Made by a program: the position numbers and the translations under genes
Shown: piece by piece, positions 1 to 64,000 of the stretch
Layout of the letters: each line of letters opens with the position of its first letter
How positions within the stretch are numbered: the stretch's first letter is position 1
Source: Octopus vulgaris
Lineage: Eukaryota
Assembly: GCA_951406725.2 (NCBI GenBank)
Contig: OX597815.1
Location: forward strand, 57,412,001 to 57,476,000
Direction: 5' to 3'
DNA length: 64,000 nt
Notes under the pieces: model-generated
What the model was told of the DNA's origin: nothing
The model's input: the letters and a program-made list of their open reading frames with translations, nothing else
The model's database searches: none

Positions 1-400
1 ATTTTATATTTTGTTGAATTTACCTGTATCTACCTGCAATTAGAGTCACTTTGTGACAAAAATTATAGTATAGAATTGGTTGAGAATATTTCATTAAATT
101 ATCTTCCAAAAATCAGATTAATATATCGATAAATAAAAAAGTTATAGTTGTTTAATGAAACCAGACTAAATTTATGATTACGTTAGAAATTAATTGAAAC
201 ACATAAGGGGTGTAATTTGGTCAGAAATATAGTAACGAAAGGGTTAAAATTCATGAAGTTGTTTTGGAAAATAAATTTTAGGCCCTTGATGATGAATTCT
301 TTTTTTATTCTTTCTGGGACCTCATTGGGATATTTATCTTGCCAGAATTTAATGGCTTCCAGTCCTAATATTTTAATGAACTTTTTAATATTTTCCAATG
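1..400 (-). mobile_element. Penelope-like element reverse transcriptase remnant
   Basis: Minus ORF 183-398 LGLEAIKFWQDKYPNEVPERIKKEFIIKGLKFIFQNNF resembles the Penelope RT segment after the DVxSLYT motif; degenerate. Confidence 0.55.
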
Positions 401-587
401 TTTTTCCTTGTAAACTGTTTTAACATGTTATTATTATCAAAGAATGTATATATGTATTGCAATATTTTGTGACAATCAGTACTTAACACAACAAAGCTTT
501 TACATGTTACTTTTGACAATCTTTTTCTAAAAAAGTGGAACCGGTCAAGTGAATAAACACCTTTTAAAATTGCATTTTCAAACCCTC

Positions 588-644
<57 letters not shown>

Positions 645-1752
645 CATAAGGTGGGTATAATGAAAACTCACATTATCACAGATATCAGCTAATGATGATG
701 AACAAGATAACATTGCTATTTTATCTTGCTGAATTTGAATATAGTTCAGTTACATGCAACTAAAAATGTTTCAGTTGAACTAGTTCATCTGTGTCAATAC
801 TTTCAGCTTGTCCATAATTGCTAAAGTATCTTGACTATGCTTTTAGATTGGCTGCTTTTATTCACTTAGTAAATTTCTATTAATCAAATGCTCATTGAGT
901 AATCATGGAATTTCCATTACTTGGCCACTGATGAACATAGTGAATGTCTAGTTGCTGGCCACAGCTAAAGATACAAACATACATACTTGTAATTTTGTGA
1001 ACGAGCACCCTCTTTTAATGAGAACTGAAGATGGAATGAACATCAACTGAACACAACTAACCTGACCCAAATATGAATACGACTTCACTACTGAACTGAT
1101 CATTTGAGGCAGCAAGCTCAAAGAGTAGTACCTCTGACATTAGAGTTGTTAGGTTTGAGCTTTGTAGTTACTGCAATGTAGAACTACTTTCTTTTAATTA
1201 GTATATCTGGTTATTATGTCTTTCTTGAGCAAAGCTCCATAAAACATTACTTATAATAATTGTTTAAATAAATAATATAAATTACTCACTGTTTTAAAGT
1301 GTCTTTTTTACCTTAGAATTAGCAAAATAATAAACTCCATTCAATATATCTCTGCATGTTTAAAATAATAAGATATAAAAATATACCTTTAGTTTGTATA
1401 TAAATATAAAACATTTCTTTAACAAATAGTGATATTAATGTGCTAATTTAATAATTCTATAAAATGACCAAATTAAAAACTACCTTCAGAATTGATACAG
1501 GCACTACTGATTTATGTAGGTTATTTCCAGAAAGTTTCTTTGATGACAGTGTTAATTGCAGGCAATACAAGTAAATTTAGAAGTCTATGTAATGTATACA
1601 TTGTCACTCATTACTAACAAATATTTTTATTTCCTTTATTTTCTCTTTTGAAGTCATGTATCATTGATCTCTTACATCTACTCCTGAAGTAACAGTGTAT
1701 TATTTATATTCTTTATAAAATCAGAAACAAAAATTTATATTTCTCATATGCA

Positions 1753-1900
1753 CAGGCATGGCTGTGCAGTAAGAAGCTTTATTCCCAATCACATGCTTTC
1801 AAGTTCAGTCCCACTGCATCGCACCTTGGGCAAGTGCCTTCTGCTATAGCCTCAGGCCAACCAAAACCTTGTGAGTGGATTTAGTTGACAGAAACTGAAA
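1753..1900 (+). mobile_element. tRNA-derived SINE head
   Basis: ggcatggctgtg...gttcagtcccactg...ccttgggcaagtg; same family as copies at 12517, 50445 and 58588. Confidence 0.75.
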
Positions 1901-2118
1901 CTTGGAAATGGATGCATGCTATTCAATTAAATAATAACATAAATAATATATATATGTATATATATAAATAGATGTGTGTATTTTACCCTTGTTAACAATT
2001 AACATGGAAAAAATAGATAAATAGTTACCAGGGTAGCAAAAAATCACAAAAGTAAAAAGTGTGCAACTTGTTTTTAAAGGTAGAAACTCCAGGTTTATGT
2101 GAAATATTTTGTATAATA

Positions 2119-2650
2119 TCATCATCATCATCATCATTATCATCATCATCATCATTTAGCGTCCGCTTTCCATGCTAGCATGGGTTGGACGGTTCAACTG
2201 GGGTCTGGGAAGCCAGAAGGCTGCATCAGGCCCAGTCTGATCTAGCAGAGTTTCTACGGCTGGATGCCCTTCCTAACGCCAACCACTCCGTGAGTGTAGT
2301 GGGTGCTTTTTACGTGCCACCTACACAGGTGCCAGACGGGGCTGGCAAAATGGCCACAGACGGATGGTGCTTTTTATGTGCCACTGGCACAGGGGCCAGG
2401 CAAGGCTGGAAACGGCCACGATCGGATGGTGCTTTTTACGTGCCACTGGCACGGGGGCCAGGCGAGGCTGGCAACAGCCACGAACGGATGGTGCTTTTTA
2501 CGTTCCACCGGCATGGAGGCCAGTCGGGGCAGAGCTGGCAACGGCCATGATCGGATGGTTCGCTTACTTGTCATCGGCACTGGTATCACAGCTGCAATTT
2601 CCATTGATGTTGATCGACTTGATTTTGGTTCTGCTTTCTGATATCTGATA
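2119..2650 (-). mobile_element. 5'-truncated RTE LINE, 3' UTR only, with ~60-bp tandem hairpin units and (ATG)n tail
   Basis: Reverse complement of the sequence following the RTE RT stop at 25134-25790; (cat)n tail at 2119-2155. Confidence 0.8.
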
Positions 2651-3341
2651 TGATTTTTTGATATATAAATAAATAAATGGAATTTAACGCAGGTGTTATT
2701 CAAATTCTTTTACTTCTGACACATGTTTCAAAGATATCACTGGTATTATTCCAAAGGAATAAAATGGTGTAAAACAATGTAATCTTCACTTGAGGGAAAT
2801 GAAAAAATGAAACTCGTCAATAAGACATTTTAACAGAATATGATGTATATGTATATTGATTAACTGAATGCTATTAAGTTTGTTTTAAAAAAACATTAGA
2901 GGATATAATGTCAAAGGTAGCCTATAGAAAGAGGTAGGGTAAAGGAAAAAAAACGCCAAATAAATGAGAAGTATATAATGATATGTATATTAAATAAAAC
3001 CCTAAAGTCTTGGAAAAAGATATATCTAGTGAATGTGAAATATAAGAAGAATATTAATGTTTAAATTATATATAATGATAGATATCACTTATATCAACTA
3101 AAGGTGTATTTCTGCCAATGTTTACATCAGTATGCACGCTCTATAACCATGTTTACAAGGGGATTTTTAGAAAAAAAGAGAAAAAATTGTTCATAAGGTA
3201 TCAAAACTGATGAAGGGTCATTCTTTGTGTTACTTGTCCTGTTTTCAATTTTTTTTCTCTCGTTGTTTGCTTATTTAACTTGCTTGTTTTCATACTTCTT
3301 GTTATTTACAGTTGGTGACATCTTGTATCCATATATGCATA

Positions 3342-3425
<84 letters not shown>

Positions 3426-3832
3426 GAGTTATATATCTATGTGTGTCTGTATTTGTCCCCCCCCCCCTCAATCACTGCTTGACAACCAGTATTGGTGTAT
3501 TTATGTCCCTATAATTAGTGGTTTGGCAAAAAAGACAAATAGAATAAGTATAAGGTTTAAAAAATAATTCCTGGAGACGATTTGTTTGACTAAAGTCTTT
3601 CAAGGTGGTGCTCCAACATGGCTGCAGTCAAATGACAGAAGCAAACATAAAAAAGAATGCCAATGAAGTGATTTCACATGCTATTTTGGGCATGTCTGCT
3701 GTAAGTTCACTGCCCTTGCTCTCAAACTACAGTCAATCATTTATTTGGAATACTTTTTTACACAAAATTACTATTGACTCTGTTTTTGCACTTGTTTAAA
3801 ATAATCTTTGATTGAGATTTTATGTTTTACAG

Positions 3833-4009
3833 CAACCTTGGTATGACCAACACCCATATCAAATAATGTTTTTAGTTGGTCTAGGAAATGTACCACCAAT
3901 TCCAGAAAACTTAAGTCGAGAAGGGAAAGAGTTCTTAAAACACTGCTTTGAGATGGAACCTAGTCGACGCCCTTGTGCCATTGACCTACTAAACCATCCT
4001 TTTCCAAAG
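3833..4009 (+). CDS. MAP3K4: MAP3K4/MEKK4-like kinase, penultimate coding exon (kinase subdomains X-XI)
   Basis: Phase-0 exon after acceptor ttttacag. QPWYDQHPYQIMFLVGLGNVPPIPENLSREGKEFLKHCFEMEPSRRPCAIDLLNHPFPK matches the MEKK4 C-terminus (recalled human RPWHEYEHNFQIMYKVGMGHKPPIPERLSPEGKDFL...LLDHSFVK). Ends at AAG|GCAAGT. Confidence 0.85.
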
Positions 4010-5053
4010 GCAAGTATTTATTTTTATTTTTATCTTTAAATAGAGTAAAATTCACAGCCTAGTTTCAGAATTTATTTATTATGCCATTGGGAAAGACATA
4101 CATAACTTTTTTCCCTTCCCTCAAAGTTAATTAGGTTAGATAGGTTTAGATCTTACATACGAAATATTGCTGTAATTTGCAGGCATAAATTATGAAGTGA
4201 TACTTTATTAATTAACTCTATCAGTATGTTTGGAATATTTATTACATTTCTTATTACTGAATATTTGTCAGAATTATTTTGAAAATTAAGTAGTTTGTCT
4301 TTGACTCAAGATACTCTTGAAATAAAAAAATTATGGTGAGAACCATTAATCATTGATCATTACTAATCACAAAAATGCTGCTGCTTTTACATGTTTGTTG
4401 CACGTCTTTTCGGGTGATTTAAATTTGAACAATTTGAGGACCGAGGCTGTCCAAGTATTTCAGTTTTCTTCAAATTGTCATTAGAGATTCAGAAGTCTTC
4501 TTCCTTTGCCCCCATAAATGATTAGATTAAAAAATACATAACTAGTATCAACAGGCTTGGGTGTTCAATTTTTTTTTACCAAAATCTGCTGTTAAAAATA
4601 CCTATCCTAAAATCTCACCTAAATATTAAAATTTTCTGAAGCTATTTTGCTACTTCAGGAGAAATGAAGTTATTATTGTAAATATTGTTTTTTGTCATCA
4701 TCGTTGTTGCCGCCATCGCCACTGTCGTTCGGTGTCAGAGGAGAATTTAATGTTAAAATACATTTCATTAAATAGTTTGGTTTTTGAGACCCTAGATTCT
4801 TAGGATGCACTTTTGAAGTTCAATTATCTCCTATTTAACATAGAATGTTATTTAAAAAATAATTACTACTGTTTTATATATATTTTATGTCATAATTTTC
4901 CTTCTCACAAACAGCAGTCACATTTCCATTTCATTTATATCTTTGAATAATTATGCATTGGTATGCTTATATGTAACCAAAATCTCCCTTTAGTTAGTTA
5001 TGGAAATTTTAATTATTCATAATTTCAAGAACAAAATAAAAACCTATGGAATA

Positions 5054-5124
5054 TGCTGAAATCCAGGATTGAACCAGGGACTTTTAGAATTTTAGTCTTA
5101 GACTCTCTCATTGAGCTATGTCAT
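5054..5124 (-). pseudogene. tRNA-Phe(GAA) pseudogene, intronic, antisense to MAP3K4
   Basis: Minus strand gacatagctcaatgagagagtctaagactaaaattctaaaagtccctggttcaatcctggatttcagca is colinear with eukaryotic tRNA-Phe; anticodon and acceptor stem mutated. Confidence 0.75.
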
Positions 5125-5984
5125 GTATTTCTAAATGGATTCATGACTTGAAGAAATATATATTTACTGTCATTACTATGAGAATATTTTACCCATGCAA
5201 ACCAAACGAGTAGCTTTAAATACTGGGTAGAAAATATAAGCCTGTTATGTTTTTATACAATTTTACATCTTTCTTTTCTGTTTTAAATTTGTCAGAAATA
5301 ATAGAACATATATATATGTATACTATACCTGAAACTACAGGCTTGAGGAGCAAACTCCTTAACTATGTCTGCCTGTGCAAGCACACAAACACAAACACAG
5401 ATATAGTGTGTGTGAGACTGTACATGTATATACATCATGAATAACGTTTGCGTTAATAGCATTTAGTTATTGAGTTACATGTTCAGTGAGAATATTTGAA
5501 CTAGATTGATATCTCTTCATGCCTTTTGAATGAGAAGCAAATGTAGTTTTGTTATCTTACCGTTTTTACCAATATATATATATATATATATATATATACG
5601 AGCAAAATGCCCCCCATCCAATGGATGGTGCTGAGTTGTCAAACATTTAAACCAAAATCCACATCTCCTCAATGGCCAACATTCCTCTCGCAGGCACGAC
5701 ATCATTGCATGTGTCTTCCATCTGAAGCTTCAAAAAATGATGGATTTGCTCTGGCAAATCATTGCAATTACCACTAATGTCATCAGTCAAACTTTTTAAG
5801 ATAGGGAAGTGAGAGGATGTTGTCTCAGTTTTAGACGCAGCAAATGATTAAACTACGTTAAATTTACAAATTACAATTTTCTCAAGAAAGCCAAGAGAAA
5901 AAAATGTTTTATTTTGACACATTCTACCAGTATACGAAGTTTAAAATTGTTTAGTTAACTAGAAATTGTGTTGAAAACTGCCAT

Positions 5985-6685
5985 TCAAAAGGAAAAGATC
6001 CAGAAAATGCAACAAGCATTTGCATAGATTGAAAAAGGTCTTTCTATGTTTGAGGATATAGATCCAAATGCTCAATGCTTTTCCAAGATTATGGGGGCTT
6101 GTCATGAAGCTTTTGCTCCTTATAATGTCATTCTTGAGGAAAAGAAGATGACAGTTCAAGAAACTCTCAACCGGTTTTTTTAAGTGCATTGAACAACAAG
6201 AACAGCCAGAGAACAGCTGTTGATGTTGACTGTCTACAGCCATTTACATCTGTGATATAAACCACCAAATTGGATGTACGTATTGGTAAATTTAAAATAA
6301 TTAAGTTTTTTTTTACTATTGCAAAATAATAATTATTGAATTTGTTTTTTAAGCTTAAAAAAGGCTTTTATTTTACCATGTCTTATTGCAAACTGCATTC
6401 ATAAATAAAGTGTCTGCAATGTACAGTAAACACCACCAAATTGTATTTGTAAATGTAGATTACATTTTTTTTTACTGTAGTGTATTAAAAAATAAAAATT
6501 ATTTGTTTGTAAGCTTAAAATAGGTTTTTATTAACCATGTATTATTATTCATACATAAAGTACAGAACTGGAAATGATTATTATTGGTTTAGCCTAGAGA
6601 CAAGTTAATTCGACTTGAGTCGTTTTTTTACTTAAGCCGTGTCTCCTTGAAATAATTAACAATGTAGGGTGAGGTATATGCATTT
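5985..6685 (+). mobile_element. Tigger/pogo DNA transposon 3' remnant
   Basis: + translation near 6000-6180 (AFA*IEKGLSMFEDIDPNAQCFSKIMGACHEAFAPYNVILEEKKMTVQETLNRFF) is typical of Tigger transposase C-termini; Tigger-like terminal segment near 6610-6685. Confidence 0.6.
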
Positions 6686-6841
6686 ATGTATGTATGTATA
6701 TATATATAGATGTACTTGCATAGCGAGTGACTTGATCTGAGATCATGTGCTGGAACAAAAACAATTGCAGCGTGGAAGGTGTTTATAAACCATTTAAAAA
6801 ACACACAAAACCGTTAGATTCACTTCAACATTTAAATTTAA

Positions 6842-6895
6842 TTTGTCAAAATTTAATTTTCGTCGCTCTGAGACTGTGATCTGTTCACTGATAAA
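6842..6895 (-). ncRNA. Hammerhead-ribozyme-like motif with variant G3:C8 core (partly decayed)
   Basis: Minus: TTTATCA-GTGAACA-GATCAC-loop-GCGAC-GAAAAT-TAA-ATTT-TGACAAA; stems I, II and III are recognisable, with mismatches in stems I and II. Confidence 0.45.
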
Positions 6896-7520
6896 GCTTC
6901 GTGCTGCATCTCATATATATATACATACATACATACATACATAAATGCATATATATGTATGTGTGTGTGTGTATGAATATCTGTGTGTGTGTGTAAATAC
7001 ATGACAAAGCTATATATAAACACACTCTCAAATTGCATTTGTATCACAGCTATTATTCTCACTTCACCTCTCTTTACCACTTCCTCTCACTCATTGCTAT
7101 TACTTTCTCTCACTCCTGCCTACTGCATGATTTTGGACAAAAAAAATATATATATATTTATATAATACAAATAAGAAAACGGAGAAACAATCTAGTTGGT
7201 TCATCAGCTTTCGGATATTAGAATGTTGACTTATTTATTTATTTAACAAAAACAAGAACCTTAATAGCGTACATATACACATTATAATTCAATACTTTTA
7301 AGATAAGAATACAATTATAAAAATCATAATATAAATTATTGAAAGCATTAAATCACTCCTTACAGCTGTTTCAGCATATAAACACACACACAAATATATG
7401 AAAATACTACACTCATTATTATATTAGATTAGTTTAGTGTGTGTCTTTATGTTTGTGTTTGTCCCACTTCACCATCTGACAACCAGTGTTGGTTTATTTA
7501 CATCCCTTTAAGTACTCGAT

Positions 7521-7565
<45 letters not shown>

Positions 7566-8171
7566 TTATGAAAATAAACAGCAGAAAACTCCTCACAAAA
7601 TGGGTTTTCTGCTGCTCTAGATAATGTAAAATGTAGGTGTGTATTACTGGGTCACAGCTATTGAATATTATCCCTCTAACACCTAGATACTCTTCATATC
7701 ATAGTGCTGAATATAATATTTGAACTCATGATTTTTGTAGTCCAGTAATATAACCACTCTACAGAGTGCATTTTATATCAAATAAGATGACATGTAAACA
7801 CCAACTACAGGAGCTAAAACAGCATCTAACTTGTAAACAGTATCTGCAGGAGCTGAAAAAAGATGAGTCCATTGTCTTATTAAAAAAGATTGTGTCTTTA
7901 CTGTGGTGCATGCTGAAAACCTCCTGTTACTTTGTTGACATAGAACTACAGTAAAAGTATATCAAAGAAAAATTTTAAATTAGTAATTATTCTGAGTCTC
8001 TTAATCAAGAAGCTGTATTGCCTCTTGATCAAGTGTCATCAAGAGGCCTACTTAAATCTTTATGAAAAGGGGCATTGTGCTGATATGTTTATTCGGTTAG
8101 AAACTTACTTTTAAAAGAAACCTGATAATTTTCATACAATTTCAATTTATGTTTTTTTTCTTCATTTACAG

Positions 8172-8198
8172 GTTTCTGATGAAGACATGAACCTCTGA
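8172..8198 (+). CDS. MAP3K4: MAP3K4 terminal coding exon (VSDEDMNL*)
   Basis: Strong acceptor ttttttttcttcatttacag; a phase-0 join gives HPFPK|VSDEDMNL*, paralleling recalled human HSFVK|VCTDEE*; candidate AATAAA at 8612. Confidence 0.75.
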   Translation, partial: VSDEDMNL

Positions 8199-8969
8199 GC
8201 GCATTACTACTAAAACCTTTTTGAGAGACAGTGGATATGAGAAAAAGTAACAGATCCTTGATAATAATTTTTATGATTGATAGGAAAGACAAATGAAAAT
8301 TGGGAGAGAATCATGTTTTTGTAATGTCCATTTAGTGACATCTAAATTAAAACTTGTTCCAATTACTTCTTATATTTAAAAATTTCTTAGGAATTTTTAG
8401 ATAATATTTGGAATCTGCTCCACAGTGATATGTTGGTTAAATGCAACATGTATTTGGCATATGTCTTCATGGAAAAAATGCTTTTCAAAATATTCCTTTT
8501 CATTTCAAAACATGACTAAGATACTTCTCTGTTTTAGAGAAATGTAATATAAATTAACTTTCTTCTTTTCTTTTTTTTTTTTTTTTGATGGGGTGAGAAA
8601 TTTATTATTATAATAAATTTAAATATATAAAATGAAAAAAAATTACCACCACATTTCTTTTCTAGTGAACTAACTTATGATCCTAAGAGAGATGACCTGG
8701 ACAAATGAATCAGAATTGTCAAAAAAACAAAGAAAGGACTTTGTAATTGAATCTTTACCAGAATCTAAAAATATAGGCAAATACACAGGCATACAGTTCT
8801 AAATGATTTTAGGTTTACTATTTATATATAGGTGCAGGTAAGAAGCTTGCTTCTCAACCACATGGTTATGAGTTCAGTCCCATTGCATGGCACTTTGGAC
8901 AAGTGTTTTCTGTTGTCTCAGGCCAACAAAAGCCTTGTGAGTGTATTTGGCAGACAGAAACTGAAAGCC

Positions 8970-9660
8970 CATGCCAAAACAGATAACAGAACATGGCATA
9001 GCCTTCTGGCTTGCCGGCTCTTTTCAAAGCATCCGCCCCATGCAAGTATGGAAAACAGTTGTTAAATGTTGTTGTTGTTGATGATGATAATGATCAACTT
9101 TATCTGAGTATGCTAATGTCCTATCTGATCATTTTAATTATTGGTAACTTCCTCTTTCCCACACGTATTCCATACAATGGCTCCAATAAATACAAGGAAT
9201 AAAATGGATAAGGAGAATCATACATTAAAGTCATAGATAATGGTCTCACAGTATTGGGTGATAATTACCTAAGTACAGTATGGGCAGGTAATATGTACAT
9301 ATAATTTCATAAAGATATAGGATTATAACCATGTTAAAATGGTTAGCCAACATACAATGGAAAATATAGGAATCCAAGGTATTCATCTTATAGATCAGGC
9401 TTGCTTGGCACAATTAGAAGTAGCACAACAGTAGCTAAGCAAATAATGAACAATAAAGGTGAGGTTTGTGGGAAGGAGGAAGTTACCAATAATTAAAATG
9501 ATCAGATAGGACATTAGCATACTCAGATAGAGTTGATCATTATCATCATCAACAACAACAACATTTAACAACTGTTTTTCATACTTGCATGTGGCGGATG
9601 CTTTGACAAGAGCTGGCAAACCAGAAGGCTATGCCATGTTCTGTTATCTGTTTTGGCATG
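8970..9660. repeat. Inverted repeat, ~194-bp arms (8970-9163 / 9467-9660)
   Basis: Arms are near-identical reverse complements; mirrored ORFs 9011+ and 9395- give nearly the same peptide. Confidence 0.9.
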
Positions 9661-10214
9661 TTTTCTATGGCTAGATGCCCTCCCTAGCGCTAACCACTTC
9701 ACAGAGTGTACTGGGTACATTTTTCATGGTACCAGTACCAGTAGGATCAGCAAGTAACTTGCAAAATAAGACAAAGGTCCCTTGACTAGAGGGAGTAGTT
9801 GATGAGAGGTTAAAAGAATAATAGGTGTCTTGCTGTAGAAGCAATACAAGGCTATTCTAGCTGGAGAAAGCAGAAGGAGACTTGGAGAGAAAGGTAGAGA
9901 TAAAGAGAGTGAAAGAGATGGTGGCTGATATGTGTCTGGACAAACCCTCAAGTTGCAGTGGGGAAGAATAATAGGTGAAGAGATACAAAGGATTGGACTG
10001 GTTAAGGTGATAGAAGGGAAAATTTCATAAGAATGTAAGGAGAGATGGCAAGATGGGCTATAGGTGTCTGTAGTAATTGAAGGTGAGGAGTGTAGGAGAG
10101 TTTCAGGGGAAGAGGGTTATGTTAGATATGTGTGGGCATTGGGAGAGATAAGGGATGAAAGAGGTGTAAGGATGGATGGAGTATAGTAGAGAAAAGAGAG
10201 CATCGCTAGAGAAA

Positions 10215-12030
10215 GATAACACATTTGGGAATTTTTTTTTTATATTCTTATGTGATCTTACATATTCTTGGGTTGCTGATTTTAAATATCAAAATCATCA
10301 CATAAGGATTTTCAATAAAATATAAATTAATGATAATAAAAGATGTGAATTTTTAGTAAATCGTTTCTTTATTAAAATGAAGCAAATAATCATGGAAAAG
10401 TATATTCTGTTAGTTTTAAGTATATATGTATTCCAAATCAACATGAAATGAATCTTGAATCATCAACATCAAATCAAAGGAATGTAAAAAAAATATGTTC
10501 CTAATGGTTAGCCTATATATTGATCCAAAGGAAGGAGGACCTCTTTGAATTCTGCTTGTGCTGTGCATCCGGACCATCATCTTTCAATGAGCAGCAGTAA
10601 TTTGCCATCATACTGACATTCAATTTGCCCTGATATCAGGCTTCCACTCCCCTTGTTCCTCACTGTAGTTACCACAATTCTTGAGAAAATAGTCAAGATG
10701 TGGTGCAAAAAGTGCAAATTGACACTCATTCTAGACCCAAGTTGTTGGAAATTTCAAATCAGTTCTTGGATCATTTTTCATATTTTGGGAAGCAGCTGTT
10801 TTCCAGGAAGTTTTAAACAATCTGCTTGGAGAAAATCAGGCATTCACCTTGACATCTGCTAGTGCTTCCTCAAAATGCTTTGAATCCAGGTGCTTGAAAG
10901 CAGCTCTATTCTTGTTCAGGTCCTTCACAAAATTTTTCATAAGTCCTAATTTGATGTGGAGGGGTGACAGCAGAATTTTCATGGAGTCAGCTAGTGGTAC
11001 AGCTATCATGTTGTGATTTCCAGGTAAGAAGCTGGTCCTTGGTGGCCAGTTTATAGTGCTGACTGTCTGCCCTACTACCCCAAAAACAAAAGAATCAGAA
11101 ATACTTGGTGTATCCCCCTTGAAGCAATGACTTTTAAATCACTAAAAATGGGAAAATGTGATTATGTTACTTGATGGCAGTTATTAGTGCCTTTATATTT
11201 TCATAGGTTTCTAGCATTTGGACACTATGACCAATTGGTTCAGTTGCAGCTGTGTTGCCATTGTAGAGAAGACCACCCTTTGAACTTCTGTTAGAACCAA
11301 AGAAGAGCCTTCATTCATCTGCCTTGTATGATATCCCAATGTGTTCAATAGGGCCTGAAATAGTTGAACAGAAAAATAAAGAATCCAATTTCTCAAAGAA
11401 CTGAGTGAATTTTACTTCACAATGATGGTACCAAGTAAATGTTGTTCCACAAGACTGTCTTCCTTCAGTCTAGAGCCAAGTGCACTTTCATTTGGAAGGT
11501 TGTCTCTCATTAACTCAATGAGCTCAACTTGGTTGAAGAGTTCGGGATTGTCATTTCTTGGTGGTTCATAGTCTACCTCCATCACATTAGTATTACTAGT
11601 ATCAGTCTCTGATGAAATCACCAATGTCTCAGGTGGTACAGGTACAGGAATATCATCTGAGTGTGGGGCAGGCCTTATTGCAATCCTTGGTCTTCTTGTT
11701 GAATGCAGCTACTTTAGTCATACAGAAGTAGTAGTCATGGTGGTTCATCTGCTCCTGCCATACTATTGGTACTCCAAAGGGCATACATTTCAGTTTTCCA
11801 ACTGACCATATTTTGAGCTTACTAATGAAACTCTTGCTAGCTTTGTGAGGTGCAGATGGATTGTCCTGGTCTTCCAGTTTGCAACCAAAATAAGCTAAAT
11901 GGCAGCTCTTCAAAAAAAGATTAATATTACTCCAGGTATCTGAAAGGAGCCTCTAGACAAAGAAAAATATATTCGATTTAATATTTAAGTCAATATAGAA
12001 TAAGTATTTTTATTGAAGATATACTTTATC
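10215..12030 (-). mobile_element. Degenerate DNA transposon, probably Chapaev3 (CMC) type
   Basis: Minus-strand fragments AYFGCKLEDQDNPSAPH...MPFGVPIVWQE...DYYFC and ILLSPLHIKLGLMKNFVKDL; many stops and frameshifts; family name from memory. Confidence 0.6.
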
Positions 12031-12516
12031 ATTTACAAAAAGAAAAAAGTAATGTTTCTGGACAACTTGAGAACTTGATGTGTTGGAGATCAATAAAAAA
12101 CACCACGAATCACCACTTATCATATATATTTCAAAAAAGATACCATACAGACAATAAAAAGAATCTTGCAGACCAGTGTAATCAGGAATGGAAGTGGTTT
12201 TAGGATGGGGGAGCAATTAAGATTATTACAATTTTAGAAGAGTAGTATTTACAGTATATGTGGAATTGATTGCAAGTTTCAAAGAAAGAGTGAAAGAATA
12301 ATAAATTTATGACAAAAGAATAAAAGCTTTGAGTCCTAAATTCTTCTTAGTACACCAATATCCACAATACATTAGTTATTTGGAATGTGCAGGTAAGACA
12401 TGCTTTATTTCATACAACCAATTGTCTCATCACCATAAGCAAATTTTATTGAACTGTTGTCTTTGTAACTCAAAATTTCATACTTTTATAAAGTAATCTG
12501 AACAAAATTTACAATA

Positions 12517-13930
12517 GGCGCAGGAGAGGCTTTGTGGTAAGTAGCTTGCTTACCAGCCACATGGTTCTGGGTTCAGTCCCACTGCATGGCACCTTGGGCA
12601 AGTGCCTTCTACTATAGCCTTGGGCCAACCAAAGCCTTGTAAGTGGATTTGGTAGACGGAAACTGAAAGAAGCCCATCGTATGTATATATATACAAACTT
12701 CTGCCACATTCCAGGGAGAAAAACTAGAAATAGTTGATAGCTTCCGTTACCTAGGTGACCAAGTCAGTAGCGGGGGCGGGTGTGCTGGAAGTTTAACTGC
12801 TAGAGTAAGAATAGCTTGGGCAAAGTTCAGAGAGCTCTTACCTCTGCTGGTGACAAAAGGCCTCTCGCTCAGAGTAAAAGGCAGACTGTATGATGCGTGT
12901 ATACGAACAGCCATGCTACATGGCAGTGAAACATGGGCCGTGACTGCTGAGGATATGCGTAAGCTCACAAGAAATGAAGCCAGTATGCTCCAATGGATGT
13001 GTAATGTCAGTGTTCATACTTGAGAGAAAAGTTGGACCTAAGAAGCATCAGTTGTGGTGTGCAAGAGAGACGTTTGCGCTGGTATGGTCATGTGGCGAGA
13101 ATGGATGAAGATAGTTGTGTGAAAAAGTGCCACACCCTGGCGGATGTGGGAACCTGTGGAAGAGGCAGACCCAGGAAAACCTGGGACGAGGTGGTGAAGC
13201 ATGACCTTCGAACACTGAGGAAATGACTAGAGACCGAGACTTTTGGAAGTATGCTGTGCTTGAGAAGACCCGGCAGGACAAGTGAGACCATAACCCGTGG
13301 CCACTTATGCATACCTTTCCTTCTTGGGACACAAAACTCTGCTTGTGAAGACCTGTTGAGGCAAGTGAGAATCAAAATCGATCAACATCAATGGAAATTG
13401 CAGGTGCGATACCAGTGCCGGTGGCACGTAAGAGAACCATCCGATCGTGGCCGTTGCCAGTGCCACCCCAACTGGCCTCGTGCCGGTGGCACATAAATTG
13501 CACCATCCGATCGTGGCTGTTTGCCAGCCTCGTCTGGCCCCTGTGCGGGTGGCACGTAAGAAGCACCCACTACACTCACGGAGTGGTTGGTGTTAGGAAG
13601 GGCATCCAACCATAGAAACATTGCCAGATCAGACTGGGCCTGGTGCAGCCTTCTGGCTTCCCAGACCCCAGTTGAACCGTCCAACCCATGCTAGCATGGA
13701 AAGTGGATGCTAAATGATGATGATGATGATGATGATATATATATATGTGTGTGTGTGTGTATGTTTGTGTGTCTGTTTGTCTCAATCACCATTGCTTGAC
13801 AACTGATGGTGGCGTGTCTAGGTCCCCATAACTTAGAGGTTTGGCAAAAGAGACTGATAGAATAAGTACTAGGCTTACAAAGACTAAGTCCTGTAGTCAA
13901 ATGACTGAAACAAATAAAACAATAAAAGAA
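12517..13930 (+). mobile_element. tRNA-SINE split by an RTE insertion (head 12517-12690, tail ~13745-13930)
   Basis: Head and tail are contiguous in intact copies (50833-51222, 58588-58973). Confidence 0.75.
12709..13735 (+). mobile_element. 5'-truncated RTE LINE (RT C-terminus plus 3' UTR)
   Basis: Colinear with 24531-25790; LRWYGHVARM...GRGRPRKTW; ends in (ATG)n. Confidence 0.9.
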
Positions 13931-14179
13931 TGAAATACAGCCATGGAAATCTTGGGCGTAAGAAATTATTGTAACACTGAATTTCTTTCCCAAATATGGT
14001 TGATAAGAAGAGGAAGAATAGCAGCAGTAGCAACAACAGCAGCATCACCATGCACACCGACAGAAGAATTAAGGAGGGAGCAGAGGAGAACACTAACACC
14101 GCTACTACCATTGTCATCATGAGGACCAACTAGAGTAACAAAAATAAGCAGGAAAGTGAAGAGAAAGAAAAAAGAATTC

Positions 14180-16760
14180 TTTCATGTGAAATACCAGCAG
14201 ATTTCACTACCACTGCCACCAACATATCAAACAAAGAAAGAGAAAAGATTATTAAAGCAACAATGGTCATTTTCTTCTCAGCAAACATAAAGTGGATTTG
14301 CCAAAATGTGCCACAGAACAGAAGAGATGTCAGAAAATGCCTTGGCTAGAGCAAAAATGCATGTAACAAGAATGGCAGGACAGTACACTTGAACACACCA
14401 GAGAAGGTGCAGAAAGAGATATGGCAGAGGACAATAATATACATGCAAGATATAATATACATGCAATAATATACATGAAAATGCAAGATAAAAAGTGCCA
14501 CACAGGCTTAGGTTGAAAAATGCTTGAGACCTGTATGGAACATAAAATGGTATATTGTACATGGTAAAGCCTTGGCACAGTAGCAGTGAGGTTTTCAACC
14601 GAACAACTGGCCAAGAAAATGCCATGACAACTCTGAAGACCAAGGAATTACATATGATTCTCAAGTATCTCAGTCAAAGAGTTTTTAGAGTGAAGGTAGC
14701 AGAGGTGACACCAGAAGTGGACATCTCCTTATTAGCAGTGTTATATACAGCATAGAGGGGAAATGTAAAATTAGTGAAACACAAAAAGGAAAATTGGTGT
14801 AGTGCTGGGATAGAAATCTTATGGCATGCAGATTTCACAACTGCGCAAGAGATTCCAGATCTCAACAAGCTCCCTGGAGGTTCAAAGTTATTTGTAGCAG
14901 TAGAGAGCAAAAGGCTCAGATACCACATTTGTGGTCAAACAAACCACTTAAAGACTTTCTGCCCTAGACAAATAAAATTGTACTGCTGCAGACACGTCCA
15001 GCACCACAGAACAGCAACAACAACAGTACCAGCAGAGGCAGGTGGCCCCTGGAACAACAAAAACAATAGCAACATCAATCACAGTAGCACTGACAGCAGC
15101 AGCAGCAACATCAACAATAACAACAGCAGAATAACTACAGCAAACAAAACAAAAGCACTCAGAGAACACAAACCACCTCCAAGATAATACCAACATCCTC
15201 TCAACGATTAGCCACAGAGGATTTTTAAAATGAGAATATCTGAAATGAACTCAACTGCTCTCACAAACAACAATACTAAAAATGAACCTGACCACTCTCA
15301 AAAATTAAGTAAAAAAAAAAAAAGTAATCCAGAATCTTTGTCTGATACCAGATCGATCCCAAAATCTAATCAGTCCATGCCAGTTGCAAGGCCAAACCTC
15401 CCTGAAAGTTTCATCAGAATCTATCCAGCAGTTCTTGAGATATCTTGTCCACAGACAAACAAACAAACAAACATGAATGAAAACTACCTCTGCCTTAGTG
15501 AAGGCAGAGGTAATAAATAAGTCAACATTTATGCTTTGCACACACAAAACAGCAACAAAAGCAACATCATCAGTATCCCTCAAACCTACAACAACCTTAC
15601 CAACAAAGCACAACCAAAAAGCCCAAGATTTGCCTCAACCCTACCCCTGAACACTCAGGAGGAAAGGCCTAAATGGCAATTAGTCACCAGATTTAATTGA
15701 GAAAAAGGAACAAAAATTCACCAACTAAAACACAAAAATGTGACAGGTATGATGACAATGAGAAGACACAACAAAACAAATACACAGCAACCACTATAGG
15801 CACCCTCAACAACTACAACACCCCATCAGCACTGTCTCCACCACCTCAAGCACAACCTAGTTCACACACAACCCAACACCAGCAACACACAATCATTAAC
15901 TACTCAGTAATAAACAAAAATAATACAGAATTAATGGCACACATATACGACCATTCAAACATCACAAAAACCAATTTCATCACACCATCAAACATCACAC
16001 CACCACACATAAAATTCCTGCTAACATCACAAAACACATGCAACAAAATAAAAACAAAATACCCTGAAGGAGTTAGGGCCTTCAGGAAAGATATCAACAA
16101 AAGACAATGTTCCTGGGGAGACCCTGGGTGTCAACAAGAATGAGTTGGCTGGTCTGTTCCAGAGAACTTTCAGGCAGGTCCTATGGATAATTTCCAGAAA
16201 TCCTTGGCCTGACAGTGCTACTGGGTGGGCATTGACTGCTTGAGATAAACTCTACAAGCAAGGAAGTGCAGTCAGTCAGGCTTGCAGAGTGACAAAAGCT
16301 TTCTGCATGCTCTCGTCCAGTGCCTGAGTATTTCTAACTTGTGGGTTTATGTCAAAGACCTGCTGTTGCATGTAGGACAAATCCAGCTATCGGCTGAGTC
16401 TATTGTGAGGATAGTCCTGTCACTTTCCTTTGGATAGTGAGGGTGGAGAAGGAAGTTCTCCCAGCAATTTTGTTAAAAGGTGGGTGAATGTTGCAAGAAT
16501 GACCTAAGTGAATGGGCTCAGTCTAAGCATACACCTGTAGACAAAGTGGAAAGGGCACTTACACTGATAGTCAGAACTGTTGTGGAATTTTGGGGTTTTC
16601 ATGAGCAGTTTTAAGAGGTCTCCCTCTTTTGAAGAATCTTGTTATACTCAATTGTTGTTTTTGTTTTTCATGTAACCCCACATTATATTTCTCCTAATGC
16701 TTTTTATATGTAAATCCTTAGTGTTTAAGAAAGAAATCATTATCATTATTATTATTATTT
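14180..16760 (+). mobile_element. Degenerate Tx1/L1-like LINE (ORF1 remnant with zinc knuckle; ORF2 3' end)
   Basis: xHICGQTNHLKTFCP knuckle at ~14920; 16100-16740 resembles 30900-31720; (ATT)n tail. Confidence 0.55.
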
Positions 16761-18660
16761 ATGGTTCCCTTTCATTATAACTTTATTTCAGGTGCCTTGG
16801 TACCGGGCATCCTCAGGAGGCCAAGAGTAGCAAGGGCACTTTTGATTTGCTGAGCATAATAAATTATCACCACATTTATTCCATTTTAGATGGAAAGTGC
16901 TTTCTATAGTATATGGACTGTACTCATCAAGGTTATCTTTTATAGTTTATGGAGATTGGAGTTACCAGGGAGTTGCTTAATATACTTCTCATCTCACTTC
17001 TTTATCATTCCCAACACACCAATTACTACTGGTATTATCATAGTACTAAGCTTCAACATTTTTGTGATTTCAATTTGCAGATCTTTATAGTGAGAAAGTA
17101 TTACGTAATCCTTTCTTGAAACATTTTGATCTTGTGAGGCAGATACATCTATTAACAGACAAGTTCCTCTGTTGTAGTCCTTGATCACAATATCTGGTCA
17201 ATTTGAGTCAATGTTTTTTGTCTGTTTGTATTGGGAATTTCCAAAGGATGGTGACGCCCTCACCATTTACTACATCCTCTGGATGGTGCCAGTACCACTT
17301 ATCATGGGATTTAATTTTGTAATATTTACAAGCATTCCAGTGGATATACTGCCCTAGCCTGTCATGTCTTATGAGGTACTCCTTTTCAGCCAGAAACAAC
17401 ATGATCAATTGTCTCTGTGAATTTTCTGCATGAGGTGTCAGATCTATCTTTAAGGACGTTTGCATGGTAGTTCCTTGTAGGTAAGCTCTGATCTTGCACA
17501 GCAATAACAAAACCTTCTGTCTCCCCTTTCAGACCTGTCCTTTGTAGTCATTGGTGTGTTAATTTTTATCAATATCTGGCTTGGACAGGTGGTTGAAGTA
17601 TTTTCCATGCAGGAGTTTACCTTTCCAGTTGTCTTTGGTATTATTTGTGCAAGCCTTCTTTGCTTTTTGTTTGATGTTTTTTTTGCATCAGTGATAGGTT
17701 TGCCATTATTTGGATCTCTTTGGTCTTTCTGATTGTTAATTTCTAAATCAGGAGAAGCAATGGTAGTTCTGTCAATATTTGTGTGTCTTTGGTTTTTCTT
17801 ATTGTTAACTTGTAGGCCAAGGGACTTTTTAAATTTCTGACTAAGCTTCATGACTGAAGCTTGCTTGGAATCTTCATGCTCTGATATAGGTATGGAATTC
17901 AGACTTGATAAATATGCAAAGGCTTATGAGGTGCAGTTTGTAAGAGACCATCACTTGTTGTATTAAGGTACGTTTCAAGGCCTATTATTGCTGATTTGAA
18001 GGATTGTTCAAGCTGTATCAGGCCTCTTCCACTTATATTACTTGGGGGATAAATCCTGTCTACATCTGATTTTGGATGGTGCATTCAGTATCTTGCAAAA
18101 GATTTTATGGATCTTTCCATCCATATTCTGCATGTCACTGAGACTCCACTAAATGATACTGAAGCTATATGTGGTTACTGGTATGGCCAAAGAATTGATT
18201 GCATTAATTCTGTTAGCAGCATTTAATTCTGAGTTTAAAACCATTCTTACCCTTCAGTAACATTCCTTGCAGATTTTCTCTTTCATTTTAGAGTGCTGGA
18301 TACTATCAGCTTCATTGGTTCCCAGATATTTGTATACTTCGGATGGGTCTAGGTTTCGAATAACTGTGGTAGTATCAAGTTCTATGTTTTCTGCCTTTAT
18401 GAACTTCCCTGCCTTGAAAGTAGCCTTTGCATATTTATCAAGTCTGAATTCCATACCTATATCAGAGCTGAATTCTTTGACAATACTCAGGAGCTCTTCT
18501 AATTCTTTATCATTTTTGGCAAACAGTTTTAGATCATCTAATTTTCTGGTCAAAGATCTTATACTCTCTCTTAGCATTATTCACTTGCATGGATAAAGGA
18601 AACAGAGTGAGGCAGAATAGTAATGCTGATAATGAGTCACCTTGAAAGAAATCTAGATGG
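16760..18660 (-). mobile_element. R4/Dong-clade LINE remnant (RT plus restriction-like endonuclease)
   Basis: DDLKLFAKN, YKYLG, HHPKSDVDRIY, RHDRLGQYIHW, CLLIDVS...YKDLQIEI...PVVIGVLG motifs. Confidence 0.8.
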
Positions 18661-19271
18661 TCATGGAAGCATGGTGGAACCATCTAATAATGGCTCCATT
18701 CGTAAGGCTGGAATAATATATATAATGTGTCAGTTGGAAAAAGACAGAGACACAACCAGGTTGAAGGTTTAAGAGAATTTATTGATATGTTAACATGTAT
18801 CTGTGTGTGTATCATGTATACATGACTGGCCATCATGAGAACAAAGTGTATGTGTCTATAGGAATGGATATATGCATGTGCATTAAGTACATACAAAAAT
18901 AACAATGAAGGAGAAAGTGAAAGAGTCTATGATGAGAAGTTAGACAGATGTTCATAGACACAAGAATGAGAAATACCAGTCCATAATCAATTGTGCACGG
19001 TGATTGAAATACTGTATCAAGAAGTTGCAGCAATGATGCAGAGCTGGAGTTGCAGTATGTATCGTATGAAGTGGTGGGAGTAATGCTGCTGCCTGGGTCA
19101 CTTGGTACAGGAGTTCTCACAGGTTGTATATTTGGTCTTAACCATGGTGAAGTAATTCATGAACAGTGCTGTTGTAGTGGATGAGTGTATGTATTAATAA
19201 ATACATAAGTTGTTTTGTGATAATATAGAGATTTATTTCCACTACATCAATTTGTAAGCAATGCTACGCAT

Positions 19272-19458
19272 TGCTTGTACAGAATACATATTAAAGAATG
19301 CTTGTACAGAATACATATTAAAGAATGCTTGTACAGAATACATATTAAAGGATGCTTATACAGAATACATATTAAAGAATGCTTGTACAGAATACATATT
19401 AAAGGATGCTTATACAAAATACACATTAAAGAATGCTTGTACAGAATACATATTAAAG
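19272..19458. repeat. 27-bp minisatellite, ~7 copies
   Basis: Unit tgcttgtacagaatacatattaaagaa; 9-aa periodicity in the ORF track. Confidence 0.9.
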
Positions 19459-21379
19459 AAGAATATGTTTGCGTGTGTGTGTGTGTGTGAGAGTAAATCA
19501 TGCAGGACAGTAACCTTTATGCATATTCTCTCGTCGTTTCCAAAAAGCGTAATGTTTGCTTTGGCGTCGGCTCCGGTTCTCTCTGCATAGCCAATTTTTC
19601 CGTTCTATTTATAAAATCTCAAATAGCCAGAAAAATAGATATATCGCAAGACAGTTACTGTTTAAGTAGGTCATCGTTTGTCCAGTTGAACTTCGCCTGA
19701 CATGGCTCAGGTCGGAGGTCAAAGGGAGACGATCAATCACTTTTTGTCAGAACAAAGGAATCTTAATTTCGCGCCTTTGCATGCATTGGTATTTGACGAC
19801 CGATGATTCTTGGATTCGATTTCGAATCCAAGCTTAGAGAAGGAAGTGCTAACTCTTACACTGTGTTGAAACCTGAGCATATTGCTGTTGGATGGGTGTT
19901 GCCGTTTGGTGTTGATGCTGTAACTGGCTGTGTCTTGTGTGGTCAGTGGCTAGACCTTAAAAGGTCTGGAACCAAAGACTTCGAGATGAGGAATAGCTGG
20001 ATTTTTATCATGAACAGTAGGATTTGAAAAATAGGGCAGATTTTACCCCTTTATTTTGTGGTTTAGGGGGCGGATTTTTGAAAAACAAGCAGGAATTCAC
20101 AGTGGTGTTCAGTGAACAAATTAAACATTACCTGGCAGTGGCTAAAACACAAAACGATCAAGTTTATGTATAAACTTTCTTTTTATGTTTGTTTCACATT
20201 ATGCTTACCAACATGTTTGTTTCTAGATGGCCAATTGTGTTTTTTTTTTTTTGTAGTGGTTCTTGTCATCTCTGCTGCTCTATAGACACAAAAATGTTTT
20301 GTGTAGCCCAACTGTAACCTATGTGGTAGTGATACAACTTTAAGTTCATCACAAATATTACATATGTGGTCCTTATATTTGATGATGAGTCTTAGCAGGA
20401 GTACCATAAGTCTTATTAAGGCCAGTAGCATGTGCTACAGGTATTGAAGGTCTTTCACAAATGTTCTGCAGTAATACAATGAACAGTCTTCATTCTTTTG
20501 GGTGATACCGAAAGCTGATCCTTTCTTATCAGACCACAAATACCATTGCAGAAACAAACGTTTTCCTCCAGTAAAATTATGAAAACTGCAGCTGGTGATG
20601 GTGGAAATAGGAAACTTCCATGTTTGGTTGGACATAATTCCATTCCTGAAATCTGGAACCATGCAACTCTGCCTTTTCTCTTGGTAATTCCAAATCATGC
20701 ACTAAGTCATTTAATATCCACTTGACTTAACAAATGCTGGGTACTAGTTGCATCTGTAACATACATGCCATCTTTTCCTATTTCTATATCACTAGCAAAA
20801 TCTTCAGATTAACTGCTGTCTTTAACAACCACTCTTCTTGACTGTCACATATCATCTGAATTTTTTGGCTGTTATTATGCTCTTGACTCATTGATCTAAG
20901 TGTGGAATAAATTTTATTGATTAAAATCATTAGAATTTCTGTATAGTTAGCATGAAAAATTACTTTAACCTTGAAAAGCAAGTTTCATATTACTGACATT
21001 AAAATGATTAAAACAATTTTACTAAGTGTTTTGCATTTTACACAAAATTTAAATACGATAGTACAGATTTTAAATCAGCATATGGAAATAAGCTAGGAAC
21101 ACCTATTTGGTCTTCTGTAACAAAATCTTTGTTCCCTAGTGTTACCTGTCAATCCAAACAACAATTACAAAGAGTAACTTCACTAAATAATACTGGAAAT
21201 GAAGGAAAACTTTCATAAAGAAGGTTGAATCCAATATTTTACGGCCAGAAAAAAGAACGCAAGAAGTTAGAAAAATTTCCTCTAATGTGCACAATTTGTA
21301 GTGCACATGAATGTTGTACAGCAAAAATTTTGGAGTAGCTTGATAGTAAAATAATCAACATTCTCTATTTGGGTTACTT

Positions 21380-21860
21380 TTGATTTTGTGACCAAAATTA
21401 ACAATATTTCTAAGCAACAAAATAGTCCCAGAAACTGTTTTTTGTTCACCATGGATATTTCTTCACTATATCATAATATTGACCATGATGATGGGGTGGA
21501 AGCATGTGGAAAATGGAAGTTTGTGTTACAAAGTAACTCAATGAAGTTGGGACAAAAATTTTGCCACTAGACAAGGGGTTGTGCCATGGCTGTGAATTTG
21601 AGATTGATACTGAAGACATTTGAATGCCTGCATAGTCATGAACCAATACTCCGCTTATGGTTCATTGATGATACCTTTTTTTTTCTGAAAAGGATCACAA
21701 GATAACTTCTTGCATTTCTTGGAATGCTATGCTAAAAACTAAGGTTTTAAGTCCAACATAAAATTTATGTTGAATTTTTCAAAAACTAGCATTAAGTTTT
21801 GGGATTCAAAAGTTTTCTGAAGGCAGAATAGTAAATAATTTTGCAAGCCCATGTCATCCA
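21380..21860 (+). mobile_element. Penelope-like RT remnant
   Basis: LFTMDISSLYHNIDHDDGVEAC...FVLQSN, then a WFIDD-like motif at ~21658. Confidence 0.6.
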
Positions 21861-22671
21861 ACCTTTACCTCTCCCACCATTCCAATCATCTACAGTCAAA
21901 ATGATTTATATTTATATTAATATAGGGGATTGCTGGAAACGTGCAAATGCTTTTGTACACCACTAAGTCAAATGTGGTTACAGTGAATAATGATAAAAAG
22001 AAATTGCAAATGATATGAAGAGAAATATGTTTGTGAGTTATTAACGTCATGCTTTGGAGGGATGAACAAGATGGCTGGATAATTTCATATTTACACAAAA
22101 CTGTATCTATCTATATATATAAAACTGAGAATGTGTGTCTGTCTGTCTGTCTGTGTGAATCCCTAAAACTTGAGAACTACACAACCAATTTCATTCAAAT
22201 CTTACACATGCCTTACTTAGGGTCCAGGGAGTGTCATGGGCACAAAAATTTCTAACTTCTTGCCTAGTGCGAGCCCACAGCAATACCATATCTTCTCCAC
22301 TATTTCAGTATTACGTGTTAAAAGTGAAACAAAAATATCTCTCTATTGTAGTGTCAGATACTTTCACTTTAATACTGAAACTATTAAAGTGAAACTATTA
22401 TATAAGAGGGATGAACCATTAACAGTGGACATCCATTTTGCTAGAAGATCTGCTATAGTCTTATATGCCACACCACTGGTTTTCAATTCATATTAATCAA
22501 ATTAATATTCAATTTCTCACCCTTATTATTTTAAATTTAAATTTAAACCCAGGACCATGTGTTTTGGAACAAAGTTTGTTACCACACAGCCACACCTGCA
22601 CCTATGTATGTGTGTGTATGTGTGTATAGATATATATGTATACATTTATATGTGTAGATGTATATATATAT

Positions 22672-25600
22672 AGGGCTATTAGACAAAAGAAACAGGCTTG
22701 GAAAGATTGGAAGAACGGTGGTAGCAGGGAAGTGTATCAGACTGCCAGAAGGGAAGCTAGGAGACAGGTCTATCTAGCCAGAGGGGAAGCAGATAAGAAA
22801 AAATTTGCCAATGTTCTGCGCCGTGAGGATGAAAGACTTGAGGTATTTCGTGTTGCAAGACAGTGTGTGAGAGAGAATCGTGACGTGGTAGGAGAGAAAT
22901 GTGTTCGCAAGGATGACGGTTCACTTGCGCTAAATGAGGATGCAAAGAGAGAGGCTTGGAGACGCCACTATGAAAGGTTGCTGAATAAAGAAAATGAATG
23001 GGATAAAGAGAGTCTGCCGAATGTTGACCCAACAGAGGGACCAGCAATCCGAGTTAACAGTTCATCATCATCATCATCATCATCATTTAACGTCCGCTTT
23101 CCATGCTAGCATGGGTTGGACGGTTCAACTGGTGTCTGGGGAGCCCGAAGGCTGCACCAGGCCAGTCAGATCTGGCAGTGTTTCTACAGCTGGATGCCCT
23201 TCGAGAGTGTAGTGGGTGATTTTATGTGCCACCGACACAAGTGCCAGACGAGGCTGGCGAACGGCCATGCTCGGATGGTGTTTTTATGTGCCACTGACAC
23301 AGGTGCCAGACAAGGCTGGCAGACGACCACGCTCGGATGGTGTTTTTATGTGCCACCAACACAGGTGCCAGACGAGGCTGGCGAACGGCCACGCTCGGAT
23401 GGTGTTTTTATGTGCCACCGACACAGGTGCCAGACAAGGCTAGCAGACGACCACGCTCGGATGGTGTTTTTTATGTGCCACCGACAATTGCCTTAGTAGT
23501 TAAGGCAATTACAAGCATGAAAACAGGGAAAGCCCCAGGCCCATCAGGAATTACTGCAGAGATGCTCAAAATATCTGGTAGTGTCGGCTATAGCCTAGTC
23601 ACTCGTATAGTTAACCAGGTGAAACACGAAGGAGTCATACCCAATGACTGGTGTAGCAGCATAATAGTCAACTGCTACAAAGGTAAAGGTGACGCCCTAG
23701 ATACAAATAACTACAGGGGTATCAAGCTGCTGGATCAGGTAATGAAGGTTACGGAGAAGGTTATAGCCCAACTAATTAGAGAGAGAGTTAGCTTAGATGA
23801 GATGGAGTTTGGGTTTGTGCCAGGGAAAAGTACTACTGATGCTATATTCCTGGTAAGACAGCTGCAGGAGAAATACCTAGCCAAAGATAAGCCCCTGTAC
23901 CTGGTTTTTGTTGACATGGAGAAAGCCTTTGACAGGGTCCCCCGATCCCTTATCTGGTGGTCAATGAGGAAACTAGGGATAGATGAATGCTTAGTGAGAG
24001 CTGTGTGAGCCATGTACAGAGACGCTGCTAGTAAGGTGAGGGTTGGCAACGAGTACAGTGAAGAATTCCGGGTAGAGTTTGGGGTCCACCAAGGTTCAGT
24101 CCTCAGTTCACTCCTATTTATCATAGTCCTCCAGGCAATAGTAGAGGAATTCAAGAGAGGATGCCCCTGGGAGCTCCTCTATGCTGATGACCTTGCTCTA
24201 ATTGCTGAGTCACTATCAGATCTGGAGGAGAAGTTTCAGTTGTGGAAACAAGGATTAGAATTGAAGGGCCTTAGAATCAACCTAGCCAAAACCAAAGTCC
24301 TAATAAGTAGGAAGGTGGACCAATCACAAACGACTTCAGGTAGATGGCCCTGCTCGATCTGTAAAAAAGGTGTAGGTAGAAACTCTATAAGGTACACCAA
24401 GTGTAAGCTATGGACACACAAGAGGTGCAGCAATGTCAAAGGAAGGCTAACTAGGAAAATAGTTTTTGCCTGTGGCAGATGCTCAGGAGCAATAAACACT
24501 GGAAATGTGCAGAGACCAACTTCTACCATGTTCCAGGGAGACAAACTAGAAGTAGTTGATAGCTTCCGCTACCTAGGTGACCAAGTCAGTAGTGGGGGTG
24601 GGTGTGCTGAAAGTGTAACTGCTAGAGTAAGAATAGCCTGGGCAAAGTTTAGAGAGCTCTTACCCCTGCTGGTGACAAAAGGCCTCTCACTCAGAGTAAA
24701 AGGCAGACTGTATGATGCATGTGTACGTACAGCCATGCTACATGGTAGTGAAACATGGGCCGTGACTGCTGAGGATATGCGTAAGCTTGCAAGAAATGAA
24801 GCCAGTATGCTCCGATGGATGTGTAATGTCAGTGTTCATAATCGACAGAGTGTAAGTACCTTGAGAGAAAAGTTGAACCTAAGAAGCATCAGCTGTGGTG
24901 TGCAAGAGAGACGTCTGCACTGGTATGGTCATGTGACGAGAATGGCTGAAGATAGTTGTGTGCAAAAGTGCTACACCCTAGCAGTTGAGGGAACCTGTGG
25001 AAGAGGTAGACCCAGGAAAACCTGGGACGAGGTGGTGAAGCACAACCTTCGAACTTTAGGTCTCACCAAGGAAATGACTAGAGACCGAGGCCTATGGAAT
25101 TATGCTGTGCGTGAGAAGACTCGGCAAGACTAGTGAGGCCATAACCCGTGGCCTCTACCTGGTATGTAGCCAGTCGACTTATACATACCTTTCCTTCTTG
25201 GGACACAAAACTCTACTTGTGAAGACCCGTTGAGGCAAGTGAAAATCAAACAATCAAAATCAAAATCAAATCAGATATCAGAAAGCAGAACCAAAATCGG
25301 AGTCGATCAACATCAACGGAAATTGCGGCTGTGATACCAGTGCCGCTGTGATACCAAGCGAACCATCCGATTGTGGCCATTGCCAGTGCCGCCCCGACTG
25401 GCCTCCGTGCCGGTGGCACATAAAAGCTCCATCCGTTCGTGGCCGTTGCCAGCCTCGCCTGGCCCCCGTGCCGGTGGCATGTAAAAAACATATCCGTTCG
25501 TGGCCGTTGCCAGCGCCGCCCCGACTGGCCTCTGTGCCGGTGGCATGTAAAAGCACCATCCGTTCGTGTCTGTTGCCAGCCTCGCCTGGCCCCCGTGCCA

Positions 25601-25792
25601 GTGGCACGTAAAAGCACCATCCGCTCGTGGCCGTTTGCCAGCACCGTCTGGCACCTGTGTGGGTGGCACGTAAAAAGCACCCACTACACTCGTGGAGTGG
25701 TTGGCGTTAGGAAGGGCATCCAGTCGTAGAAACACTGCCAGATCCATGCTAGCATGGAAAACGGACGCTAAATGATGATGATGATGATGATG
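22672..25792 (+). mobile_element. RTE-clade LINE, 5'-truncated, RT nearly intact
   Basis: GKAPGPSG, NYRGIKLL, FVDMEKAFD, GVHQGSVLS, YADD, FRYLG; one in-frame TGA at 24006-24008; interrupted at 23062-23487; 3' UTR array and (ATG)n tail. Confidence 0.93.
23062..23487 (-). mobile_element. RTE 3'-UTR-type element inserted antisense into the RTE ORF
   Basis: (cat)n tail at 23062; the ORF resumes after it (GPAIRVNSS ... LVVKAITSMKTGKAPG). Confidence 0.8.
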
Positions 25793-26269
25793 TACATGTA
25801 ATATGTACACATATATATTCACATATATACATGCATACATAGATACACCCACCCACCCACCCACACACATACATAGGTGCAGGTGTGGCTGTGTGGTAAC
25901 AAACTTCGTTCCAAAACACATGGTCCTGGGTTCAGTCCCACTGTGTGGTGACTTGGCATGTGTCTTCTGCTAATAGCCTCAGACCAACCAAAGACTTGTC
26001 AGTGGATTTTGTAGACAGAAACTGAAAGAAATCAATCGTATATATATATATGTATGTATATATTTAAGTGTATGTGTGTGACTTTGTGTCTGTGTTTCAC
26101 CCTCATCACTGCTTCACAACTGCTGTTCGTTTATTTACATCCCCATAACTTACTGGTTTCACAAGAAGAAACTAATAGAATAAGTACCAGGTTTACCAAC
26201 ATAAAAAAAGCACTACGCTGTGTCTCATATTTTTGTTTGCCCATTCAGTTGTATCTATCAATTTATCTT

Positions 26270-26325
<56 letters not shown>

Positions 26326-28139
26326 TATATATATATACACGTATGTATATATGTACATTCATATTTATTATATCAAAGACAATGTCTTTATGTATTCATG
26401 TATTACTTATACATTCGAAAACTACTGCACCAATCATAATGAAATTTGGAACACAAAATCGAAGCCTAGGGAGAAGGGCAATGCTGTGTGTTTCATACAA
26501 TTTCATGGACCCAAATTACTGAATGGATCCTTATGATATTTGAAACTTAGATTCAATGCATAAGGGCAGGTATAATGCAATATGTTTGGTTTGAAATCCA
26601 GATGGCTTAAAGAGGGCAGAATCCCCCATGAAAATTCATAAATTTTCGATGTTGATGAAATTTCAACCATGGGTAATTGACACACATCAAGAAGTATATT
26701 CAAAGTTTCCACTTCACATGAGGATTCTCAGACACCCTAATGGGGGCATTAACTCCCAAATTTTAGTAATTTCTTTTATGATCCAAAACTAAGTCAAAAG
26801 TACTGAATGGATCTTATGAAATTTGGAAATTATATTCTATGCATAAGGGCCATAACCCCCATGACAATTCATATATTTTTGCTATTTATGAAATTTTAAC
26901 CATAGATATTAGATACAAATGAAGTATTATTTATAAAATTTCATCTTTTTACAAGTTAGAAAGACCCCTTCATGGGGACTTAACACCCACAATTTTGTTA
27001 TTTTATCTAAGCAAATACGAATACAGTTGTACTCTTGGAAGCTGTGGGGTCATCTGAGCATAGAAGATGAGCATTATTTGTAATTCAATGGTACAACGGT
27101 GTAACACTTTGCTTTGACATACACTTACATTGTGATTTCTGCAATGTGCTGCATAAATTGTCAAGTAAATGAGAGGCATCTTTGCCTCCACTGATTCAGT
27201 TGCAAAGTGTTGAGTAAAGTTATTGGATTGCAGACCACCTTTCAGTCTTTCTATTATCACTGGGTCACACATAGTCCCCAGATGGTAACACTGAGTGACT
27301 GGTTATTCAAAGACATTTATAGATTGTATATTTATGACTGGTTATTCAAAGACATTTATAGATTATATATTTATTCTGTCCAGTTACGTATCAGTATAGT
27401 GGTCATTTGCAAACTCCAACTTTCATTTCTCGTTAGTCCTCACGTCACACAGTTGTTAATGTTTATTTTAGTTGGGTCACGCCGTTCCAATTGCTATAGA
27501 TTCGTAATGCATCTCACGGCTGTGCCTGTCACGTGCATGGTGAGGAATATTAATTTGGGAGTGGTAATGACTAGGGTAGGGTAGCTGACTGCTTATTGTG
27601 ATAATTTGTCTTTTAGTTTCCTGTAGCTCTGCTCTCTTTTACAAACCCAGGGAACATATATTTCCTATTTCAAAGAAATTCTAACAATAGATACAAGTTA
27701 AAAAGATTCTCAACAATTCAAGTTCTCTGGTTGACATTAAGATGCCCACCCCCAACAGGTGTCTTAACTCTCACATTTTAGAGCTCCATGACCTTCGTTT
27801 TTCAGGAGCAAAATCCTTTTAACAGGTTCTATAAGACTGGAATTTTGGAATATGCGCATAAAAATCAGTAAAAATACATGTGGCATGATTACAATTTTTT
27901 TAGGGTGTGTAAAGAGGGAAATAACCCTCATCTGCAATTTTGATGAAATTCAAAACATAGGTATTCTAGTTCATTGCAGAAAATATAACAGAAAAGTCTA
28001 ATTCTTTAATTGTATGTAACTCAGGCAACTCTGCTAGTGATTAAATATTCTTCTTTTTTGTTACTTTTCATTTTCCTTTTTTTCTTTTTGCCAGTTGTAA
28101 ACTTGAAAATTGAAGACTGATGATGTCATTCCATCAACA

Positions 28140-31100
28140 TGGGGATGCTTGTTGGCCTTGTTTGAATTTTGAATTTCCAATTCTATGATTTTAAATTTCT
28201 GTTTCGCTTTTCATTTTGAACTCAACAAAGGCAGGCAAGCTGTTGATATTGGAAGCAAAGTCATCTCTGGGCACTAAATGTTGACTTGGTGGCCATAAGT
28301 GAATCCAGATTTTCCAACTAATAGTACTTCCAACACATTTTTGGTTACTATGTTGTCTATGTTTCAGTGACTCCAAGTTGTCCGGGGGTGGGAGGTGTAG
28401 TCACCATAATGGTTTGGAAGAATTTAGATCTTTCAATATGGATGATCTTCATGGATCTGGAAGGTAAGTCAGTTATCCTGGACGTGACAGGCAGTGAAGG
28501 ACATTCTTTCAGGCTAGTTGCCATCTTTGCCTCAACCGAATTTCTTCAGATGTCTGGAAACTTTCCTGGGAACATCCAGCTCTTTAGTGTTAGTGGGGGG
28601 TTGGAATGGAGTTTTAGATGTTAGGTGGGACTGTGTGAGTTCAGCAGGTAGGAGAGGAAGATGCAAAAGCCTTACAAACCTGCTCAGATGATTCCAACTG
28701 TCTGACAGGTATTGACTACATTTCCCTGATAGTACAGTGTGGACCTGGTCAAACTACATCAGATCATCCAGATCATATCTAGATAGGGTATTCTGTAGAG
28801 CAGCAGATAAGGATAAGCATAGGTTGTCCACAATTTAAAGTAGTTGAATACACAGACCACAAATTCGTGATCTGTACAGTCAACTTAGATAGGCTTCATA
28901 GATAGGGACCCATTTAATGGAAGCTGAACATGTTGTTGCCAGCGCATAAAGATTTCAGTAACTAGATTAGTGAACTAGTCAAGAGGGCATTGACAGGAGC
29001 AATAATCAACAATAAATGGTGGTTGGCTCTGAAAAAGGCAATTATAATAGAATCAATAAAGTTTTGCAAAAGACTAGCAGTAAAAAGAAACAGAGTAAAT
29101 AGAGTTCATCAAGAAGTTAGATGAGGCTTTAGAAAAGGCATCGCAACCGACACACTTGCAGAGAGATTGGCACTTCAACTCAAAACATGAAGGTTGCATG
29201 GACAGAGCTAAGGCATGAGCACTTAGACACGAAGGAACAAAAACAGTTCAATAGACCTGAGTGACAGAGGCATGGCCAGGCAATAAATCCGTGAACTGAT
29301 CCTTGCTGGACCATGACAGGCAAATGATAACTGATCTGAGAGTGATGTGTGTGGTCTTTCAGCAGTGCTTTGCTCAACTGTTCAGGAGCAGCAGTGAGCT
29401 GGATCACAGGATGGATTTCACGTCCTACTTCGACAGACTGCAATAGCTCTCATCAACAGAGAAGGAGTGCTGGGAAAGGCTGAAAACAGCCTTTGAAATA
29501 TGGGAAGAAATGACTAGCTGCATGAGGGGTAAATTGCCTGATTTGGATGGTTTGCCCTATGAGCTTTACACTTACATGCCAGACTTGTTTGGTGACCTCT
29601 TAGCAAATGGTTACTGCAACTGGCAACAGAATGGGAGAATTCCCAATTCTGTAAGCCAAGGAGCAGTGGCATTGCTGAGAAAAGACCCAACAAAGGGGGA
29701 TTGTATTGACACCTTTAGGCCCATAATTCTGCTGAATGCAAAGTTCATAATTTTGGCTAAGGTGTCAGCTACAAGGTTGGAATTTGTCATTGGGAAACTG
29801 GTAGGGGAGGCACAGACATGTGCTATCCCAAAAAGATCCATTCATGACAACCTCCACCTCATGTGCTACATCATTGAGAAAGTGATTAAAGAACCTGGCA
29901 CGGTGGGGCACTGATCAATTTAGATCATTGTAAAGCTTTTGATAAGGTTGACCATCTATACCTGGAAGTGGTCCTCAGGGCAGCTGGTTTCAGGCCTGTA
30001 TTCAGGGGCAGGATCACTGCAATGCACAGTGACATCTGTTCAGTGGTCAGAGCTGTTCAACATCATGTGCTTGATTCGGCAATTTGGGAATATTGCCCCC
30101 TTCATTTTTTGTATGTATTGAATCTCAAGCCACTACTACACAAACTGGAGGCATTGAGAGGCATCCTGCGTGACCTAGGATGTGGGAGATGCATGTTGGC
30201 ATATGCCAACAAAGTCGCCATATTGGTGTTGGATCATAATGACATAGAAATGATGAGCACCGCTCCCAAGAACTACAAGGTGGTTTCAGGGTAAGTCAGT
30301 GGGTTTGTGATTTGGCACCCACAGAAGCAAGTCCATGCCATCCAATTGCATCATTGGGCACTGGACGGATGGACCAGTTAAATTGCTTGGGGTCTGGATC
30401 AGCCCGGACCTCCAGATAAACAAAATCTGGGATGAGGTAATGAGTAGGGTGACTACTCTCAACCAGAGATGGGCTGAGAGAAAGCTATCCCTGAAAAGTC
30501 AGGCAGAGGTGGCTAATGCATATATTGCATCTGTCATCTACTATCACTTGACCATTGTGCCTTGTCTCGGCTACTGTCTGTTTACGTTGGAGTGTATACT
30601 TTTCTGCTTCTTGTGCAGTGGATGTGTCCTGATGGTCAGCTGGTCATTCTGCTGTCAACACCTGGGCATGCCATAGCTGATGATGCACTGAGGTTACAAT
30701 ATCTCTAGTGCTTCCTTGACAGTGAACAAGTGCAGTCACCGTTTGCCAGACATGTACTTCCACAGCTAGTTTCTTTAATGGAGCTGCAGTCCTGGGTAAA
30801 ACAGAGATCAAGGAGGAGTATTTGGAAAGTGGGATGTCTTCAAGCACTCTCAGCCCTCAGCCAATCAGATACTGTGATAAGTGGAATGTCCACTTTAGCT
30901 TTTTATAGAGGGTTAGTGGAGGAAAAGTGTGACGACCTTGAGTGTCGAAGAAGATCAGATAGCCACTCTTTTCTGGAAAGCTTTCAACCTGGAACCAATG
31001 GATAATTTTCAAAAATCTCTGGCCTGGCAGTACTACAGGCACAGAAGTGCCATCAGCCAAGCATGTTGAGATGCATGCAGGACAACAAAACAGTCCTGCA

Positions 31101-31730
31101 TGCATTCGTCCAGTACCTGAGCATTGCTGACATTTAGGTTTATGTTGAGCACCTACAGTCACATGTGTGACAGATCCAGCTGTCAACAATCCATCGTAAA
31201 GACATCCCACCACCTTCCTTTAACCGGGAAGGAAAGGCTGTGTTTTATACACCTGGCAGCCATGGCAAGAGAGGTTGTACAGTAGATGAGCTTGAATGGG
31301 CTGAAGAGAAACACCTTTCTCTTTGGCCAATTCATGATCAACTTCCATGTGGAAAGGAAAATAAGGATAGAAAGTTTGCTGAAAAGTGGATGAAAGTGGC
31401 AAGAATATTGTGAGTGAATGGGCCTGCCCTAAACATGGACCTGTAGTTGGAAACAAGGAAATTAAAAAAAAAAGAAACTTGCCCTAACAGTCATGGTACT
31501 GATGGTGTTTTATGGGGTTGTTTTTTCCATGAGCAGCCCTCTAATGTCTCGTCCCAATTGAAGATTATACATTGTTGATTTAAAAAAATTTTTGTTAGTC
31601 TTGTTTACATGCAAAACCCTCACAATAACACACACTCACACACATTCTTTGTTTTGTCCTGTACTGTCCATAATGTTTTTCTTAATGTAAACTCTTGTGT
31701 TTAATAACGAAATCATTATTATTATTTTTT
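28140..31730 (+). mobile_element. Degenerate Tx1/L1-like LINE ORF2 (APE plus RT)
   Basis: DLEGKSVILDV...FRLVAIFA, GKLPDLDGLPYELY, FRPIILLNAKF, RSIHDNL, WAERKLSLK; (ATT)n tail ~31713. Confidence 0.8.
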
Positions 31731-31744
31731 AAAATTTATTTTTA

Positions 31745-32210
31745 ACTAAGATTTTGTTAGAACTCCTAGAGTTTTGCAGGCCTAATGGGCTTGCTGTCTT
31801 CAGCCTATGGTACCATACTATCTGTTCTTTTCAAATCTCTAATACTTTCCTGATTATTCTGGCTGTATGAAGGAAGTAAACCTATTGTAACTCTATTCCA
31901 ATTTCCTTTATATTCCTTTGATGCCTTCTGATGCTGCATCCAATGACTCAACAATAATCAGCACTATCTTCACCTTCTTCATTTTCTAGGTTATTTCATA
32001 CTTAACAGAACTGTATATATCTATTTTTTTGCCTTCCTTCTTCAATATTTGTGAGTCAAAGTGGGACATAACAGAAACTATATAACATATGTGGTGTACC
32101 TTGTTCACCACTACTAGGTCCAGCTTATTATGCTCTAGCATCTGATCTCTTTGGATTAAGAAATAAAACAAGATTTTGCAGGTCTCCAACTCTGCTACTC
32201 TCTGCAAACA
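31745..32210 (-). mobile_element. R4/Dong-like LINE 3' fragment
   Basis: KILF...IQRDQMLEHNKLDLVVV...KKEGKKIDIY; REL-domain-like. Confidence 0.5.
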
Positions 32211-32989
32211 AGATAATCTTTATTTCATGGAGATTGTGTCAGAGCATAGAGTATTGTGTTATTTCCCTTGAGAGGACCTCTCACATTGACTTGCTGTGCT
32301 TAAATGCACTCTAATTTATATCGTTGACAGACAAAAACCATCTGCTATGGTTACTGGAAATGACAGATCACATGACTTTGCTCTGTTTTGAACACTTCAG
32401 GGACAGACATCACAACAACCAAATCTGCCATCCACAATATACAAAACATCAGTATCTGTTCAGGCACTGATGTTGCAAATAGCAACTAATGGCAACAGAA
32501 ACAGTATGAATACCAGAAGGTAATCTTTATTCCCAACTTAATGTGCAGGTTGTGTGAGATTTTTTATGTACCATGATTCTATATGAGAGGCCTTCTCAAG
32601 GTAAATGCAATATTCTGTGTTCTAACATAACCTCCACATTAATTTTGAGGTAACGATTACCTTCTGTTATTCACACTGCTTATGTTGCTATTATTTAATA
32701 TACATACATGCATGCACGCAGGCATGCATACATACATAATATAAACAAAAAACATACAATGAAGAATGGTTAAACAAGTTATCAAGTGAGTATCATGTAA
32801 ATTTCTCTCCTAAAATATACATCACCTAGGAGACCTGATAGTAGGCTACTGGTTCAAGAAAATTCTCACAACCCTGTTTTAAAAAACAAAGAATGCTGAG
32901 CTGGATATACCAGATTGACTGACAGTGGTATGAAAATCTTCCTGTACTAGTTCTGTAACATAGCAACAGATGGCAGCACATAGTTGCAA

Positions 32990-33662
32990 GGGCAGTGAGA
33001 GCTAGCAGTGAATTTCATGAGACAGTATGCTAAGTGACATTGCAGTGTTCTGAAATTTGTGTTTTTGTGATAATGTGTATGCTGTAGTCTGCGAATTTTG
33101 TCATGGGCTAGAAGTTGGAACAAAGAGCCCATATGAAAAGGCAATGGGTCACATGCAATGATTCAAGTGACACAGGTGTTTCAAAAGGCATGACAGAGCC
33201 ACAGCTCAGTCAAGAGCATGCTCATCATTTTCTTCGATATTCGCAGTATTTTGCATCAAACATTCATCTCCCGGGGCCAGACCATCAATCCAGAGTTCTA
33301 CTGCAACATTTTCAAGTGTTTGAGAGAGGACATTCAATGAAAGTGACTAGATCTGTGGAGCACAAACAATTGGATTCTTCATGACAACAATGCATCCTGT
33401 CTCTGAGTTCTCCTTGTTCATGAATTTCTCACGAAAATCATGGTATTACTTCTGCATCCACCCTATTCACCAGATTTAGCACCTGCAGGCTTCTATCTCT
33501 TCCCCAAGATGAAAGGGAAGTTCAAAGGTCGCCATATGAACACTATTGTCAAGATCCAGGCCAGATTCCAAAAGTGGCAGGAATGCTGGGACCAGTGTAT
33601 TATTATTGTATAAATTACTTTTTGCTAAACATAACTAGTCCAGAAACTTTTTGATACCACCA
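32990..33662 (+). mobile_element. mariner transposon remnant
   Basis: LHDN and HPPYSPDLAPAGFYLFPKMK motifs at ~33375-33515; TIR-like gtccagaaactttttgataccacc at the end. Confidence 0.75.
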
Positions 33663-33679
33663 TTTACCCTCAAGAACTA

Positions 33680-36420
33680 TGTGGTCAAAAACTGTAGACT
33701 CATAGCAAACTTAAATGTTATGTACAAACTGTACACAAGTTGCTTGAATATGTTTCTTCAAGATCACTGCCAAATAAATAGCATGATAACTTATGAACAG
33801 CCTGGAGGAAAGATATGAAAGTTGGGTGTGCTGAACAGCTCCTTCTCAACAAAGCTTCCTTAATGAAGCCAAGCAACATTGCTGTAGTCTACTGTAGTCT
33901 AACAATATAGTTAGACTACAAGAAGGCATTCAACACTATGCCTCACACAAAGATGACAGAATCACTGCACTTTACCAAAGAACAAGCTGCTGTGTAGACC
34001 ACATGGTCCACACAATTATCACTTAGAACTAACCAGAAAAGCACTCACAGAGCGCAGACCTCCACCAAGCAGCTCATTTCCACCCATATGCACGCATGCT
34101 GAAAATCGCCCAATTTCCCAAACCAACGCTGGCAAAAACATAACCTCCTTGGCAGGGTTAAAAAAAAATATCACAGCCATATGATTTTAAAAAAACCCTT
34201 TAGAAATAGGAATCATCTGAAGCAGTTATACTACATCAATGACAACAGTAAGCTAGTTTCACCATACAACTAAAAAGAAACAGCAATTACCTAAAACTTG
34301 AGTGATATACACACAACGCGAGTAAAATAGCTAATAGAGAAACGAAAATAAACTTTGGAAACAGCAACACCACCATTGGTTACATTGAAACAATGAATGT
34401 GTTTTCAAGGGAGATAATCAAAGAACGTAAGATTGTAATACTTCATGTAAAGTAAATATAACAAATGAAAAATCCTTCAAGAATCCATAAAAATACCCGA
34501 ATCACTACCAAAATTTTATCATCTGTTCCTTGTCCTTACCAACTTTTCCTGCAAGTTTCATCAAGTACCATTCACAACTTTTTAACGGACAAACCAATGC
34601 CAATGAAAACATAACCTCCTTCCTTGGCAGTGGTAATAAAGCAACGCCTATTGTTACAAACAGAAACTACTATCACCAGGCACATAGCTTATCTCTAATG
34701 TTGATTGTACTGACAGTGAACCTCCTGTCAGCTCTGTTAACAAAATGCTAACATGTTAGGATAGGTAGAGGAGGATAAAATTAATGTCCTCCACACATTC
34801 TTTGTTGATGCACTGAAGTTATAATCTGGCAACATGCTCAACATTAGGAGACAATCAGAACTAATCATAACATTCTCACAAGACACAGATATGGAGTTTG
34901 GATGAGATAAATGCTCATACATGATAATCAAATAAGGAAAGATTGTTGACTAGATAGAGAACATGTACATCAATGGCTTTTCTATCTCCCTTATTTGTAA
35001 TGATGAAAACTCCAAGTATCTCTGAATCAATGAAAATTTTGCATATGAAAGTGCTATGATTAGGCTCTAGAAAGTATGGAACTTAGTGCTGTCTGCATTA
35101 AAACTATAAAAATAGAATCACATGCGGTCGTATCGTATAGGGAATACAATCGCACGCGATCCCATTCTTAATGAAATATTACAGACCAGATAATACATGC
35201 AGCGGCAATAGCACATAAGTGGAGTGACAACAAGATTTCTTTTTGAGATATAAACATTATTTATTTTACACATTTTACAATCTTGTTGGTTGGAAGTTTG
35301 TAAGTGTTAGCATGTTTTTGTGTCTGTGTGTTCGTGAGGCATAAGAGGTACTGACCAGTGAAATAACAATGGAATTTGGTTCACAGTTCATGTTGTTGGC
35401 ATCAGCCTAGCAACAGGTAGTAGCAGATGGCTTAAGGTAGTTCTTAGAAGAACTAGAACTCAAGAACAGATAGAGGTACACGGAGTGTAAGTGTTCCATA
35501 TCAAGATGTTGTGTCTCGTAGTCGAGTTTAATTGAATCACTTGTTGTGTTTATCTTTCTCTTGATATGAATATACTTCCAGATGTGTTAACTGTAGCCGT
35601 TTTTCCCGTGGTGAGATTTTCACCTAACCGCTATAGTTGAATCTGTAGTTGTCTTGTGTACAATTTAAATCTTCGATGTTCGGCGATGAGTTGTGTCTGT
35701 CGCTTGGTTTTTTTTCTCTTGATATAATGGTGGTCGCCTGCCTTTCGAACTGGAACATGGTCGAGTATGCTCTGTGTGGTCAGAGGTCCGTTCTGAGAAG
35801 AACTAGAACCAAAGACGAACTCTGTGGTCAGAGGTTCGCCCTGAGAAGGGCTGTAACCTAAGACGGATATTTGTCTGAGAACATTTCTTTATATAAGGTT
35901 TATGTGGCTCAAAACGCACTTCAGAAATGAAAAGCTGTGATTTGCTGCTTGGAACAATGGCGCGAAAATAAGCGGAGGCAAATCGCGTCACGTGACAACC
36001 AGCGCTGCAAACGTAGTAGAGACCACGTGTCAGCCAATCGAATTAGTGTTTACAACAATGTTAAACTAGCCGAAGATGTTTGTAATCTCGAACGAGATTA
36101 TTCTTAATACTCTTCTCAAACAGTGAAGATAGCAATGAGGGAACGATATTGCTACAAAACCATATCTCACAATGCTTTTACAGTGCCTGATTTTAGTAAC
36201 AACATTTAGAATATTGGAATAGACACTCAACAAGTTACACACAGCCTGGACATCAAAACCCAAAAGGTACTAACCACCACTGGCAGCTTCCACATCAACA
36301 TTAACACCACTAGGATCTATGTGAGTGGTGGCAGTAAAGACATAAGATCTGTCCAAACAACCTTTGAACAATCATATATTCACACCTTTAAAAACAAGGA
36401 ATATTTCTAGACCACTTCTA
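33680..36420 (+). mobile_element. Highly decayed R4/Dong-like RT fragments, interrupted by other repeats
   Basis: Scattered LDYKKAFN, HIFFVDALKL, MEFG*DKC and ISHNAFTVP-like segments. Confidence 0.4.
35100..36156 (-). mobile_element. Possible solo LTR
   Basis: CpG-rich insert splitting a LINE remnant; minus strand starts TGTAGC, with TATA (35887-35897) and AATAAA (~35260); other terminus not clear. Confidence 0.35.
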
Positions 36421-36999
36421 TAAAAATAGCAATTCAGTACAAACATAACAGACCTGATATTGACCTGTGGGTCAGGGAACAAAGGTCATGCACTGTTGTA
36501 AAGATCAGCTGCCCAGTGGTTGTGAAAAGTCCAGGAAAAAGAGAACATTTGTGGTAAATTAAGACAGAACTTAGAGCTCTTGTACCATAAAATACTAGGT
36601 TTTGCAAAGAAAGAACAAAAGAAATTGATGTAGGTTCTCTAAATCCCATCTATTATTGGTTTAGTTTGTAAGGCATTCTGAAGATTTTCAATATGAAATT
36701 TTTTAGCTGAATAGTTGCATACACTTAAGTGAGTGCATCGACAGCTCAACCAATACACCAACTCAACCATATGTTTACCATCACCAGGAATTCTCAGAGA
36801 TTTGTTGCTTCATTAACGACTGGCTTGAACTTAAATTTAAATAAACTCAAAGAAACAAACATGCATGCATGTGTACGTATGTACATACATGCATGTACAT
36901 ATATACATACATACATACACACACACACATACATACATACATACATACTTACTTACTTACATGCAAACATACATATATATTAATGCCTGTCTATATACC

Positions 37000-38676
37000 C
37001 TGTCTACTACTGCAAAGCAGCACATAGATGATGTTCAAGAAGTAAACAAAATTTGAACAACAATGGTCGTGAACCCCCTCCATTTGATAGATCAGTACCT
37101 CCAATGCCTAGATTGGTCATCACTCGGGATGAAGTCGACCGAGTTATTTAAGGCCTCAATGTCAACAAGGGTCATAGCCCTGACAGCATACACCTACACG
37201 TTATCAAAGTGTTGGCTCCGGTCATCTGCGAACCTTTAACACTTCTATTCAATATGTCATTGGCGACGGGTGTTATACCTGCGGACTGGAGAACAGTGAT
37301 AATCTGCCCAATTTTCAAGAAAGGGAGCCATGAAGACCTGCTTAACTACCGACCGGTTTCCCTTACTTCAATAATCAGCAAGATGTTCGAAACCATCCTT
37401 AAGAAAAGTATGTTGCTCCACCTCCAAAACACAGCCTCTATCTCTGATTCCCAACACGGCTTCGTGCCGAAGAGATCATGCTTGACCAACTTTCTGGTAA
37501 TGGAAGAATTGGTGACGCGTATCCTGGATGATGGTGATGCTGTTGACATCGTTTTATTGGACTTTGCCAAAGCTTTTGACTTGGTTAACCACCGCCTATT
37601 ACTTGTCAAGCTTCAAGCATATAGTTTCCATCCGGATATTGTATGATGGGTTGGTGCCTTCCTCTCAGATCGCTCCTTCCAAGTCCAAGTTAATGGTTCG
37701 CTGTCCGACGTCTCCAGTGCGAGCAGTGGCGTGCCTCAAGGTTCAGTGCTTGGGCCCTTATTGTTTTTAGTCTTCATATATGACTTGCCCGACGACCACA
37801 CGCAACACACCCTTCTATTTGCCGATGATGTCAAACTGGTCGCTCCTCGTGGTGATATAGATGATCTTCGTCGATGCCTCCACCAAGTTTGGAGATGGTC
37901 TAACGAATGGGACCTGTGTCTGAACGTGTCAAAGTGCTGTCATCTGCCTGTTGGCTCTTCTGCAACTCAACTTGATTTCGAGCCGGGTTGTCTGCTGCTG
38001 GAGAGGACCGACCAGGTAAAGGACCTGGGTATCTTGGTGGATTCTTCCTTTTCACCTTCGGCCCAGTGCGTCCATGCTGCCAACAAAGCACACGGAGTTC
38101 TGTTTTTGATTCGACGGTCATTCGGAATGCTCACAGCAGCCATATTCCTACTGTTCTATGTCACGCTGGTGAGACCCAAGCCTCTTCTTATCTCCTCAAA
38201 GACATACATCATTTCAAAAGAGTCTAGAAGTTGGCTACCCGCATGGTTCTTGGTCTCAAGCATTTGTCTTATGAAGAAAGGCTGAAGACGCTCAACCTTT
38301 ATTCTCTAGAAAAACGCCGCCACCATGGTGATCTCATTCTTGCTCACAACATCATAAGCGGAAAGTGTAACCTCTCGAAAGAGCTGTTCTTCACTCCTGC
38401 TCCAGAGCGTTGGCTGCGGGGTCACTCTGAAAAGCTCTATCTGCAACGATTTCATCTCAATCGAAGGAGAGGGGCTTTCTCCGTCCGGGTTGTGGATCCA
38501 TGGAATAAGCTGCCGGACGAGATAGTGAAGATGCCGACGACCGCTCGTTTCAAAGTCTCTCTTGACCAGAAATGGTCTGAACTCTTTGCATGAACACCTT
38601 CCCTGTACATAACTCTATGTCACCCTACATGGCCTTGCTTTTTGCTTTTTGAGCCAAAAAATTAACTTAACTTAAC
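37000..38676 (+). mobile_element. CR1-clade LINE, 5'-truncated
   Basis: NYRPVSLTS, LDFAKAFD, PQGSVLGPLLF, FADD, LSYEERLKTLNLYSLEKRR; (aactt)n tail. Confidence 0.9.
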
Positions 38677-39394
38677 AATGAAAGTGTCATTATGGGTTTG
38701 AAGACAGAGAAAAAGATAGCTGATTTATGAAAGACCTTCAGCTATGTGATGATGCTTATTACAAATCATTACATATCTCACCAACAAAAAGTGAAAAAGG
38801 AGATAGAAGTGATGTTTAGAGATAGCAAAAAGAGGACACTCACTTGCAAACTGATCAATCTCAAGCAGGAGCAAAATGCTGTCAGCAAAAAACTCTGACA
38901 TTAGAAGAGAATAACCAAGAGAAAAACAATAAACAAAAAATTTAACTGGAACCAGTGAACAGTATACAGAGACACAAGAAGAGAAGCAGTGAATGTCATA
39001 GAAGCTTTTTTCATGAAAAGACAGACATGTTCAGGTGGAAAAAAGAGATGGAGTTTAACTGAGATGCTCTTTGCCTGGAAGAAATTCAAAGAAGTTATTG
39101 TCCTTGCATTACTCCTAAGACATACAACATTAATGGTGATACCCTTGCAACTACCATCCAGAAACTCCAGGATGGAAAAACACCTGGAAGAGACTTGATT
39201 GTTGGCACAAGAATTTAACCTTATCAACTTGTACCAGCAAGCTTTCAATGGGAATAGTAGCTCCCGATGCAGTGAGTGGTGAACACAGGAGGAGGCAAGA
39301 TGAATTGTGAATACCTATTGAAGGGGAAGGTGAAGGAAGTTCGTGTGGATCAGAGAGGATGGCAACAAGATATATATGTTTAAAAAAAAAAAGA

Positions 39395-39682
39395 CCCACC
39401 ACCATCAGTCATGAATGACTATAGAATTGCACCTGGAAAGTTACCTTCCAAGGCACAAGTTCAAACCAGGAAGAGCAACAGTTGCCCATGCATACCAGCC
39501 TCCCCTCTCCATGCCACTGATGTTATCCAAGGGAAAGGCAAAGGCCAATACAGCTTGGCACCAGTGATGTTGCAACTCATTTCTACAGCTGAGTGAACTA
39601 GAACACAACACACAGTCCAGTCCAAGAATTGAACTCACTACCTCATGATTGTGAGCCCAACACTTTATCCACTGAATCATGT
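39395..39682 (-). mobile_element. tRNA-derived SINE of a different family
   Basis: Minus strand has A-box-like cagtggataaagtg and B-box-like gagttcaattc. Confidence 0.5.
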
Positions 39683-39867
39683 ATATATACATATATTTTT
39701 GTATTTTCATTTGCATTTGTAGCAACTCCAGTTGCTAGCTATGAGCTATTCAGAAACTTTCAACTGATCAAATTTCCTCTTAACTTTGATATGAGAAAAG
39801 TATATAATGCCAATAAATTATTGTTCCTGATCATACACTGTCCTCTTTTTGGTTTCTATACCTACCA

Positions 39868-40063
39868 TGAAGTATACCATATTGAAAGCTTGCTGGTACA
39901 AGTTGATAAGGTACCATTGAAAGCTTGCTGGTACAAGTTGATAAGGTTAAATTCTTGTGCCAACAATCAAGTCTCTTCCAGGTGTTTTTCCATCCTGGAG
40001 TTTCTGGATGGTAGTTGCAAGGGTATCACCATCAATGTTGTATGTCTTGAAGTATACCATATT
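39868..40063 (-). repeat. Templated inverted insertion of 39117-39251, flanked by a 16-bp direct repeat
   Basis: tgaagtataccatatt at 39868-39883 and 40048-40063; the insert is the reverse complement of 39117-39251. Confidence 0.9.
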
Positions 40064-40589
40064 CCTACATTCAGATCTCTGGATCTTACCCATGTATATC
40101 AACATATATATATAATCAAAAGAAAAGAATATTAAATTTGCTTTTAACTAGTATGAAATCAAAGTTTTTACTTCACCCAGAAGCTTATTCTTGGTGAGAT
40201 TTCTGATCCCAAACTATTTTGTCTGTCATTTTGTTTTTTACGCTCCTCACCACATCACTCAAATAAAATACCAGTCAGTATTGAGTCAAGTTAATCAAGT
40301 CACTTTTTCCTCCTTACCCACATATTTGTGGTCTTATCTATACTAGAAACAATTATTACTTTTGATGCTGGAACATCTCAAATTTCAGGCAGGATACAAT
40401 TGATATTATAGATCCTGTTATTGTATTGTACTGACATCAGGGATAGGGAATGTTGACTTCATCAAAATCTGAAATCAGAAAATACTAGAAGATAATTTAG
40501 TTGGTTCATTGCTTTACCATTTCTGTTAATCCACTCTAACTGATATAATCAACAATAAACAATGCACATAATTATTATTCTTTCCATTA

Positions 40590-40765
40590 TAGGCACAAGG
40601 CTTGAAATTTTGAGGGAAGGGGCTAGTTGATTATATCAACCCCAGTACTTGACTGATGCTTTGTTTTATTGACTTTAAAGAAAGGCAAAGAAAATAGAGC
40701 TGGAAGATATGCCACAAAGCATTTTCTCCAATGCACTAACAATTCTGCCATCTCACTGCCTAAAT
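40590..40765 (-). mobile_element. Nin-domain-like SINE (decayed)
   Basis: Reverse complement of the family at 57727-57945; similar copies at ~40330-40540 and ~52290-52500. Confidence 0.6.
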
Positions 40766-42328
40766 AATGATAGCAACAACAACAGTTTTATGAGTAATTT
40801 TGGACTACAAACAGTGGAACTTATTCACACATATATGTAAAAATTCAATAACTTTGTTTGACATCTCAACTAGTGAGGCTTAAGAAGAAAATAAAAACAA
40901 AAGAAATAATTTATGTATACAAATATTTTAAAAGTTTATTCAATGTCATATATTTTTCAATTTTTGAAACAATGTTAAAAGTAATATTTTCACAGTCAGA
41001 AGGATCCATATGGATGTTTTTTTATTGGTTTTGGTGAGAATATTCCAAATATATCTCTAGTTTTCTGTAGAGTAAAGTGAATGAGAGCTAATTATGCCTC
41101 AGGAGAGGAAGCTAATCTTTTGTTGGTAGCTTTCCTCCCATTAACAATTATAGTTGGTATTGTAAACCAAATAAATATTTATTATCTCCCATGATACAGC
41201 TGCTGTCTACTACAACAGTGAATTACAAATACTTGTGTAGCTATACAGAGCTAAGCAGACATTGCTAGTGAACTTCTTAGCTATGGAAGCAAAACAGTAC
41301 TACATAAAGCAAAACCTAATCTTTTGGTTGCCTCATCACAGCCATTTTTTGGTATTTTTAGTTAACCGAAAATCCCTTTTGTTGCCATATTTGTATTAAA
41401 AAAAACATTACTTTTGTTTCAAATAATATGTAACATAATGAAGAATACAGTTTAAATTACTTTGTTAAGTTGGTGTCTCAAACAAATTGAGAAAATTTTA
41501 ATGGCCAATTTTAATTTAGATCACTTTAAAATAAAGTTTGTGCCAGAACCAGGGGCAGTTTCACTTGGGTCAGTATTAAAAGGGTTAATATGTAAGGCAA
41601 ACTTGAATTTATTAAAAAAATATTCATCTACCACTGAATATGCATTTAGCTCTTCCAAGGAAATGTTTAACTTTCCAAATCACATAGATCTGATCAACTG
41701 TTAATTATTCTAATCATTATATCCTTGCTAGAGTAGCGCAACTAAACAAAGCAGCATATAAACACAAGATATGTCATATATTCATTGTCTTCAGATATAA
41801 CATACAACTGCATATTACATGATATCTTTTTAATTACATGCTTGTGTGTGTGTGTGTACATGTGTATGTAAGCATGTATGTATGGGTGTGAGCATGTTAG
41901 TGTGGTTAAGTAGTACCTTGGGCAAGTGTCTTCCACTATATCTCTAGGTTGACCAAAAACTTTTGAATGAATCTATGAGATGCACACACACACACATATC
42001 TGTGTGTCATGAGTGTATGTGTTTCTTAAATGTAGCACATAAATTATAAACTAAAAGTCATCATCATTTGCAATCTTCCATGAAAAAATGTCCGACCATG
42101 TTGTTCATGTTGGAAGGACTAGGTGATATACTATCTTAGTGGAAATGAGGCAGAATTGTCGGCAGGAAAAGTATCTGCCTCAGAGAAATTCATTAGGTCT
42201 GTGAATGTATGAGAAAGTGGACATCAAAATTACTATGATACTCACACTTACATACATGCATATACACATGTTTATGTATGCATATATATCTATATATATG
42301 CATATCTATCTGTCTATCTATCTATCTA

Positions 42329-42366
<38 letters not shown>

Positions 42367-42462
42367 ATCCAAACATGAAAACACAAAGAGAAAACACAAC
42401 AACGCGAGGATGTGGAACAAGTATAGTGTTATTGGACGCTCAGGAAAGAAAAGAAAGGAGGA

Positions 42463-42495
42463 TTTAACGTTTCGAGTGGAGCTCTTCGTCAGAAA
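42463..42495 (-). ncRNA. Minimal type-I hammerhead ribozyme motif in a Penelope-like terminal repeat (~42362-42538)
   Basis: Minus: TTT-CTGACGA-A-GAG-CTCCA-CTC-GAAAC-GTT-AAA; palindromic AACGTT stem III. Confidence 0.6.
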
Positions 42496-42534
42496 CATAG
42501 GAAAAGGAAAGATCCAAGGAAGGGAAGATGGAGG

Positions 42535-42572
<38 letters not shown>

Positions 42573-43677
42573 TATATGTGTGTATAGGCAAAAGAGTGGA
42601 TGTATGGTAAGAAACAATACAATAAGTACTAGGCTTACAAAGAATAAGCACTGGGGTCGATTTGTCCAACTGAAACGTAGTGCTCCAGCCAAATGACTGA
42701 AACAAATGAAGAGCATATATATATCCACATATCCGAAGCCCATCGTAATGTGGGCTGCGACTGATCATGTGGTGTTTCATGTTGGTATATCAACGGCAGT
42801 TAGCTGGAAAATACTACATAGTGAACAGGAAATCGGTCAGGTTGATGCCCCCCTCCAACAGCCTGACCGATTTCCTGTTCACCATGTGGTATTTTCCAAC
42901 TAAGTGTTGTCACTGTTATACTAATACACCGACATCAAACCACAACACCACATAACCTTCCTCAACCAACCACAGCCCACCTTACGGAAATAACAACTCC
43001 TTTCATTCAAATTCAAAATGGCTGAACACTAGCATCACACTCGAAACTCATAGTACCAACATATATATATATATATATACATACATACATACATAATATA
43101 TATAGACATATATATATATATAATAATATAAATAATATATATGTATACATATGCTTTCAGTGCGAATGGTTTTTATATGGTGCCAAGTTTACAATCCTGT
43201 AAATAATAATAATGGTATTTTTATATAAGATTAAAGCTTATGGCGATCACTATACAATGACTAAGGAAAATGGTCTAATAAGCCCCCCTCGACAGAAAAA
43301 AGAAGGCTTTTCTATCCGTCTGGGAGTCGATCCCACATTCCTTTGTTAACACGTGTGTTAGGTAACATGCTTAGTTGCGTCATATATATATATATGTATA
43401 TGTCTGTGTTTTTCTCTCCCACCATCACTTGACAACTGATGTTGGTGTTTTTACATGCCTGTAACTTAGCAGCTCAACAAAAGCGACTGATAGAATAAGT
43501 CCTGGAGTCAATTTGTTTGACTAAAGGCAGTGCTCCAGCATGGCCACAGTCAAATGACTAAAACAAAGAAAAGAATGTGTGTGTGCATATGGTGTGTTAC
43601 GAATTTATGGAAAGAAATCCCATAAAACTCAACAATTTTGTCAAAAATGGAGAAGAGGAGGTATTAAAATATATAAT

Positions 43678-44714
43678 GTGAGAATGGATGAAGATAGGTG
43701 TGTGAAAAAGTGCCACACCCTGGCAGTTGAGGGGGACCTGTGGAAGAGGTAGACCCAGGAAAACCTGGGTCGAGGTGGTGAAGCACGACCTTCAAACTCT
43801 AGGTCTCACCAAGGAAATGACCAGAGACCGAGACCTATGGAAGTATGCTGTGCGTGAGAAGACCCGGCAAGACCAGTGAAAACAATCAAAATCAAATCAT
43901 ATATCAGAAAGCAGGGGTTAAGTGACCCATCCGATCGTGTCCGCTGTCAGCCTTGTCTGGCACCCGTGCCGGTGATACGTAAAAGCACCATTCGCTCGTG
44001 GCCGTTTGCAAGCTCTGCCTGGCCCCCGTGTCGGTGGCACATAAAAGCACCATCCGTTCGTGTTCGTTGCCAGCCTCGCCTGGCCCCGTGCTGGTGACAA
44101 GTAAAAGCACCGTCCGTTTGTGGCCATTTGCCAGCTCTGTCTGGCCCCGTGTTGGTGGCACGTAAAAGCACCATCCGTTCGTGTCCGGTGCCAGCCTCGG
44201 CTGGCCCCCGTGCCGGTGACACGTAAAAGCACCGTCCGTTGGTGCCGGTGACACGTAAAAGCACCGTCCGTTCGTGCCGGTGATACGTAAAAGCACCGTC
44301 CGTTCGTGGCCGTTTGCCAGCTCTGTCTGGCAACCGTGTCGGTGGCACGTAAAAGCACCATCCGTTCGCGTCCGTTGCCAGCCTTGGCTGGCCCCCGTGC
44401 CGGTGACACGTAAAAGCACCGTCCGTTCGTGGCCGTTTGCCAGCATCGCCTGGCCCCGTGCCGGTGACACGTAAAAGCACCATCTGTTCGTGGTCGTTCG
44501 CCAGCTCTGTCTGGCACCTGTGCAGGTGGCACGTAAAAAACACCCACTACACTCGCGGAGTGGTTGGCGTTAGGAAGGGCATCCAGCCATAGAAACACTG
44601 CCAGATCTGACTGGGCCTGACGAAGCCTTCCAGCTTCACAGACCCCAGTTGACCCGTCCAACCCATGCTAGCATGGAAAGCGGACGCTAAATGATGATGA
44701 TGATGATGATGATG
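43678..44714 (+). mobile_element. 5'-truncated RTE LINE with expanded 3' UTR array (~11 units)
   Basis: RT end colinear with 24933-25137, then tandem units and (ATG)n. Confidence 0.88.
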
Positions 44715-45050
44715 AAGGGAATTTTAATACATGTGCATATAAATATATATATACATATATGCAATATATATATATATATATATATAATATACATTCATAT
44801 ATATATATGCATATATATACATATATGCATATATATATACAATATATATATATGCACATTTATTTGTATATATGTGTGCGCGTGTGTGTACATATGGTGT
44901 GTTGTGGATTTATGGAAAGAAATCACATAAAACTCAACAATTTTGTTACAAATGGAGAAGAGATAATGTTAAAATATGTAAGAAAATGTTAATATATGTG
45001 CATATATATACATTATATATATATATATATATATAGTTATATATATATAT

Positions 45051-45846
45051 ACAAGCAGTATTGCCCGGCTCTTGCGTTCTATGCACGCGTGAATTAAGCT
45101 AAACTTGGATGAAGTTCAATCAAAATTCAATTATTTTGGTTTTAAAATCAAGCATTTAATGCCCTCTATTTTTGCACTTATGTCTTCCATTTCTTCAATA
45201 GGAAGTACGTAGAAGCGTTTCATAAATTTTTGTTGATCAAATAATTGCATTGTTGAATTATTCTTTTAGATCAGTATTTCTCAACGGGGATTTCAGGGGA
45301 GAGTTTCAGGGAGTCGCTGGCGATGTATCGTGATGATCAAAAATCCGGTCTGCTAAAATTTGGTTAAAGTGATTCAAACTGCAGACTCAATGGAAAATGA
45401 TTACATTTAATTCAAAGCGTTAAAAATGTTATGAAAACAATTGGTATGTGTTCACAAAGTCCAAACGATCAATACGAAAAAACCCTCCATGCTACATCCC
45501 GAAAATTCATTTCTTTGCTGAATTTCTACAATGTTTACAGCGATTCGTTTTTATATCTTGAATTTTTATTTTTCATGCAATTTATGCATGTTTGCATGCG
45601 TGGTGAACACAGTTCATGTCAAACAGGTGACTGAGTAAAGTTCACTATTCAATGCATGGGATAAGGCCTAAACAAACACATTATTGATTTTTACACTTGC
45701 GAGATGAATTTTGGAACAGAAATAGCGCAGTTCAATTTTCATTCGCCTAAACTTTAAGTGACCCATTTTTGGTGGTTCTATGATTTGTTGGCTAGGAGGA
45801 GATGTGCCAGGAAGTTAAACACACAAGTTGAGTTTTATATATATAG
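45051..45846 (-). mobile_element. Non-autonomous Helitron (second family)
   Basis: Minus 5' TCTATATATATAAAACTC at 45846; minus 3' gccgggcaatactgcttgt (decayed CTAG) at 45051. Confidence 0.5.
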
Positions 45847-45855
45847 ATATATATA

Positions 45856-47828
45856 CTAGCAGAGATACCCGGCGTTGCCCGTTTTACATGCAATTGAAGA
45901 ATTAGACTTTTCTGTTATATTTTCTGCAATGAACTGGAATATCTATGTTTCAAATTTCATCAAAATTGCAAATGAGGGTTATTTCCCTCTTTACACACCC
46001 CAAAAAAATTGTAATCGTGCCACATGTATCCCATACTACTGTATTTTATGCGCATATTCCAAAATTCCAGTTTTATTGAACCTGTTAAAAGGATTTTGCA
46101 CCTGAAAAATGAAGGTCATGGAGCTCTAAAATGTGAGAGTTAAGGCCCCTGTTGCAGGTGGGCATCTTAATGTCAAGCAGAGAAGTTGAATTGTTGAGAA
46201 TCTTTTTTAACTTGGGTCTTATATCTATTGTACAGGAAACCAAAAGACGAATGATCACAATAAGCAGTCAGCTACCCTACCCTAGTCGTTACCACTCCCA
46301 ATGTAGGATTCCTCACCATCCAGGTGATGGGCACAGCCGTAAGATGCATTATGAATCTATAGCAATTGGAAGGGTGTGACCCAACTGAAATAAACATTAA
46401 CTGTGTGACGTGAGGGCTAAGGAGAAATGAAAGTGTCACCTCTGGAGTTTGCAAATGACCACTATACTGATACGTAAGTGGACAGAATAAATTTACAATC
46501 TATAAATGTCTTTGAATAACCAGTCACTTATCTGGGGAGGCCTTGAAATCAATGTTACCATCTGGGGACTATGTGTGACCCAGTGATAATAAAAAAGACT
46601 GAAAGGAGGTCTGCAATCAAATAACTTTACTCAACATTTTGCAATTGAATCAGTGGAGGCAAAGATGCCTCTCATTTACTTGACAATATATGCAGCACAT
46701 TGCAGAAATCACAATGTAAGTGTATGTCAAAGCAAACTGTTACACTGTTGTACCATTGAATTACAAATATTGCTCATCTTTTACGCTCGGGTAACCCTAC
46801 AGCTTCCAAGAGTACAACTGTATTCGTATTTGCTTAGATAAAATAATAAAATTGTGGGTGTTAAGTCCCCATGGAGGCGTCTTTCTAACTTATAAGATGA
46901 AATTTTATAAATATTACTTCATTTCTGTCTAATATCTGTGGTTAAAATTTCATAAATAGCAAAAGTATATGAATTGTCATTGGGGTTATGGCCCTTATGC
47001 ATAGAATATAATTTCCAAATTTCATAAAGATCCATTCAGTACTTTTGACCTAGTTTTGGATCATAAAAGAAATGACTAAAATTTGGGAGTTAAGGCCACC
47101 ATTAGGGTGTTATATATATATATATATATATATATATAGATAGATAGATAGACATGGATATAGATACATACACACACACATACAAAGATAAATTGATAGA
47201 TACAACTGAGTGGGCAAACAAAAATGAGACACAGCGTAGTGCTTTTTTTATTTTCATAAGCCTGGTACTTATTCTATCAGTTTCTTCTTGTGAAACCAGT
47301 AAGTTATGGGGATGTAAATAAACGAACACCAGTTGTGAAGCAGTGATGAGGGAGAAACACAAAGACACACACATAGACTTACATATATACATACAATTGA
47401 TTTCTTTCAGTTTCTGTCTACAAAATCTACTGACAAGGCTTTGGTTGATCTGAGGCTATAGCAGAAGAGACATGCCAAGTTACCACAAAGTGGGACTGCA
47501 CTGAGGACCATGTGTTTTGGAACCAATTTTGTTGCCACACCTGCACCTATGTATGTGTGTGGGGGTGGGGGTGTATGTCTGTATAAATATCTATACATAT
47601 ACATATACATCTATATATATATACATGCATATATATATATATATATACACACATCCATATACATATATGTATATATATATATATATATATATACATCTAT
47701 ATACATACATCTATATGTATACATCTATATGTATACATCTATATATATACACATATATATATATATACATCTATATGTATACATCTATATGTATACATCT
47801 ATATATATATATACATCTATATATATAT

Positions 47829-47865
<37 letters not shown>

Positions 47866-48285
47866 CATGCAAATTTAGATTTAAAATAATAAGGGTGAAA
47901 AATTGAATATTAATTTGATTAATATCAATTTAAAAGTAGTGGTGTAGCATATAAGACGATAGCGGATCTTCTTCTAGCAGAATGGATGTCCAGTTACAGT
48001 TCATCCCTGTTATATAATAGTTTCAGTATTAAAGTAAAAGTATCTGACATTACAATAGAGAGATGTTTTTCTTTCACTTTTGACACGTAATACTGAAATA
48101 GTAGAGAAGATAGATATTGCTGTGGGATCGCCCTAGGGAAGAAGTTAAAAATTTTTGTGCCCATGACTCTCCATGGACCCTAAGTAAGGCATGTGTAAAA
48201 TTTGAATGAAATTGGCTGTGTAGTTCTCGAGTTTTAGGGATTCACACAGACAGACAGACATTCTCAGTTTTGTGTATATATATAT
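45856..48285 (-). mobile_element. Non-autonomous composite Helitron (copy B)
   Basis: Minus 3' end cgggcaacgccgggtatctctgCTAG|T (hairpin plus CTAG); homologous to copy A, including the captured SINE. Confidence 0.72.
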
Positions 48286-48291
48286 ATATAA

Positions 48292-48332
<41 letters not shown>

Positions 48333-48334
<2 letters not shown>

Positions 48335-48560
48335 TCATCATCATCATTTAACGTCTGTTTTACATGCTAGCATGGGTTGGGTGGTTTGACTGGGGATTGG
48401 CAAGCCAGGAGGCTGCACCAGGCTCCAATCTGATTTGGCAGTGTTTCTACAGCTGAATCCCATTCCTAGTGCCAACTACTCTGAGTGTGTAGTGGGTGCT
48501 TTTTAAATGCCACCAGCACAGGAGCCAGTCAGGCAGCACTGGCATCAGCCAAGTTTGGTT
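48333..48560 (-). mobile_element. RTE-tail-type SINE/LINE 3' fragment
   Basis: (cat)n tail plus catgctagcatgggttgg module; short related copies at 48724-48790 (+) and 60101-60250 (-). Confidence 0.7.
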
Positions 48561-48757
48561 TTATACTTTTTGAAATCTAGTTATAAGTATATATAATAAA
48601 ATTTTTTTTAAAATTATATATATATAATATTTGTTATTTATGTATTGGTTTATGTCTATCACTGTTCGAGTTGCATAATAGTAGTTTTATCTCTAATTCA
48701 TATTTGATATATATATATATATGCAACCCATGCTAGCATGGAAAGCGGACGTTAAAC

Positions 48758-48790
<33 letters not shown>

Positions 48791-49111
48791 AGAATATATA
48801 AATAATACATAGAATTCAGGATAAAATCACATTAATGATTATATCAAGTGGCCAGCAGCAAACCTTGTAGGTAATTTTATATACTAAATTAATAATTATA
48901 TTAAAGGGATCAGGAGAAAGCTTTCTTGTACATGCTGAATGTAAATATCAAAGGCTCTAAAAAGCCATTGTATAACTCCTATAAAACCAGTGTTTTGTAG
49001 TAGTCATATAGAGGTCTTTTAGTGCCTTTGGCGTCTCTTTCAGCATGTAGGAGAAGATTTTTTTCCTTGCTCTCTTTAATATAATTATATATATAACATA
49101 TATATGAATGT

Positions 49112-49164
<53 letters not shown>

Positions 49165-49592
49165 TAAATACATATATATATATGTATACATAATCAAGGT
49201 GCAGAAAGTGCATACTCCGAATGAACAAGGTAATGTAATCCGATTGTAGAAAGAATTCTGCACATTAGGTACATACATATATACAGATTTATATATATAT
49301 ATATCATCATATAATATCTGTTGTCCATGCTGGCATAAGTTGGATGGTCTGACCAGGGCTGGCAAGCTCAAAGAATGCATCAGATTCCATATATATATAT
49401 AGATATATCTTTTAAATTCTTTTATGGTAATGTTAAGGATATGCAAATAAGGCTCCTATTTCATTATGTTGGCTAGTGTTTGATGATACTAATGGGTCAG
49501 TTTTTCAGGGTTGCTGCATGGTTATACTGATATAATGTAGAATAAATATAATAATAACAATAATTCTAGGATGGAATTTATGAATATCTAAT

Positions 49593-49729
49593 GCATCGTT
49601 ACGCGCGTTTCCACAAATGATACGACTTTAATATCAAAGTCTGTATCCTTGGGATGATTACAGTATAGATTGTAGTATCTGTGGGCATCCAGTTGATCAT
49701 CATCATTGATTCATTTCATCAGGCAATAC
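49593..49729 (-). ncRNA. Hammerhead-like motif with greatly extended stem II, inside a Penelope-like inverted repeat
   Basis: Minus: GTATTGC-CTGATGA-(~105 nt)-GAAAC-GCGC-GTA-ACGATGC. Confidence 0.5.
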
Positions 49730-50444
49730 TAAATATGTTGCATATGCCTTGAAGAAATCCTGGAAATAATCACACCCAGGGAAAATGTGATAGACAGTGA
49801 GATGATCATATCATGTAAACATAAGAACAAGATATTATCATGGAATTTGAAAAAATATTTTGAAACAAAGTAACAAATTATAGAACAGATAAGGAACCTA
49901 AACAAATAAATGAACATACCAATGTTTAAGATGATGCACACTATAACAACAGAAACAGTGAAAAAGTCACCATAAGAGGGTAGTATTAATCAATTCAGTC
50001 AACAAACCCCATTGTGCAGCAGCTGTTGGGTTCAGAATTTACTGAGGAAAGTCACATCTTCAATGAAATAGTACAAAGAAATGTACTACTATTTGCTGAA
50101 TGAATGACTATCCTTAAAATCTGCAGAATGAATAGAAAATAAATCCAACACCACAACACCCACACCTCCATCTCCATATTACTACCATTCCTTCCTCTAC
50201 ACCCATCATCAACCTCCCCCTACCAAGTACACACAGAGATTGGCCTTCATACTGGCAAGAAGGGATAAACATCCCACTCTGATTCATTTCATGAGGCGAT
50301 ACTATATGAATCTCTGATTCATGTAGTATCGCCTCATGATACTGTAATCATCCCAAGGATACAGACTTTGATGTTAAAGTCATGTGATTTGTGGAATTCC
50401 TAGAATTATTGTTACTATATATATATAATATATATATTATATAT

Positions 50445-51222
50445 GTGCAGGAATGGCTGTGTGGTAAGTGGCTTGTTTACCAACCACATGGTTCCGGGTT
50501 CAGTCCCACTGCGTGGCATCTTGGGCAAGTGTCTTCTGCTATAGCCCCGGGCCGACCAATGCCCGTGAGTGGATTTTGGCAGATGGAAACTGAAAGAAGC
50601 CTGTCGTATATATGTATATATATATATGTATGTGTATATGTTTGTGTCTGTGTTTGTCCCCCTAGCATTGCTTGACAACCGATGCTGGTGTGTTTACGTC
50701 CCCGTCACTTAGCGGTTCGGCAAGAGACCGATACTGGGCTTACAAAGAATAAGTCCCGGGGTCGATTTGCTCGACTAAAGGCGGTGCTCCAGCATGGCCG
50801 CAGTCAAATGACTGAAACAAGTAAAAGAGTAATAGGAGTGGCTGTGTGGTAAGTAGCTTGCTAACCAACCACATGGTTCCGGGTTCAGTCCCACTGCGTG
50901 GCATCTTGGGCAAGTGTCTTCTGCTATAGCCCCGGGCCAACCAATGCCTTGTGAGTGGATTTGGCAGACAGAAACTGAAAGAAGCCTGTCGTATATATGT
51001 ATGTGTGTGTTTGTGTATCTATGTTTGTCCCCCTAGCATTGCTTGACAACCGATGCTGGTGTGTTTACGTCCCCGTCACTTAGTGGTTCGGCAAAAAGAG
51101 ACCGATAGAATAAGTACTGGGCTTACAAAGAATAAGTCCCGGGGTCAATTTACTCGACTAAAGGCGGTGCTCCAGCATGGCCTCAGTCAAATGACTGAAA
51201 CAAGTAAAAGAGTAAAGAGTAA
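50445..51222 (+). mobile_element. Two head-to-tail full-length tRNA-SINE copies (50445-50830, 50833-51222)
   Basis: Near-identical units sharing variants (ggcatcttggg, gtcactt, agtcccgggg). Confidence 0.88.
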
Positions 51223-52935
51223 AAGTACATATATATATATATATGTATGTATATATATATATATATATATATTTATTTAGAGCTGCATATTACTCTACCT
51301 TTGGTATTTGAGTACTATTTTTTCCACCTTGTTTTGCATTTATGCACTTACTTGTGTGTGTATCAAAATCATCATGATCATCATTTAAACATCCACGTAT
51401 CCTTGCTTGCATGAGTTAGACAGTTTATTGAGGCAGAATTTTTACAATCAGATGTCTTTCCTATCGCAAACCTTTACCTGTTTCCAAGTAAGGTAATATT
51501 TCCCCACAGCCAAACGTGTTTCCATAGAATACTGGAAATGGATGACACTGTTTCTATGACAGTGACACTTGTTTACAACTACAATATGATGTCTAGACAA
51601 GAACACAAACATATACACACTCACACATCTCAAGCTATAGATACATATATGATGGGATGCTTTCATTTTCTGTCAATCAAATCCACCCACAAAGCTGTGG
51701 TTGGCCTGGGGCTACAGTAGAAGACACTTGCCCAAGATGTCATTGCAGTGCGAGTGAACCCGAAACCATGTGGTTGGGAAGCATAGAGCCACATACACAT
51801 ACAAATGCACACCCCTATATGCATATACATATAAAAACAAAACAAAATAATGAGTATTACAATTACAGCTGAGTATTCTAAGCCAGAATTACCAGGACAC
51901 ACTGACAGATACAGCCCATACAACCAAATTTTATTCACATGACTTGGGCCAACCCAAGCATATGGTAAAAGTGGCAGAGCACTGAGATTAAACCCAGGAC
52001 GTAGTGATAGAGAAGCAAAGTTCTTACCCATTTGGCCACCCACACACATCTGTGTAACTTTCATTACAACACTAATGGATCTTAATAAATCTAAATGGAA
52101 ACAGTAACAGACAGCTAAGTTGGCCGTGTTAAGGTGTTGGACAATTAGCAATTCATATATCAGCAGCATTGCATTGCATATATATAATATTTCTTTATAT
52201 ATAACCATAGCTCGGTCCACTTCGCTGTAAACTGTATACCACAGGTAATTATAACTCCTGGCTTAAAGCAACAGAAATGCTGTATAAGTGCTTCTAATTT
52301 AGGCATAAGGCCAGCAATTTTAGGGTAAAAGAGTTAAGTCAGTTATATCAACCCCTGGTACTTCACTGGTACTTATTTCCTGGATAGATGAAAGACAAAG
52401 TTGACCTCTGTGACCCTAAGTTGACCCAGGACATAAAGAACCAGAAGAAATACCACAAGGCATTTTGTTCCATGATTCTGCTAAATGACAGCCAATGGCA
52501 TGCTGTGAAATATTTCCTTAGTATGTAGTGCAGAGTTCAAATCAGAGCAAAAGTATAACCTATAGAACACAGGTTTCTTAAGTGGGTATCAGTGCTTTTT
52601 AAGTGGGGAGTGGGGTTAATGAAGGTGTTGCTGGGTCGTTACGGTTGTTGAATTTATTGTTATAAATAGCAATAGCATTGTCAGATACACCCTCCTGGGT
52701 AATGTCATAGGGTTGAAGGTGAGACGGGTGACAGGGGGTTACAATGGATGAGATTTATGTTTCAGAATTCCTTGTGCAAAGGACTGGGTTCTGTTAATGT
52801 TACCTCGCTTAAATACATCACATGGAAATGAAGCTTTTAGTGATGTATAAATGACTCAACATCACAATCTTAGTTGCTTTGCCTTGTATAGGATCTAGAA
52901 ACTGAGTCTTAAAGGAAGTGTCATGTATTTTTCAG

Positions 52936-53715
52936 TTAGTTTGATTTCATTTTGTTTTCTAAGGTAGGATTTATAATTACGAGTTCAGAACCTTCGATTT
53001 TGACCTCTTCGTAAAGCCAGGGTCGTTCACAGCGACATTCCGTACCGCATTTCTCCGAGCCACATTTCAGGCAAGGGAAGTGACAGCCGGGACAATCCAT
53101 ATCCAAACAGTCACACATATCTATACCCGTAGATATCAAACATCCGGACTCATCGTACATTTGCCACTCATTGCACTTCTTCCGCTTCCTTTTCTTTTTT
53201 TTAGTCGCTTTGAAGCGAGCAGAGGATTTCATGGTGGGAATAGCTTTAGTTCTTGTCACAGCTTTAGAAGACGTTGTCACTGAACGACCATTTCTCCCAC
53301 CCGATCTAGTAGTTACCGCCAGAGCGTTCTCGTTTTTCATAGTTTCATTTGCCCTCGTTACCGAACTACCATCAGTACTGTTCTTATCGAGGGTTTTCTC
53401 GTCAGAAGAACAAGTTTTATTGTTTATCGAAGGAGGTCGTCGTTTTTTCCGGTCATATTTTTCTGTTAGATTAACATCCTTCACATCTGTCGTCTTGAAC
53501 CCTTCATTTACCTCTTTCTTCCCGCCATCAACACCTTCATTTATGTTGGTGTCTTGTCGATACTGGCGCCGTGAAGCCCTAGTAACCATCATTTTCCTTC
53601 GGGAATTATCACCTCCCCCATCACCACTTTCATCATCATCATCATCACCACCAGACTCACTTTGTAATTCTTTGCCGTCTTTTTTTTCCGAACTCGTATC
53701 TGCCGCTTTCATCAT
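52936..53715 (-). CDS. ARL14EP: ARL14 effector protein-like (C11orf46/ARF7EP), 259 aa, single coding exon
   Basis: C-terminal YDESG...DMCDCLDMDCPGCHFPCLKCGSEKCGTECRCERPWLYEEVKIEG is the Cys-rich ARF7EP_C domain. In-frame TAATAA lies just upstream of the ATG, and a splice acceptor ttcttttctacag lies 24 nt upstream. Confidence 0.9.
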   Translation of the reverse strand: MMKAADTSSEKKDGKELQSESGGDDDDDESGDGGGDNSRRKMMVTRASRRQYRQDTNINEGVDGGKKEVNEGFKTTDVKDVNLTEKYDRKKRRPPSINNKTCSSDEKTLDKNSTDGSSVTRANETMKNENALAVTTRSGGRNGRSVTTSSKAVTRTKAIPTMKSSARFKATKKKKRKRKKCNEWQMYDESGCLISTGIDMCDCLDMDCPGCHFPCLKCGSEKCGTECRCERPWLYEEVKIEGSELVIINPTLENKMKSN

Positions 53716-54807
53716 CTTTCTTGCAAACTGTTTTTATTACTGTAGAAAAGAAGTTGTGCCTTTGACATTTGTCACTCTACTAAAACAGTTAGTGTAATTA
53801 CCATTAATTAACATTAAACAGTTTGTTTTCAAGATATTTCCAACTTCAGGCAGCAAAACAGAGAAGAAATTATTGGATGTATAATGATATTCTAAGTTAT
53901 CGATGTCCTTTAATTATTGTCAGTTTTTTATTGTTGCTCTTCCCAAAAGTTAAATCACGATTGTTTCTTGCTGGTTTTGTTTTGTGTGTATATATATATC
54001 GTTTAAATATTTGTATATACTGACAATAAATTGAATCGAGGTGAACGGCAAAGTAACTTTGAATGTAGGTTGATGAGAAACAAGGAAGAAAACTAAATAG
54101 TTTTTTTTTTCAACTTGGCAAGTTGTAAGTTGACATGTGGAACGTGGAAGTTAAAATAATGACTTCATCATCAAAGAAAAAATTATAAGCAACTCACAAC
54201 TGCTATTCTGTAATGAAATGATTAAAGCGTCCCATTCAGTACTAAAATATATGTATATACCGATATCTCAATATATTTCTAATAAATCTAAATCTAACGA
54301 TAAATCGGATATGTAGTGGTAAATGGGTTCCAACCAAGATTTATCTTTCTTGTATAAATGTTTATGTAACTCTCCTCAGCATGGCGAAGTGAGGTAAATT
54401 TACTTCAAACACAACTAGGTCTGGCGATTATGGCTGTTTATTATTGTGTATTTCCAGACACTCCTTTAATAAATCCTGTTTGTTGATGCTTGAGATATAA
54501 AGGATAGAAGTGAGGTCAACTCGTCAGTTTGATAAAGCGGCACTTCTCCAATTAAATGACATGCAATGAATAAAAGAGGAATCTATTTTTAAATATTTTA
54601 TCCTAAAAAATAAAACAGAAACGGGAAGCGGGCACTCGTAATATATAAACAAACATGTCGGACGATACAAGGGGCGATAATTTACTTCTACAATAAGGTA
54701 TTATAAATGATGCGAGAGGCCCGACAATATCGTCTGCGAATTGTAAGAAGACCGTTTCACAATCATTAATAAATCTCTGAACGAGATATAAATAGTAACC
54801 GCTCAAC

Positions 54808-55306
54808 AACGTAAAGTGTACTAGCCATCTGAATGTGGCTAGCCACTGGGGGTGGAGTGTTACTGACGCTTTTAGCCCCAGGAGATCGACGTCACCAGCT
54901 GGCCTTAGACACAATTTCAGTGCCCTTGTGTTATTTGCAAAGGGAGGTCATCCTCCCTCGAAAACCTAAGTGATACATACGGACTATAGTTTAATGCTTT
55001 CAGACAGTTTTTCTAAATCAGTGACTGTGGTTGCTGTGAAAAACGTTAAATATTATTATTTGCAAAGGTCTCCTTCATCGAAAACCGGTGTCTACCATGC
55101 GTTGACGAGAGCAATTACCTTGAAATTACCTCCGTATGTATCACTTAGGTTTTCGAGGGAGGATGACCTCCCTTTGCAAATAACACAAGGGCACTGAAAT
55201 TGTGTCTAAGGCCAGCTGGTGACGTTGATCTCCTGGGGCTAAAAGCGTCAGTAACACCCCACCCCCAGTGGCTAGCCACATTCAGATGGCTAGTACACTT
55301 TACGTT
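54808..55306. repeat. Inverted repeat, ~176-bp arms (54808-54983 / 55131-55306)
   Basis: Near-perfect reverse complements (about 2 mismatches seen). Confidence 0.92.
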
Positions 55307-55449
55307 TCACAATCTGTTTCTTGAAAAACAAAAATAAAAATTACAAAACTTGCATATGTCTTGAACATATTTACTGTATTGTTTTATAATCATTTCTGTC
55401 GTATATCACAGTATCATAAAATGGGCGAAGGTAAGCGTGCGCACACCAC

Positions 55450-55609
55450 CTAACCCTAAACCTAATCCTAACTCTAAACTTAAGTAACCTTAACCCTAAT
55501 CCTAACCATAACACTTAGCCATAACCCAGACCCTAATCCTAACCCTAACACTAACCTTAACCCTAACTCTAACCCTAACCCTAACACTAACCCTAGCCCT
55601 AACCCTAAC
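55450..55609. repeat. Degenerate (CCCTAA)n interstitial telomere-like tract
   Basis: ~26 hexamers of ccctaa/cctaac variants. Confidence 0.8.
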
Positions 55610-55679
55610 GAGTGTGCACTGTAGAAAAATCTGATTAAAAACAATCAAGAATTTGCAAACGATATTGTTGGATCCTTCG

Positions 55680-56540
55680 TATAATAATCATCATGATGGC
55701 TTGGCTTCGCGAACGAAGATCAGGAAGGCTGTCCACGTCGTGTGCATGCACGCTCATGTCTGACAAGTCCAATATAGGAAAGGCAGGTCCGTGAGCAGTG
55801 TCCACAGACGAAGGTAACATCTAATGTGATGTCAGAGGCGGCTCGCGCCTTCTGCCTGCGTCTTTTGTCTTTAAGTGCGTCTCTTCTTTGTTCCTCAAAC
55901 TTGCTGACTGCGTTGAAGATTGTGTGGCATCAGACATCATGGTCCGCAGCCAGATCTGACCAGCATTGGTGGTCAATATGACATGCTGTTAGAGACTTCT
56001 TGAGGCAATCTTTGTAGTGCTTCCTTGGAGCTCCTCTCACACAGTGGCCGGTGAAGAGTTCGCCAAATAGGGCAATCTTAGGAAGGTGATGGTTCTCCAT
56101 TCTAGAGACATGCCCTACCCATCGGAGGTAGGACTTCAGTAGCATGGCTTCAATGCTGGGGATCTCGGCCTGCTCCAGGACTTCAATGCTTGTGACGAAG
56201 TCACACCCGTGTATGTTGAGGATGGTGCAAAGACATCGCTGGTGGAAGTGCTCAAGGAGACGGATGTGACTGCTGTAAGTGATCCAGGTCTCTGAGCTGT
56301 AGACACTGATCTTTGTTTTATTCTTCAGGTTATTATTGTGCCAAACACGTTTGTACAATCTGCCAAAGGACCTATTTGCCTTAGAGAGTCTATTTTCAAT
56401 TTCTTTGTCAATCCTTGCATTGACGGAAATGATGCAGCCCAGGTATGTAAACTGCTGTGTTGATTTCTGTTCAGTACCGCAGATAGTGATGTGGGGTGGG
56501 CGGTATTCCTCTTAGGGTGTAGGTTGGTGAAGTACCTACC
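55680..56540 (-). mobile_element. RTE (BovB-like) LINE 3' fragment
   Basis: TKISVY..SETW..LEHFHQRCL..LRWVGHVSRMENHHLPKIALFGEL. Confidence 0.82.
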
Positions 56541-57439
56541 TGATTAATAATAATAATACCTGATTGGTAAAAGTAGATTACCACCCCTTCTATCGTCCAA
56601 AATGTTTGTAGGAGTAAACAACCGTATGTAAGAAGTTGGTGACAAATGACTCCTTTTTAACACCGCACGGTCGTCCCTAACATAATAAGAGAAGCCAAAT
56701 ACATGGATATAAAATACAGTGCCAAAGGAATAAATGAGGACCACAAACCGTTCCACTGTTTGAGAGAGAAGAAGACTTTATTCACAATGTGTACAGAGAG
56801 AGAGTGTGTGAGTGCTAGCAAAGTGTTGTGTCTGAATGCGTGCGCATAGTATTTGTGTCTGTGTGTTCATGTATGCGACAGATACAAATAAGGTGAATGC
56901 GTATAACAGAAATACAGAATACAGAGCATAAGATAAGTCTCAGCATATTGAGTTAAGATAGAGTTAGTTTACCAGTTCATAAGGTACACAATAGTAAGTT
57001 CTATAACAAGATGTTGTGGGTCAAGTGGCAGAGCCGGTTACTACCCATGTAGAAGTTGTGGCTATCATGCCGTGCCAAGTCTTTTGATATAGTAAGTTCT
57101 TTAGGTAGACTGTTTTTCCGTGGTGAAAGATTCACACAAACAGTGTGAGTTAAACTTGGTCGAGTTGATGTGTACATGTTGTTGAAACTACTATGTACAC
57201 ATAAAAAACAAAAAATAGTTAAAATATCTTCACAGTATATAATGGTGGCAAGTTTTACATCATCTGAAAAGTCATTAGTTGAACTATTAATCCTCTTGCA
57301 TTCTGGTGGTGTTTTGGAGTGTTTGAGTGACATTAAACCCCAACAAATGCCCATAAATTAAATGCATCTATCTGGGCCATGATTGTGACCTGTCAAACGG
57401 TGTCTGATGGCCATGATCGTGACCCATCATGCTTTATGT

Positions 57440-57644
57440 GCTTAGCAGAATTGTTAGCATGGTGGGCAAAATGCTTAGTGCTATTTTGTCTGTCTGCACA
57501 TTCTAAGTTCAAATTCCACTGAAGTCGACCTTGCCTTTCATCCTTTCAGGGTCAATAAATTAAGTACCAGTGAAACATTGGGGTCAATGTAATCGACTAG
57601 TTCCCTTCTCCCAAATTGCAGGCCTTGTGCCTATTGTAAAAAGG

Positions 57645-57727
<83 letters not shown>

Positions 57728-57960
57728 AGTGGCGAGCTGGCAGAATTATTAGCACACTGGGCTAGATGTTTAGCTGCATTTTGTCTGCCACTACATTCTG
57801 AGTTCAAATTCGGTCGAGGTTGACTTTGCCTTTCATCCTTTTAGGGTCGATGAATTAAATACCAGTTACTCACTAGAGTTGACGTAATTGACTAGCCTCT
57901 TAACCTGCAAATTTGAGGCCTTGTGCCTATGGCAGAAAGGATTATTATTATTATTATTCT
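57440..57960 (+). mobile_element. Two tandem Nin-domain-like SINEs separated by (ATT)n
   Basis: gagttcaaattc B-box and gcctttcatcct...gggtcgat motif in both; a third copy at ~59015-59170. Confidence 0.7.
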
Positions 57961-58495
57961 ATGTTTGACTTTTGCTTTACATTTGCACAAGCTGGCTCCA
58001 AGTCTCACCCATAGAACTCAAGAGACAACAAGCTGGAAGTTCATGTTGGTGTTATGCCTAGGGTGCCATATATTTGGTTTTGTACTTAGTGTTGTACTAG
58101 TGAATGCCTAAAGAAACCATACGAAAATTATGTTTGTTTTAAAACTTAGATTACAAAGAAAGTATTTTGCGTAGGATATGAGCAGTTCCCATGAGCACTA
58201 TCTTTTGAATTTCTGCCATTTTAGGGTTTCCTGGTATCTGAGTTAGGTAGCAATCAGCCCCTTTTGCTATCATTCCCAGGGCACCTATGACAACAGGTAT
58301 TGTTTTAGTCTTCAGGTTCCACATTTTGCTGATTTCTATTTCCAGATCTTTATATTCGCTCAGTTTCTGGTAGGTCTTGACAGATACGTTTATATCGATT
58401 GGGACAGTCATATCAATGAGGAAGCATGTTTTTTGTCTGAAGTCTTTTACTATGATGTCTGGCCTATTTGCGTCTATCTTTGTGTCAGTTTGTCA
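57960..58495 (-). mobile_element. R4/Dong LINE 3' end (REL domain)
   Basis: RPDIIVKD...LIDMTVPIDINVSVK...KLSEYKDLEIEI...PVVIGALG...QKIVLMGTAHILRK. Confidence 0.82.
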
Positions 58496-58587
58496 GTTAT
58501 TATTAATATTATTATTATTATTATTATTATTATTGTTATCATTATTATTATTATCATTATTATCATTATTATTATTATTAATATTAT

Positions 58588-58973
58588 AGGCGTAGGAGTG
58601 GCTGTGTGGTAAGTAGCTTGCTTATGAACCACATGGTTCTGGGTTCAGTCCCACCTTGGGCAAGTATCTTCTACTATAGCCTTGGGCCAACAAAAGCCTT
58701 GTGAGTGGATTTGGCAGACAGAAACTGAAAGAAGCCTGTCGTATATATGTATATATGTGTGTGTGTATATGCTTGTGTGTCTGTGTTTGTCCCCCCAACA
58801 TCGCTTGGCAACCGATGCTGGTATATTTACGTCCCCATAACTTAGCTGTTCGGCAAAAGAGACTGATAGAATAAGTACTAGGCTTACAAAGAATAAGTCC
58901 TGGGGTCAATTTGCTCGACTAAAGGCGTTGCTCTAGCATGGCCACAGTCAAATGACTGAAACAAGTAAAAGAG
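58588..58973 (+). mobile_element. Full-length tRNA-SINE
   Basis: Same family as 50833-51222. Confidence 0.85.
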
Positions 58974-59541
58974 TATTATGATCACCATTATCATCACTAT
59001 TATTATTAGATTTAAGTTGGTAAGCTGGCAAAATTGTTAGCACACTAGGTGAAATGCTTAGCAGCATTTCATTTGTCCTTACATTCTCAGTAAAAATACT
59101 GCAATGGTTAACTTTGCCTTTTTTCTGTTTGGGATCAATAAAATAAGTACTAATTGAGCACTGGGGACCACCTTTTTTCCTATCAGCCAAATGTCTTCAA
59201 TACAAAAGAGCTGGAGCAAAACATTTTCAATCAGTCACGTCTGATGAGTATTTAATTGATCTCCCATTGTAGGGAGGGTGAATCATTCATGAAACTACCC
59301 AGTACTCTGTAAAGTGGTTGGTGTTAGAAAGGGCATCCAGCTGTGGAAACCATGCCAAAACAGATGACTGGAGTCTGGTGCAGCCCCTGGCCATACCAGC
59401 TTCCATCATGCCATCCAGCCTATGACAACATGAAAAACAGATCTTTTATCTTTTGTCGTTTATATATATATATATATATATATATTGAGAAAGAAAAGTA
59501 CTCAGAATTTTGGGAAAAAAATCCTTTAATTTCTTCATTAT

Positions 59542-59580
59542 TATTAAAGCTTTCGTTCCTCCCTAGAACTTGTCAAATAC
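59542..59580 (-). ncRNA. Minimal hammerhead-like motif with U3:A8 core
   Basis: Minus: TAT-TTGACAA-GTTC-TAGGGAG-GAAC-GAAAGCTTTA-ATA; weak stems I and III. Confidence 0.35.
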
Positions 59581-59589
59581 CTCTTAGAT

Positions 59590-60050
59590 GACATAAAGTC
59601 ACACAATTTGGGAATCATAGCCATAAGTGAGACTAGACTCCATAATCCACAGGCCCGAAAGTCCATGTTTGGTGAACAGTTTAACATTTATTTTCCTCCC
59701 TGTCTGCTGAGGATGGGAGGTAGTGGCACTGCAGTACTTTTTCGTAAGAGTCTGGATCTCGAAGTAAAGATGAAATTCATAGACCTGGAGGGTAGACTGG
59801 TTGTCCTGGATGTCGTCGACAGCAATGGATGTGCTTTTCAATTCCTATCAGTCTATGCACCACCTTTAACAGGTTGGCTGGATTTCTTTCGATGTCTAGA
59901 AGTATTCCTAGGAACGTCTCATCCTTTACTTTTAGTGGGGTATTGGAATGCTACGTTGGACACACATCTAGACCACATGGGCAGAGACAGGAATAGATGG
60001 GGATGCAAATACCTCAGAAACCTGATCAGATACTTTCAACTAGTATGCAT
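59590..60050 (+). mobile_element. Tx1/L1-like APE endonuclease fragment
   Basis: IIAISETRL...GTAVLF...DLEGRLVVLDV...SVYAP...LVGYWNA. Confidence 0.75.
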
Positions 60051-60248
60051 GTAATTATTGCAAATATATAAAAAATATATGTGTGTGTGTTTGTATATAT
60101 CATCATCATCAACATCATCATCGTTTAACGTCCGTTCTCCATGCTAGCATGGGTTGGACGGTTCGACCGGGGATCTGGGAAGCCAGAAGGCTGCACCAGG
60201 CTCCAGTCTTATCTGGCAATGTTTCTACAGCTGGATGCCCTTCCTAAC

Positions 60249-60295
<47 letters not shown>

Positions 60296-60482
60296 GTCTT
60301 GTGGGATGTCTTGTTGGCGAAGTATGTGTTAGTGATGCACAGGTTATGGTATGTGCAAAATTCAAGTAGTCTCTGACCATTGTCATTCATGTTGCCAATA
60401 CCAAAACACATACACTTACATATATACATACATATATATACGATTGATTTGTTTCAGTTCCTGTCTACGAAATCCATATATA

Positions 60483-60719
60483 TATATAATATAATTCGAG
60501 ACAAAACCACTATTTTAAAATCAAACAAGGAAAGACTTAATCAATACATAAAATTTGATACTGATTAGAAGATCGAAAATCCACCTGAAGAATGTCGGTA
60601 GCAGACATGAAACAATTGTAGTGGCGGTTTATTTAATTTATATTAAAATTTTATGTATTGATTAAGTCTTTCCTTGTTTGATTTTAAAATAGTGGTTTTG
60701 TCTCGAATTATATTATATA
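60483..60719. repeat. Perfect ~74-bp inverted repeat (60483-60556 / 60646-60719), Penelope pseudo-LTR-like
   Basis: Exact reverse complements flanking a hammerhead motif. Confidence 0.88.
60581..60624 (+). ncRNA. Type-I hammerhead ribozyme, canonical core
   Basis: CCAC-CTGAAGA-ATGTC-GGTAGCA-GACAT-GAAAC-AATT-GTA-GTGG; all three stems pair and cleavage is predicted after A60620. Confidence 0.8.
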
Positions 60720-60798
60720 ATATTTTACTATAAAATTGGATTTAACCCTAAATCTGATTTTTCCCTGTAAATTTGGATTCATTCCCTAATATTTATTA

Positions 60799-60854
<56 letters not shown>

Positions 60855-60859
60855 GTATA

Positions 60860-61435
60860 CACACACACACACACAACACACAAAGATAAATTGATAGATA
60901 CAACTGAGTGGGCAAACAAAAATATGAGACACTGCGTAAGTGTTTTTTTATATTTTGATAAGCGTGGTACTTATTCTATCAGTTTCTTCTTGTGAAACCA
61001 GTAAGTTATGGGGAAGTAAATAAACGAACACCAGTTGTGAAGCAGTGATGAGGGAGAAACACAAAGACACACACATAGACTTACATATACACATACATAT
61101 ACATACAATTGATTTGTTTCAGTTTCTGTCTACAAAATTCACTGACAAGGCTTTGGTTGGTCTGAGGCTATAGCAGAAGACACATGCCAAGTTACCACAC
61201 AGTGGGACTGAACTGAGGACCATGTGTTTTGGAACCAAGTTTGTTAACACACAGCCACACATGCACCTATGTATGTGTGTGTGTGTGTGTGGGGGGTATG
61301 TGTGTATGGGTGTATATATGTATGCATGTATATATGTGTATATATATGTGTACATATTACATGTACATCTATATATATACATCTAGACATACATGTATAT
61401 CTATAGAAATACATATAGATGTACATATATATATA
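60860..61435 (-). mobile_element. Third, partial copy of the composite Helitron interior (captured SINE)
   Basis: Colinear with 47170-47600, including the non-SINE flank caaagataaattgatagatacaactgagtgggc. Confidence 0.7.
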
Positions 61436-61437
61436 TA

Positions 61438-62580
61438 AGGTAGGTCTGGAGAGATTGTAGAGCTGCTTGAATGGAGACGTGTGGATGTATGCTGTATCCA
61501 GGAAGTAAGGTGGAGAGGAGGTTCCGCTAGGCTCCTCACAGGCAAGGAACACAGGTACAAGATTTTCTGGGCAGGGAACACTGACGGGGTCGGGGGCGTG
61601 GGTATACTTCTTGCGGAGAAATGGGTAGGTAAGGTAATCGAGGTAGTCAGAGTAAGTGACAGAGTAATTAAAATTAGATTAGTCCTTCACCACAGGACAG
61701 CTACCATCATCTCGGCATATGCCCCTCAACCAGGGCTACTGGAAGGACAAAAAGACCAATTCTATGACACCCTATTGCGGACTACCTCATTGACAAATGA
61801 CAGTGACCTTCTCTTCGTGGCAGGTGATTTCAATGGACATGTCAGACGGCATGTCGGGGGCTTCCATGGCGTCCATGGAGGCTACAGTTTTGGCTCTCGT
61901 AATGAGGAGGGAACCAGGCTGCTGGAGTTCTGCGATGCAAATGACCTTATGGTCTGCAATACCAACTTCAGGAAACCCACCTCTCACCTAGTCACCTACC
62001 GTTCTGGCAGACACACCAGCCAGATTGACTACATCCTTGCCAGAAAAAGGGAAAGAGGGCTGATTATAAATGCCAAAACCTTTCCAGGCGAAGAATGTAC
62101 TCCTCAACATAGATTAGTAGTTACCGACTTCAGGATCAGAGCTAAATGGTTGCCCAGAAGAAGACCAGCTTGGAGGAGAAGGGTCTGGAAGCTTAAAGAT
62201 CCTGCAAATGGACAGAGATTTAGAGACATACTACTCGAAGCCTTTGATGAAATAGAAGGGGATATAGCTTCACTTAATGTGGAAGACAACTGGAGATTTC
62301 TACGGGACAATCTGCTGACAGCCACTGACCAGATCTGTGGATGGAGCAAAGTACCATCTCAACCCAGAGTAACATGGTGGTGGAACACTGTGGTTGACAG
62401 GGCTATTAGACAAAAGAGACAGGCTTGGAAGGACTGGAAGAACGGTGGTAGCAGGGAATTGTATCAGACAGCCAGAAGGGAAGCTAGGAGACAGGTTTAT
62501 TTAGCCAGAGGGGAAGTGGATAAGAAAACATTTGCCAATGTTCTGAGCCGTGAGGATGAAAGACTTGAGGTATTTCGTGA
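61438..62580 (+). mobile_element. RTE LINE, APE endonuclease region, interrupted by an LTR element
   Basis: Open frame DVCCIQEVRW, ISAYAPQ, GDFNGHV, SQIDYIL, QHRLVV; overlaps 22672-22852 and diverges at 62580. Confidence 0.92.
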
Positions 62581-63155
62581 TGTGGAGGGAGAGAAGTGTG
62601 TAGTGACGCTATACAACAGCGCGCGCGCGCAACGCCCTTTTCTGATTCGCGCGTGTTTTCATCACCAAGAGGAAATATTGCTATCGTGGAATTAGCTGAT
62701 TGGCTAGGAAAAGCGACCCTTAGAAAAGAGGCAAGGGAACGCAAAAACCTTGACGAGAGACAGCGTCCAGCAGAGACAGCAGAAGGCCTTTGATACAAGC
62801 AGACGTATGTATATTTCTCTCTGTCCAGCTTTGATAGCAGTCGGCCGAAGGTTTTTACCAAATTGTTGTGGACAACATCATCTTCATATTCCGCGGCCAT
62901 CTTTAACACGTTCTGTTTTTAGCGGCTGAACATTGTAAATATTACAATTCGATTAACTTTCAGCCTTGCGCGCCCAGAACCAAGGATATCAGATATACCA
63001 CTGATCTCTCACCATAAAACAATAAAGTATATCTATTTTTTACGTCTGCGTTTTGTGTTTCTTTGACTGGTAGAGTCTGGATATAAAAGCAACGGAAAGT
63101 GATTGCTTCTCGCACCCCCCAAAAGGTCCGGAGAAGATATTCACATTTCCTTACA
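62581..63155 (+). mobile_element. 5' LTR of a Gypsy/Ty3 retrotransposon
   Basis: Begins with TG where LINE homology stops and ends TTACA immediately before a PBS; internal AATAAA at 63021. Confidence 0.8.
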
Positions 63156-63156
63156 G

Positions 63157-63168
63157 TGGTGACCCCGA
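63157..63168 (+). promoter_or_regulatory. Primer-binding site complementary to tRNA-Trp
   Basis: TGGTGACCCCGA matches the 3' end of eukaryotic tRNA-Trp. Confidence 0.8.
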
Positions 63169-63595
63169 AGTTCCAGAGATCACTCAACAAAAAGAAAAAA
63201 ATCCAGTTTTTCTGCCAAGTCTGAAACACGACCAACCTGTTTTCCAGTCACTTTCAACAGTTTGTTTCTTCATCTGCACTCACGCACGGAAGAAAAAAAA
63301 AGAGAAGAAATTTTTTTTCTCGATTAAAACGCGATGAAGGTTGGTAAAACAAAAAAAAGAAAAGAATTTTTTCCTATTCTCTGTGCACACAGTACAAACA
63401 AAAAAAACAAAAGAAAAAACATTTTTTTTTGTAAATTGCACATTCAAAATTTATTGGTTCAATTGTTGGTCTTTCTTTCTTTCTTCCTTTCTTTTTTCCC
63501 TTTGTTTTTCCTTGTTGCATCTGTTCAGCGTTGGTTCGTTGTCAGTTTTCTTTTTTCCATTTGACAGAGTCATCTAGTGAATAAAAGGCTACAAA

Positions 63596-64000
63596 ATGTT
63601 TATGGGTTCGTTACCTACTTTTACAGGTGATGCCACACTGTGGTTTTCACAGTTAGAGGCACAATTTCGTGCACAAAGTATTACTCCCGAGCAGCAGTAG
63701 AGACAAATACAGTGGACCAAATAGCAACGATGGCTGATAAGATGGTTGAATTTGCCGTTCAACCATCGTCACGGTCTGCTTGTGCCTGTTCACAAACTTC
63801 TTCGGCCTCAATTGAGGGGCTTTCTAAACTAATAGAAACCCTCACTAAAAGGATGGATGCGATGTGTCGCGATGGTAAGCGATCTTCAAAATCGCGGAGT
63901 CGCAGCCGTTCATCCTCGAGATCAACACAGTCTAAGTCTGGACTGTGTTGGTACCACTCCAAGTATGGAGAGAATGCACATAGGTGCACACAGCCATGCA
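63596..64000 (+). pseudogene. gag: Gypsy gag, internally deleted and frameshifted, runs off the window
   Basis: MFMGSLPTFTGDATLWFSQLEAQF, then stop at 63698; another frame gives VDQIATMADKM...SRSRSRS...LCWYHSKYGENAHRCTQPC (Gypsy gag knuckle). Confidence 0.8.

Follow-up and report, generated by a model that had tools for sequence, protein, structure and literature searches.

This stretch of octopus DNA raises the question of whether two hammerhead-like cores that depart from CUGANGA represent the settled state of mobile families in which the 3:8 pair has been exchanged, or damaged and accidental look-alikes of the usual motif. The window analyzed, meaning the whole stretch of DNA, comprises 64,000 nt of Octopus vulgaris (assembly GCA_951406725.2, contig OX597815.1, positions 57,412,001-57,476,000, forward strand). 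The five cores listed by a first-pass annotation, CUGAAGA at 60585 on the plus strand and CUGACGA at 42492, CUGAUGA at 49722, GUGAACA at 6888 and UUGACAA at 59576, all on the minus strand, were read again in the window with the same positions and strands. We consider it probable that they are the hammerhead-bearing ends of five high-copy families, two shown to be Penelope-like and three likely so, and that in G3:C8 and U3:A8 the 3:8 pair has become fixed in compensatory versions, for which a slow self-cleavage is predicted to persist, probably in dimers or aided by protein. The features are as follows.

6708..6912, minus strand: short pseudo-LTR and tail copy of the G3:C8 family, about 205 nt, between (TA)n-type repeats
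6842..6895, minus strand: G3:C8 minimal type I hammerhead, decayed copy, with G3 at 6888 and the predicted cut at 6849/6848
42370..42537, minus strand: 5'-truncated C3:G8 repeat copy with (TA)n on its flanks
42463..42495, minus strand: C3:G8 minimal hammerhead CUGACGA with an inserted A, stem II of 3-4 bp, an AACGUU palindrome and a short stem I
49591..49735, minus strand: C3:G8 hammerhead whose CUGAUGA and GAAA are separated by a domain of about 105 nt; a ACGCGCGU palindrome is present
59484..59580, minus strand: 5'-truncated end of the U3:A8 Neptune-like family, terminating in (TA)n
59542..59580, minus strand: U3:A8 minimal hammerhead with U3 at 59576, stem II of 4 bp and A17
60483..60556, minus strand: part of the 60585 element, copied in inverted orientation with 100% identity and lacking the tail
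60550..60800, plus strand: young C3:G8 element with a one-sided tail, its best-scoring copies 97-99% identical
60581..60624, plus strand: C3:G8 hammerhead CUGAAGA with stem I of 4 bp, stem II of 5 bp and a ACAAUUGU palindrome

The motifs belong to five separate repeat families, each with at least 40 scored genome matches. In all of them a core of the form N3-U-G-A-N-N8-A with a Watson-Crick 3:8 pair is followed by G-A-A-A and U-H; three of the five have the CUGANGA identity (C3:G8), the exceptions being the families of 6888 (G3:C8) and 59576 (U3:A8). To judge from published variants, it is the 3:8 pairing, rather than the identity of the letters, that a hammerhead requires. The layout ascribed to these motifs, stem II followed by GAAA and a short stem III, is general except at 49722, where the long inserted domain is a trait of the family. 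Measured against their families, three window copies (6888, 49722 and 59576) are damaged, and the hammerheads at 42463..42495 and 60581..60624 agree with theirs. A strict descriptor finds three of the five window motifs (60585, 42492 and 59576). When the window and 42 stretches of ten kb (484 kb in all) were compared with shuffles, descriptor matches having A9 and a Watson-Crick 3:8 pair numbered 12 vs 0.7, and those having A9 and a non-pairing 3:8 numbered 5 vs 1.4. An Rfam scan of the window gave no hammerhead match at E<=1, which does not discriminate because its canonical C3:G8 motifs escape Rfam as well; an intact G3:C8 copy had no hammerhead match at E<=10.

In its family form, the G3:C8 hammerhead has a stem I of 7 bp, one inserted G, a stem II of 5 bp, the stem III palindrome AAUAUU and U17. 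The 6888 copy has suffered a G>A change in stem I, G10.1>A and the gain of three bases in stem III, and no hammerhead fold was predicted for it. That GUGAACA is nevertheless the consensus, as had been suspected, was borne out by a pattern in which positions 3 and 8 were left free: it had 1,898 exact matches in the genome (control, 0), and among the first 100 listed G3/C8 occurred in 96, G3/T8 in 3, T3/C8 in 1 and C3/G8 in none. G3 is present in 30/30 family loci and C8 in 29/30. Copies of a young subfamily share 96-100% identity across 634 nt; near-identity inside a young family requires no selection. Between subfamilies loop II varies with core and stems constant, and U4, G5, A6, A9, G12-A15.1, U16.1 and H17 are retained; no conserved tertiary contact of loop II was evident by eye between them. 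Minimum-energy folds of two natural copies contained stems I and II. The palindromic stem III did not form in predicted dimers of G3:C8 copies, and in the predicted monomer G3 pairs with U17 and lengthens stem I, which could be an inactive state.

UUGACAA likewise proved to be a consensus, with U3/A8 in 17 of 19 exact matches and in 30/30 family loci (28 distinct places). This family has the stem III palindrome AGCGCU and a weak core-proximal stem I of only 3 bp; the 59576 copy breaks off some 5 nt ahead of the core, and it has a stem III unlike that of the family. [quoted passage not shown] In one locus (L122), cores at 4929 and 1207 flank broken RT and GIY-YIG frames, the latter with a Pfam E=0.0045, below the Pfam cut-off. 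Concerning the three C3:G8 families, stem I of the 49722 family consists of 6 bp, a bulge and 4 bp and is damaged in the window copy. No coding parent was found for them, there being no parent ORF within 1.5 kb in 60 loci, and they are likely Penelope-like by their insertion hallmarks. The description of all five motifs as Penelope-type termini thus holds for the G3:C8 and U3:A8 families, whose coding parents were found, and for the other three by insertion structure only.

With positions 3 and 8 relaxed, forward-strand counts of each 3:8 class against two controls placed C:G, U:A and G:C cores above the controls genome-wide, in agreement with the suspicion that hammerheads exist beyond CUGANGA. 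There were 13,663 C:G cores (controls, 1,246/921), 8,059 U:A cores (3,698/2,592) and 5,203 G:C cores (1,096/854). A:U cores, at 1,386 vs 2,323/1,847, showed no genome-wide excess, and A3:U8 hammerheads were rejected on this count, the one recurring match being devoid of hammerhead stems. A single lineage accounts for 88/100 of the first-listed G:C matches. It is the sole well-documented G3:C8 lineage, so the G3:C8 swap may have been a single event. A homologous element with C3:G8 (L333) has the identical core-proximal 4 bp of stem I and a nearly identical stem II, and its EN remnants show 38-54% identity. Relatives in metagenomes carry C:G or U:A cores past the ORF; none of the 18 had G3:C8.

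A young Nematis-like Penelope element with RT and GIY-YIG domains carries the G3:C8 ribozyme in its pseudo-LTR. This parent was reached via the loose ends of RNA reads; a search by shared upstream sequence yielded none in 63 loci nor in 100 listed 5' ends. The ribozyme is found 1.0-1.5 kb past the ORF in 25 of 30 ORF loci, and the core of these 25 copies is GUGAACA in 24 and GUGAAGA in one. It also precedes an ORF (L284), and in two loci (L182 and L183) the sequence downstream of the short unit is the true ORF start. The element order is 3' UTR, hammerhead, an ATG about 90 nt past G3 and a frame of about 1,100 codons that encodes RT and, C-terminally, GIY-YIG; the open frames span 646-1,025 codons. 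GIY-YIG was detected with a Pfam E=1.8e-5, and RT was recognized by its motifs and by weak matches to PF00078-bearing proteins. A compact CX2-5CxxC linker ahead of GIY-YIG fits the Nematis rows in Fig. S2 of PMC8557442; the Nematis and Neptune clade calls come from motif comparison, not from a tree. Two 3' ends are seen in the family, one near +125 and one near +190, as are inverted partners, a tail on one side only and (TA)n targets. An inverted partner with a single tail was seen in 20/30 unselected loci, 8 of which are copies of one composite. The sharp 5' end at -24 mostly bears a G missing from the genomic template: the copy at 6708..6912 starts with it, as do most short copies of the family (25/37), and the template has C or T in 32/32.

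In the mechanism that we propose, transcription would start at the sharp 5' end and the extra G would be a copied cap. This reading is unproven because the 5' end also resembles a splice acceptor, with a branch-point-like CTAAC, pyrimidines and YAG; it is favored over a spliced origin of the G because no recurring first exon was found among 100 listed 5' ends. The element enzyme would nick AT-rich DNA and prime within the RNA, as described for the anole element (PMC11167929). The 200-215-nt copies, which number in the thousands, would arise when priming takes place at the first pseudo-LTR, and the long truncated copies when it takes place at the last. Self-cleavage of the G3:C8 hammerhead is predicted. 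Since the cut site lies within the inserted copies, uncut RNA would have served as template, and cleavage would therefore be a slow side step, removing the capped leader or trimming tandem transcripts, and not a requirement for insertion.

Uncut templates would also suit a G3:C8 motif that is a non-cleaving relic, its fold kept for protein binding or structure or carried as a passenger of a successful family, which we regard as unlikely though worth serious weight. In the RNA reads of one run (label C, unstranded, 6% read) the element is covered several hundred-fold, and no place, the cut site included, gathers many molecule ends in the raw reads, of a library type that may not reveal them. 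In the one reconstituted system, that of the anole element, the hammerhead is unneeded for insertion, which mutants of it left unimpaired in vitro (PMC11167929). A very young sister family with C9 and a broken stem I amplifies all the same, so an intact ribozyme may be dispensable, and the ability of G3 to pair with U17 points the same way. Against a relic, the two changes are exactly compensatory, the remaining core is retained across subfamilies with different loops, and the large excess is restricted to 3:8 states that pair. We thus prefer a slowly cleaving ribozyme.

Most G3:C8 copies are about 200-215 nt long, start at a fixed 5' end and lack coding sequence, as would be expected if they were not by-products of the autonomous element but non-autonomous retrozymes or SINE-like units spread via circular RNA; animal retrozymes have been proposed as Penelope derivatives (bioRxiv 10.64898/2026.07.22.740005). 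We find such an origin very improbable. The short copies run colinear with the autonomous element from its 5' end to its two priming sites, which lie within the start of the ORF, and their start is not the cut site, as that of a self-cleaved circle's monomer would be. Only 3/136 matches begin between +25 and +50, a biased count because the loci were chosen with core-bearing queries. No tandem, head-to-tail arrays of the short unit were found among the loci examined, a tandem pair at C1:6.25 Mb and another locus (L226) having been rejected as segmental duplications, and the retrozyme-like part of the first-pass annotation finds no support, as a tandem retrozyme layout was shown for none of the five families. 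That GUGAACA and UUGACAA are decayed CUGANGA copies or AT-rich chance look-alikes, as the damage to both window copies and the lack of an Rfam score for either might suggest, is refuted, with a negligible chance left to it, by thousands (G3:C8) and tens (U3:A8) of exact copies carrying the variants as the family state and by their pseudo-LTR position in RT/GIY-YIG elements. The proposal of several families including non-canonical G3:C8 and U3:A8 ones therefore stands, with conserved stems and coding parents for both variants.

Penelope hammerheads cleave poorly in vitro, and these families bear on what such hammerheads do. A compensatory core swap throughout a young family whose homologues keep the usual pair is evidence of a sort that favors selection on an active fold, and the octopus families supply a natural mutant-and-rescue series together with a matching near-complete protein. 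Tentatively, and at rather less than even chances, we suggest that a currently mobile Penelope-like family has as its slowed ribozyme a natural G3:C8 hammerhead, a form hitherto known from laboratory rescue, and that its clade ran through the whole C:G / U:A / G:C series on one scaffold. On the same tentative footing, some two fifths of the hammerheads matching the patterns in this genome would be non-CUGANGA, so that animal hammerhead censuses would, if this is true, undercount by a large margin. CUGANGA descriptors overlook thousands of such motifs per genome.

Natural 3:8 covariation and active variant cores are known (Perreault et al. 2011, PMC3088659); in the text compared, U3-A8 is the sole natural covariation named. 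No natural G3-C8 hammerhead family was found in the literature covered, which does not take in the study of Penelope hammerhead dimers by Lunse et al. A double C3G/G8C change brings back part of the cleavage of the Penelope hammerhead PAc, from the Poseidon element of Anolis carolinensis (PMC11167929), so G3:C8 is an engineered rescue mutant in PAc and the natural state in octopus. In the portion of that study compared, PAc and the octopus element share the placing of the hammerhead at the start of the ORF, a pair of internal priming sites defining the tail, AT-rich targets, an uncut RNA template and RNA-seq without cut-site ends; in contrast to PAc, the octopus element has a CX2-5CxxC linker and an ATG downstream of the ribozyme. 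As far as compared, EN+ elements of the Nematis and Neptune groups (Craig et al. 2021, PMC8557442) resemble those of octopus in the C-terminal GIY-YIG, the CX2-5CxxC linker, (TA)n targets, inverted truncated copies and a one-sided tail, the compact Nematis-type linker being that of the G3:C8 parent and the long Neptune-type spacer that of the U3:A8 parent. Their hammerheads are treated there as canonical, unlike octopus G3:C8 and U3:A8.

Metazoan Penelope-like pseudo-LTRs carry minimal type I hammerheads (Cervera and de la Pena 2014, PMC4209133). In the compared portion of that paper these share with the octopus motifs the type I form, a short stem I, one additional nucleotide between 9 and 10.1, G10.1-C11.1, a short palindromic stem III, a predominance of solo or inverted copies and many families per genome. 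U3-A8 in Penelope hammerheads was already published there, in the Schistosoma Cercyon elements with about 1,300 matches. G3-C8 is unreported in that portion, and what appears to be new is a natural, family-wide G3:C8, fixed in an octopus family that is young and has long open frames. The octopus 49722 family differs further from the hammerheads described there by its helix II domain of about 105 nt.

The five hammerhead-like cores claimed by the first-pass annotation were all found, and its description of a dispersed repertoire was borne out, as each motif belongs to a separate repeat family:

6888, minus strand: GUGAACA core, G3:C8 family
42492, minus strand: CUGACGA core, C3:G8 family
49722, minus strand: CUGAUGA core, C3:G8 family
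59576, minus strand: UUGACAA core, U3:A8 family
60585, plus strand: CUGAAGA core, C3:G8 family

The genome that contains the window measures 2.8 Gb, and a protein annotated as Octopus vulgaris is 100% identical to it. An Rfam scan of the window reported no hammerhead. A structural descriptor run on 484 kb (the window plus 42 ten-kb stretches) returned 12 motifs combining A9 with a Watson-Crick 3:8 pair versus 0.7 in shuffles (C:G 5, U:A 5, G:C 2, A:U 0), three of them from the window, and 5 motifs with a non-pair 3:8 versus 1.4. The descriptor did not recover the 6888 copy, because it is decayed, nor the 49722 copy, because its helix II domain is very long. This domain spans about 105 nt and starts with an A-G mismatch (window 49612-49715, minus strand); an inverted 58-nt piece of it lies 600 nt off, at window 50339-50396. 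By itself such a repertoire is ordinary for a Penelope-rich animal: passages of PMC4209133 describe minimal hammerheads in Penelope ends, with many families per genome, and U3-A8 pairs are on record there and in parts of PMC3088659.

The 6888 family is built of a 7-bp stem I, GUGAACA, one inserted G, a 5-bp stem II, GAAA, the palindromic AAUAUU and U17. Its GUGAACA core is the family consensus and not a product of decay: aligned loci carry G3 in 30/30 and C8 in 29/30 cases. A 35-letter pattern that allowed any base at positions 3 and 8 gave 1,898 exact matches (control 0), and the first 100 listed comprised 96 G3/C8, three G3/T8, one T3/C8 and no C3/G8; the pattern omits a second subfamily with a different loop II and identical core and stems. 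UUGACAA likewise proved to be the consensus of the 59576 family, with U3/A8 in 30/30 loci (28 distinct places) and in 17/19 exact matches. At about 88% identity this is an older family, and only 3 bp make up its core-proximal stem I. The remaining three families are C3:G8. G3:C8 was also seen in one copy of another motif, GUGACCA, whose stem II differs (L330:4632, minus strand; G000:C1:12071835-12071869).

The postulated Penelope-type origin was substantiated by RT/GIY-YIG coding parents for both the G3:C8 and U3:A8 families. In L122, the U3:A8 parent, a core stands at either end, and the broken frame between them combines Penelope-type RT motifs with a long CxxC linker and a GIY-YIG domain (Pfam E=0.0045, below the Pfam cut-off); the element is Neptune-like as judged by these motifs. 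Most G3:C8 copies are short: their 5' end is sharply defined at -24, and they stop near +125 or +190. Their true upstream sequence, recovered from loose ends of reads and contigs, is exactly present in 180 copies, one of which led to a GIY-YIG frame. The parent protein has at least 150 genome matches, with open frames of up to 1,025 codons. In 25 of the 30 best loci a ribozyme follows 1.0-1.5 kb past the ORF (24 GUGAACA, 1 GUGAAGA); four others end without showing it and one was unscored. Since this search tolerated four mismatches, a C3:G8 form would have been detected. At L284 the junction order is 3' UTR, ribozyme, ATG about 90 nt past G3, and ORF, this copy having a stop early in its own frame. 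Over 634 nt, members of the young subfamily share 96-100% identity. The compact linker of the G3:C8 parent agrees with the Nematis rows in Fig. S2 of PMC8557442, by comparison of motifs rather than by a tree. For the three C3:G8 families, a search within 1.5 kb of 60 loci revealed no parent ORF; the 60585 element has an inverted partner and a one-sided tail.

The 3:8 pair covaries within the clade, since relatives show other pairs. L333 is C3:G8, yet has identical four core-proximal stem I pairs and a near-identical stem II; it follows, at a distance of 370 nt, the remnant of an endonuclease homologous to that of the G3:C8 parent. A sister family with 58% protein identity to the parent is C3:G8 and has A-U in stem II where the G3:C8 family has G-C. 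Among 18 metagenome relatives, descriptor hits behind the ORF were C3:G8 in three cases and U3:A8 in one, and G3:C8 was present in none; two more motifs were seen after the ORF by eye, a C3:G8 with U15.1-A16.1 (L312) and a U3:A8 with C9 (L313). Documented G3:C8 is thus one lineage plus the single copy L330. A full-text literature search, with figures and some supplements outside it, returned no natural G3-C8 family, nor was one noted in portions of two reviews and one research article (PMC6765202, PMC6155905, PMC10085705) or in the opening part of bioRxiv 10.64898/2026.07.22.740005. What is new is that a young coding family has G3:C8 as its fixed core alongside homologues with C3:G8, although priority for this is uncertain. 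Taken as a whole, the first-pass observation is confirmed and its interpretation supported.

The position, anatomy and insertion pattern of the G3:C8 element are established. In 20 of 30 unselected loci the element has an inverted partner and a single tail, 8 of these 20 being one composite repeat, which inflates the family counts. This young repeat (about 98% identical, >1.5 kb; L126, L135-L137, L145, L150-L152, L154, L155) bears an inverted pair of G3:C8 ends, and its start resembles a Helitron-type terminus. Two intronless reading frames that arose by tandem duplication (L156:1270-1932 and 7464-8010), putatively dCMP deaminase-like by their motifs, each directly adjoin an opposite-strand G3:C8 insertion.

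RNA would start at -23, because a non-template G precedes that point in 25 of 37 short copies (including one repeated entry and one duplicated pair), the template having C or T in 32/32; the extra G would be a copied cap. Alternatively, the sharp 5' end is a splice acceptor, as a CTAAC branch-point-like motif, a pyrimidine run and YAG directly precede it, e.g. at L284:5690-5720; YAG is CAG in one subfamily and TAG in another. The stretch could correspond to the intron acceptor described for other Penelope elements, or else serve as an initiator. Priming within the RNA at two sites, as described in part of PMC11167929 for the Poseidon element of Anolis carolinensis, would give the two 3' ends, and use of the first pseudo-LTR would yield the short copies. 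The templates of these would have been uncut, because the copies span the cut site; starts between +25 and +50 made up 3/136 hits, a count biased by locus choice. A cut after U17 could remove the capped leader before the ATG or split tandem transcripts.

Evidence on ribozyme activity points both ways. In its favor, the 3:8 change is exactly compensatory and the rest of the core is complete across subfamilies. The C3G/G8C double change partly rescues a Penelope hammerhead (sections of PMC11167929) and hammerheads generally (sections of PMC8495972). In a G3-C8 variant treated in part of PMC3884650, activity with C17 was lower than with G17; the octopus family has U17. Against activity, one unstranded run (organism label C, 6% examined) gave no pile-up of RNA ends, predicted dimers lack stem III, and G3 could pair with U17 in the predicted fold. 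The young sister Penelope family L310 (G000:C19:14370000-14379999, minus strand; core at 5930 and 1343) also argues against it, as it thrives although A9 is replaced by C9 and its stem I is broken. Its copies, 99% identical, have a head-to-tail period of about 4.59 kb and open frames of about 1,311 codons, and its protein shares 58% identity with the G3:C8 parent; the older relatives L331 and L348 have A9 and a better paired stem I.

A single pattern form was used for all four pairings genome-wide, with forward-strand counts because reverse-strand rows duplicate sites.

Forward-strand cores by 3:8 pairing, with two controls
C:G: 13,663; controls 1,246 and 921
U:A: 8,059; controls 3,698 and 2,592
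G:C: 5,203; controls 1,096 and 854
A:U: 1,386; controls 2,323 and 1,847

With controls roughly subtracted, non-C:G pairings make up some two fifths of the excess, under a pattern that demands an inserted base and G10.1-C11.1 and so leaves out the 59576, 49722 and 60585 families. The 6888 family accounts for 88 of the first 100 G:C matches listed. Other abundant U3:A8 families, unrelated to that of 59576, appear among the first 100 U:A matches listed (G000:C1; L334-L347), and no parent was found in 14 of their loci. The commonest has a UUGAAAA core with the inserted G and 5-bp stem II of the G3:C8 design. At C1:8134351-8135463, U3:A8 units form a tandem array that repeats about every 361 bp.

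What the first reader, a model, noticed from the sequence alone, without database searches (positions are those of the whole stretch)
6842..6895. G3:C8 variant hammerhead candidate
Minus strand TTTATCA GTGAACA GATCAC..GCGAC GAAAAT TAA ATTT TGACAAA. The topology is type-I hammerhead, but the core has the reciprocal swap of the C3:G8 pair. That needs two transversions and is hard to explain by neutral decay. Stem mismatches look like transition decay of an older copy. It lies in a ~200-bp TA-flanked repeat (6715-6910).
Basis: partly seen in the sequence, partly recalled or inferred. Interest (0 to 1): 0.7.

Follow-up and report, generated by a model that had tools for sequence, protein, structure and literature searches.

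The report
Swapped-core hammerhead in octopus repeat
This is a worn copy of a 200-base octopus repeat whose sister copies spell out a small hammerhead-type RNA with two paired core letters swapped (G3:C8), a form found only as a lab-made mutant in the papers searched; it likely derives from a Penelope-type retroelement, and self-cutting is predicted, not shown.

Summary
The motif is at 6842-6895 (minus strand) as described. Alone it is weak: it does not fold as a hammerhead, Rfam misses it, and a loose pattern finds a swapped core in 6 of 60 shuffled windows. The family evidence is much stronger. 6708-6912 is a high-copy octopus repeat (934-8,904 contigs laid per run; four runs, three species labels). 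That matches the published consensus of minimal Penelope-element hammerheads except for G3:C8 and a G at the extra position; a strict pattern gave 1 hit in 580 Mb of simulated DNA. C8 is read in the main family in all four runs; G3 only in the window-like copies (about 1% of summed depth). The predicted stem I repair was not seen. No cleavage, no expression and no parent element are shown, and element class is inferred. G3:C8 appears in my searches only as a partly active lab mutant. Verdict: likely a new natural hammerhead variant carried by a whole repeat family; this copy is probably dead.

The parts
6708..6912 (-). One copy of a high-copy octopus interspersed repeat (about 205 nt; family end lies about 4-5 nt left of 6708)
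   Evidence: 8,904, 6,805, 5,672 and 934 contigs laid from runs X1, X3, X10, X9; loose ends before 6708 in 152, 137, 97 and 19 contigs end in a shared TACGG then unrelated AT-rich DNA; 6912 recurs as an end in joints of X1, X10, X3; octopus.
6842..6895 (-). Type I minimal hammerhead-like motif with G3:C8
   Evidence: Sequence; family letters; folding
6889..6895 (-). Helix I, 5' arm: 3 bp next to the core (6889-6891), A.C mismatch at 6892, 3 more A-U pairs
   Evidence: Sequence; mismatch not repaired among laid contigs; 6846 T>C in 23-45% of depth turns an A-U into G.U
6882..6888 (-). First core strand G3 U4 G5 A6 A7 C8 A9 (swapped 3:8 pair)
   Evidence: No C>G change class in any of 4 runs; G>C at 6883 excluded for X1, X10, X9; C8 also in the loose-end consensus of all 4 runs
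6881..6881 (-). Extra unpaired nucleotide (G) between A9 and G10.1
   Evidence: Family form; extra nucleotide is a hallmark in PMC4209133, where it is G in 1 of 56 listed motifs
6862..6880 (-). Stem-loop II: 5 bp with G10.1-C11.1 and 9-nt loop in the family; two pairs broken in this copy
   Evidence: 6877 T>C in 67-95% and 6880 T>C in 45-73% of depth; pair probabilities >= 0.99 in the majority form, 0.00 in the window copy
6858..6861 (-). Second core strand G12 A13 A14 A15.1
   Evidence: Sequence; same in loose-end consensus
6849..6858 (-). Helix III segment and U16.1-U17; palindromic AAUAUU in most sister copies, 3 nt longer and not palindromic here; predicted cut 6849|6848
   Evidence: Loose ends behind 6846 and 6852 and the 3-nt gap at 6853; palindrome test
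6842..6848 (-). Helix I, 3' arm, followed by AU-rich sequence
   Evidence: Sequence
6708..6758 (-). Terminal 51 nt missing from a class of copies that end at 6759 (possible Penelope-type tail; inferred)
   Evidence: Loose ends before 6759 in 41 (X1) and 33 (X3) contigs, long and AT-rich
6675..6707 (.). Left arm of a palindromic (TA)n-centred microsatellite, the target site
   Evidence: Inverted repeat of 6913-6953, identical but for two ATGT units
6913..6953 (.). Right arm of the palindromic microsatellite

Best explanation
This is a decayed copy of a high-copy octopus repeat whose sister copies carry a minimal type I hammerhead fold with a G3:C8 core pair, likely the terminal repeat or a non-autonomous derivative of a Penelope-like retroelement, whose RNA is predicted to cut itself weakly and only as a dimer or with protein help. 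Shown: repeat family, repaired stem II, palindromic helix III, C8 in the main family, G3 in window-like copies, AT-rich or (TA)n flanks. Inferred: two motifs on one transcript (or two RNAs) pair through AAUAUU to build helix III; G3 pairs with C8 and places the 2'-OH of residue 8 as general acid; the cut falls after U17 (6849|6848); the RT/endonuclease of an unidentified Penelope-like element copies the RNA into (TA)n sites. After insertion this copy lost two stem II pairs by C>T decay and carries a longer, non-palindromic helix III, so it is probably inactive.
For: Held-out test passed: the two stem II mismatches are both repaired and helix III turns palindromic in sister copies from four runs and three species labels; hammerhead stems go from +5.8 to -6.2 kcal/mol and stem II pairs to p >= 0.99. 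The majority form matches the published >80% consensus of minimal Penelope hammerheads in U-rich flank, 3-bp helix I, extra nucleotide, G10.1-C11.1, GAAA, palindrome, NUH and AU-rich flank. Strict descriptor: 1 hit in 580 Mb. Two neutral hits landing on 3 and 8 and giving G and C: about 5e-5 to 2e-4 (rough model). C3G/G8C partly restores cleavage, also in a Penelope hammerhead that needs protein (PMC11167929; PMC8495972). For Penelope type: AT-rich/(TA)n flanks, a second 3' end about 50 nt inside, opposite-strand joints of which 6797|6912 must be head to head, all features described for these elements (PMC8557442); Penelope-like repeats cover 6.83% of the O. vulgaris genome (PMC13282606 supplement).
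Against: No cleavage test. G3 is seen only where summed depth is about 1% of the peak (47,374 against 3,963,596 in X1), so the main family probably differs from the window somewhere in 6886-6912 and its N3 was not displayed; one unlisted G>C change in X3 could sit at 6883. The stem I mismatch is not repaired. The majority 51-mer is no more stable than shuffles (109 of 500 as good), the dimeric hammerhead (-13.0) is less stable than two monomers (-16.4) and than another duplex (-22.0), and G3 pairs with U17 at p = 0.49, a possible trap. The extra nucleotide is G where the consensus has H. The strict descriptor was written after seeing the family letters. No RT or endonuclease ORF is linked; both ends share GAGATG, as short terminal inverted repeats would. 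Inverted joints are rare (depth 24-204) and not specific.
Confidence: 0.5

Rival explanations
1. Hammerhead by descent and fold, but not a working enzyme: the source element kept the shape (for example as a protein-binding or dimerising site) while cutting was dispensable.
For: Hammerhead mutants did not affect insertion by a Penelope protein in vitro and no RNA ends were found at the cut site (PMC11167929); minimal hammerheads cut very poorly even with the normal core (PMC4209133); G3.U17 trap and weak dimer.
Against: A purely dispensable core would not be expected to keep a Watson-Crick 3:8 pair through two transversions while the other core letters stay canonical.
Confidence: 0.25
2. A chance look-alike: a GC-rich hairpin inside a small non-autonomous DNA transposon (TA target, short GAGATG terminal inverted repeats), or a remnant of coding sequence.
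For: Both ends share GAGATG (6 bp, 8 bp with one wobble); TA flanks; loose descriptor hits in 6 of 60 shuffles; Rfam silent; CpG decay alone predicts C at 6875 and 6877.
Against: The repair at 6880 is not at a CpG and the palindrome needs a 3-nt gap; strict descriptor 1 hit in 580 Mb; the joint at 6912 lacks the extra letters of the left end, so the ends are not mirror images there; no protein relative of three reading frames, though the queries were only 38-47 aa.
Confidence: 0.15
3. The G3:C8 pair belongs only to the window-like subfamily; the main family has another letter at position 3 or another 5' part, so the swap is a side branch rather than the state of the source element.
For: Depth over 6879-6910 is 1-2% of that over 6711-6850.
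Against: The main family's loose-end consensus reads C8 in all four runs, and only G pairs with it; the aligner's loss of short contigs near the 3-nt gap and four substitutions can lower depth (inference).
Confidence: 0.1

Closest known systems
Minimal type I hammerheads (min-HHR) of Penelope-like elements (Cervera and de la Pena 2014, PMC4209133)
   Same: Type I topology, 3-bp helix I with U-rich and AU-rich flanks, extra nucleotide before G10.1-C11.1, 5-bp helix II, GAAA, palindromic helix III, NUH site, many dispersed single copies.
   Different: G3:C8 (of 56 listed motifs 53 have C3:G8, 2 U3:A8, 1 U3.G8, none G3:C8); extra nucleotide G (1 of 56); no Penelope ORF shown next to it; no cephalopod in the list.
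Natural U3:A8 core variants (Perreault et al. 2011, PMC3088659; Cercyon elements, PMC4209133)
   Same: Watson-Crick covariation of the 3:8 pair in nature.
   Different: U3:A8 needs two transitions and has a wobble intermediate; G3:C8 needs two transversions through a mismatch.
Engineered C3G/G8C double mutant (PMC11167929; review PMC8495972)
   Same: Same pair; reported as partly active, also in a Penelope hammerhead.
   Different: Lab-made; here it is the state of many genomic copies.
Non-LTR retrozymes (PMC7229834; bioRxiv 10.64898/2026.07.22.740005)
   Same: Non-coding unit of 200-300 nt, low GC, one type I hammerhead, monomer copies, proposed Penelope origin.
   Different: Retrozymes are defined by tandem arrays and mostly canonical hammerheads; here one dispersed copy, a minimal motif, and only single contigs hint at head-to-tail joins.

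Membership tests
Hammerhead ribozyme (class) | Core C3 U4 G5 A6 N7 G8 A9 / G12 A13 A14 A15.1 / U16.1 H17 | tested here: not met
   All met except C3 and G8, which are G and C
Hammerhead ribozyme (class) | Watson-Crick pair possible between positions 3 and 8 | tested here: met
   G3:C8 in the window and laid contigs; N3 of the main family not displayed
Hammerhead ribozyme (class) | Helices I, II, III closing on the core | tested here: met
   Family-majority form only: helix II 5 bp p >= 0.99, helix I inner 3 bp p 0.65-0.73, helix III 2 bp or dimeric; not met by the window copy
Hammerhead ribozyme (class) | Score against Rfam hammerhead models | tested here: not met
   No hammerhead family at E <= 10 for 6715-6910; only the window copy was scanned
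Hammerhead ribozyme (class) | Site-specific self-cleavage after N17 | not testable with these tools
   Needs an assay; contigs cannot show RNA ends
Minimal Penelope-type hammerhead | One extra nucleotide between A9 and G10.1, conserved G10.1-C11.1 | tested here: met
   against PMC4209133; extra letter is G, consensus H
Minimal Penelope-type hammerhead | Palindromic 15.2-16.2 and loop 3 | tested here: met
   AAUAUU in loose-end consensus of four runs; window copy and some others are 3 nt longer
Minimal Penelope-type hammerhead | Compensatory changes in helices across copies | tested here: inconclusive
   Only per-position tables: one compatible change (A-U to G.U at 6846); other stem II variants are G>A/C>T, mostly at CpG, 5-17%; no alignment of whole copies
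Penelope-like element | Hammerhead-bearing terminal repeat joined to an RT plus GIY-YIG ORF | tested here: inconclusive
   None adjacent in the window; no genome held; no protein relative
Penelope-like element | Tandem/inverted insertions, tail at one end, AT-rich or (TA)n target | tested here: inconclusive
   Second 3' end at 6759, 8 of 15 listed joints are opposite-strand, AT-rich flanks; all low in number and not specific
Non-LTR retrozyme | Tandem arrays of units with a hammerhead in each; circular RNA | tested here: inconclusive
   Single copy here; one contig joins end-like sequence back to 6710 (table 5c); circular RNA not testable
Non-autonomous TIR DNA transposon (MITE) | Terminal inverted repeats and TA duplication | tested here: inconclusive
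   6-bp GAGATG at both ends, TA flanks that cannot be told from the microsatellite; right end of the family seen in few contigs

The most novel reading that the evidence does not exclude
A very abundant octopus retroelement family was amplified with a working natural G3:C8 hammerhead, the reversed core pair so far reported only as a laboratory rescue mutant; because genome searches demand CUGANGA (or UUGANAA), a whole class of such ribozymes has been invisible, and this family alone would add thousands of copies.
Probability: 0.35. Interest if true: 0.75.

Novelty: new variant of a known kind. Interest (0 to 1): 0.58.

Why it matters
The 3:8 pair positions the general acid of the hammerhead; nature was known to use C3:G8 and U3:A8, and G3:C8 appears in the papers I could search only as a partly active mutant. 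A family-wide natural G3:C8 gives a direct test of whether the pair or the letters are selected, and of how a core crosses a mismatch intermediate. It would widen the search pattern for ribozymes, could help classify an abundant unassigned octopus repeat, and offers many naturally decayed copies to ask whether Penelope hammerheads are selected for cutting or for shape.

Tried and rejected
No whole genome is held, so full copies could not be aligned. No second copy in the window. Exact 24-nt pattern: 0 matches in viral, metagenome and genome collections; 18-nt pattern: 3 bacterial loci, chance; degenerate core pattern in metagenomes: 120 loci of about 140, none related to the repeat, 4 of 120 with loose stems. 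Coding remnant: no relative for the 38-aa minus frame, the 47-aa plus frame (near lengths only) or the 40-aa plus frame (longer only). No RNA holder listed; X9 is only guessed to be RNA, so its 934 contigs are not used for expression. A plus-strand hammerhead at 6888-6912 was rejected (C3.A8, no GAAA). The 33-41 nt inverted flanks were rejected as the element's own terminal repeats, since other copies have unrelated flanks. Naiad: no family marker in the supplement of PMC8557442 (line breaks can hide short matches), and Naiads lack canonical hammerheads. Helitron/Helentron: no fitting end structure by eye (features recalled). Short stretches of the repeat are in no paper's full text nor in two supplements. 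Earlier findings by sequence, place and octopus words: none.

Full report
What is there. The window is octopus DNA: the ORF at 52936-53733 is 96% identical over its length to a protein named from Octopus bimaculoides; no whole genome is held. Numbered as a type I hammerhead: G3 6888, C8 6883, A9 6882, G12-A15.1 6861-6858, U16.1 6850, U17 6849, predicted cut 6849|6848.

The copy alone is weak. It does not fold as a hammerhead (z = +0.83; 159 of 200 shuffles fold as well). No hammerhead family is among the 132 Rfam matches of the window at E <= 5 or the single match of 6715-6910 at E <= 10. A loose descriptor finds it, but also finds a G3:C8 hit in 6 of 60 shuffled windows, and 0.62 hits per shuffle over all four Watson-Crick 3:8 pairs. 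No second copy lies in the window.

The family. The stretch is held by 24 listed runs of 13 studies and five organism labels. I laid 4 of the 24 (X1 and X9 organism A, X3 B, X10 D) at 80% likeness: 8,904 of 40.6 million, 934 of 6.6 million, 6,805 of 36.2 million and 5,672 of 30.6 million records were laid, mostly 90-99% alike. It is a high-copy repeat; contig depth gives no copy number. On the left, 152, 137, 97 and 19 contigs run on before 6708 with a shared TACGG and then unrelated AT-rich DNA, so the family ends about 4-5 nt beyond the window's copy. A second class of copies ends at 6759 (41 and 33 contigs in X1, X3). Position 6912 recurs as the other end in a joint seen in X1 and X10 and one in X3. 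The flanks 6675-6707 and 6913-6953 are an inverted repeat, identical but for two ATGT units; since other copies have other flanks, I read this as a palindromic (TA)n target, not as part of the element (inference).

The held-out test. Among contigs covering the motif, 6877 reads C in 82, 77, 67 and 95% of depth (X1, X3, X10, X9), 6880 reads C in 50, 65, 45 and 73%, 6875 reads C in 87, 88, 72 and 96%, and 6868 reads T in 81, 74, 58 and 100%. Loose ends behind 6852 (210, 150, 113, 34 contigs) give the same 30-letter consensus in all four runs, with these letters and a helix III 3 nt shorter than the window's; among contigs aligned through, the 3-nt gap is in 27, 15, 39 and 100% of depth, so the longer form is not unique to this copy. 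Two of the changes undo CpG decay (6875, 6877); 6880 is not at a CpG. Applying these letters in a script, stems I and II go from +5.8 to -6.2 kcal/mol and helix II pairs reach p >= 0.99. The other prediction failed: no T>C at 6892 reached 5% in any run (the T>C counts of table 1 are all accounted for by listed rows), so the A.C mismatch in stem I stays.

Is the swap family-wide? Table 1 lists no C>G class in any run, so 6888 stays G3 wherever contigs cover it. G>C at 6883 is excluded for X1, X10 and X9; X3 has one G>C change not among the displayed rows, and it could lie there. The loose-end consensus reads C8 in all four runs, though only the longer ends reach that letter (median 17-18 of 30; it is letter 28). 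The caveat is depth: 47,374 at 6887-6894 against 3,963,596 at 6823-6830 in X1. The main family probably differs from the window somewhere in 6886-6912 or lacks that part, and its position 3 was not displayed. G3 is thus shown for window-like copies and inferred, by pairing with C8, for the rest.

Chance. A strict descriptor built from the published features (any Watson-Crick 3:8 pair, extra nucleotide, 5-bp helix II closed by G-C, GAAA, palindrome, UH, 3-bp helix I) is met by the majority form, not by the window copy, and gave 1 hit in 580 Mb of order-2 Markov sequence. Two neutral hits among 33 constrained positions fall on 3 and 8 and give G and C with probability 5e-5 to 2e-4 (rough model), which favours selection for the pair.

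Against. The majority 51-mer is not more stable than shuffles (109 of 500 as good); the dimeric hammerhead (-13.0 kcal/mol) lies above two monomers (-16.4) and another duplex (-22.0); G3 pairs with U17 at p = 0.49. A trap of this kind is proposed for C3-G17, and a G3-C8 variant is said to be more active with G17 than with C17 (PMC3884650, data not shown there; passages). Activity is therefore predicted to be low. No cleavage or expression evidence was obtained.

Element class. For a Penelope-like origin: the type of hammerhead; AT-rich and (TA)n flanks; two 3' ends about 50 nt apart; 8 of the 15 listed joints join opposite strands, and 6797|6912 must be head to head. Inverted 5'-truncated neighbours, a 30-40 bp tail at one end and (TA)n bias are described for these elements (PMC8557442, passages), and they cover 6.83% of the O. 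vulgaris genome (PMC13282606, part 1 of 3 and supplement search). Against: no linked ORF (21 of the 73 long ORFs were scanned with Pfam), no protein relative of three short frames, and GAGATG at both ends, which a small TIR transposon would also show. I put Penelope-type at about 0.6.

Comparison with what is known. The >80% consensus of minimal Penelope hammerheads (PMC4209133; main text parts 1-2 of 4, supplement file 2 parts 1-2 of 3, file 1 not searchable) is matched except for the swap and G at the extra position. Of its 56 listed motifs, by my count 53 have C3:G8, 2 U3:A8, 1 U3.G8 and none G3:C8; these cut poorly and as dimers. Natural U3:A8 is also in PMC3088659 (passages). C3G/G8C partly rescues cleavage in a Penelope hammerhead that needs protein, and cleavage was not needed for insertion in vitro (PMC11167929, passages and section 3 part 1; review PMC8495972, one passage). 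Retrozymes are of like size but defined by tandem arrays (PMC7229834, passages; bioRxiv 10.64898/2026.07.22.740005, parts 1-2 of 5). Also seen as passages: PMC6765202, PMC6155905, PMC6257768 (one reference); PMC8967140 as listing and supplement search. Searches found no report of a natural G3:C8 hammerhead or of this repeat. Lunse et al. 2017 (title seen in a reference list) and Przybilski and Hammann 2007 (recalled) are not held, figures are not held, bioRxiv supplements are closed, and repeat libraries were not searchable; any of these could hold a natural G3:C8 or a name for the repeat.

Elsewhere in nature. Three unchecked notes of this scan report G3:C8 candidates in a phage and near Penelope-like RTs of other genomes; they are leads, not support. 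Inconclusive.

Verdict. Observation confirmed; interpretation partly supported. It works like, and most likely descends from, a minimal dimer-type hammerhead, but fails the letter test for membership at positions 3 and 8 and has not been shown to cut. New variant of a known kind; interest 0.58; the bold reading (a working natural G3:C8 ribozyme carried by an abundant retroelement family) has probability 0.35 and would deserve 0.75.

Noticed in passing
window 6675-6707 and 6913-6953: The flanks form a near-perfect inverted duplication including the non-repetitive GCATTT; either a palindromic microsatellite that was the target, or an inverted target duplication made on insertion. Other (TA)n tracts of the window have partly mirrored arms (up to 21 of 25 matches by a crude measure).
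   Followed up: partly
window about 21430-21700, + strand: Broken RT fragment with motifs resembling Penelope-type (Neptune-like) RTs (MDISSLYHNI, GCAMA, WFIDD; resemblance recalled, not scanned); 15 kb from the repeat and not linked to it.
   Followed up: partly
window 52936-53733, - strand: Long uninterrupted ORF with an ARF7/ARL14 effector C-terminal domain (PF14949), 96% identical to an O. bimaculoides protein.
   Followed up: partly
window 8970-9163 / 9467-9660; 39117-39251 / 39914-40048; 17873-17924 / 18422-18472: Three long inverted repeats (194 nt 96%, 135 nt 99%, 52 nt 98%) without an obvious target duplication.
   Followed up: no
window 6893-6911: Small hairpin at the 5' end of the repeat (minus strand) just before helix I; if the two family ends were joined head to tail, GAGATG and its complement would close a UACG loop on the plus strand.
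   Followed up: no
L207, minus strand: Viral contig with a type I hammerhead-like motif with G3:C8 and stems of 5, 5 and 9 pairs (A17); MFE forms helix III and part of helix II but not the full fold.
   Followed up: partly
window 23298-25133, 37152-38593, 55930-56511, 59548-60054, 61439-62695, 17208-18580, 58151-58492: Several decayed non-LTR retrotransposon ORFs (RT and AP-endonuclease domains), plus recurring repeats with a ~61-63 nt tandem unit (2130-2660, 23060-23490, 25260-25850, 43920-44780).
   Followed up: no

What the first reader, a model, noticed from the sequence alone, without database searches (positions are those of the whole stretch)
60483..60790. Intact hammerhead ribozyme centred in a perfect inverted repeat
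All conserved nucleotides and three stems are present (stem I CCAC/GTGG, stem II ATGTC/GACAT, stem III AC-AATT-GT palindrome, GUA triplet). The motif is flanked by identical 74-bp inverted arms and TA tracts. This matches a recently inserted, 5'-inverted Penelope pseudo-LTR, or a small non-autonomous ribozyme-bearing retroelement.
Basis: partly seen in the sequence, partly recalled or inferred. Interest (0 to 1): 0.7.

Follow-up and report, generated by a model that had tools for sequence, protein, structure and literature searches.

The report
Head-to-head Penelope stub with hammerhead
This 310-base piece of octopus DNA is one copy of a very abundant repeat that carries a complete hammerhead ribozyme motif between two mirror-image arms; it is likely the short, non-coding end of a Penelope-like jumping gene pasted in head to head, a known insertion shape, and its RNA is predicted to cut itself well only as a pair.

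Summary
Observation confirmed. A type I hammerhead motif (60581-60624, all core bases, predicted cut after A60620) lies between perfect 74-bp inverted arms, followed by a ~70-nt one-sided tail, inside a (TA)n tract. 0 of 300 shuffles gave such a motif. The host is an Octopus species. Contigs from six public runs show a very high-copy family. The mirror is not a fixed family feature: the outer arm end next to (TA)n recurs, while the inner join varies, and most seen joins leave the ribozyme out. This copy's join uses six shared bases (AAATTT). The family's ribozyme layout (U·U closing stem II, palindromic stem III) matches 14 of 25 published Hydra-clade Penelope-like families, which also target (TA)n, but no coding partner could be linked. 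Best reading: a young stub of a Hydra-type element, made from an uncut RNA by two reverse-transcription starts. Cleavage is untested; the dimer is the predicted active form. This shape is published, and this scan has noted it many times on other octopus DNA. New member of a known kind.

The parts
60477..60488 (.). left (TA)n target remnant, merging with the TATATA at the outer end of the inverted arm
   Evidence: loose ends before 60476 end in TA repeats in 42 (X1), 37 (X4) and 11 (X8) contigs
60483..60556 (-). short inverted arm, an exact reverse-complement copy of 60646-60719
60551..60556 (.). 6-nt palindromic overlap (AAATTT) shared by the end of the inverted arm and the start of the sense copy; likely the microhomology of the join
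   Evidence: family depth steps up at 60551 (X1 5,560 to 31,173; X2 1,966 to 9,828; not in X3); pieces begin at 60551-52 in X1, X2, X4, X8; same hexamer at 60646-51
60551..60790 (+). long sense arm: family sequence with ribozyme, arm-matching segment and tail (3' end approximate, masked from 60787)
60581..60624 (+). type I hammerhead motif; stem I 4 bp, stem II 5 bp (4 bp plus U·U in most of the family), palindromic stem III; predicted cut between 60620 and 60621
60554..60647 (+). predicted imperfect long hairpin that carries the ribozyme at its tip and whose base lies at the two AAATTT hexamers; weak
   Evidence: MFE; pair probabilities about 0.6; z = -0.39 against shuffles for 60560-60645
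60646..60719 (+). segment duplicated in the inverted arm; ends in TATATA (60714-19), the recurring short end
60720..60790 (+). one-sided tail of about 70 nt with a predicted 13-bp hairpin (60732-60761); deepest-covered part in X2, X4 and X8 and shared with relatives that differ upstream of 60710
60797..60841 (.). right (TA)n target tract; no target-site duplication can be discerned

Best explanation
This is one copy of a very high-copy octopus repeat with a complete hammerhead motif, a perfect inverted arm and a one-sided tail in a (TA)n tract, and it is likely a non-coding stub of the end repeat (pseudo-LTR) of a Hydra-type Penelope-like retrotransposon, likely made by copying an uncut RNA twice. 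Shown: the anatomy; the high copy number; a recurring outer end at 60719 next to (TA)n; sense copies that run on through the tail; a variable inner join; a 6-nt overlap at this copy's join. Inferred: a Penelope-type RT/GIY-YIG protein nicked both strands of a (TA)n repeat; one 3' end primed at the long site (about 60790) and copied to 60551, the other primed at the short site (60719) and copied to 60646; the two cDNA ends, both AAATTT, annealed and served each other as primer for the second strand. The template was not cut at A60620, since the copy reads through that site. The ribozyme is predicted to be weak as a monomer and to fold as a dimer through the 8-nt stem III palindrome; a lone copy has no partner in cis, so it is likely silent cargo here. 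The symmetry around the ribozyme is then a by-product of insertion, not a selected RNA structure.
For: Depth falls from tail and arms (X1 about 0.5-1.2 million summed) to the ribozyme (93,000-141,000 at 60573-60614), and to 1,300-1,900 across this copy's arm-to-ribozyme join against about 50,000 just inside it. 14 of the 15 joints shown (4 more hidden) join an inverted arm to a sense arm, at 13 different sense start points between 60609 and 60727; none of these keeps the whole ribozyme. Both arms carry the same minority allele (60681 A: at most 8% of X1 depth, under 1% of X4; its mirror 60521 T: at most 16% and 4%), as expected from one template. Within 60581-60624 all listed changes fall in loop II or at pair 10.1:11.1 (5 substitution sites, 5 indel sites), none in the core or in stems I and III. 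Dimer = cofold minimum, -21.8 kcal/mol against -10.6 for two hammerhead monomers; monomer stem III probability 0.03-0.06. Hydra clade: U...U closing stem II in 14 of 25 families of File S2, (TA)n preference, ribozyme 87-425 nt from the 3' end in 24 of 25 (my count); here about 230. Inverted 5'-truncated pLTR plus one-sided tail is the published shape (PMC8557442, PMC3846280). The anole Penelope protein cuts and extends both strands, starts at two sites that bound the tail, and uses uncut RNA (PMC11167929).
Against: No coding partner was linked: no genome is held, no GIY-YIG family among 180 of 194 six-frame segments scanned, and 0 of 8 short probes from this element occur in the Hydra supplement, so it is not Hydra-1_Obim. 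The tail (about 70 nt) is longer than the published 30-40 bp. Contig depth is not copy number, and subfamily divergence also lowers depth upstream. The joints table cannot show joins whose sense arm reaches beyond 60551. The perfect arms and the 6-nt overlap fit fold-back self-priming as well. In the anole system the start sites are not homologous to the cut DNA, whereas here both ends merge into TA-like sequence. No stem covariation was seen except at 10.1:11.1, and a young family would look conserved without selection.
Confidence: 0.6

Rival explanations
1. Same insertion machinery, but the family is a short non-coding rider (retrozyme-like or SINE-like) whose RNA starts about 30 nt before the ribozyme and borrows a Penelope-type protein; no coding version exists.
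For: Depth drops steeply over 60547-60566 in all three laid DNA-type runs, and the loose ends before 60551-60563 differ from one another, as if many copies begin there. No ORF is linked. Animal retrozymes are described as pLTR-derived non-autonomous elements (bioRxiv 10.64898/2026.07.22.740005).
Against: Only one ribozyme copy of this family in the window, no tandem unit; no joint that goes back from tail to head among the 15 shown; a steep depth gradient, not the flat cover of a tandem unit. An RNA start before the ribozyme also fits a pLTR-driven transcript of a coding element.
Confidence: 0.22
2. Same family identity, but the mirror arose by fold-back: one cDNA ending in AAATTT at 60551 annealed to its own AAATTT at 60646-51, copied itself, and was resolved by a cut at the internal TATATA (60714-19).
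For: Explains the identical arms and the overlap; the two hexamers sit at the base of the predicted ribozyme hairpin. Self-priming was proposed for Penelope palindromes (PMC3846280) and endonuclease resolution for the tail (PMC8557442).
Against: In the cDNA fold the 3' hexamer is unpaired and 60646-51 is not among its top partners (best pair probabilities 0.04 or less). Two start sites bounding the tail and extension of both strands were measured in vitro for the anole element.
Confidence: 0.13
3. A MITE-like or fold-back DNA element with fixed terminal inverted repeats that presents the ribozyme on a long stem, or a host-used hairpin RNA locus.
For: Perfect 74-bp arms; the RNA hairpin is very stable (-120.7 kcal/mol, z = -20.8) and the ribozyme fold costs only 1.0 kcal/mol within it.
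Against: The join is rare in the family, inner ends vary, and about 70 nt of family sequence lie outside the right arm.
Confidence: 0.04

Closest known systems
Hydra clade of C-terminal-endonuclease Penelope-like elements, incl. Hydra-1_Obim of Octopus bimaculoides (Craig et al. 2021, PMC8557442)
   Same: (TA)n target; type I hammerhead near the 3' end with short stem I, 4-bp stem II closed by U...U (14 of 25 families) and a near-palindromic stem III; an inverted 5'-truncated copy is noted for Penelope-13_HM.
   Different: Not Hydra-1_Obim: ribozyme strings differ and 0 of 8 probes match the supplement. No protein linked. Tail about 70 nt. Stem III is a full 8-nt palindrome with no odd loop base.
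Typical EN+ Penelope insertion with inverted pLTR and optional tail (Pen2a_Av, PMC3846280; anole Poseidon PAc, PMC11167929)
   Same: Head-to-head inverted arm shorter than the sense arm, tail on one side only, overlap at the inner join (15 bp in Pen2a, 6 bp here), AT-rich target.
   Different: No ORF in the insert; tail about twice the published 30-40 bp; no discernible target-site duplication; both ends resemble the TA target.
Minimal and variant type I hammerheads of metazoan PLEs (Cervera and de la Pena 2014, PMC4209133)
   Same: Full core, 4-bp helix I, palindromic helix III suited to a dimer.
   Different: No G10.1-C11.1 pair (A-U here, mostly U·U in the family), no lone bulge after A9, helix II 4-5 bp rather than 7-8.
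Animal non-LTR retrozymes (PMC7229834; bioRxiv 10.64898/2026.07.22.740005)
   Same: Short, non-coding, high-copy, type I hammerhead.
   Different: Single, not tandem; inverted arm and tail; circular RNA not tested.

Membership tests
Type I hammerhead ribozyme | Core C3 U4 G5 A6 N7 G8 A9, G12 A13 A14, A15.1-U16.1, H17 | tested here: met
Type I hammerhead ribozyme | Helices I, II, III in type I order | tested here: met
   I and II predicted to form (0.79-0.97 alone; I 0.47-0.54 in context); III 0.03-0.06 as monomer, 8 bp in the dimer
Type I hammerhead ribozyme | Match to an Rfam hammerhead model | tested here: not met
Type I hammerhead ribozyme | Self-cleavage after H17 | not testable with these tools
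   needs an in vitro assay
Metazoan PLE minimal hammerhead (PMC4209133) | Palindromic 15.2-16.2 and loop 3; short helix I | tested here: met
   ACAATTGT; 4-bp helix I
Metazoan PLE minimal hammerhead (PMC4209133) | G10.1-C11.1 pair and an unpaired base after A9 | tested here: not met
   A-U here; U·U majority, U·G minority (3.5% X1, 12% X3), U-A in one contig
EN+ Penelope-like insertion | Inverted 5'-truncated pLTR with variable inner join | tested here: met
EN+ Penelope-like insertion | One-sided tail of 30-40 bp | tested here: inconclusive
   one-sided tail present but about 70 nt; 3' end masked from 60787
EN+ Penelope-like insertion | Linked RT plus GIY-YIG reading frame | not testable with these tools
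   no genome held; none in 180 of 194 window segments
Hydra clade | Insertion into (TA)n | tested here: met
Hydra clade | Canonical hammerhead near the 3' end, with the clade's common U...U layout | tested here: met
   a resemblance in layout only, no alignment
Hydra clade | Protein motifs RWK, DKT, CxCX5C, no CCHH; RT phylogeny | not testable with these tools
   no protein linked
Animal non-LTR retrozyme | Tandem units each with a type I hammerhead | tested here: not met
   single copy in the window; other loci not seen whole
Animal non-LTR retrozyme | Circular RNA | not testable with these tools
   only contigs could be laid
MITE / fold-back DNA transposon | Fixed terminal inverted repeats at both ends | tested here: not met
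   tail outside the right arm; inner joins vary

The most novel reading that the evidence does not exclude
The family is a thousands-strong, non-coding 240-nt RNA that starts just before its ribozyme and rides a Hydra-type Penelope protein; the ribozyme-bearing hairpin itself sets the insertion geometry, since one cDNA ends at its 5' base and the other at its 3' base, on matching AAATTT hexamers, and the U·U versus A-U pair at 10.1:11.1 tunes how much RNA stays uncut for copying.
Probability: 0.15. Interest if true: 0.6.

Novelty: new member of a known kind. Interest (0 to 1): 0.28.

Why it matters
How Penelope-like elements make their inverted ends and tails, and what their hammerheads do, are open questions (PMC8557442, PMC11167929). 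This copy is a clean record of one event: two ends, a 6-nt overlap and an uncut ribozyme. The family offers natural variants at the stem II closing pair for a simple cleavage test. But the shape is published, and this scan has already noted it in several other octopus families, so this copy adds an example and no new principle.

Tried and rejected
Own-genome search: no genome held, so no copy count, family alignment, covariance model or partner search. Rfam: no hammerhead match. Pattern scan of metagenome contigs: 2 hits, L001 and L002, near-identical to each other, without stem I and in sequence that looks protein-coding (judged by eye); rejected as chance. Viral contigs: 0. Window self-search: no second copy of this family. 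Pfam on 180 of 194 six-frame segments of 70 aa or more (14 left out, mostly other frames over the 62-bp tandem repeats): LINE-type RT and endonuclease pieces, no GIY-YIG. Sequencing runs: no RNA holder listed on record; X10 is RNA by guess only and contigs cannot show strand, start or level, so expression and a 5' end at 60621 are untested. Depth is flat across 60611-60626, but contigs that start at 60621 have only 25 nt in that stretch and may be dropped: inconclusive. Earlier-note look-ups by sequence and relatives found no member of this family. My first reading of the loose end before 60551 (3 contigs, X1) as the family's fixed upstream sequence was dropped: other loose ends there differ, and some resemble inverted arms. 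Clustering of 6 of 14 sense start points in 60641-60650 was not tested against a null; AT-rich near-palindromes there may explain it. Literature searches found no paper on this family; Repbase and Dfam could not be searched, and the supplements of the bioRxiv preprint (vertebrate-centred) were closed.

Full report
Observation. The motif is as described: stem I 60581-84/60621-24, core CTGAAGA 60585-91, stem II 60592-96/60604-08, GAA 60609-11, the 8-nt palindrome ACAATTGT 60612-19, predicted cut after A60620. The arms 60483-60556 and 60646-60719 are 74 of 74 complementary. A descriptor scan gave this one hit in the window; 0 of 200 shuffles reached its stem I and II lengths, and 0 of 300 combined them with an 8-nt palindromic stem III. 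Rfam has no matching hammerhead model. The element is lopsided: about 70 nt of family sequence follow the right arm before the (TA)n tract.

Host and setting. An ARL14-effector-like frame at 52939-53733 (-) is 96% identical to an Octopus bimaculoides protein, so the host is an Octopus species. The neighbourhood is microsatellites and LINE-type fragments. The element follows a piece of another repeat (60406-60476, 90% like 61071-61141) that breaks off at the TA tract. No genome is held and no second copy lies in the window. No GIY-YIG family was found among 180 of 194 six-frame segments.

The family. 20 of 24 listed runs hold the stretch or part of it, in 10 studies and four coded organisms; I laid six. 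On 60300-60900, 6,531, 1,525, 1,684 and 374 contigs were laid from X1, X2, X4, X8 (these counts include neighbouring repeats). Summed depth in X1 is about 0.5-1.2 million over arms and tail, 348,000 at 60615-35 and 93,000-141,000 over 60573-60614, while contigs at single joints have depths of about 20-130. Depth is not copy number, but the family is clearly large and most of it lacks the ribozyme or differs there. On 60535-60645 (270, 128, 142, 6 contigs from X1, X2, X3, X10), X1 depth is 49,000-52,000 at 60555-66, 31,000 at 60551-54, 5,600 at 60547-50 and 1,300-1,900 at 60535-46, so this copy's arm-to-ribozyme join is rare. Of 15 joints shown (4 hidden), 14 join an inverted arm to a sense arm at 13 different start points from 60609 to 60727. 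Many contigs join (TA)n to the outer arm end (42, 37, 11 in X1, X4, X8). The family therefore has a recurring short end at 60719, a long end near 60790 (masked from 60787) and a variable inner join. The ribozyme is 'centred' because the sense arm of this copy reached past it.

The join. The family's sense sequence reaches 60551 (depth step in X1 and X2, not X3; pieces from 60551-52 in four runs), so 60551-56, AAATTT, belongs to both arms. The same hexamer opens the right arm at 60646-51; a rough chance for six matches at this base make-up is 0.0008. Both arms carry the same minority allele at 60521/60681, which points to one template or later homogenisation. What lies before 60551 in other copies differs between contigs: either many copies begin there, as at an RNA start, or the continuation was not seen. 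I took the RNA-start idea from earlier notes (e1-9821833, e1-10332739) and could not test it.

The ribozyme. Within 60581-60624 the listed changes are at 60592, 60598, 60600, 60602, 60608 and indels at 60597, 60599, 60600, 60602, 60603: loop II and the pair 10.1:11.1 only. This is suggestive of selection, not proof: absent rows do not prove identity and a young family varies little. Most of the family has U·U at 10.1:11.1; this copy has A-U, a minority U·G, one contig U-A. File S2 of PMC8557442 shows U...U at this place in 14 of 25 Hydra-clade families (14 of 26 rows) and in 0 of 8 Chlamys/PLE-X rows, with short near-palindromic stems III; by my subtraction from Files S1 and S2 the motif starts 87-425 nt from the 3' end in 24 of 25 families, against about 230 here. 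It is not Hydra-1_Obim (exact probes can be split by line ends). Folding gives stem III a probability of 0.03-0.06 as monomer, and the hammerhead dimer is the two-strand minimum at -21.8 kcal/mol against -10.6 for two monomers. Published minimal PLE hammerheads cleave not at all as monomers and weakly as dimers; the anole one needs protein; 8 of 9 frog retrozyme dimers did not cleave. Activity here should not be assumed.

Mechanism. The anole Penelope protein cuts AT-rich DNA on both strands, extends both, starts at two RNA sites that bound the tail, and uses uncut RNA. Applied here (inference): a long cDNA from about 60790 to 60551 and a short one from 60719 to 60646, each anchored on one strand of (TA)n, anneal through AAATTT. 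This resembles L1 twin priming (recalled, not read), except that the arms duplicate each other. Fold-back self-priming predicts the same sequence, but the cDNA fold gives it no support. Against my reading: no protein partner, a tail about twice the published length, and ends that resemble the target, unlike the anole start sites.

Known and new. The inverted 5'-truncated pLTR with one-sided tail, the hammerhead in the pLTR and the (TA)n bias are published. Seven searches found no paper on this family; repeat databases were out of reach. Earlier notes of this scan report the same shape in several other octopus families; they are unchecked and not counted as support. Verdict: new member of a known kind, interest 0.28.

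Papers seen: PMC11167929 parts 1-2 of 4; PMC4209133 outline and parts 1-2 of 4; PMC8557442 passages, section 11, supplement part 2 of 59 and search hits; bioRxiv 10.64898/2026.07.22.740005 parts 1-3 of 5, supplements closed; PMC7229834, PMC3846280 and PMC6962438 passages only. Hammerhead numbering and gene conversion in palindromes are recalled.

Noticed in passing
window 42361-42541 (-), motif 42462-42496: A second, unrelated ~180-bp insert between two TA tracts with a minimal hammerhead motif (core CTGACGA, extra A, G10.1-C11.1, 3-bp stem II, loopless ACGT stem III, weak stem I) and no inverted arm; 3 of 300 shuffles gave a motif this loose, 1 of 300 with a palindromic stem III. Likely a solo Penelope pLTR of another family.
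   Followed up: partly
run X10, contig laid on window 60577-60620: One 207-nt contig of depth 984 in a run guessed to be RNA matches the ribozyme and leaves the family sequence exactly after the predicted cut site, with other sequence on both sides. One contig; could be a fragment in a host transcript, another family, or a copy of a cleaved RNA end.
   Followed up: no
window 60710-60790: The tail is joined to different upstream sequence before 60710 in 16, 15, 23 and 5 contigs of X1, X2, X4, X8: related subfamilies share it. It holds a predicted 13-bp hairpin (60732-60761), a candidate signal for the reverse transcriptase.
   Followed up: partly
window 52939-53733 (-): Open frame of 265 codons for an ARL14/ARF7 effector-like protein (PF14949), 96% identical to an Octopus bimaculoides protein.
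   Followed up: partly
window 2302-2513, 23215-23486, 25362-25681, 43927-44538: Four arrays of a related 61-62-bp tandem repeat, two of them within or beside the RT frames at 23298-25133.
   Followed up: no
window 23298-25133, 37152-38593, 59548-60054, 61439-62695: LINE-type reverse transcriptase and endonuclease fragments; 61439-62695 is an open endonuclease frame of 418 codons.
   Followed up: no
window 55449-55609: 27 degenerate copies of a CCTAAC hexamer, telomere-like.
   Followed up: no
window 3812-4036 (+): Weak match to the C-terminal part of a protein kinase domain (E 1.4e-4), possibly an exon.
   Followed up: no
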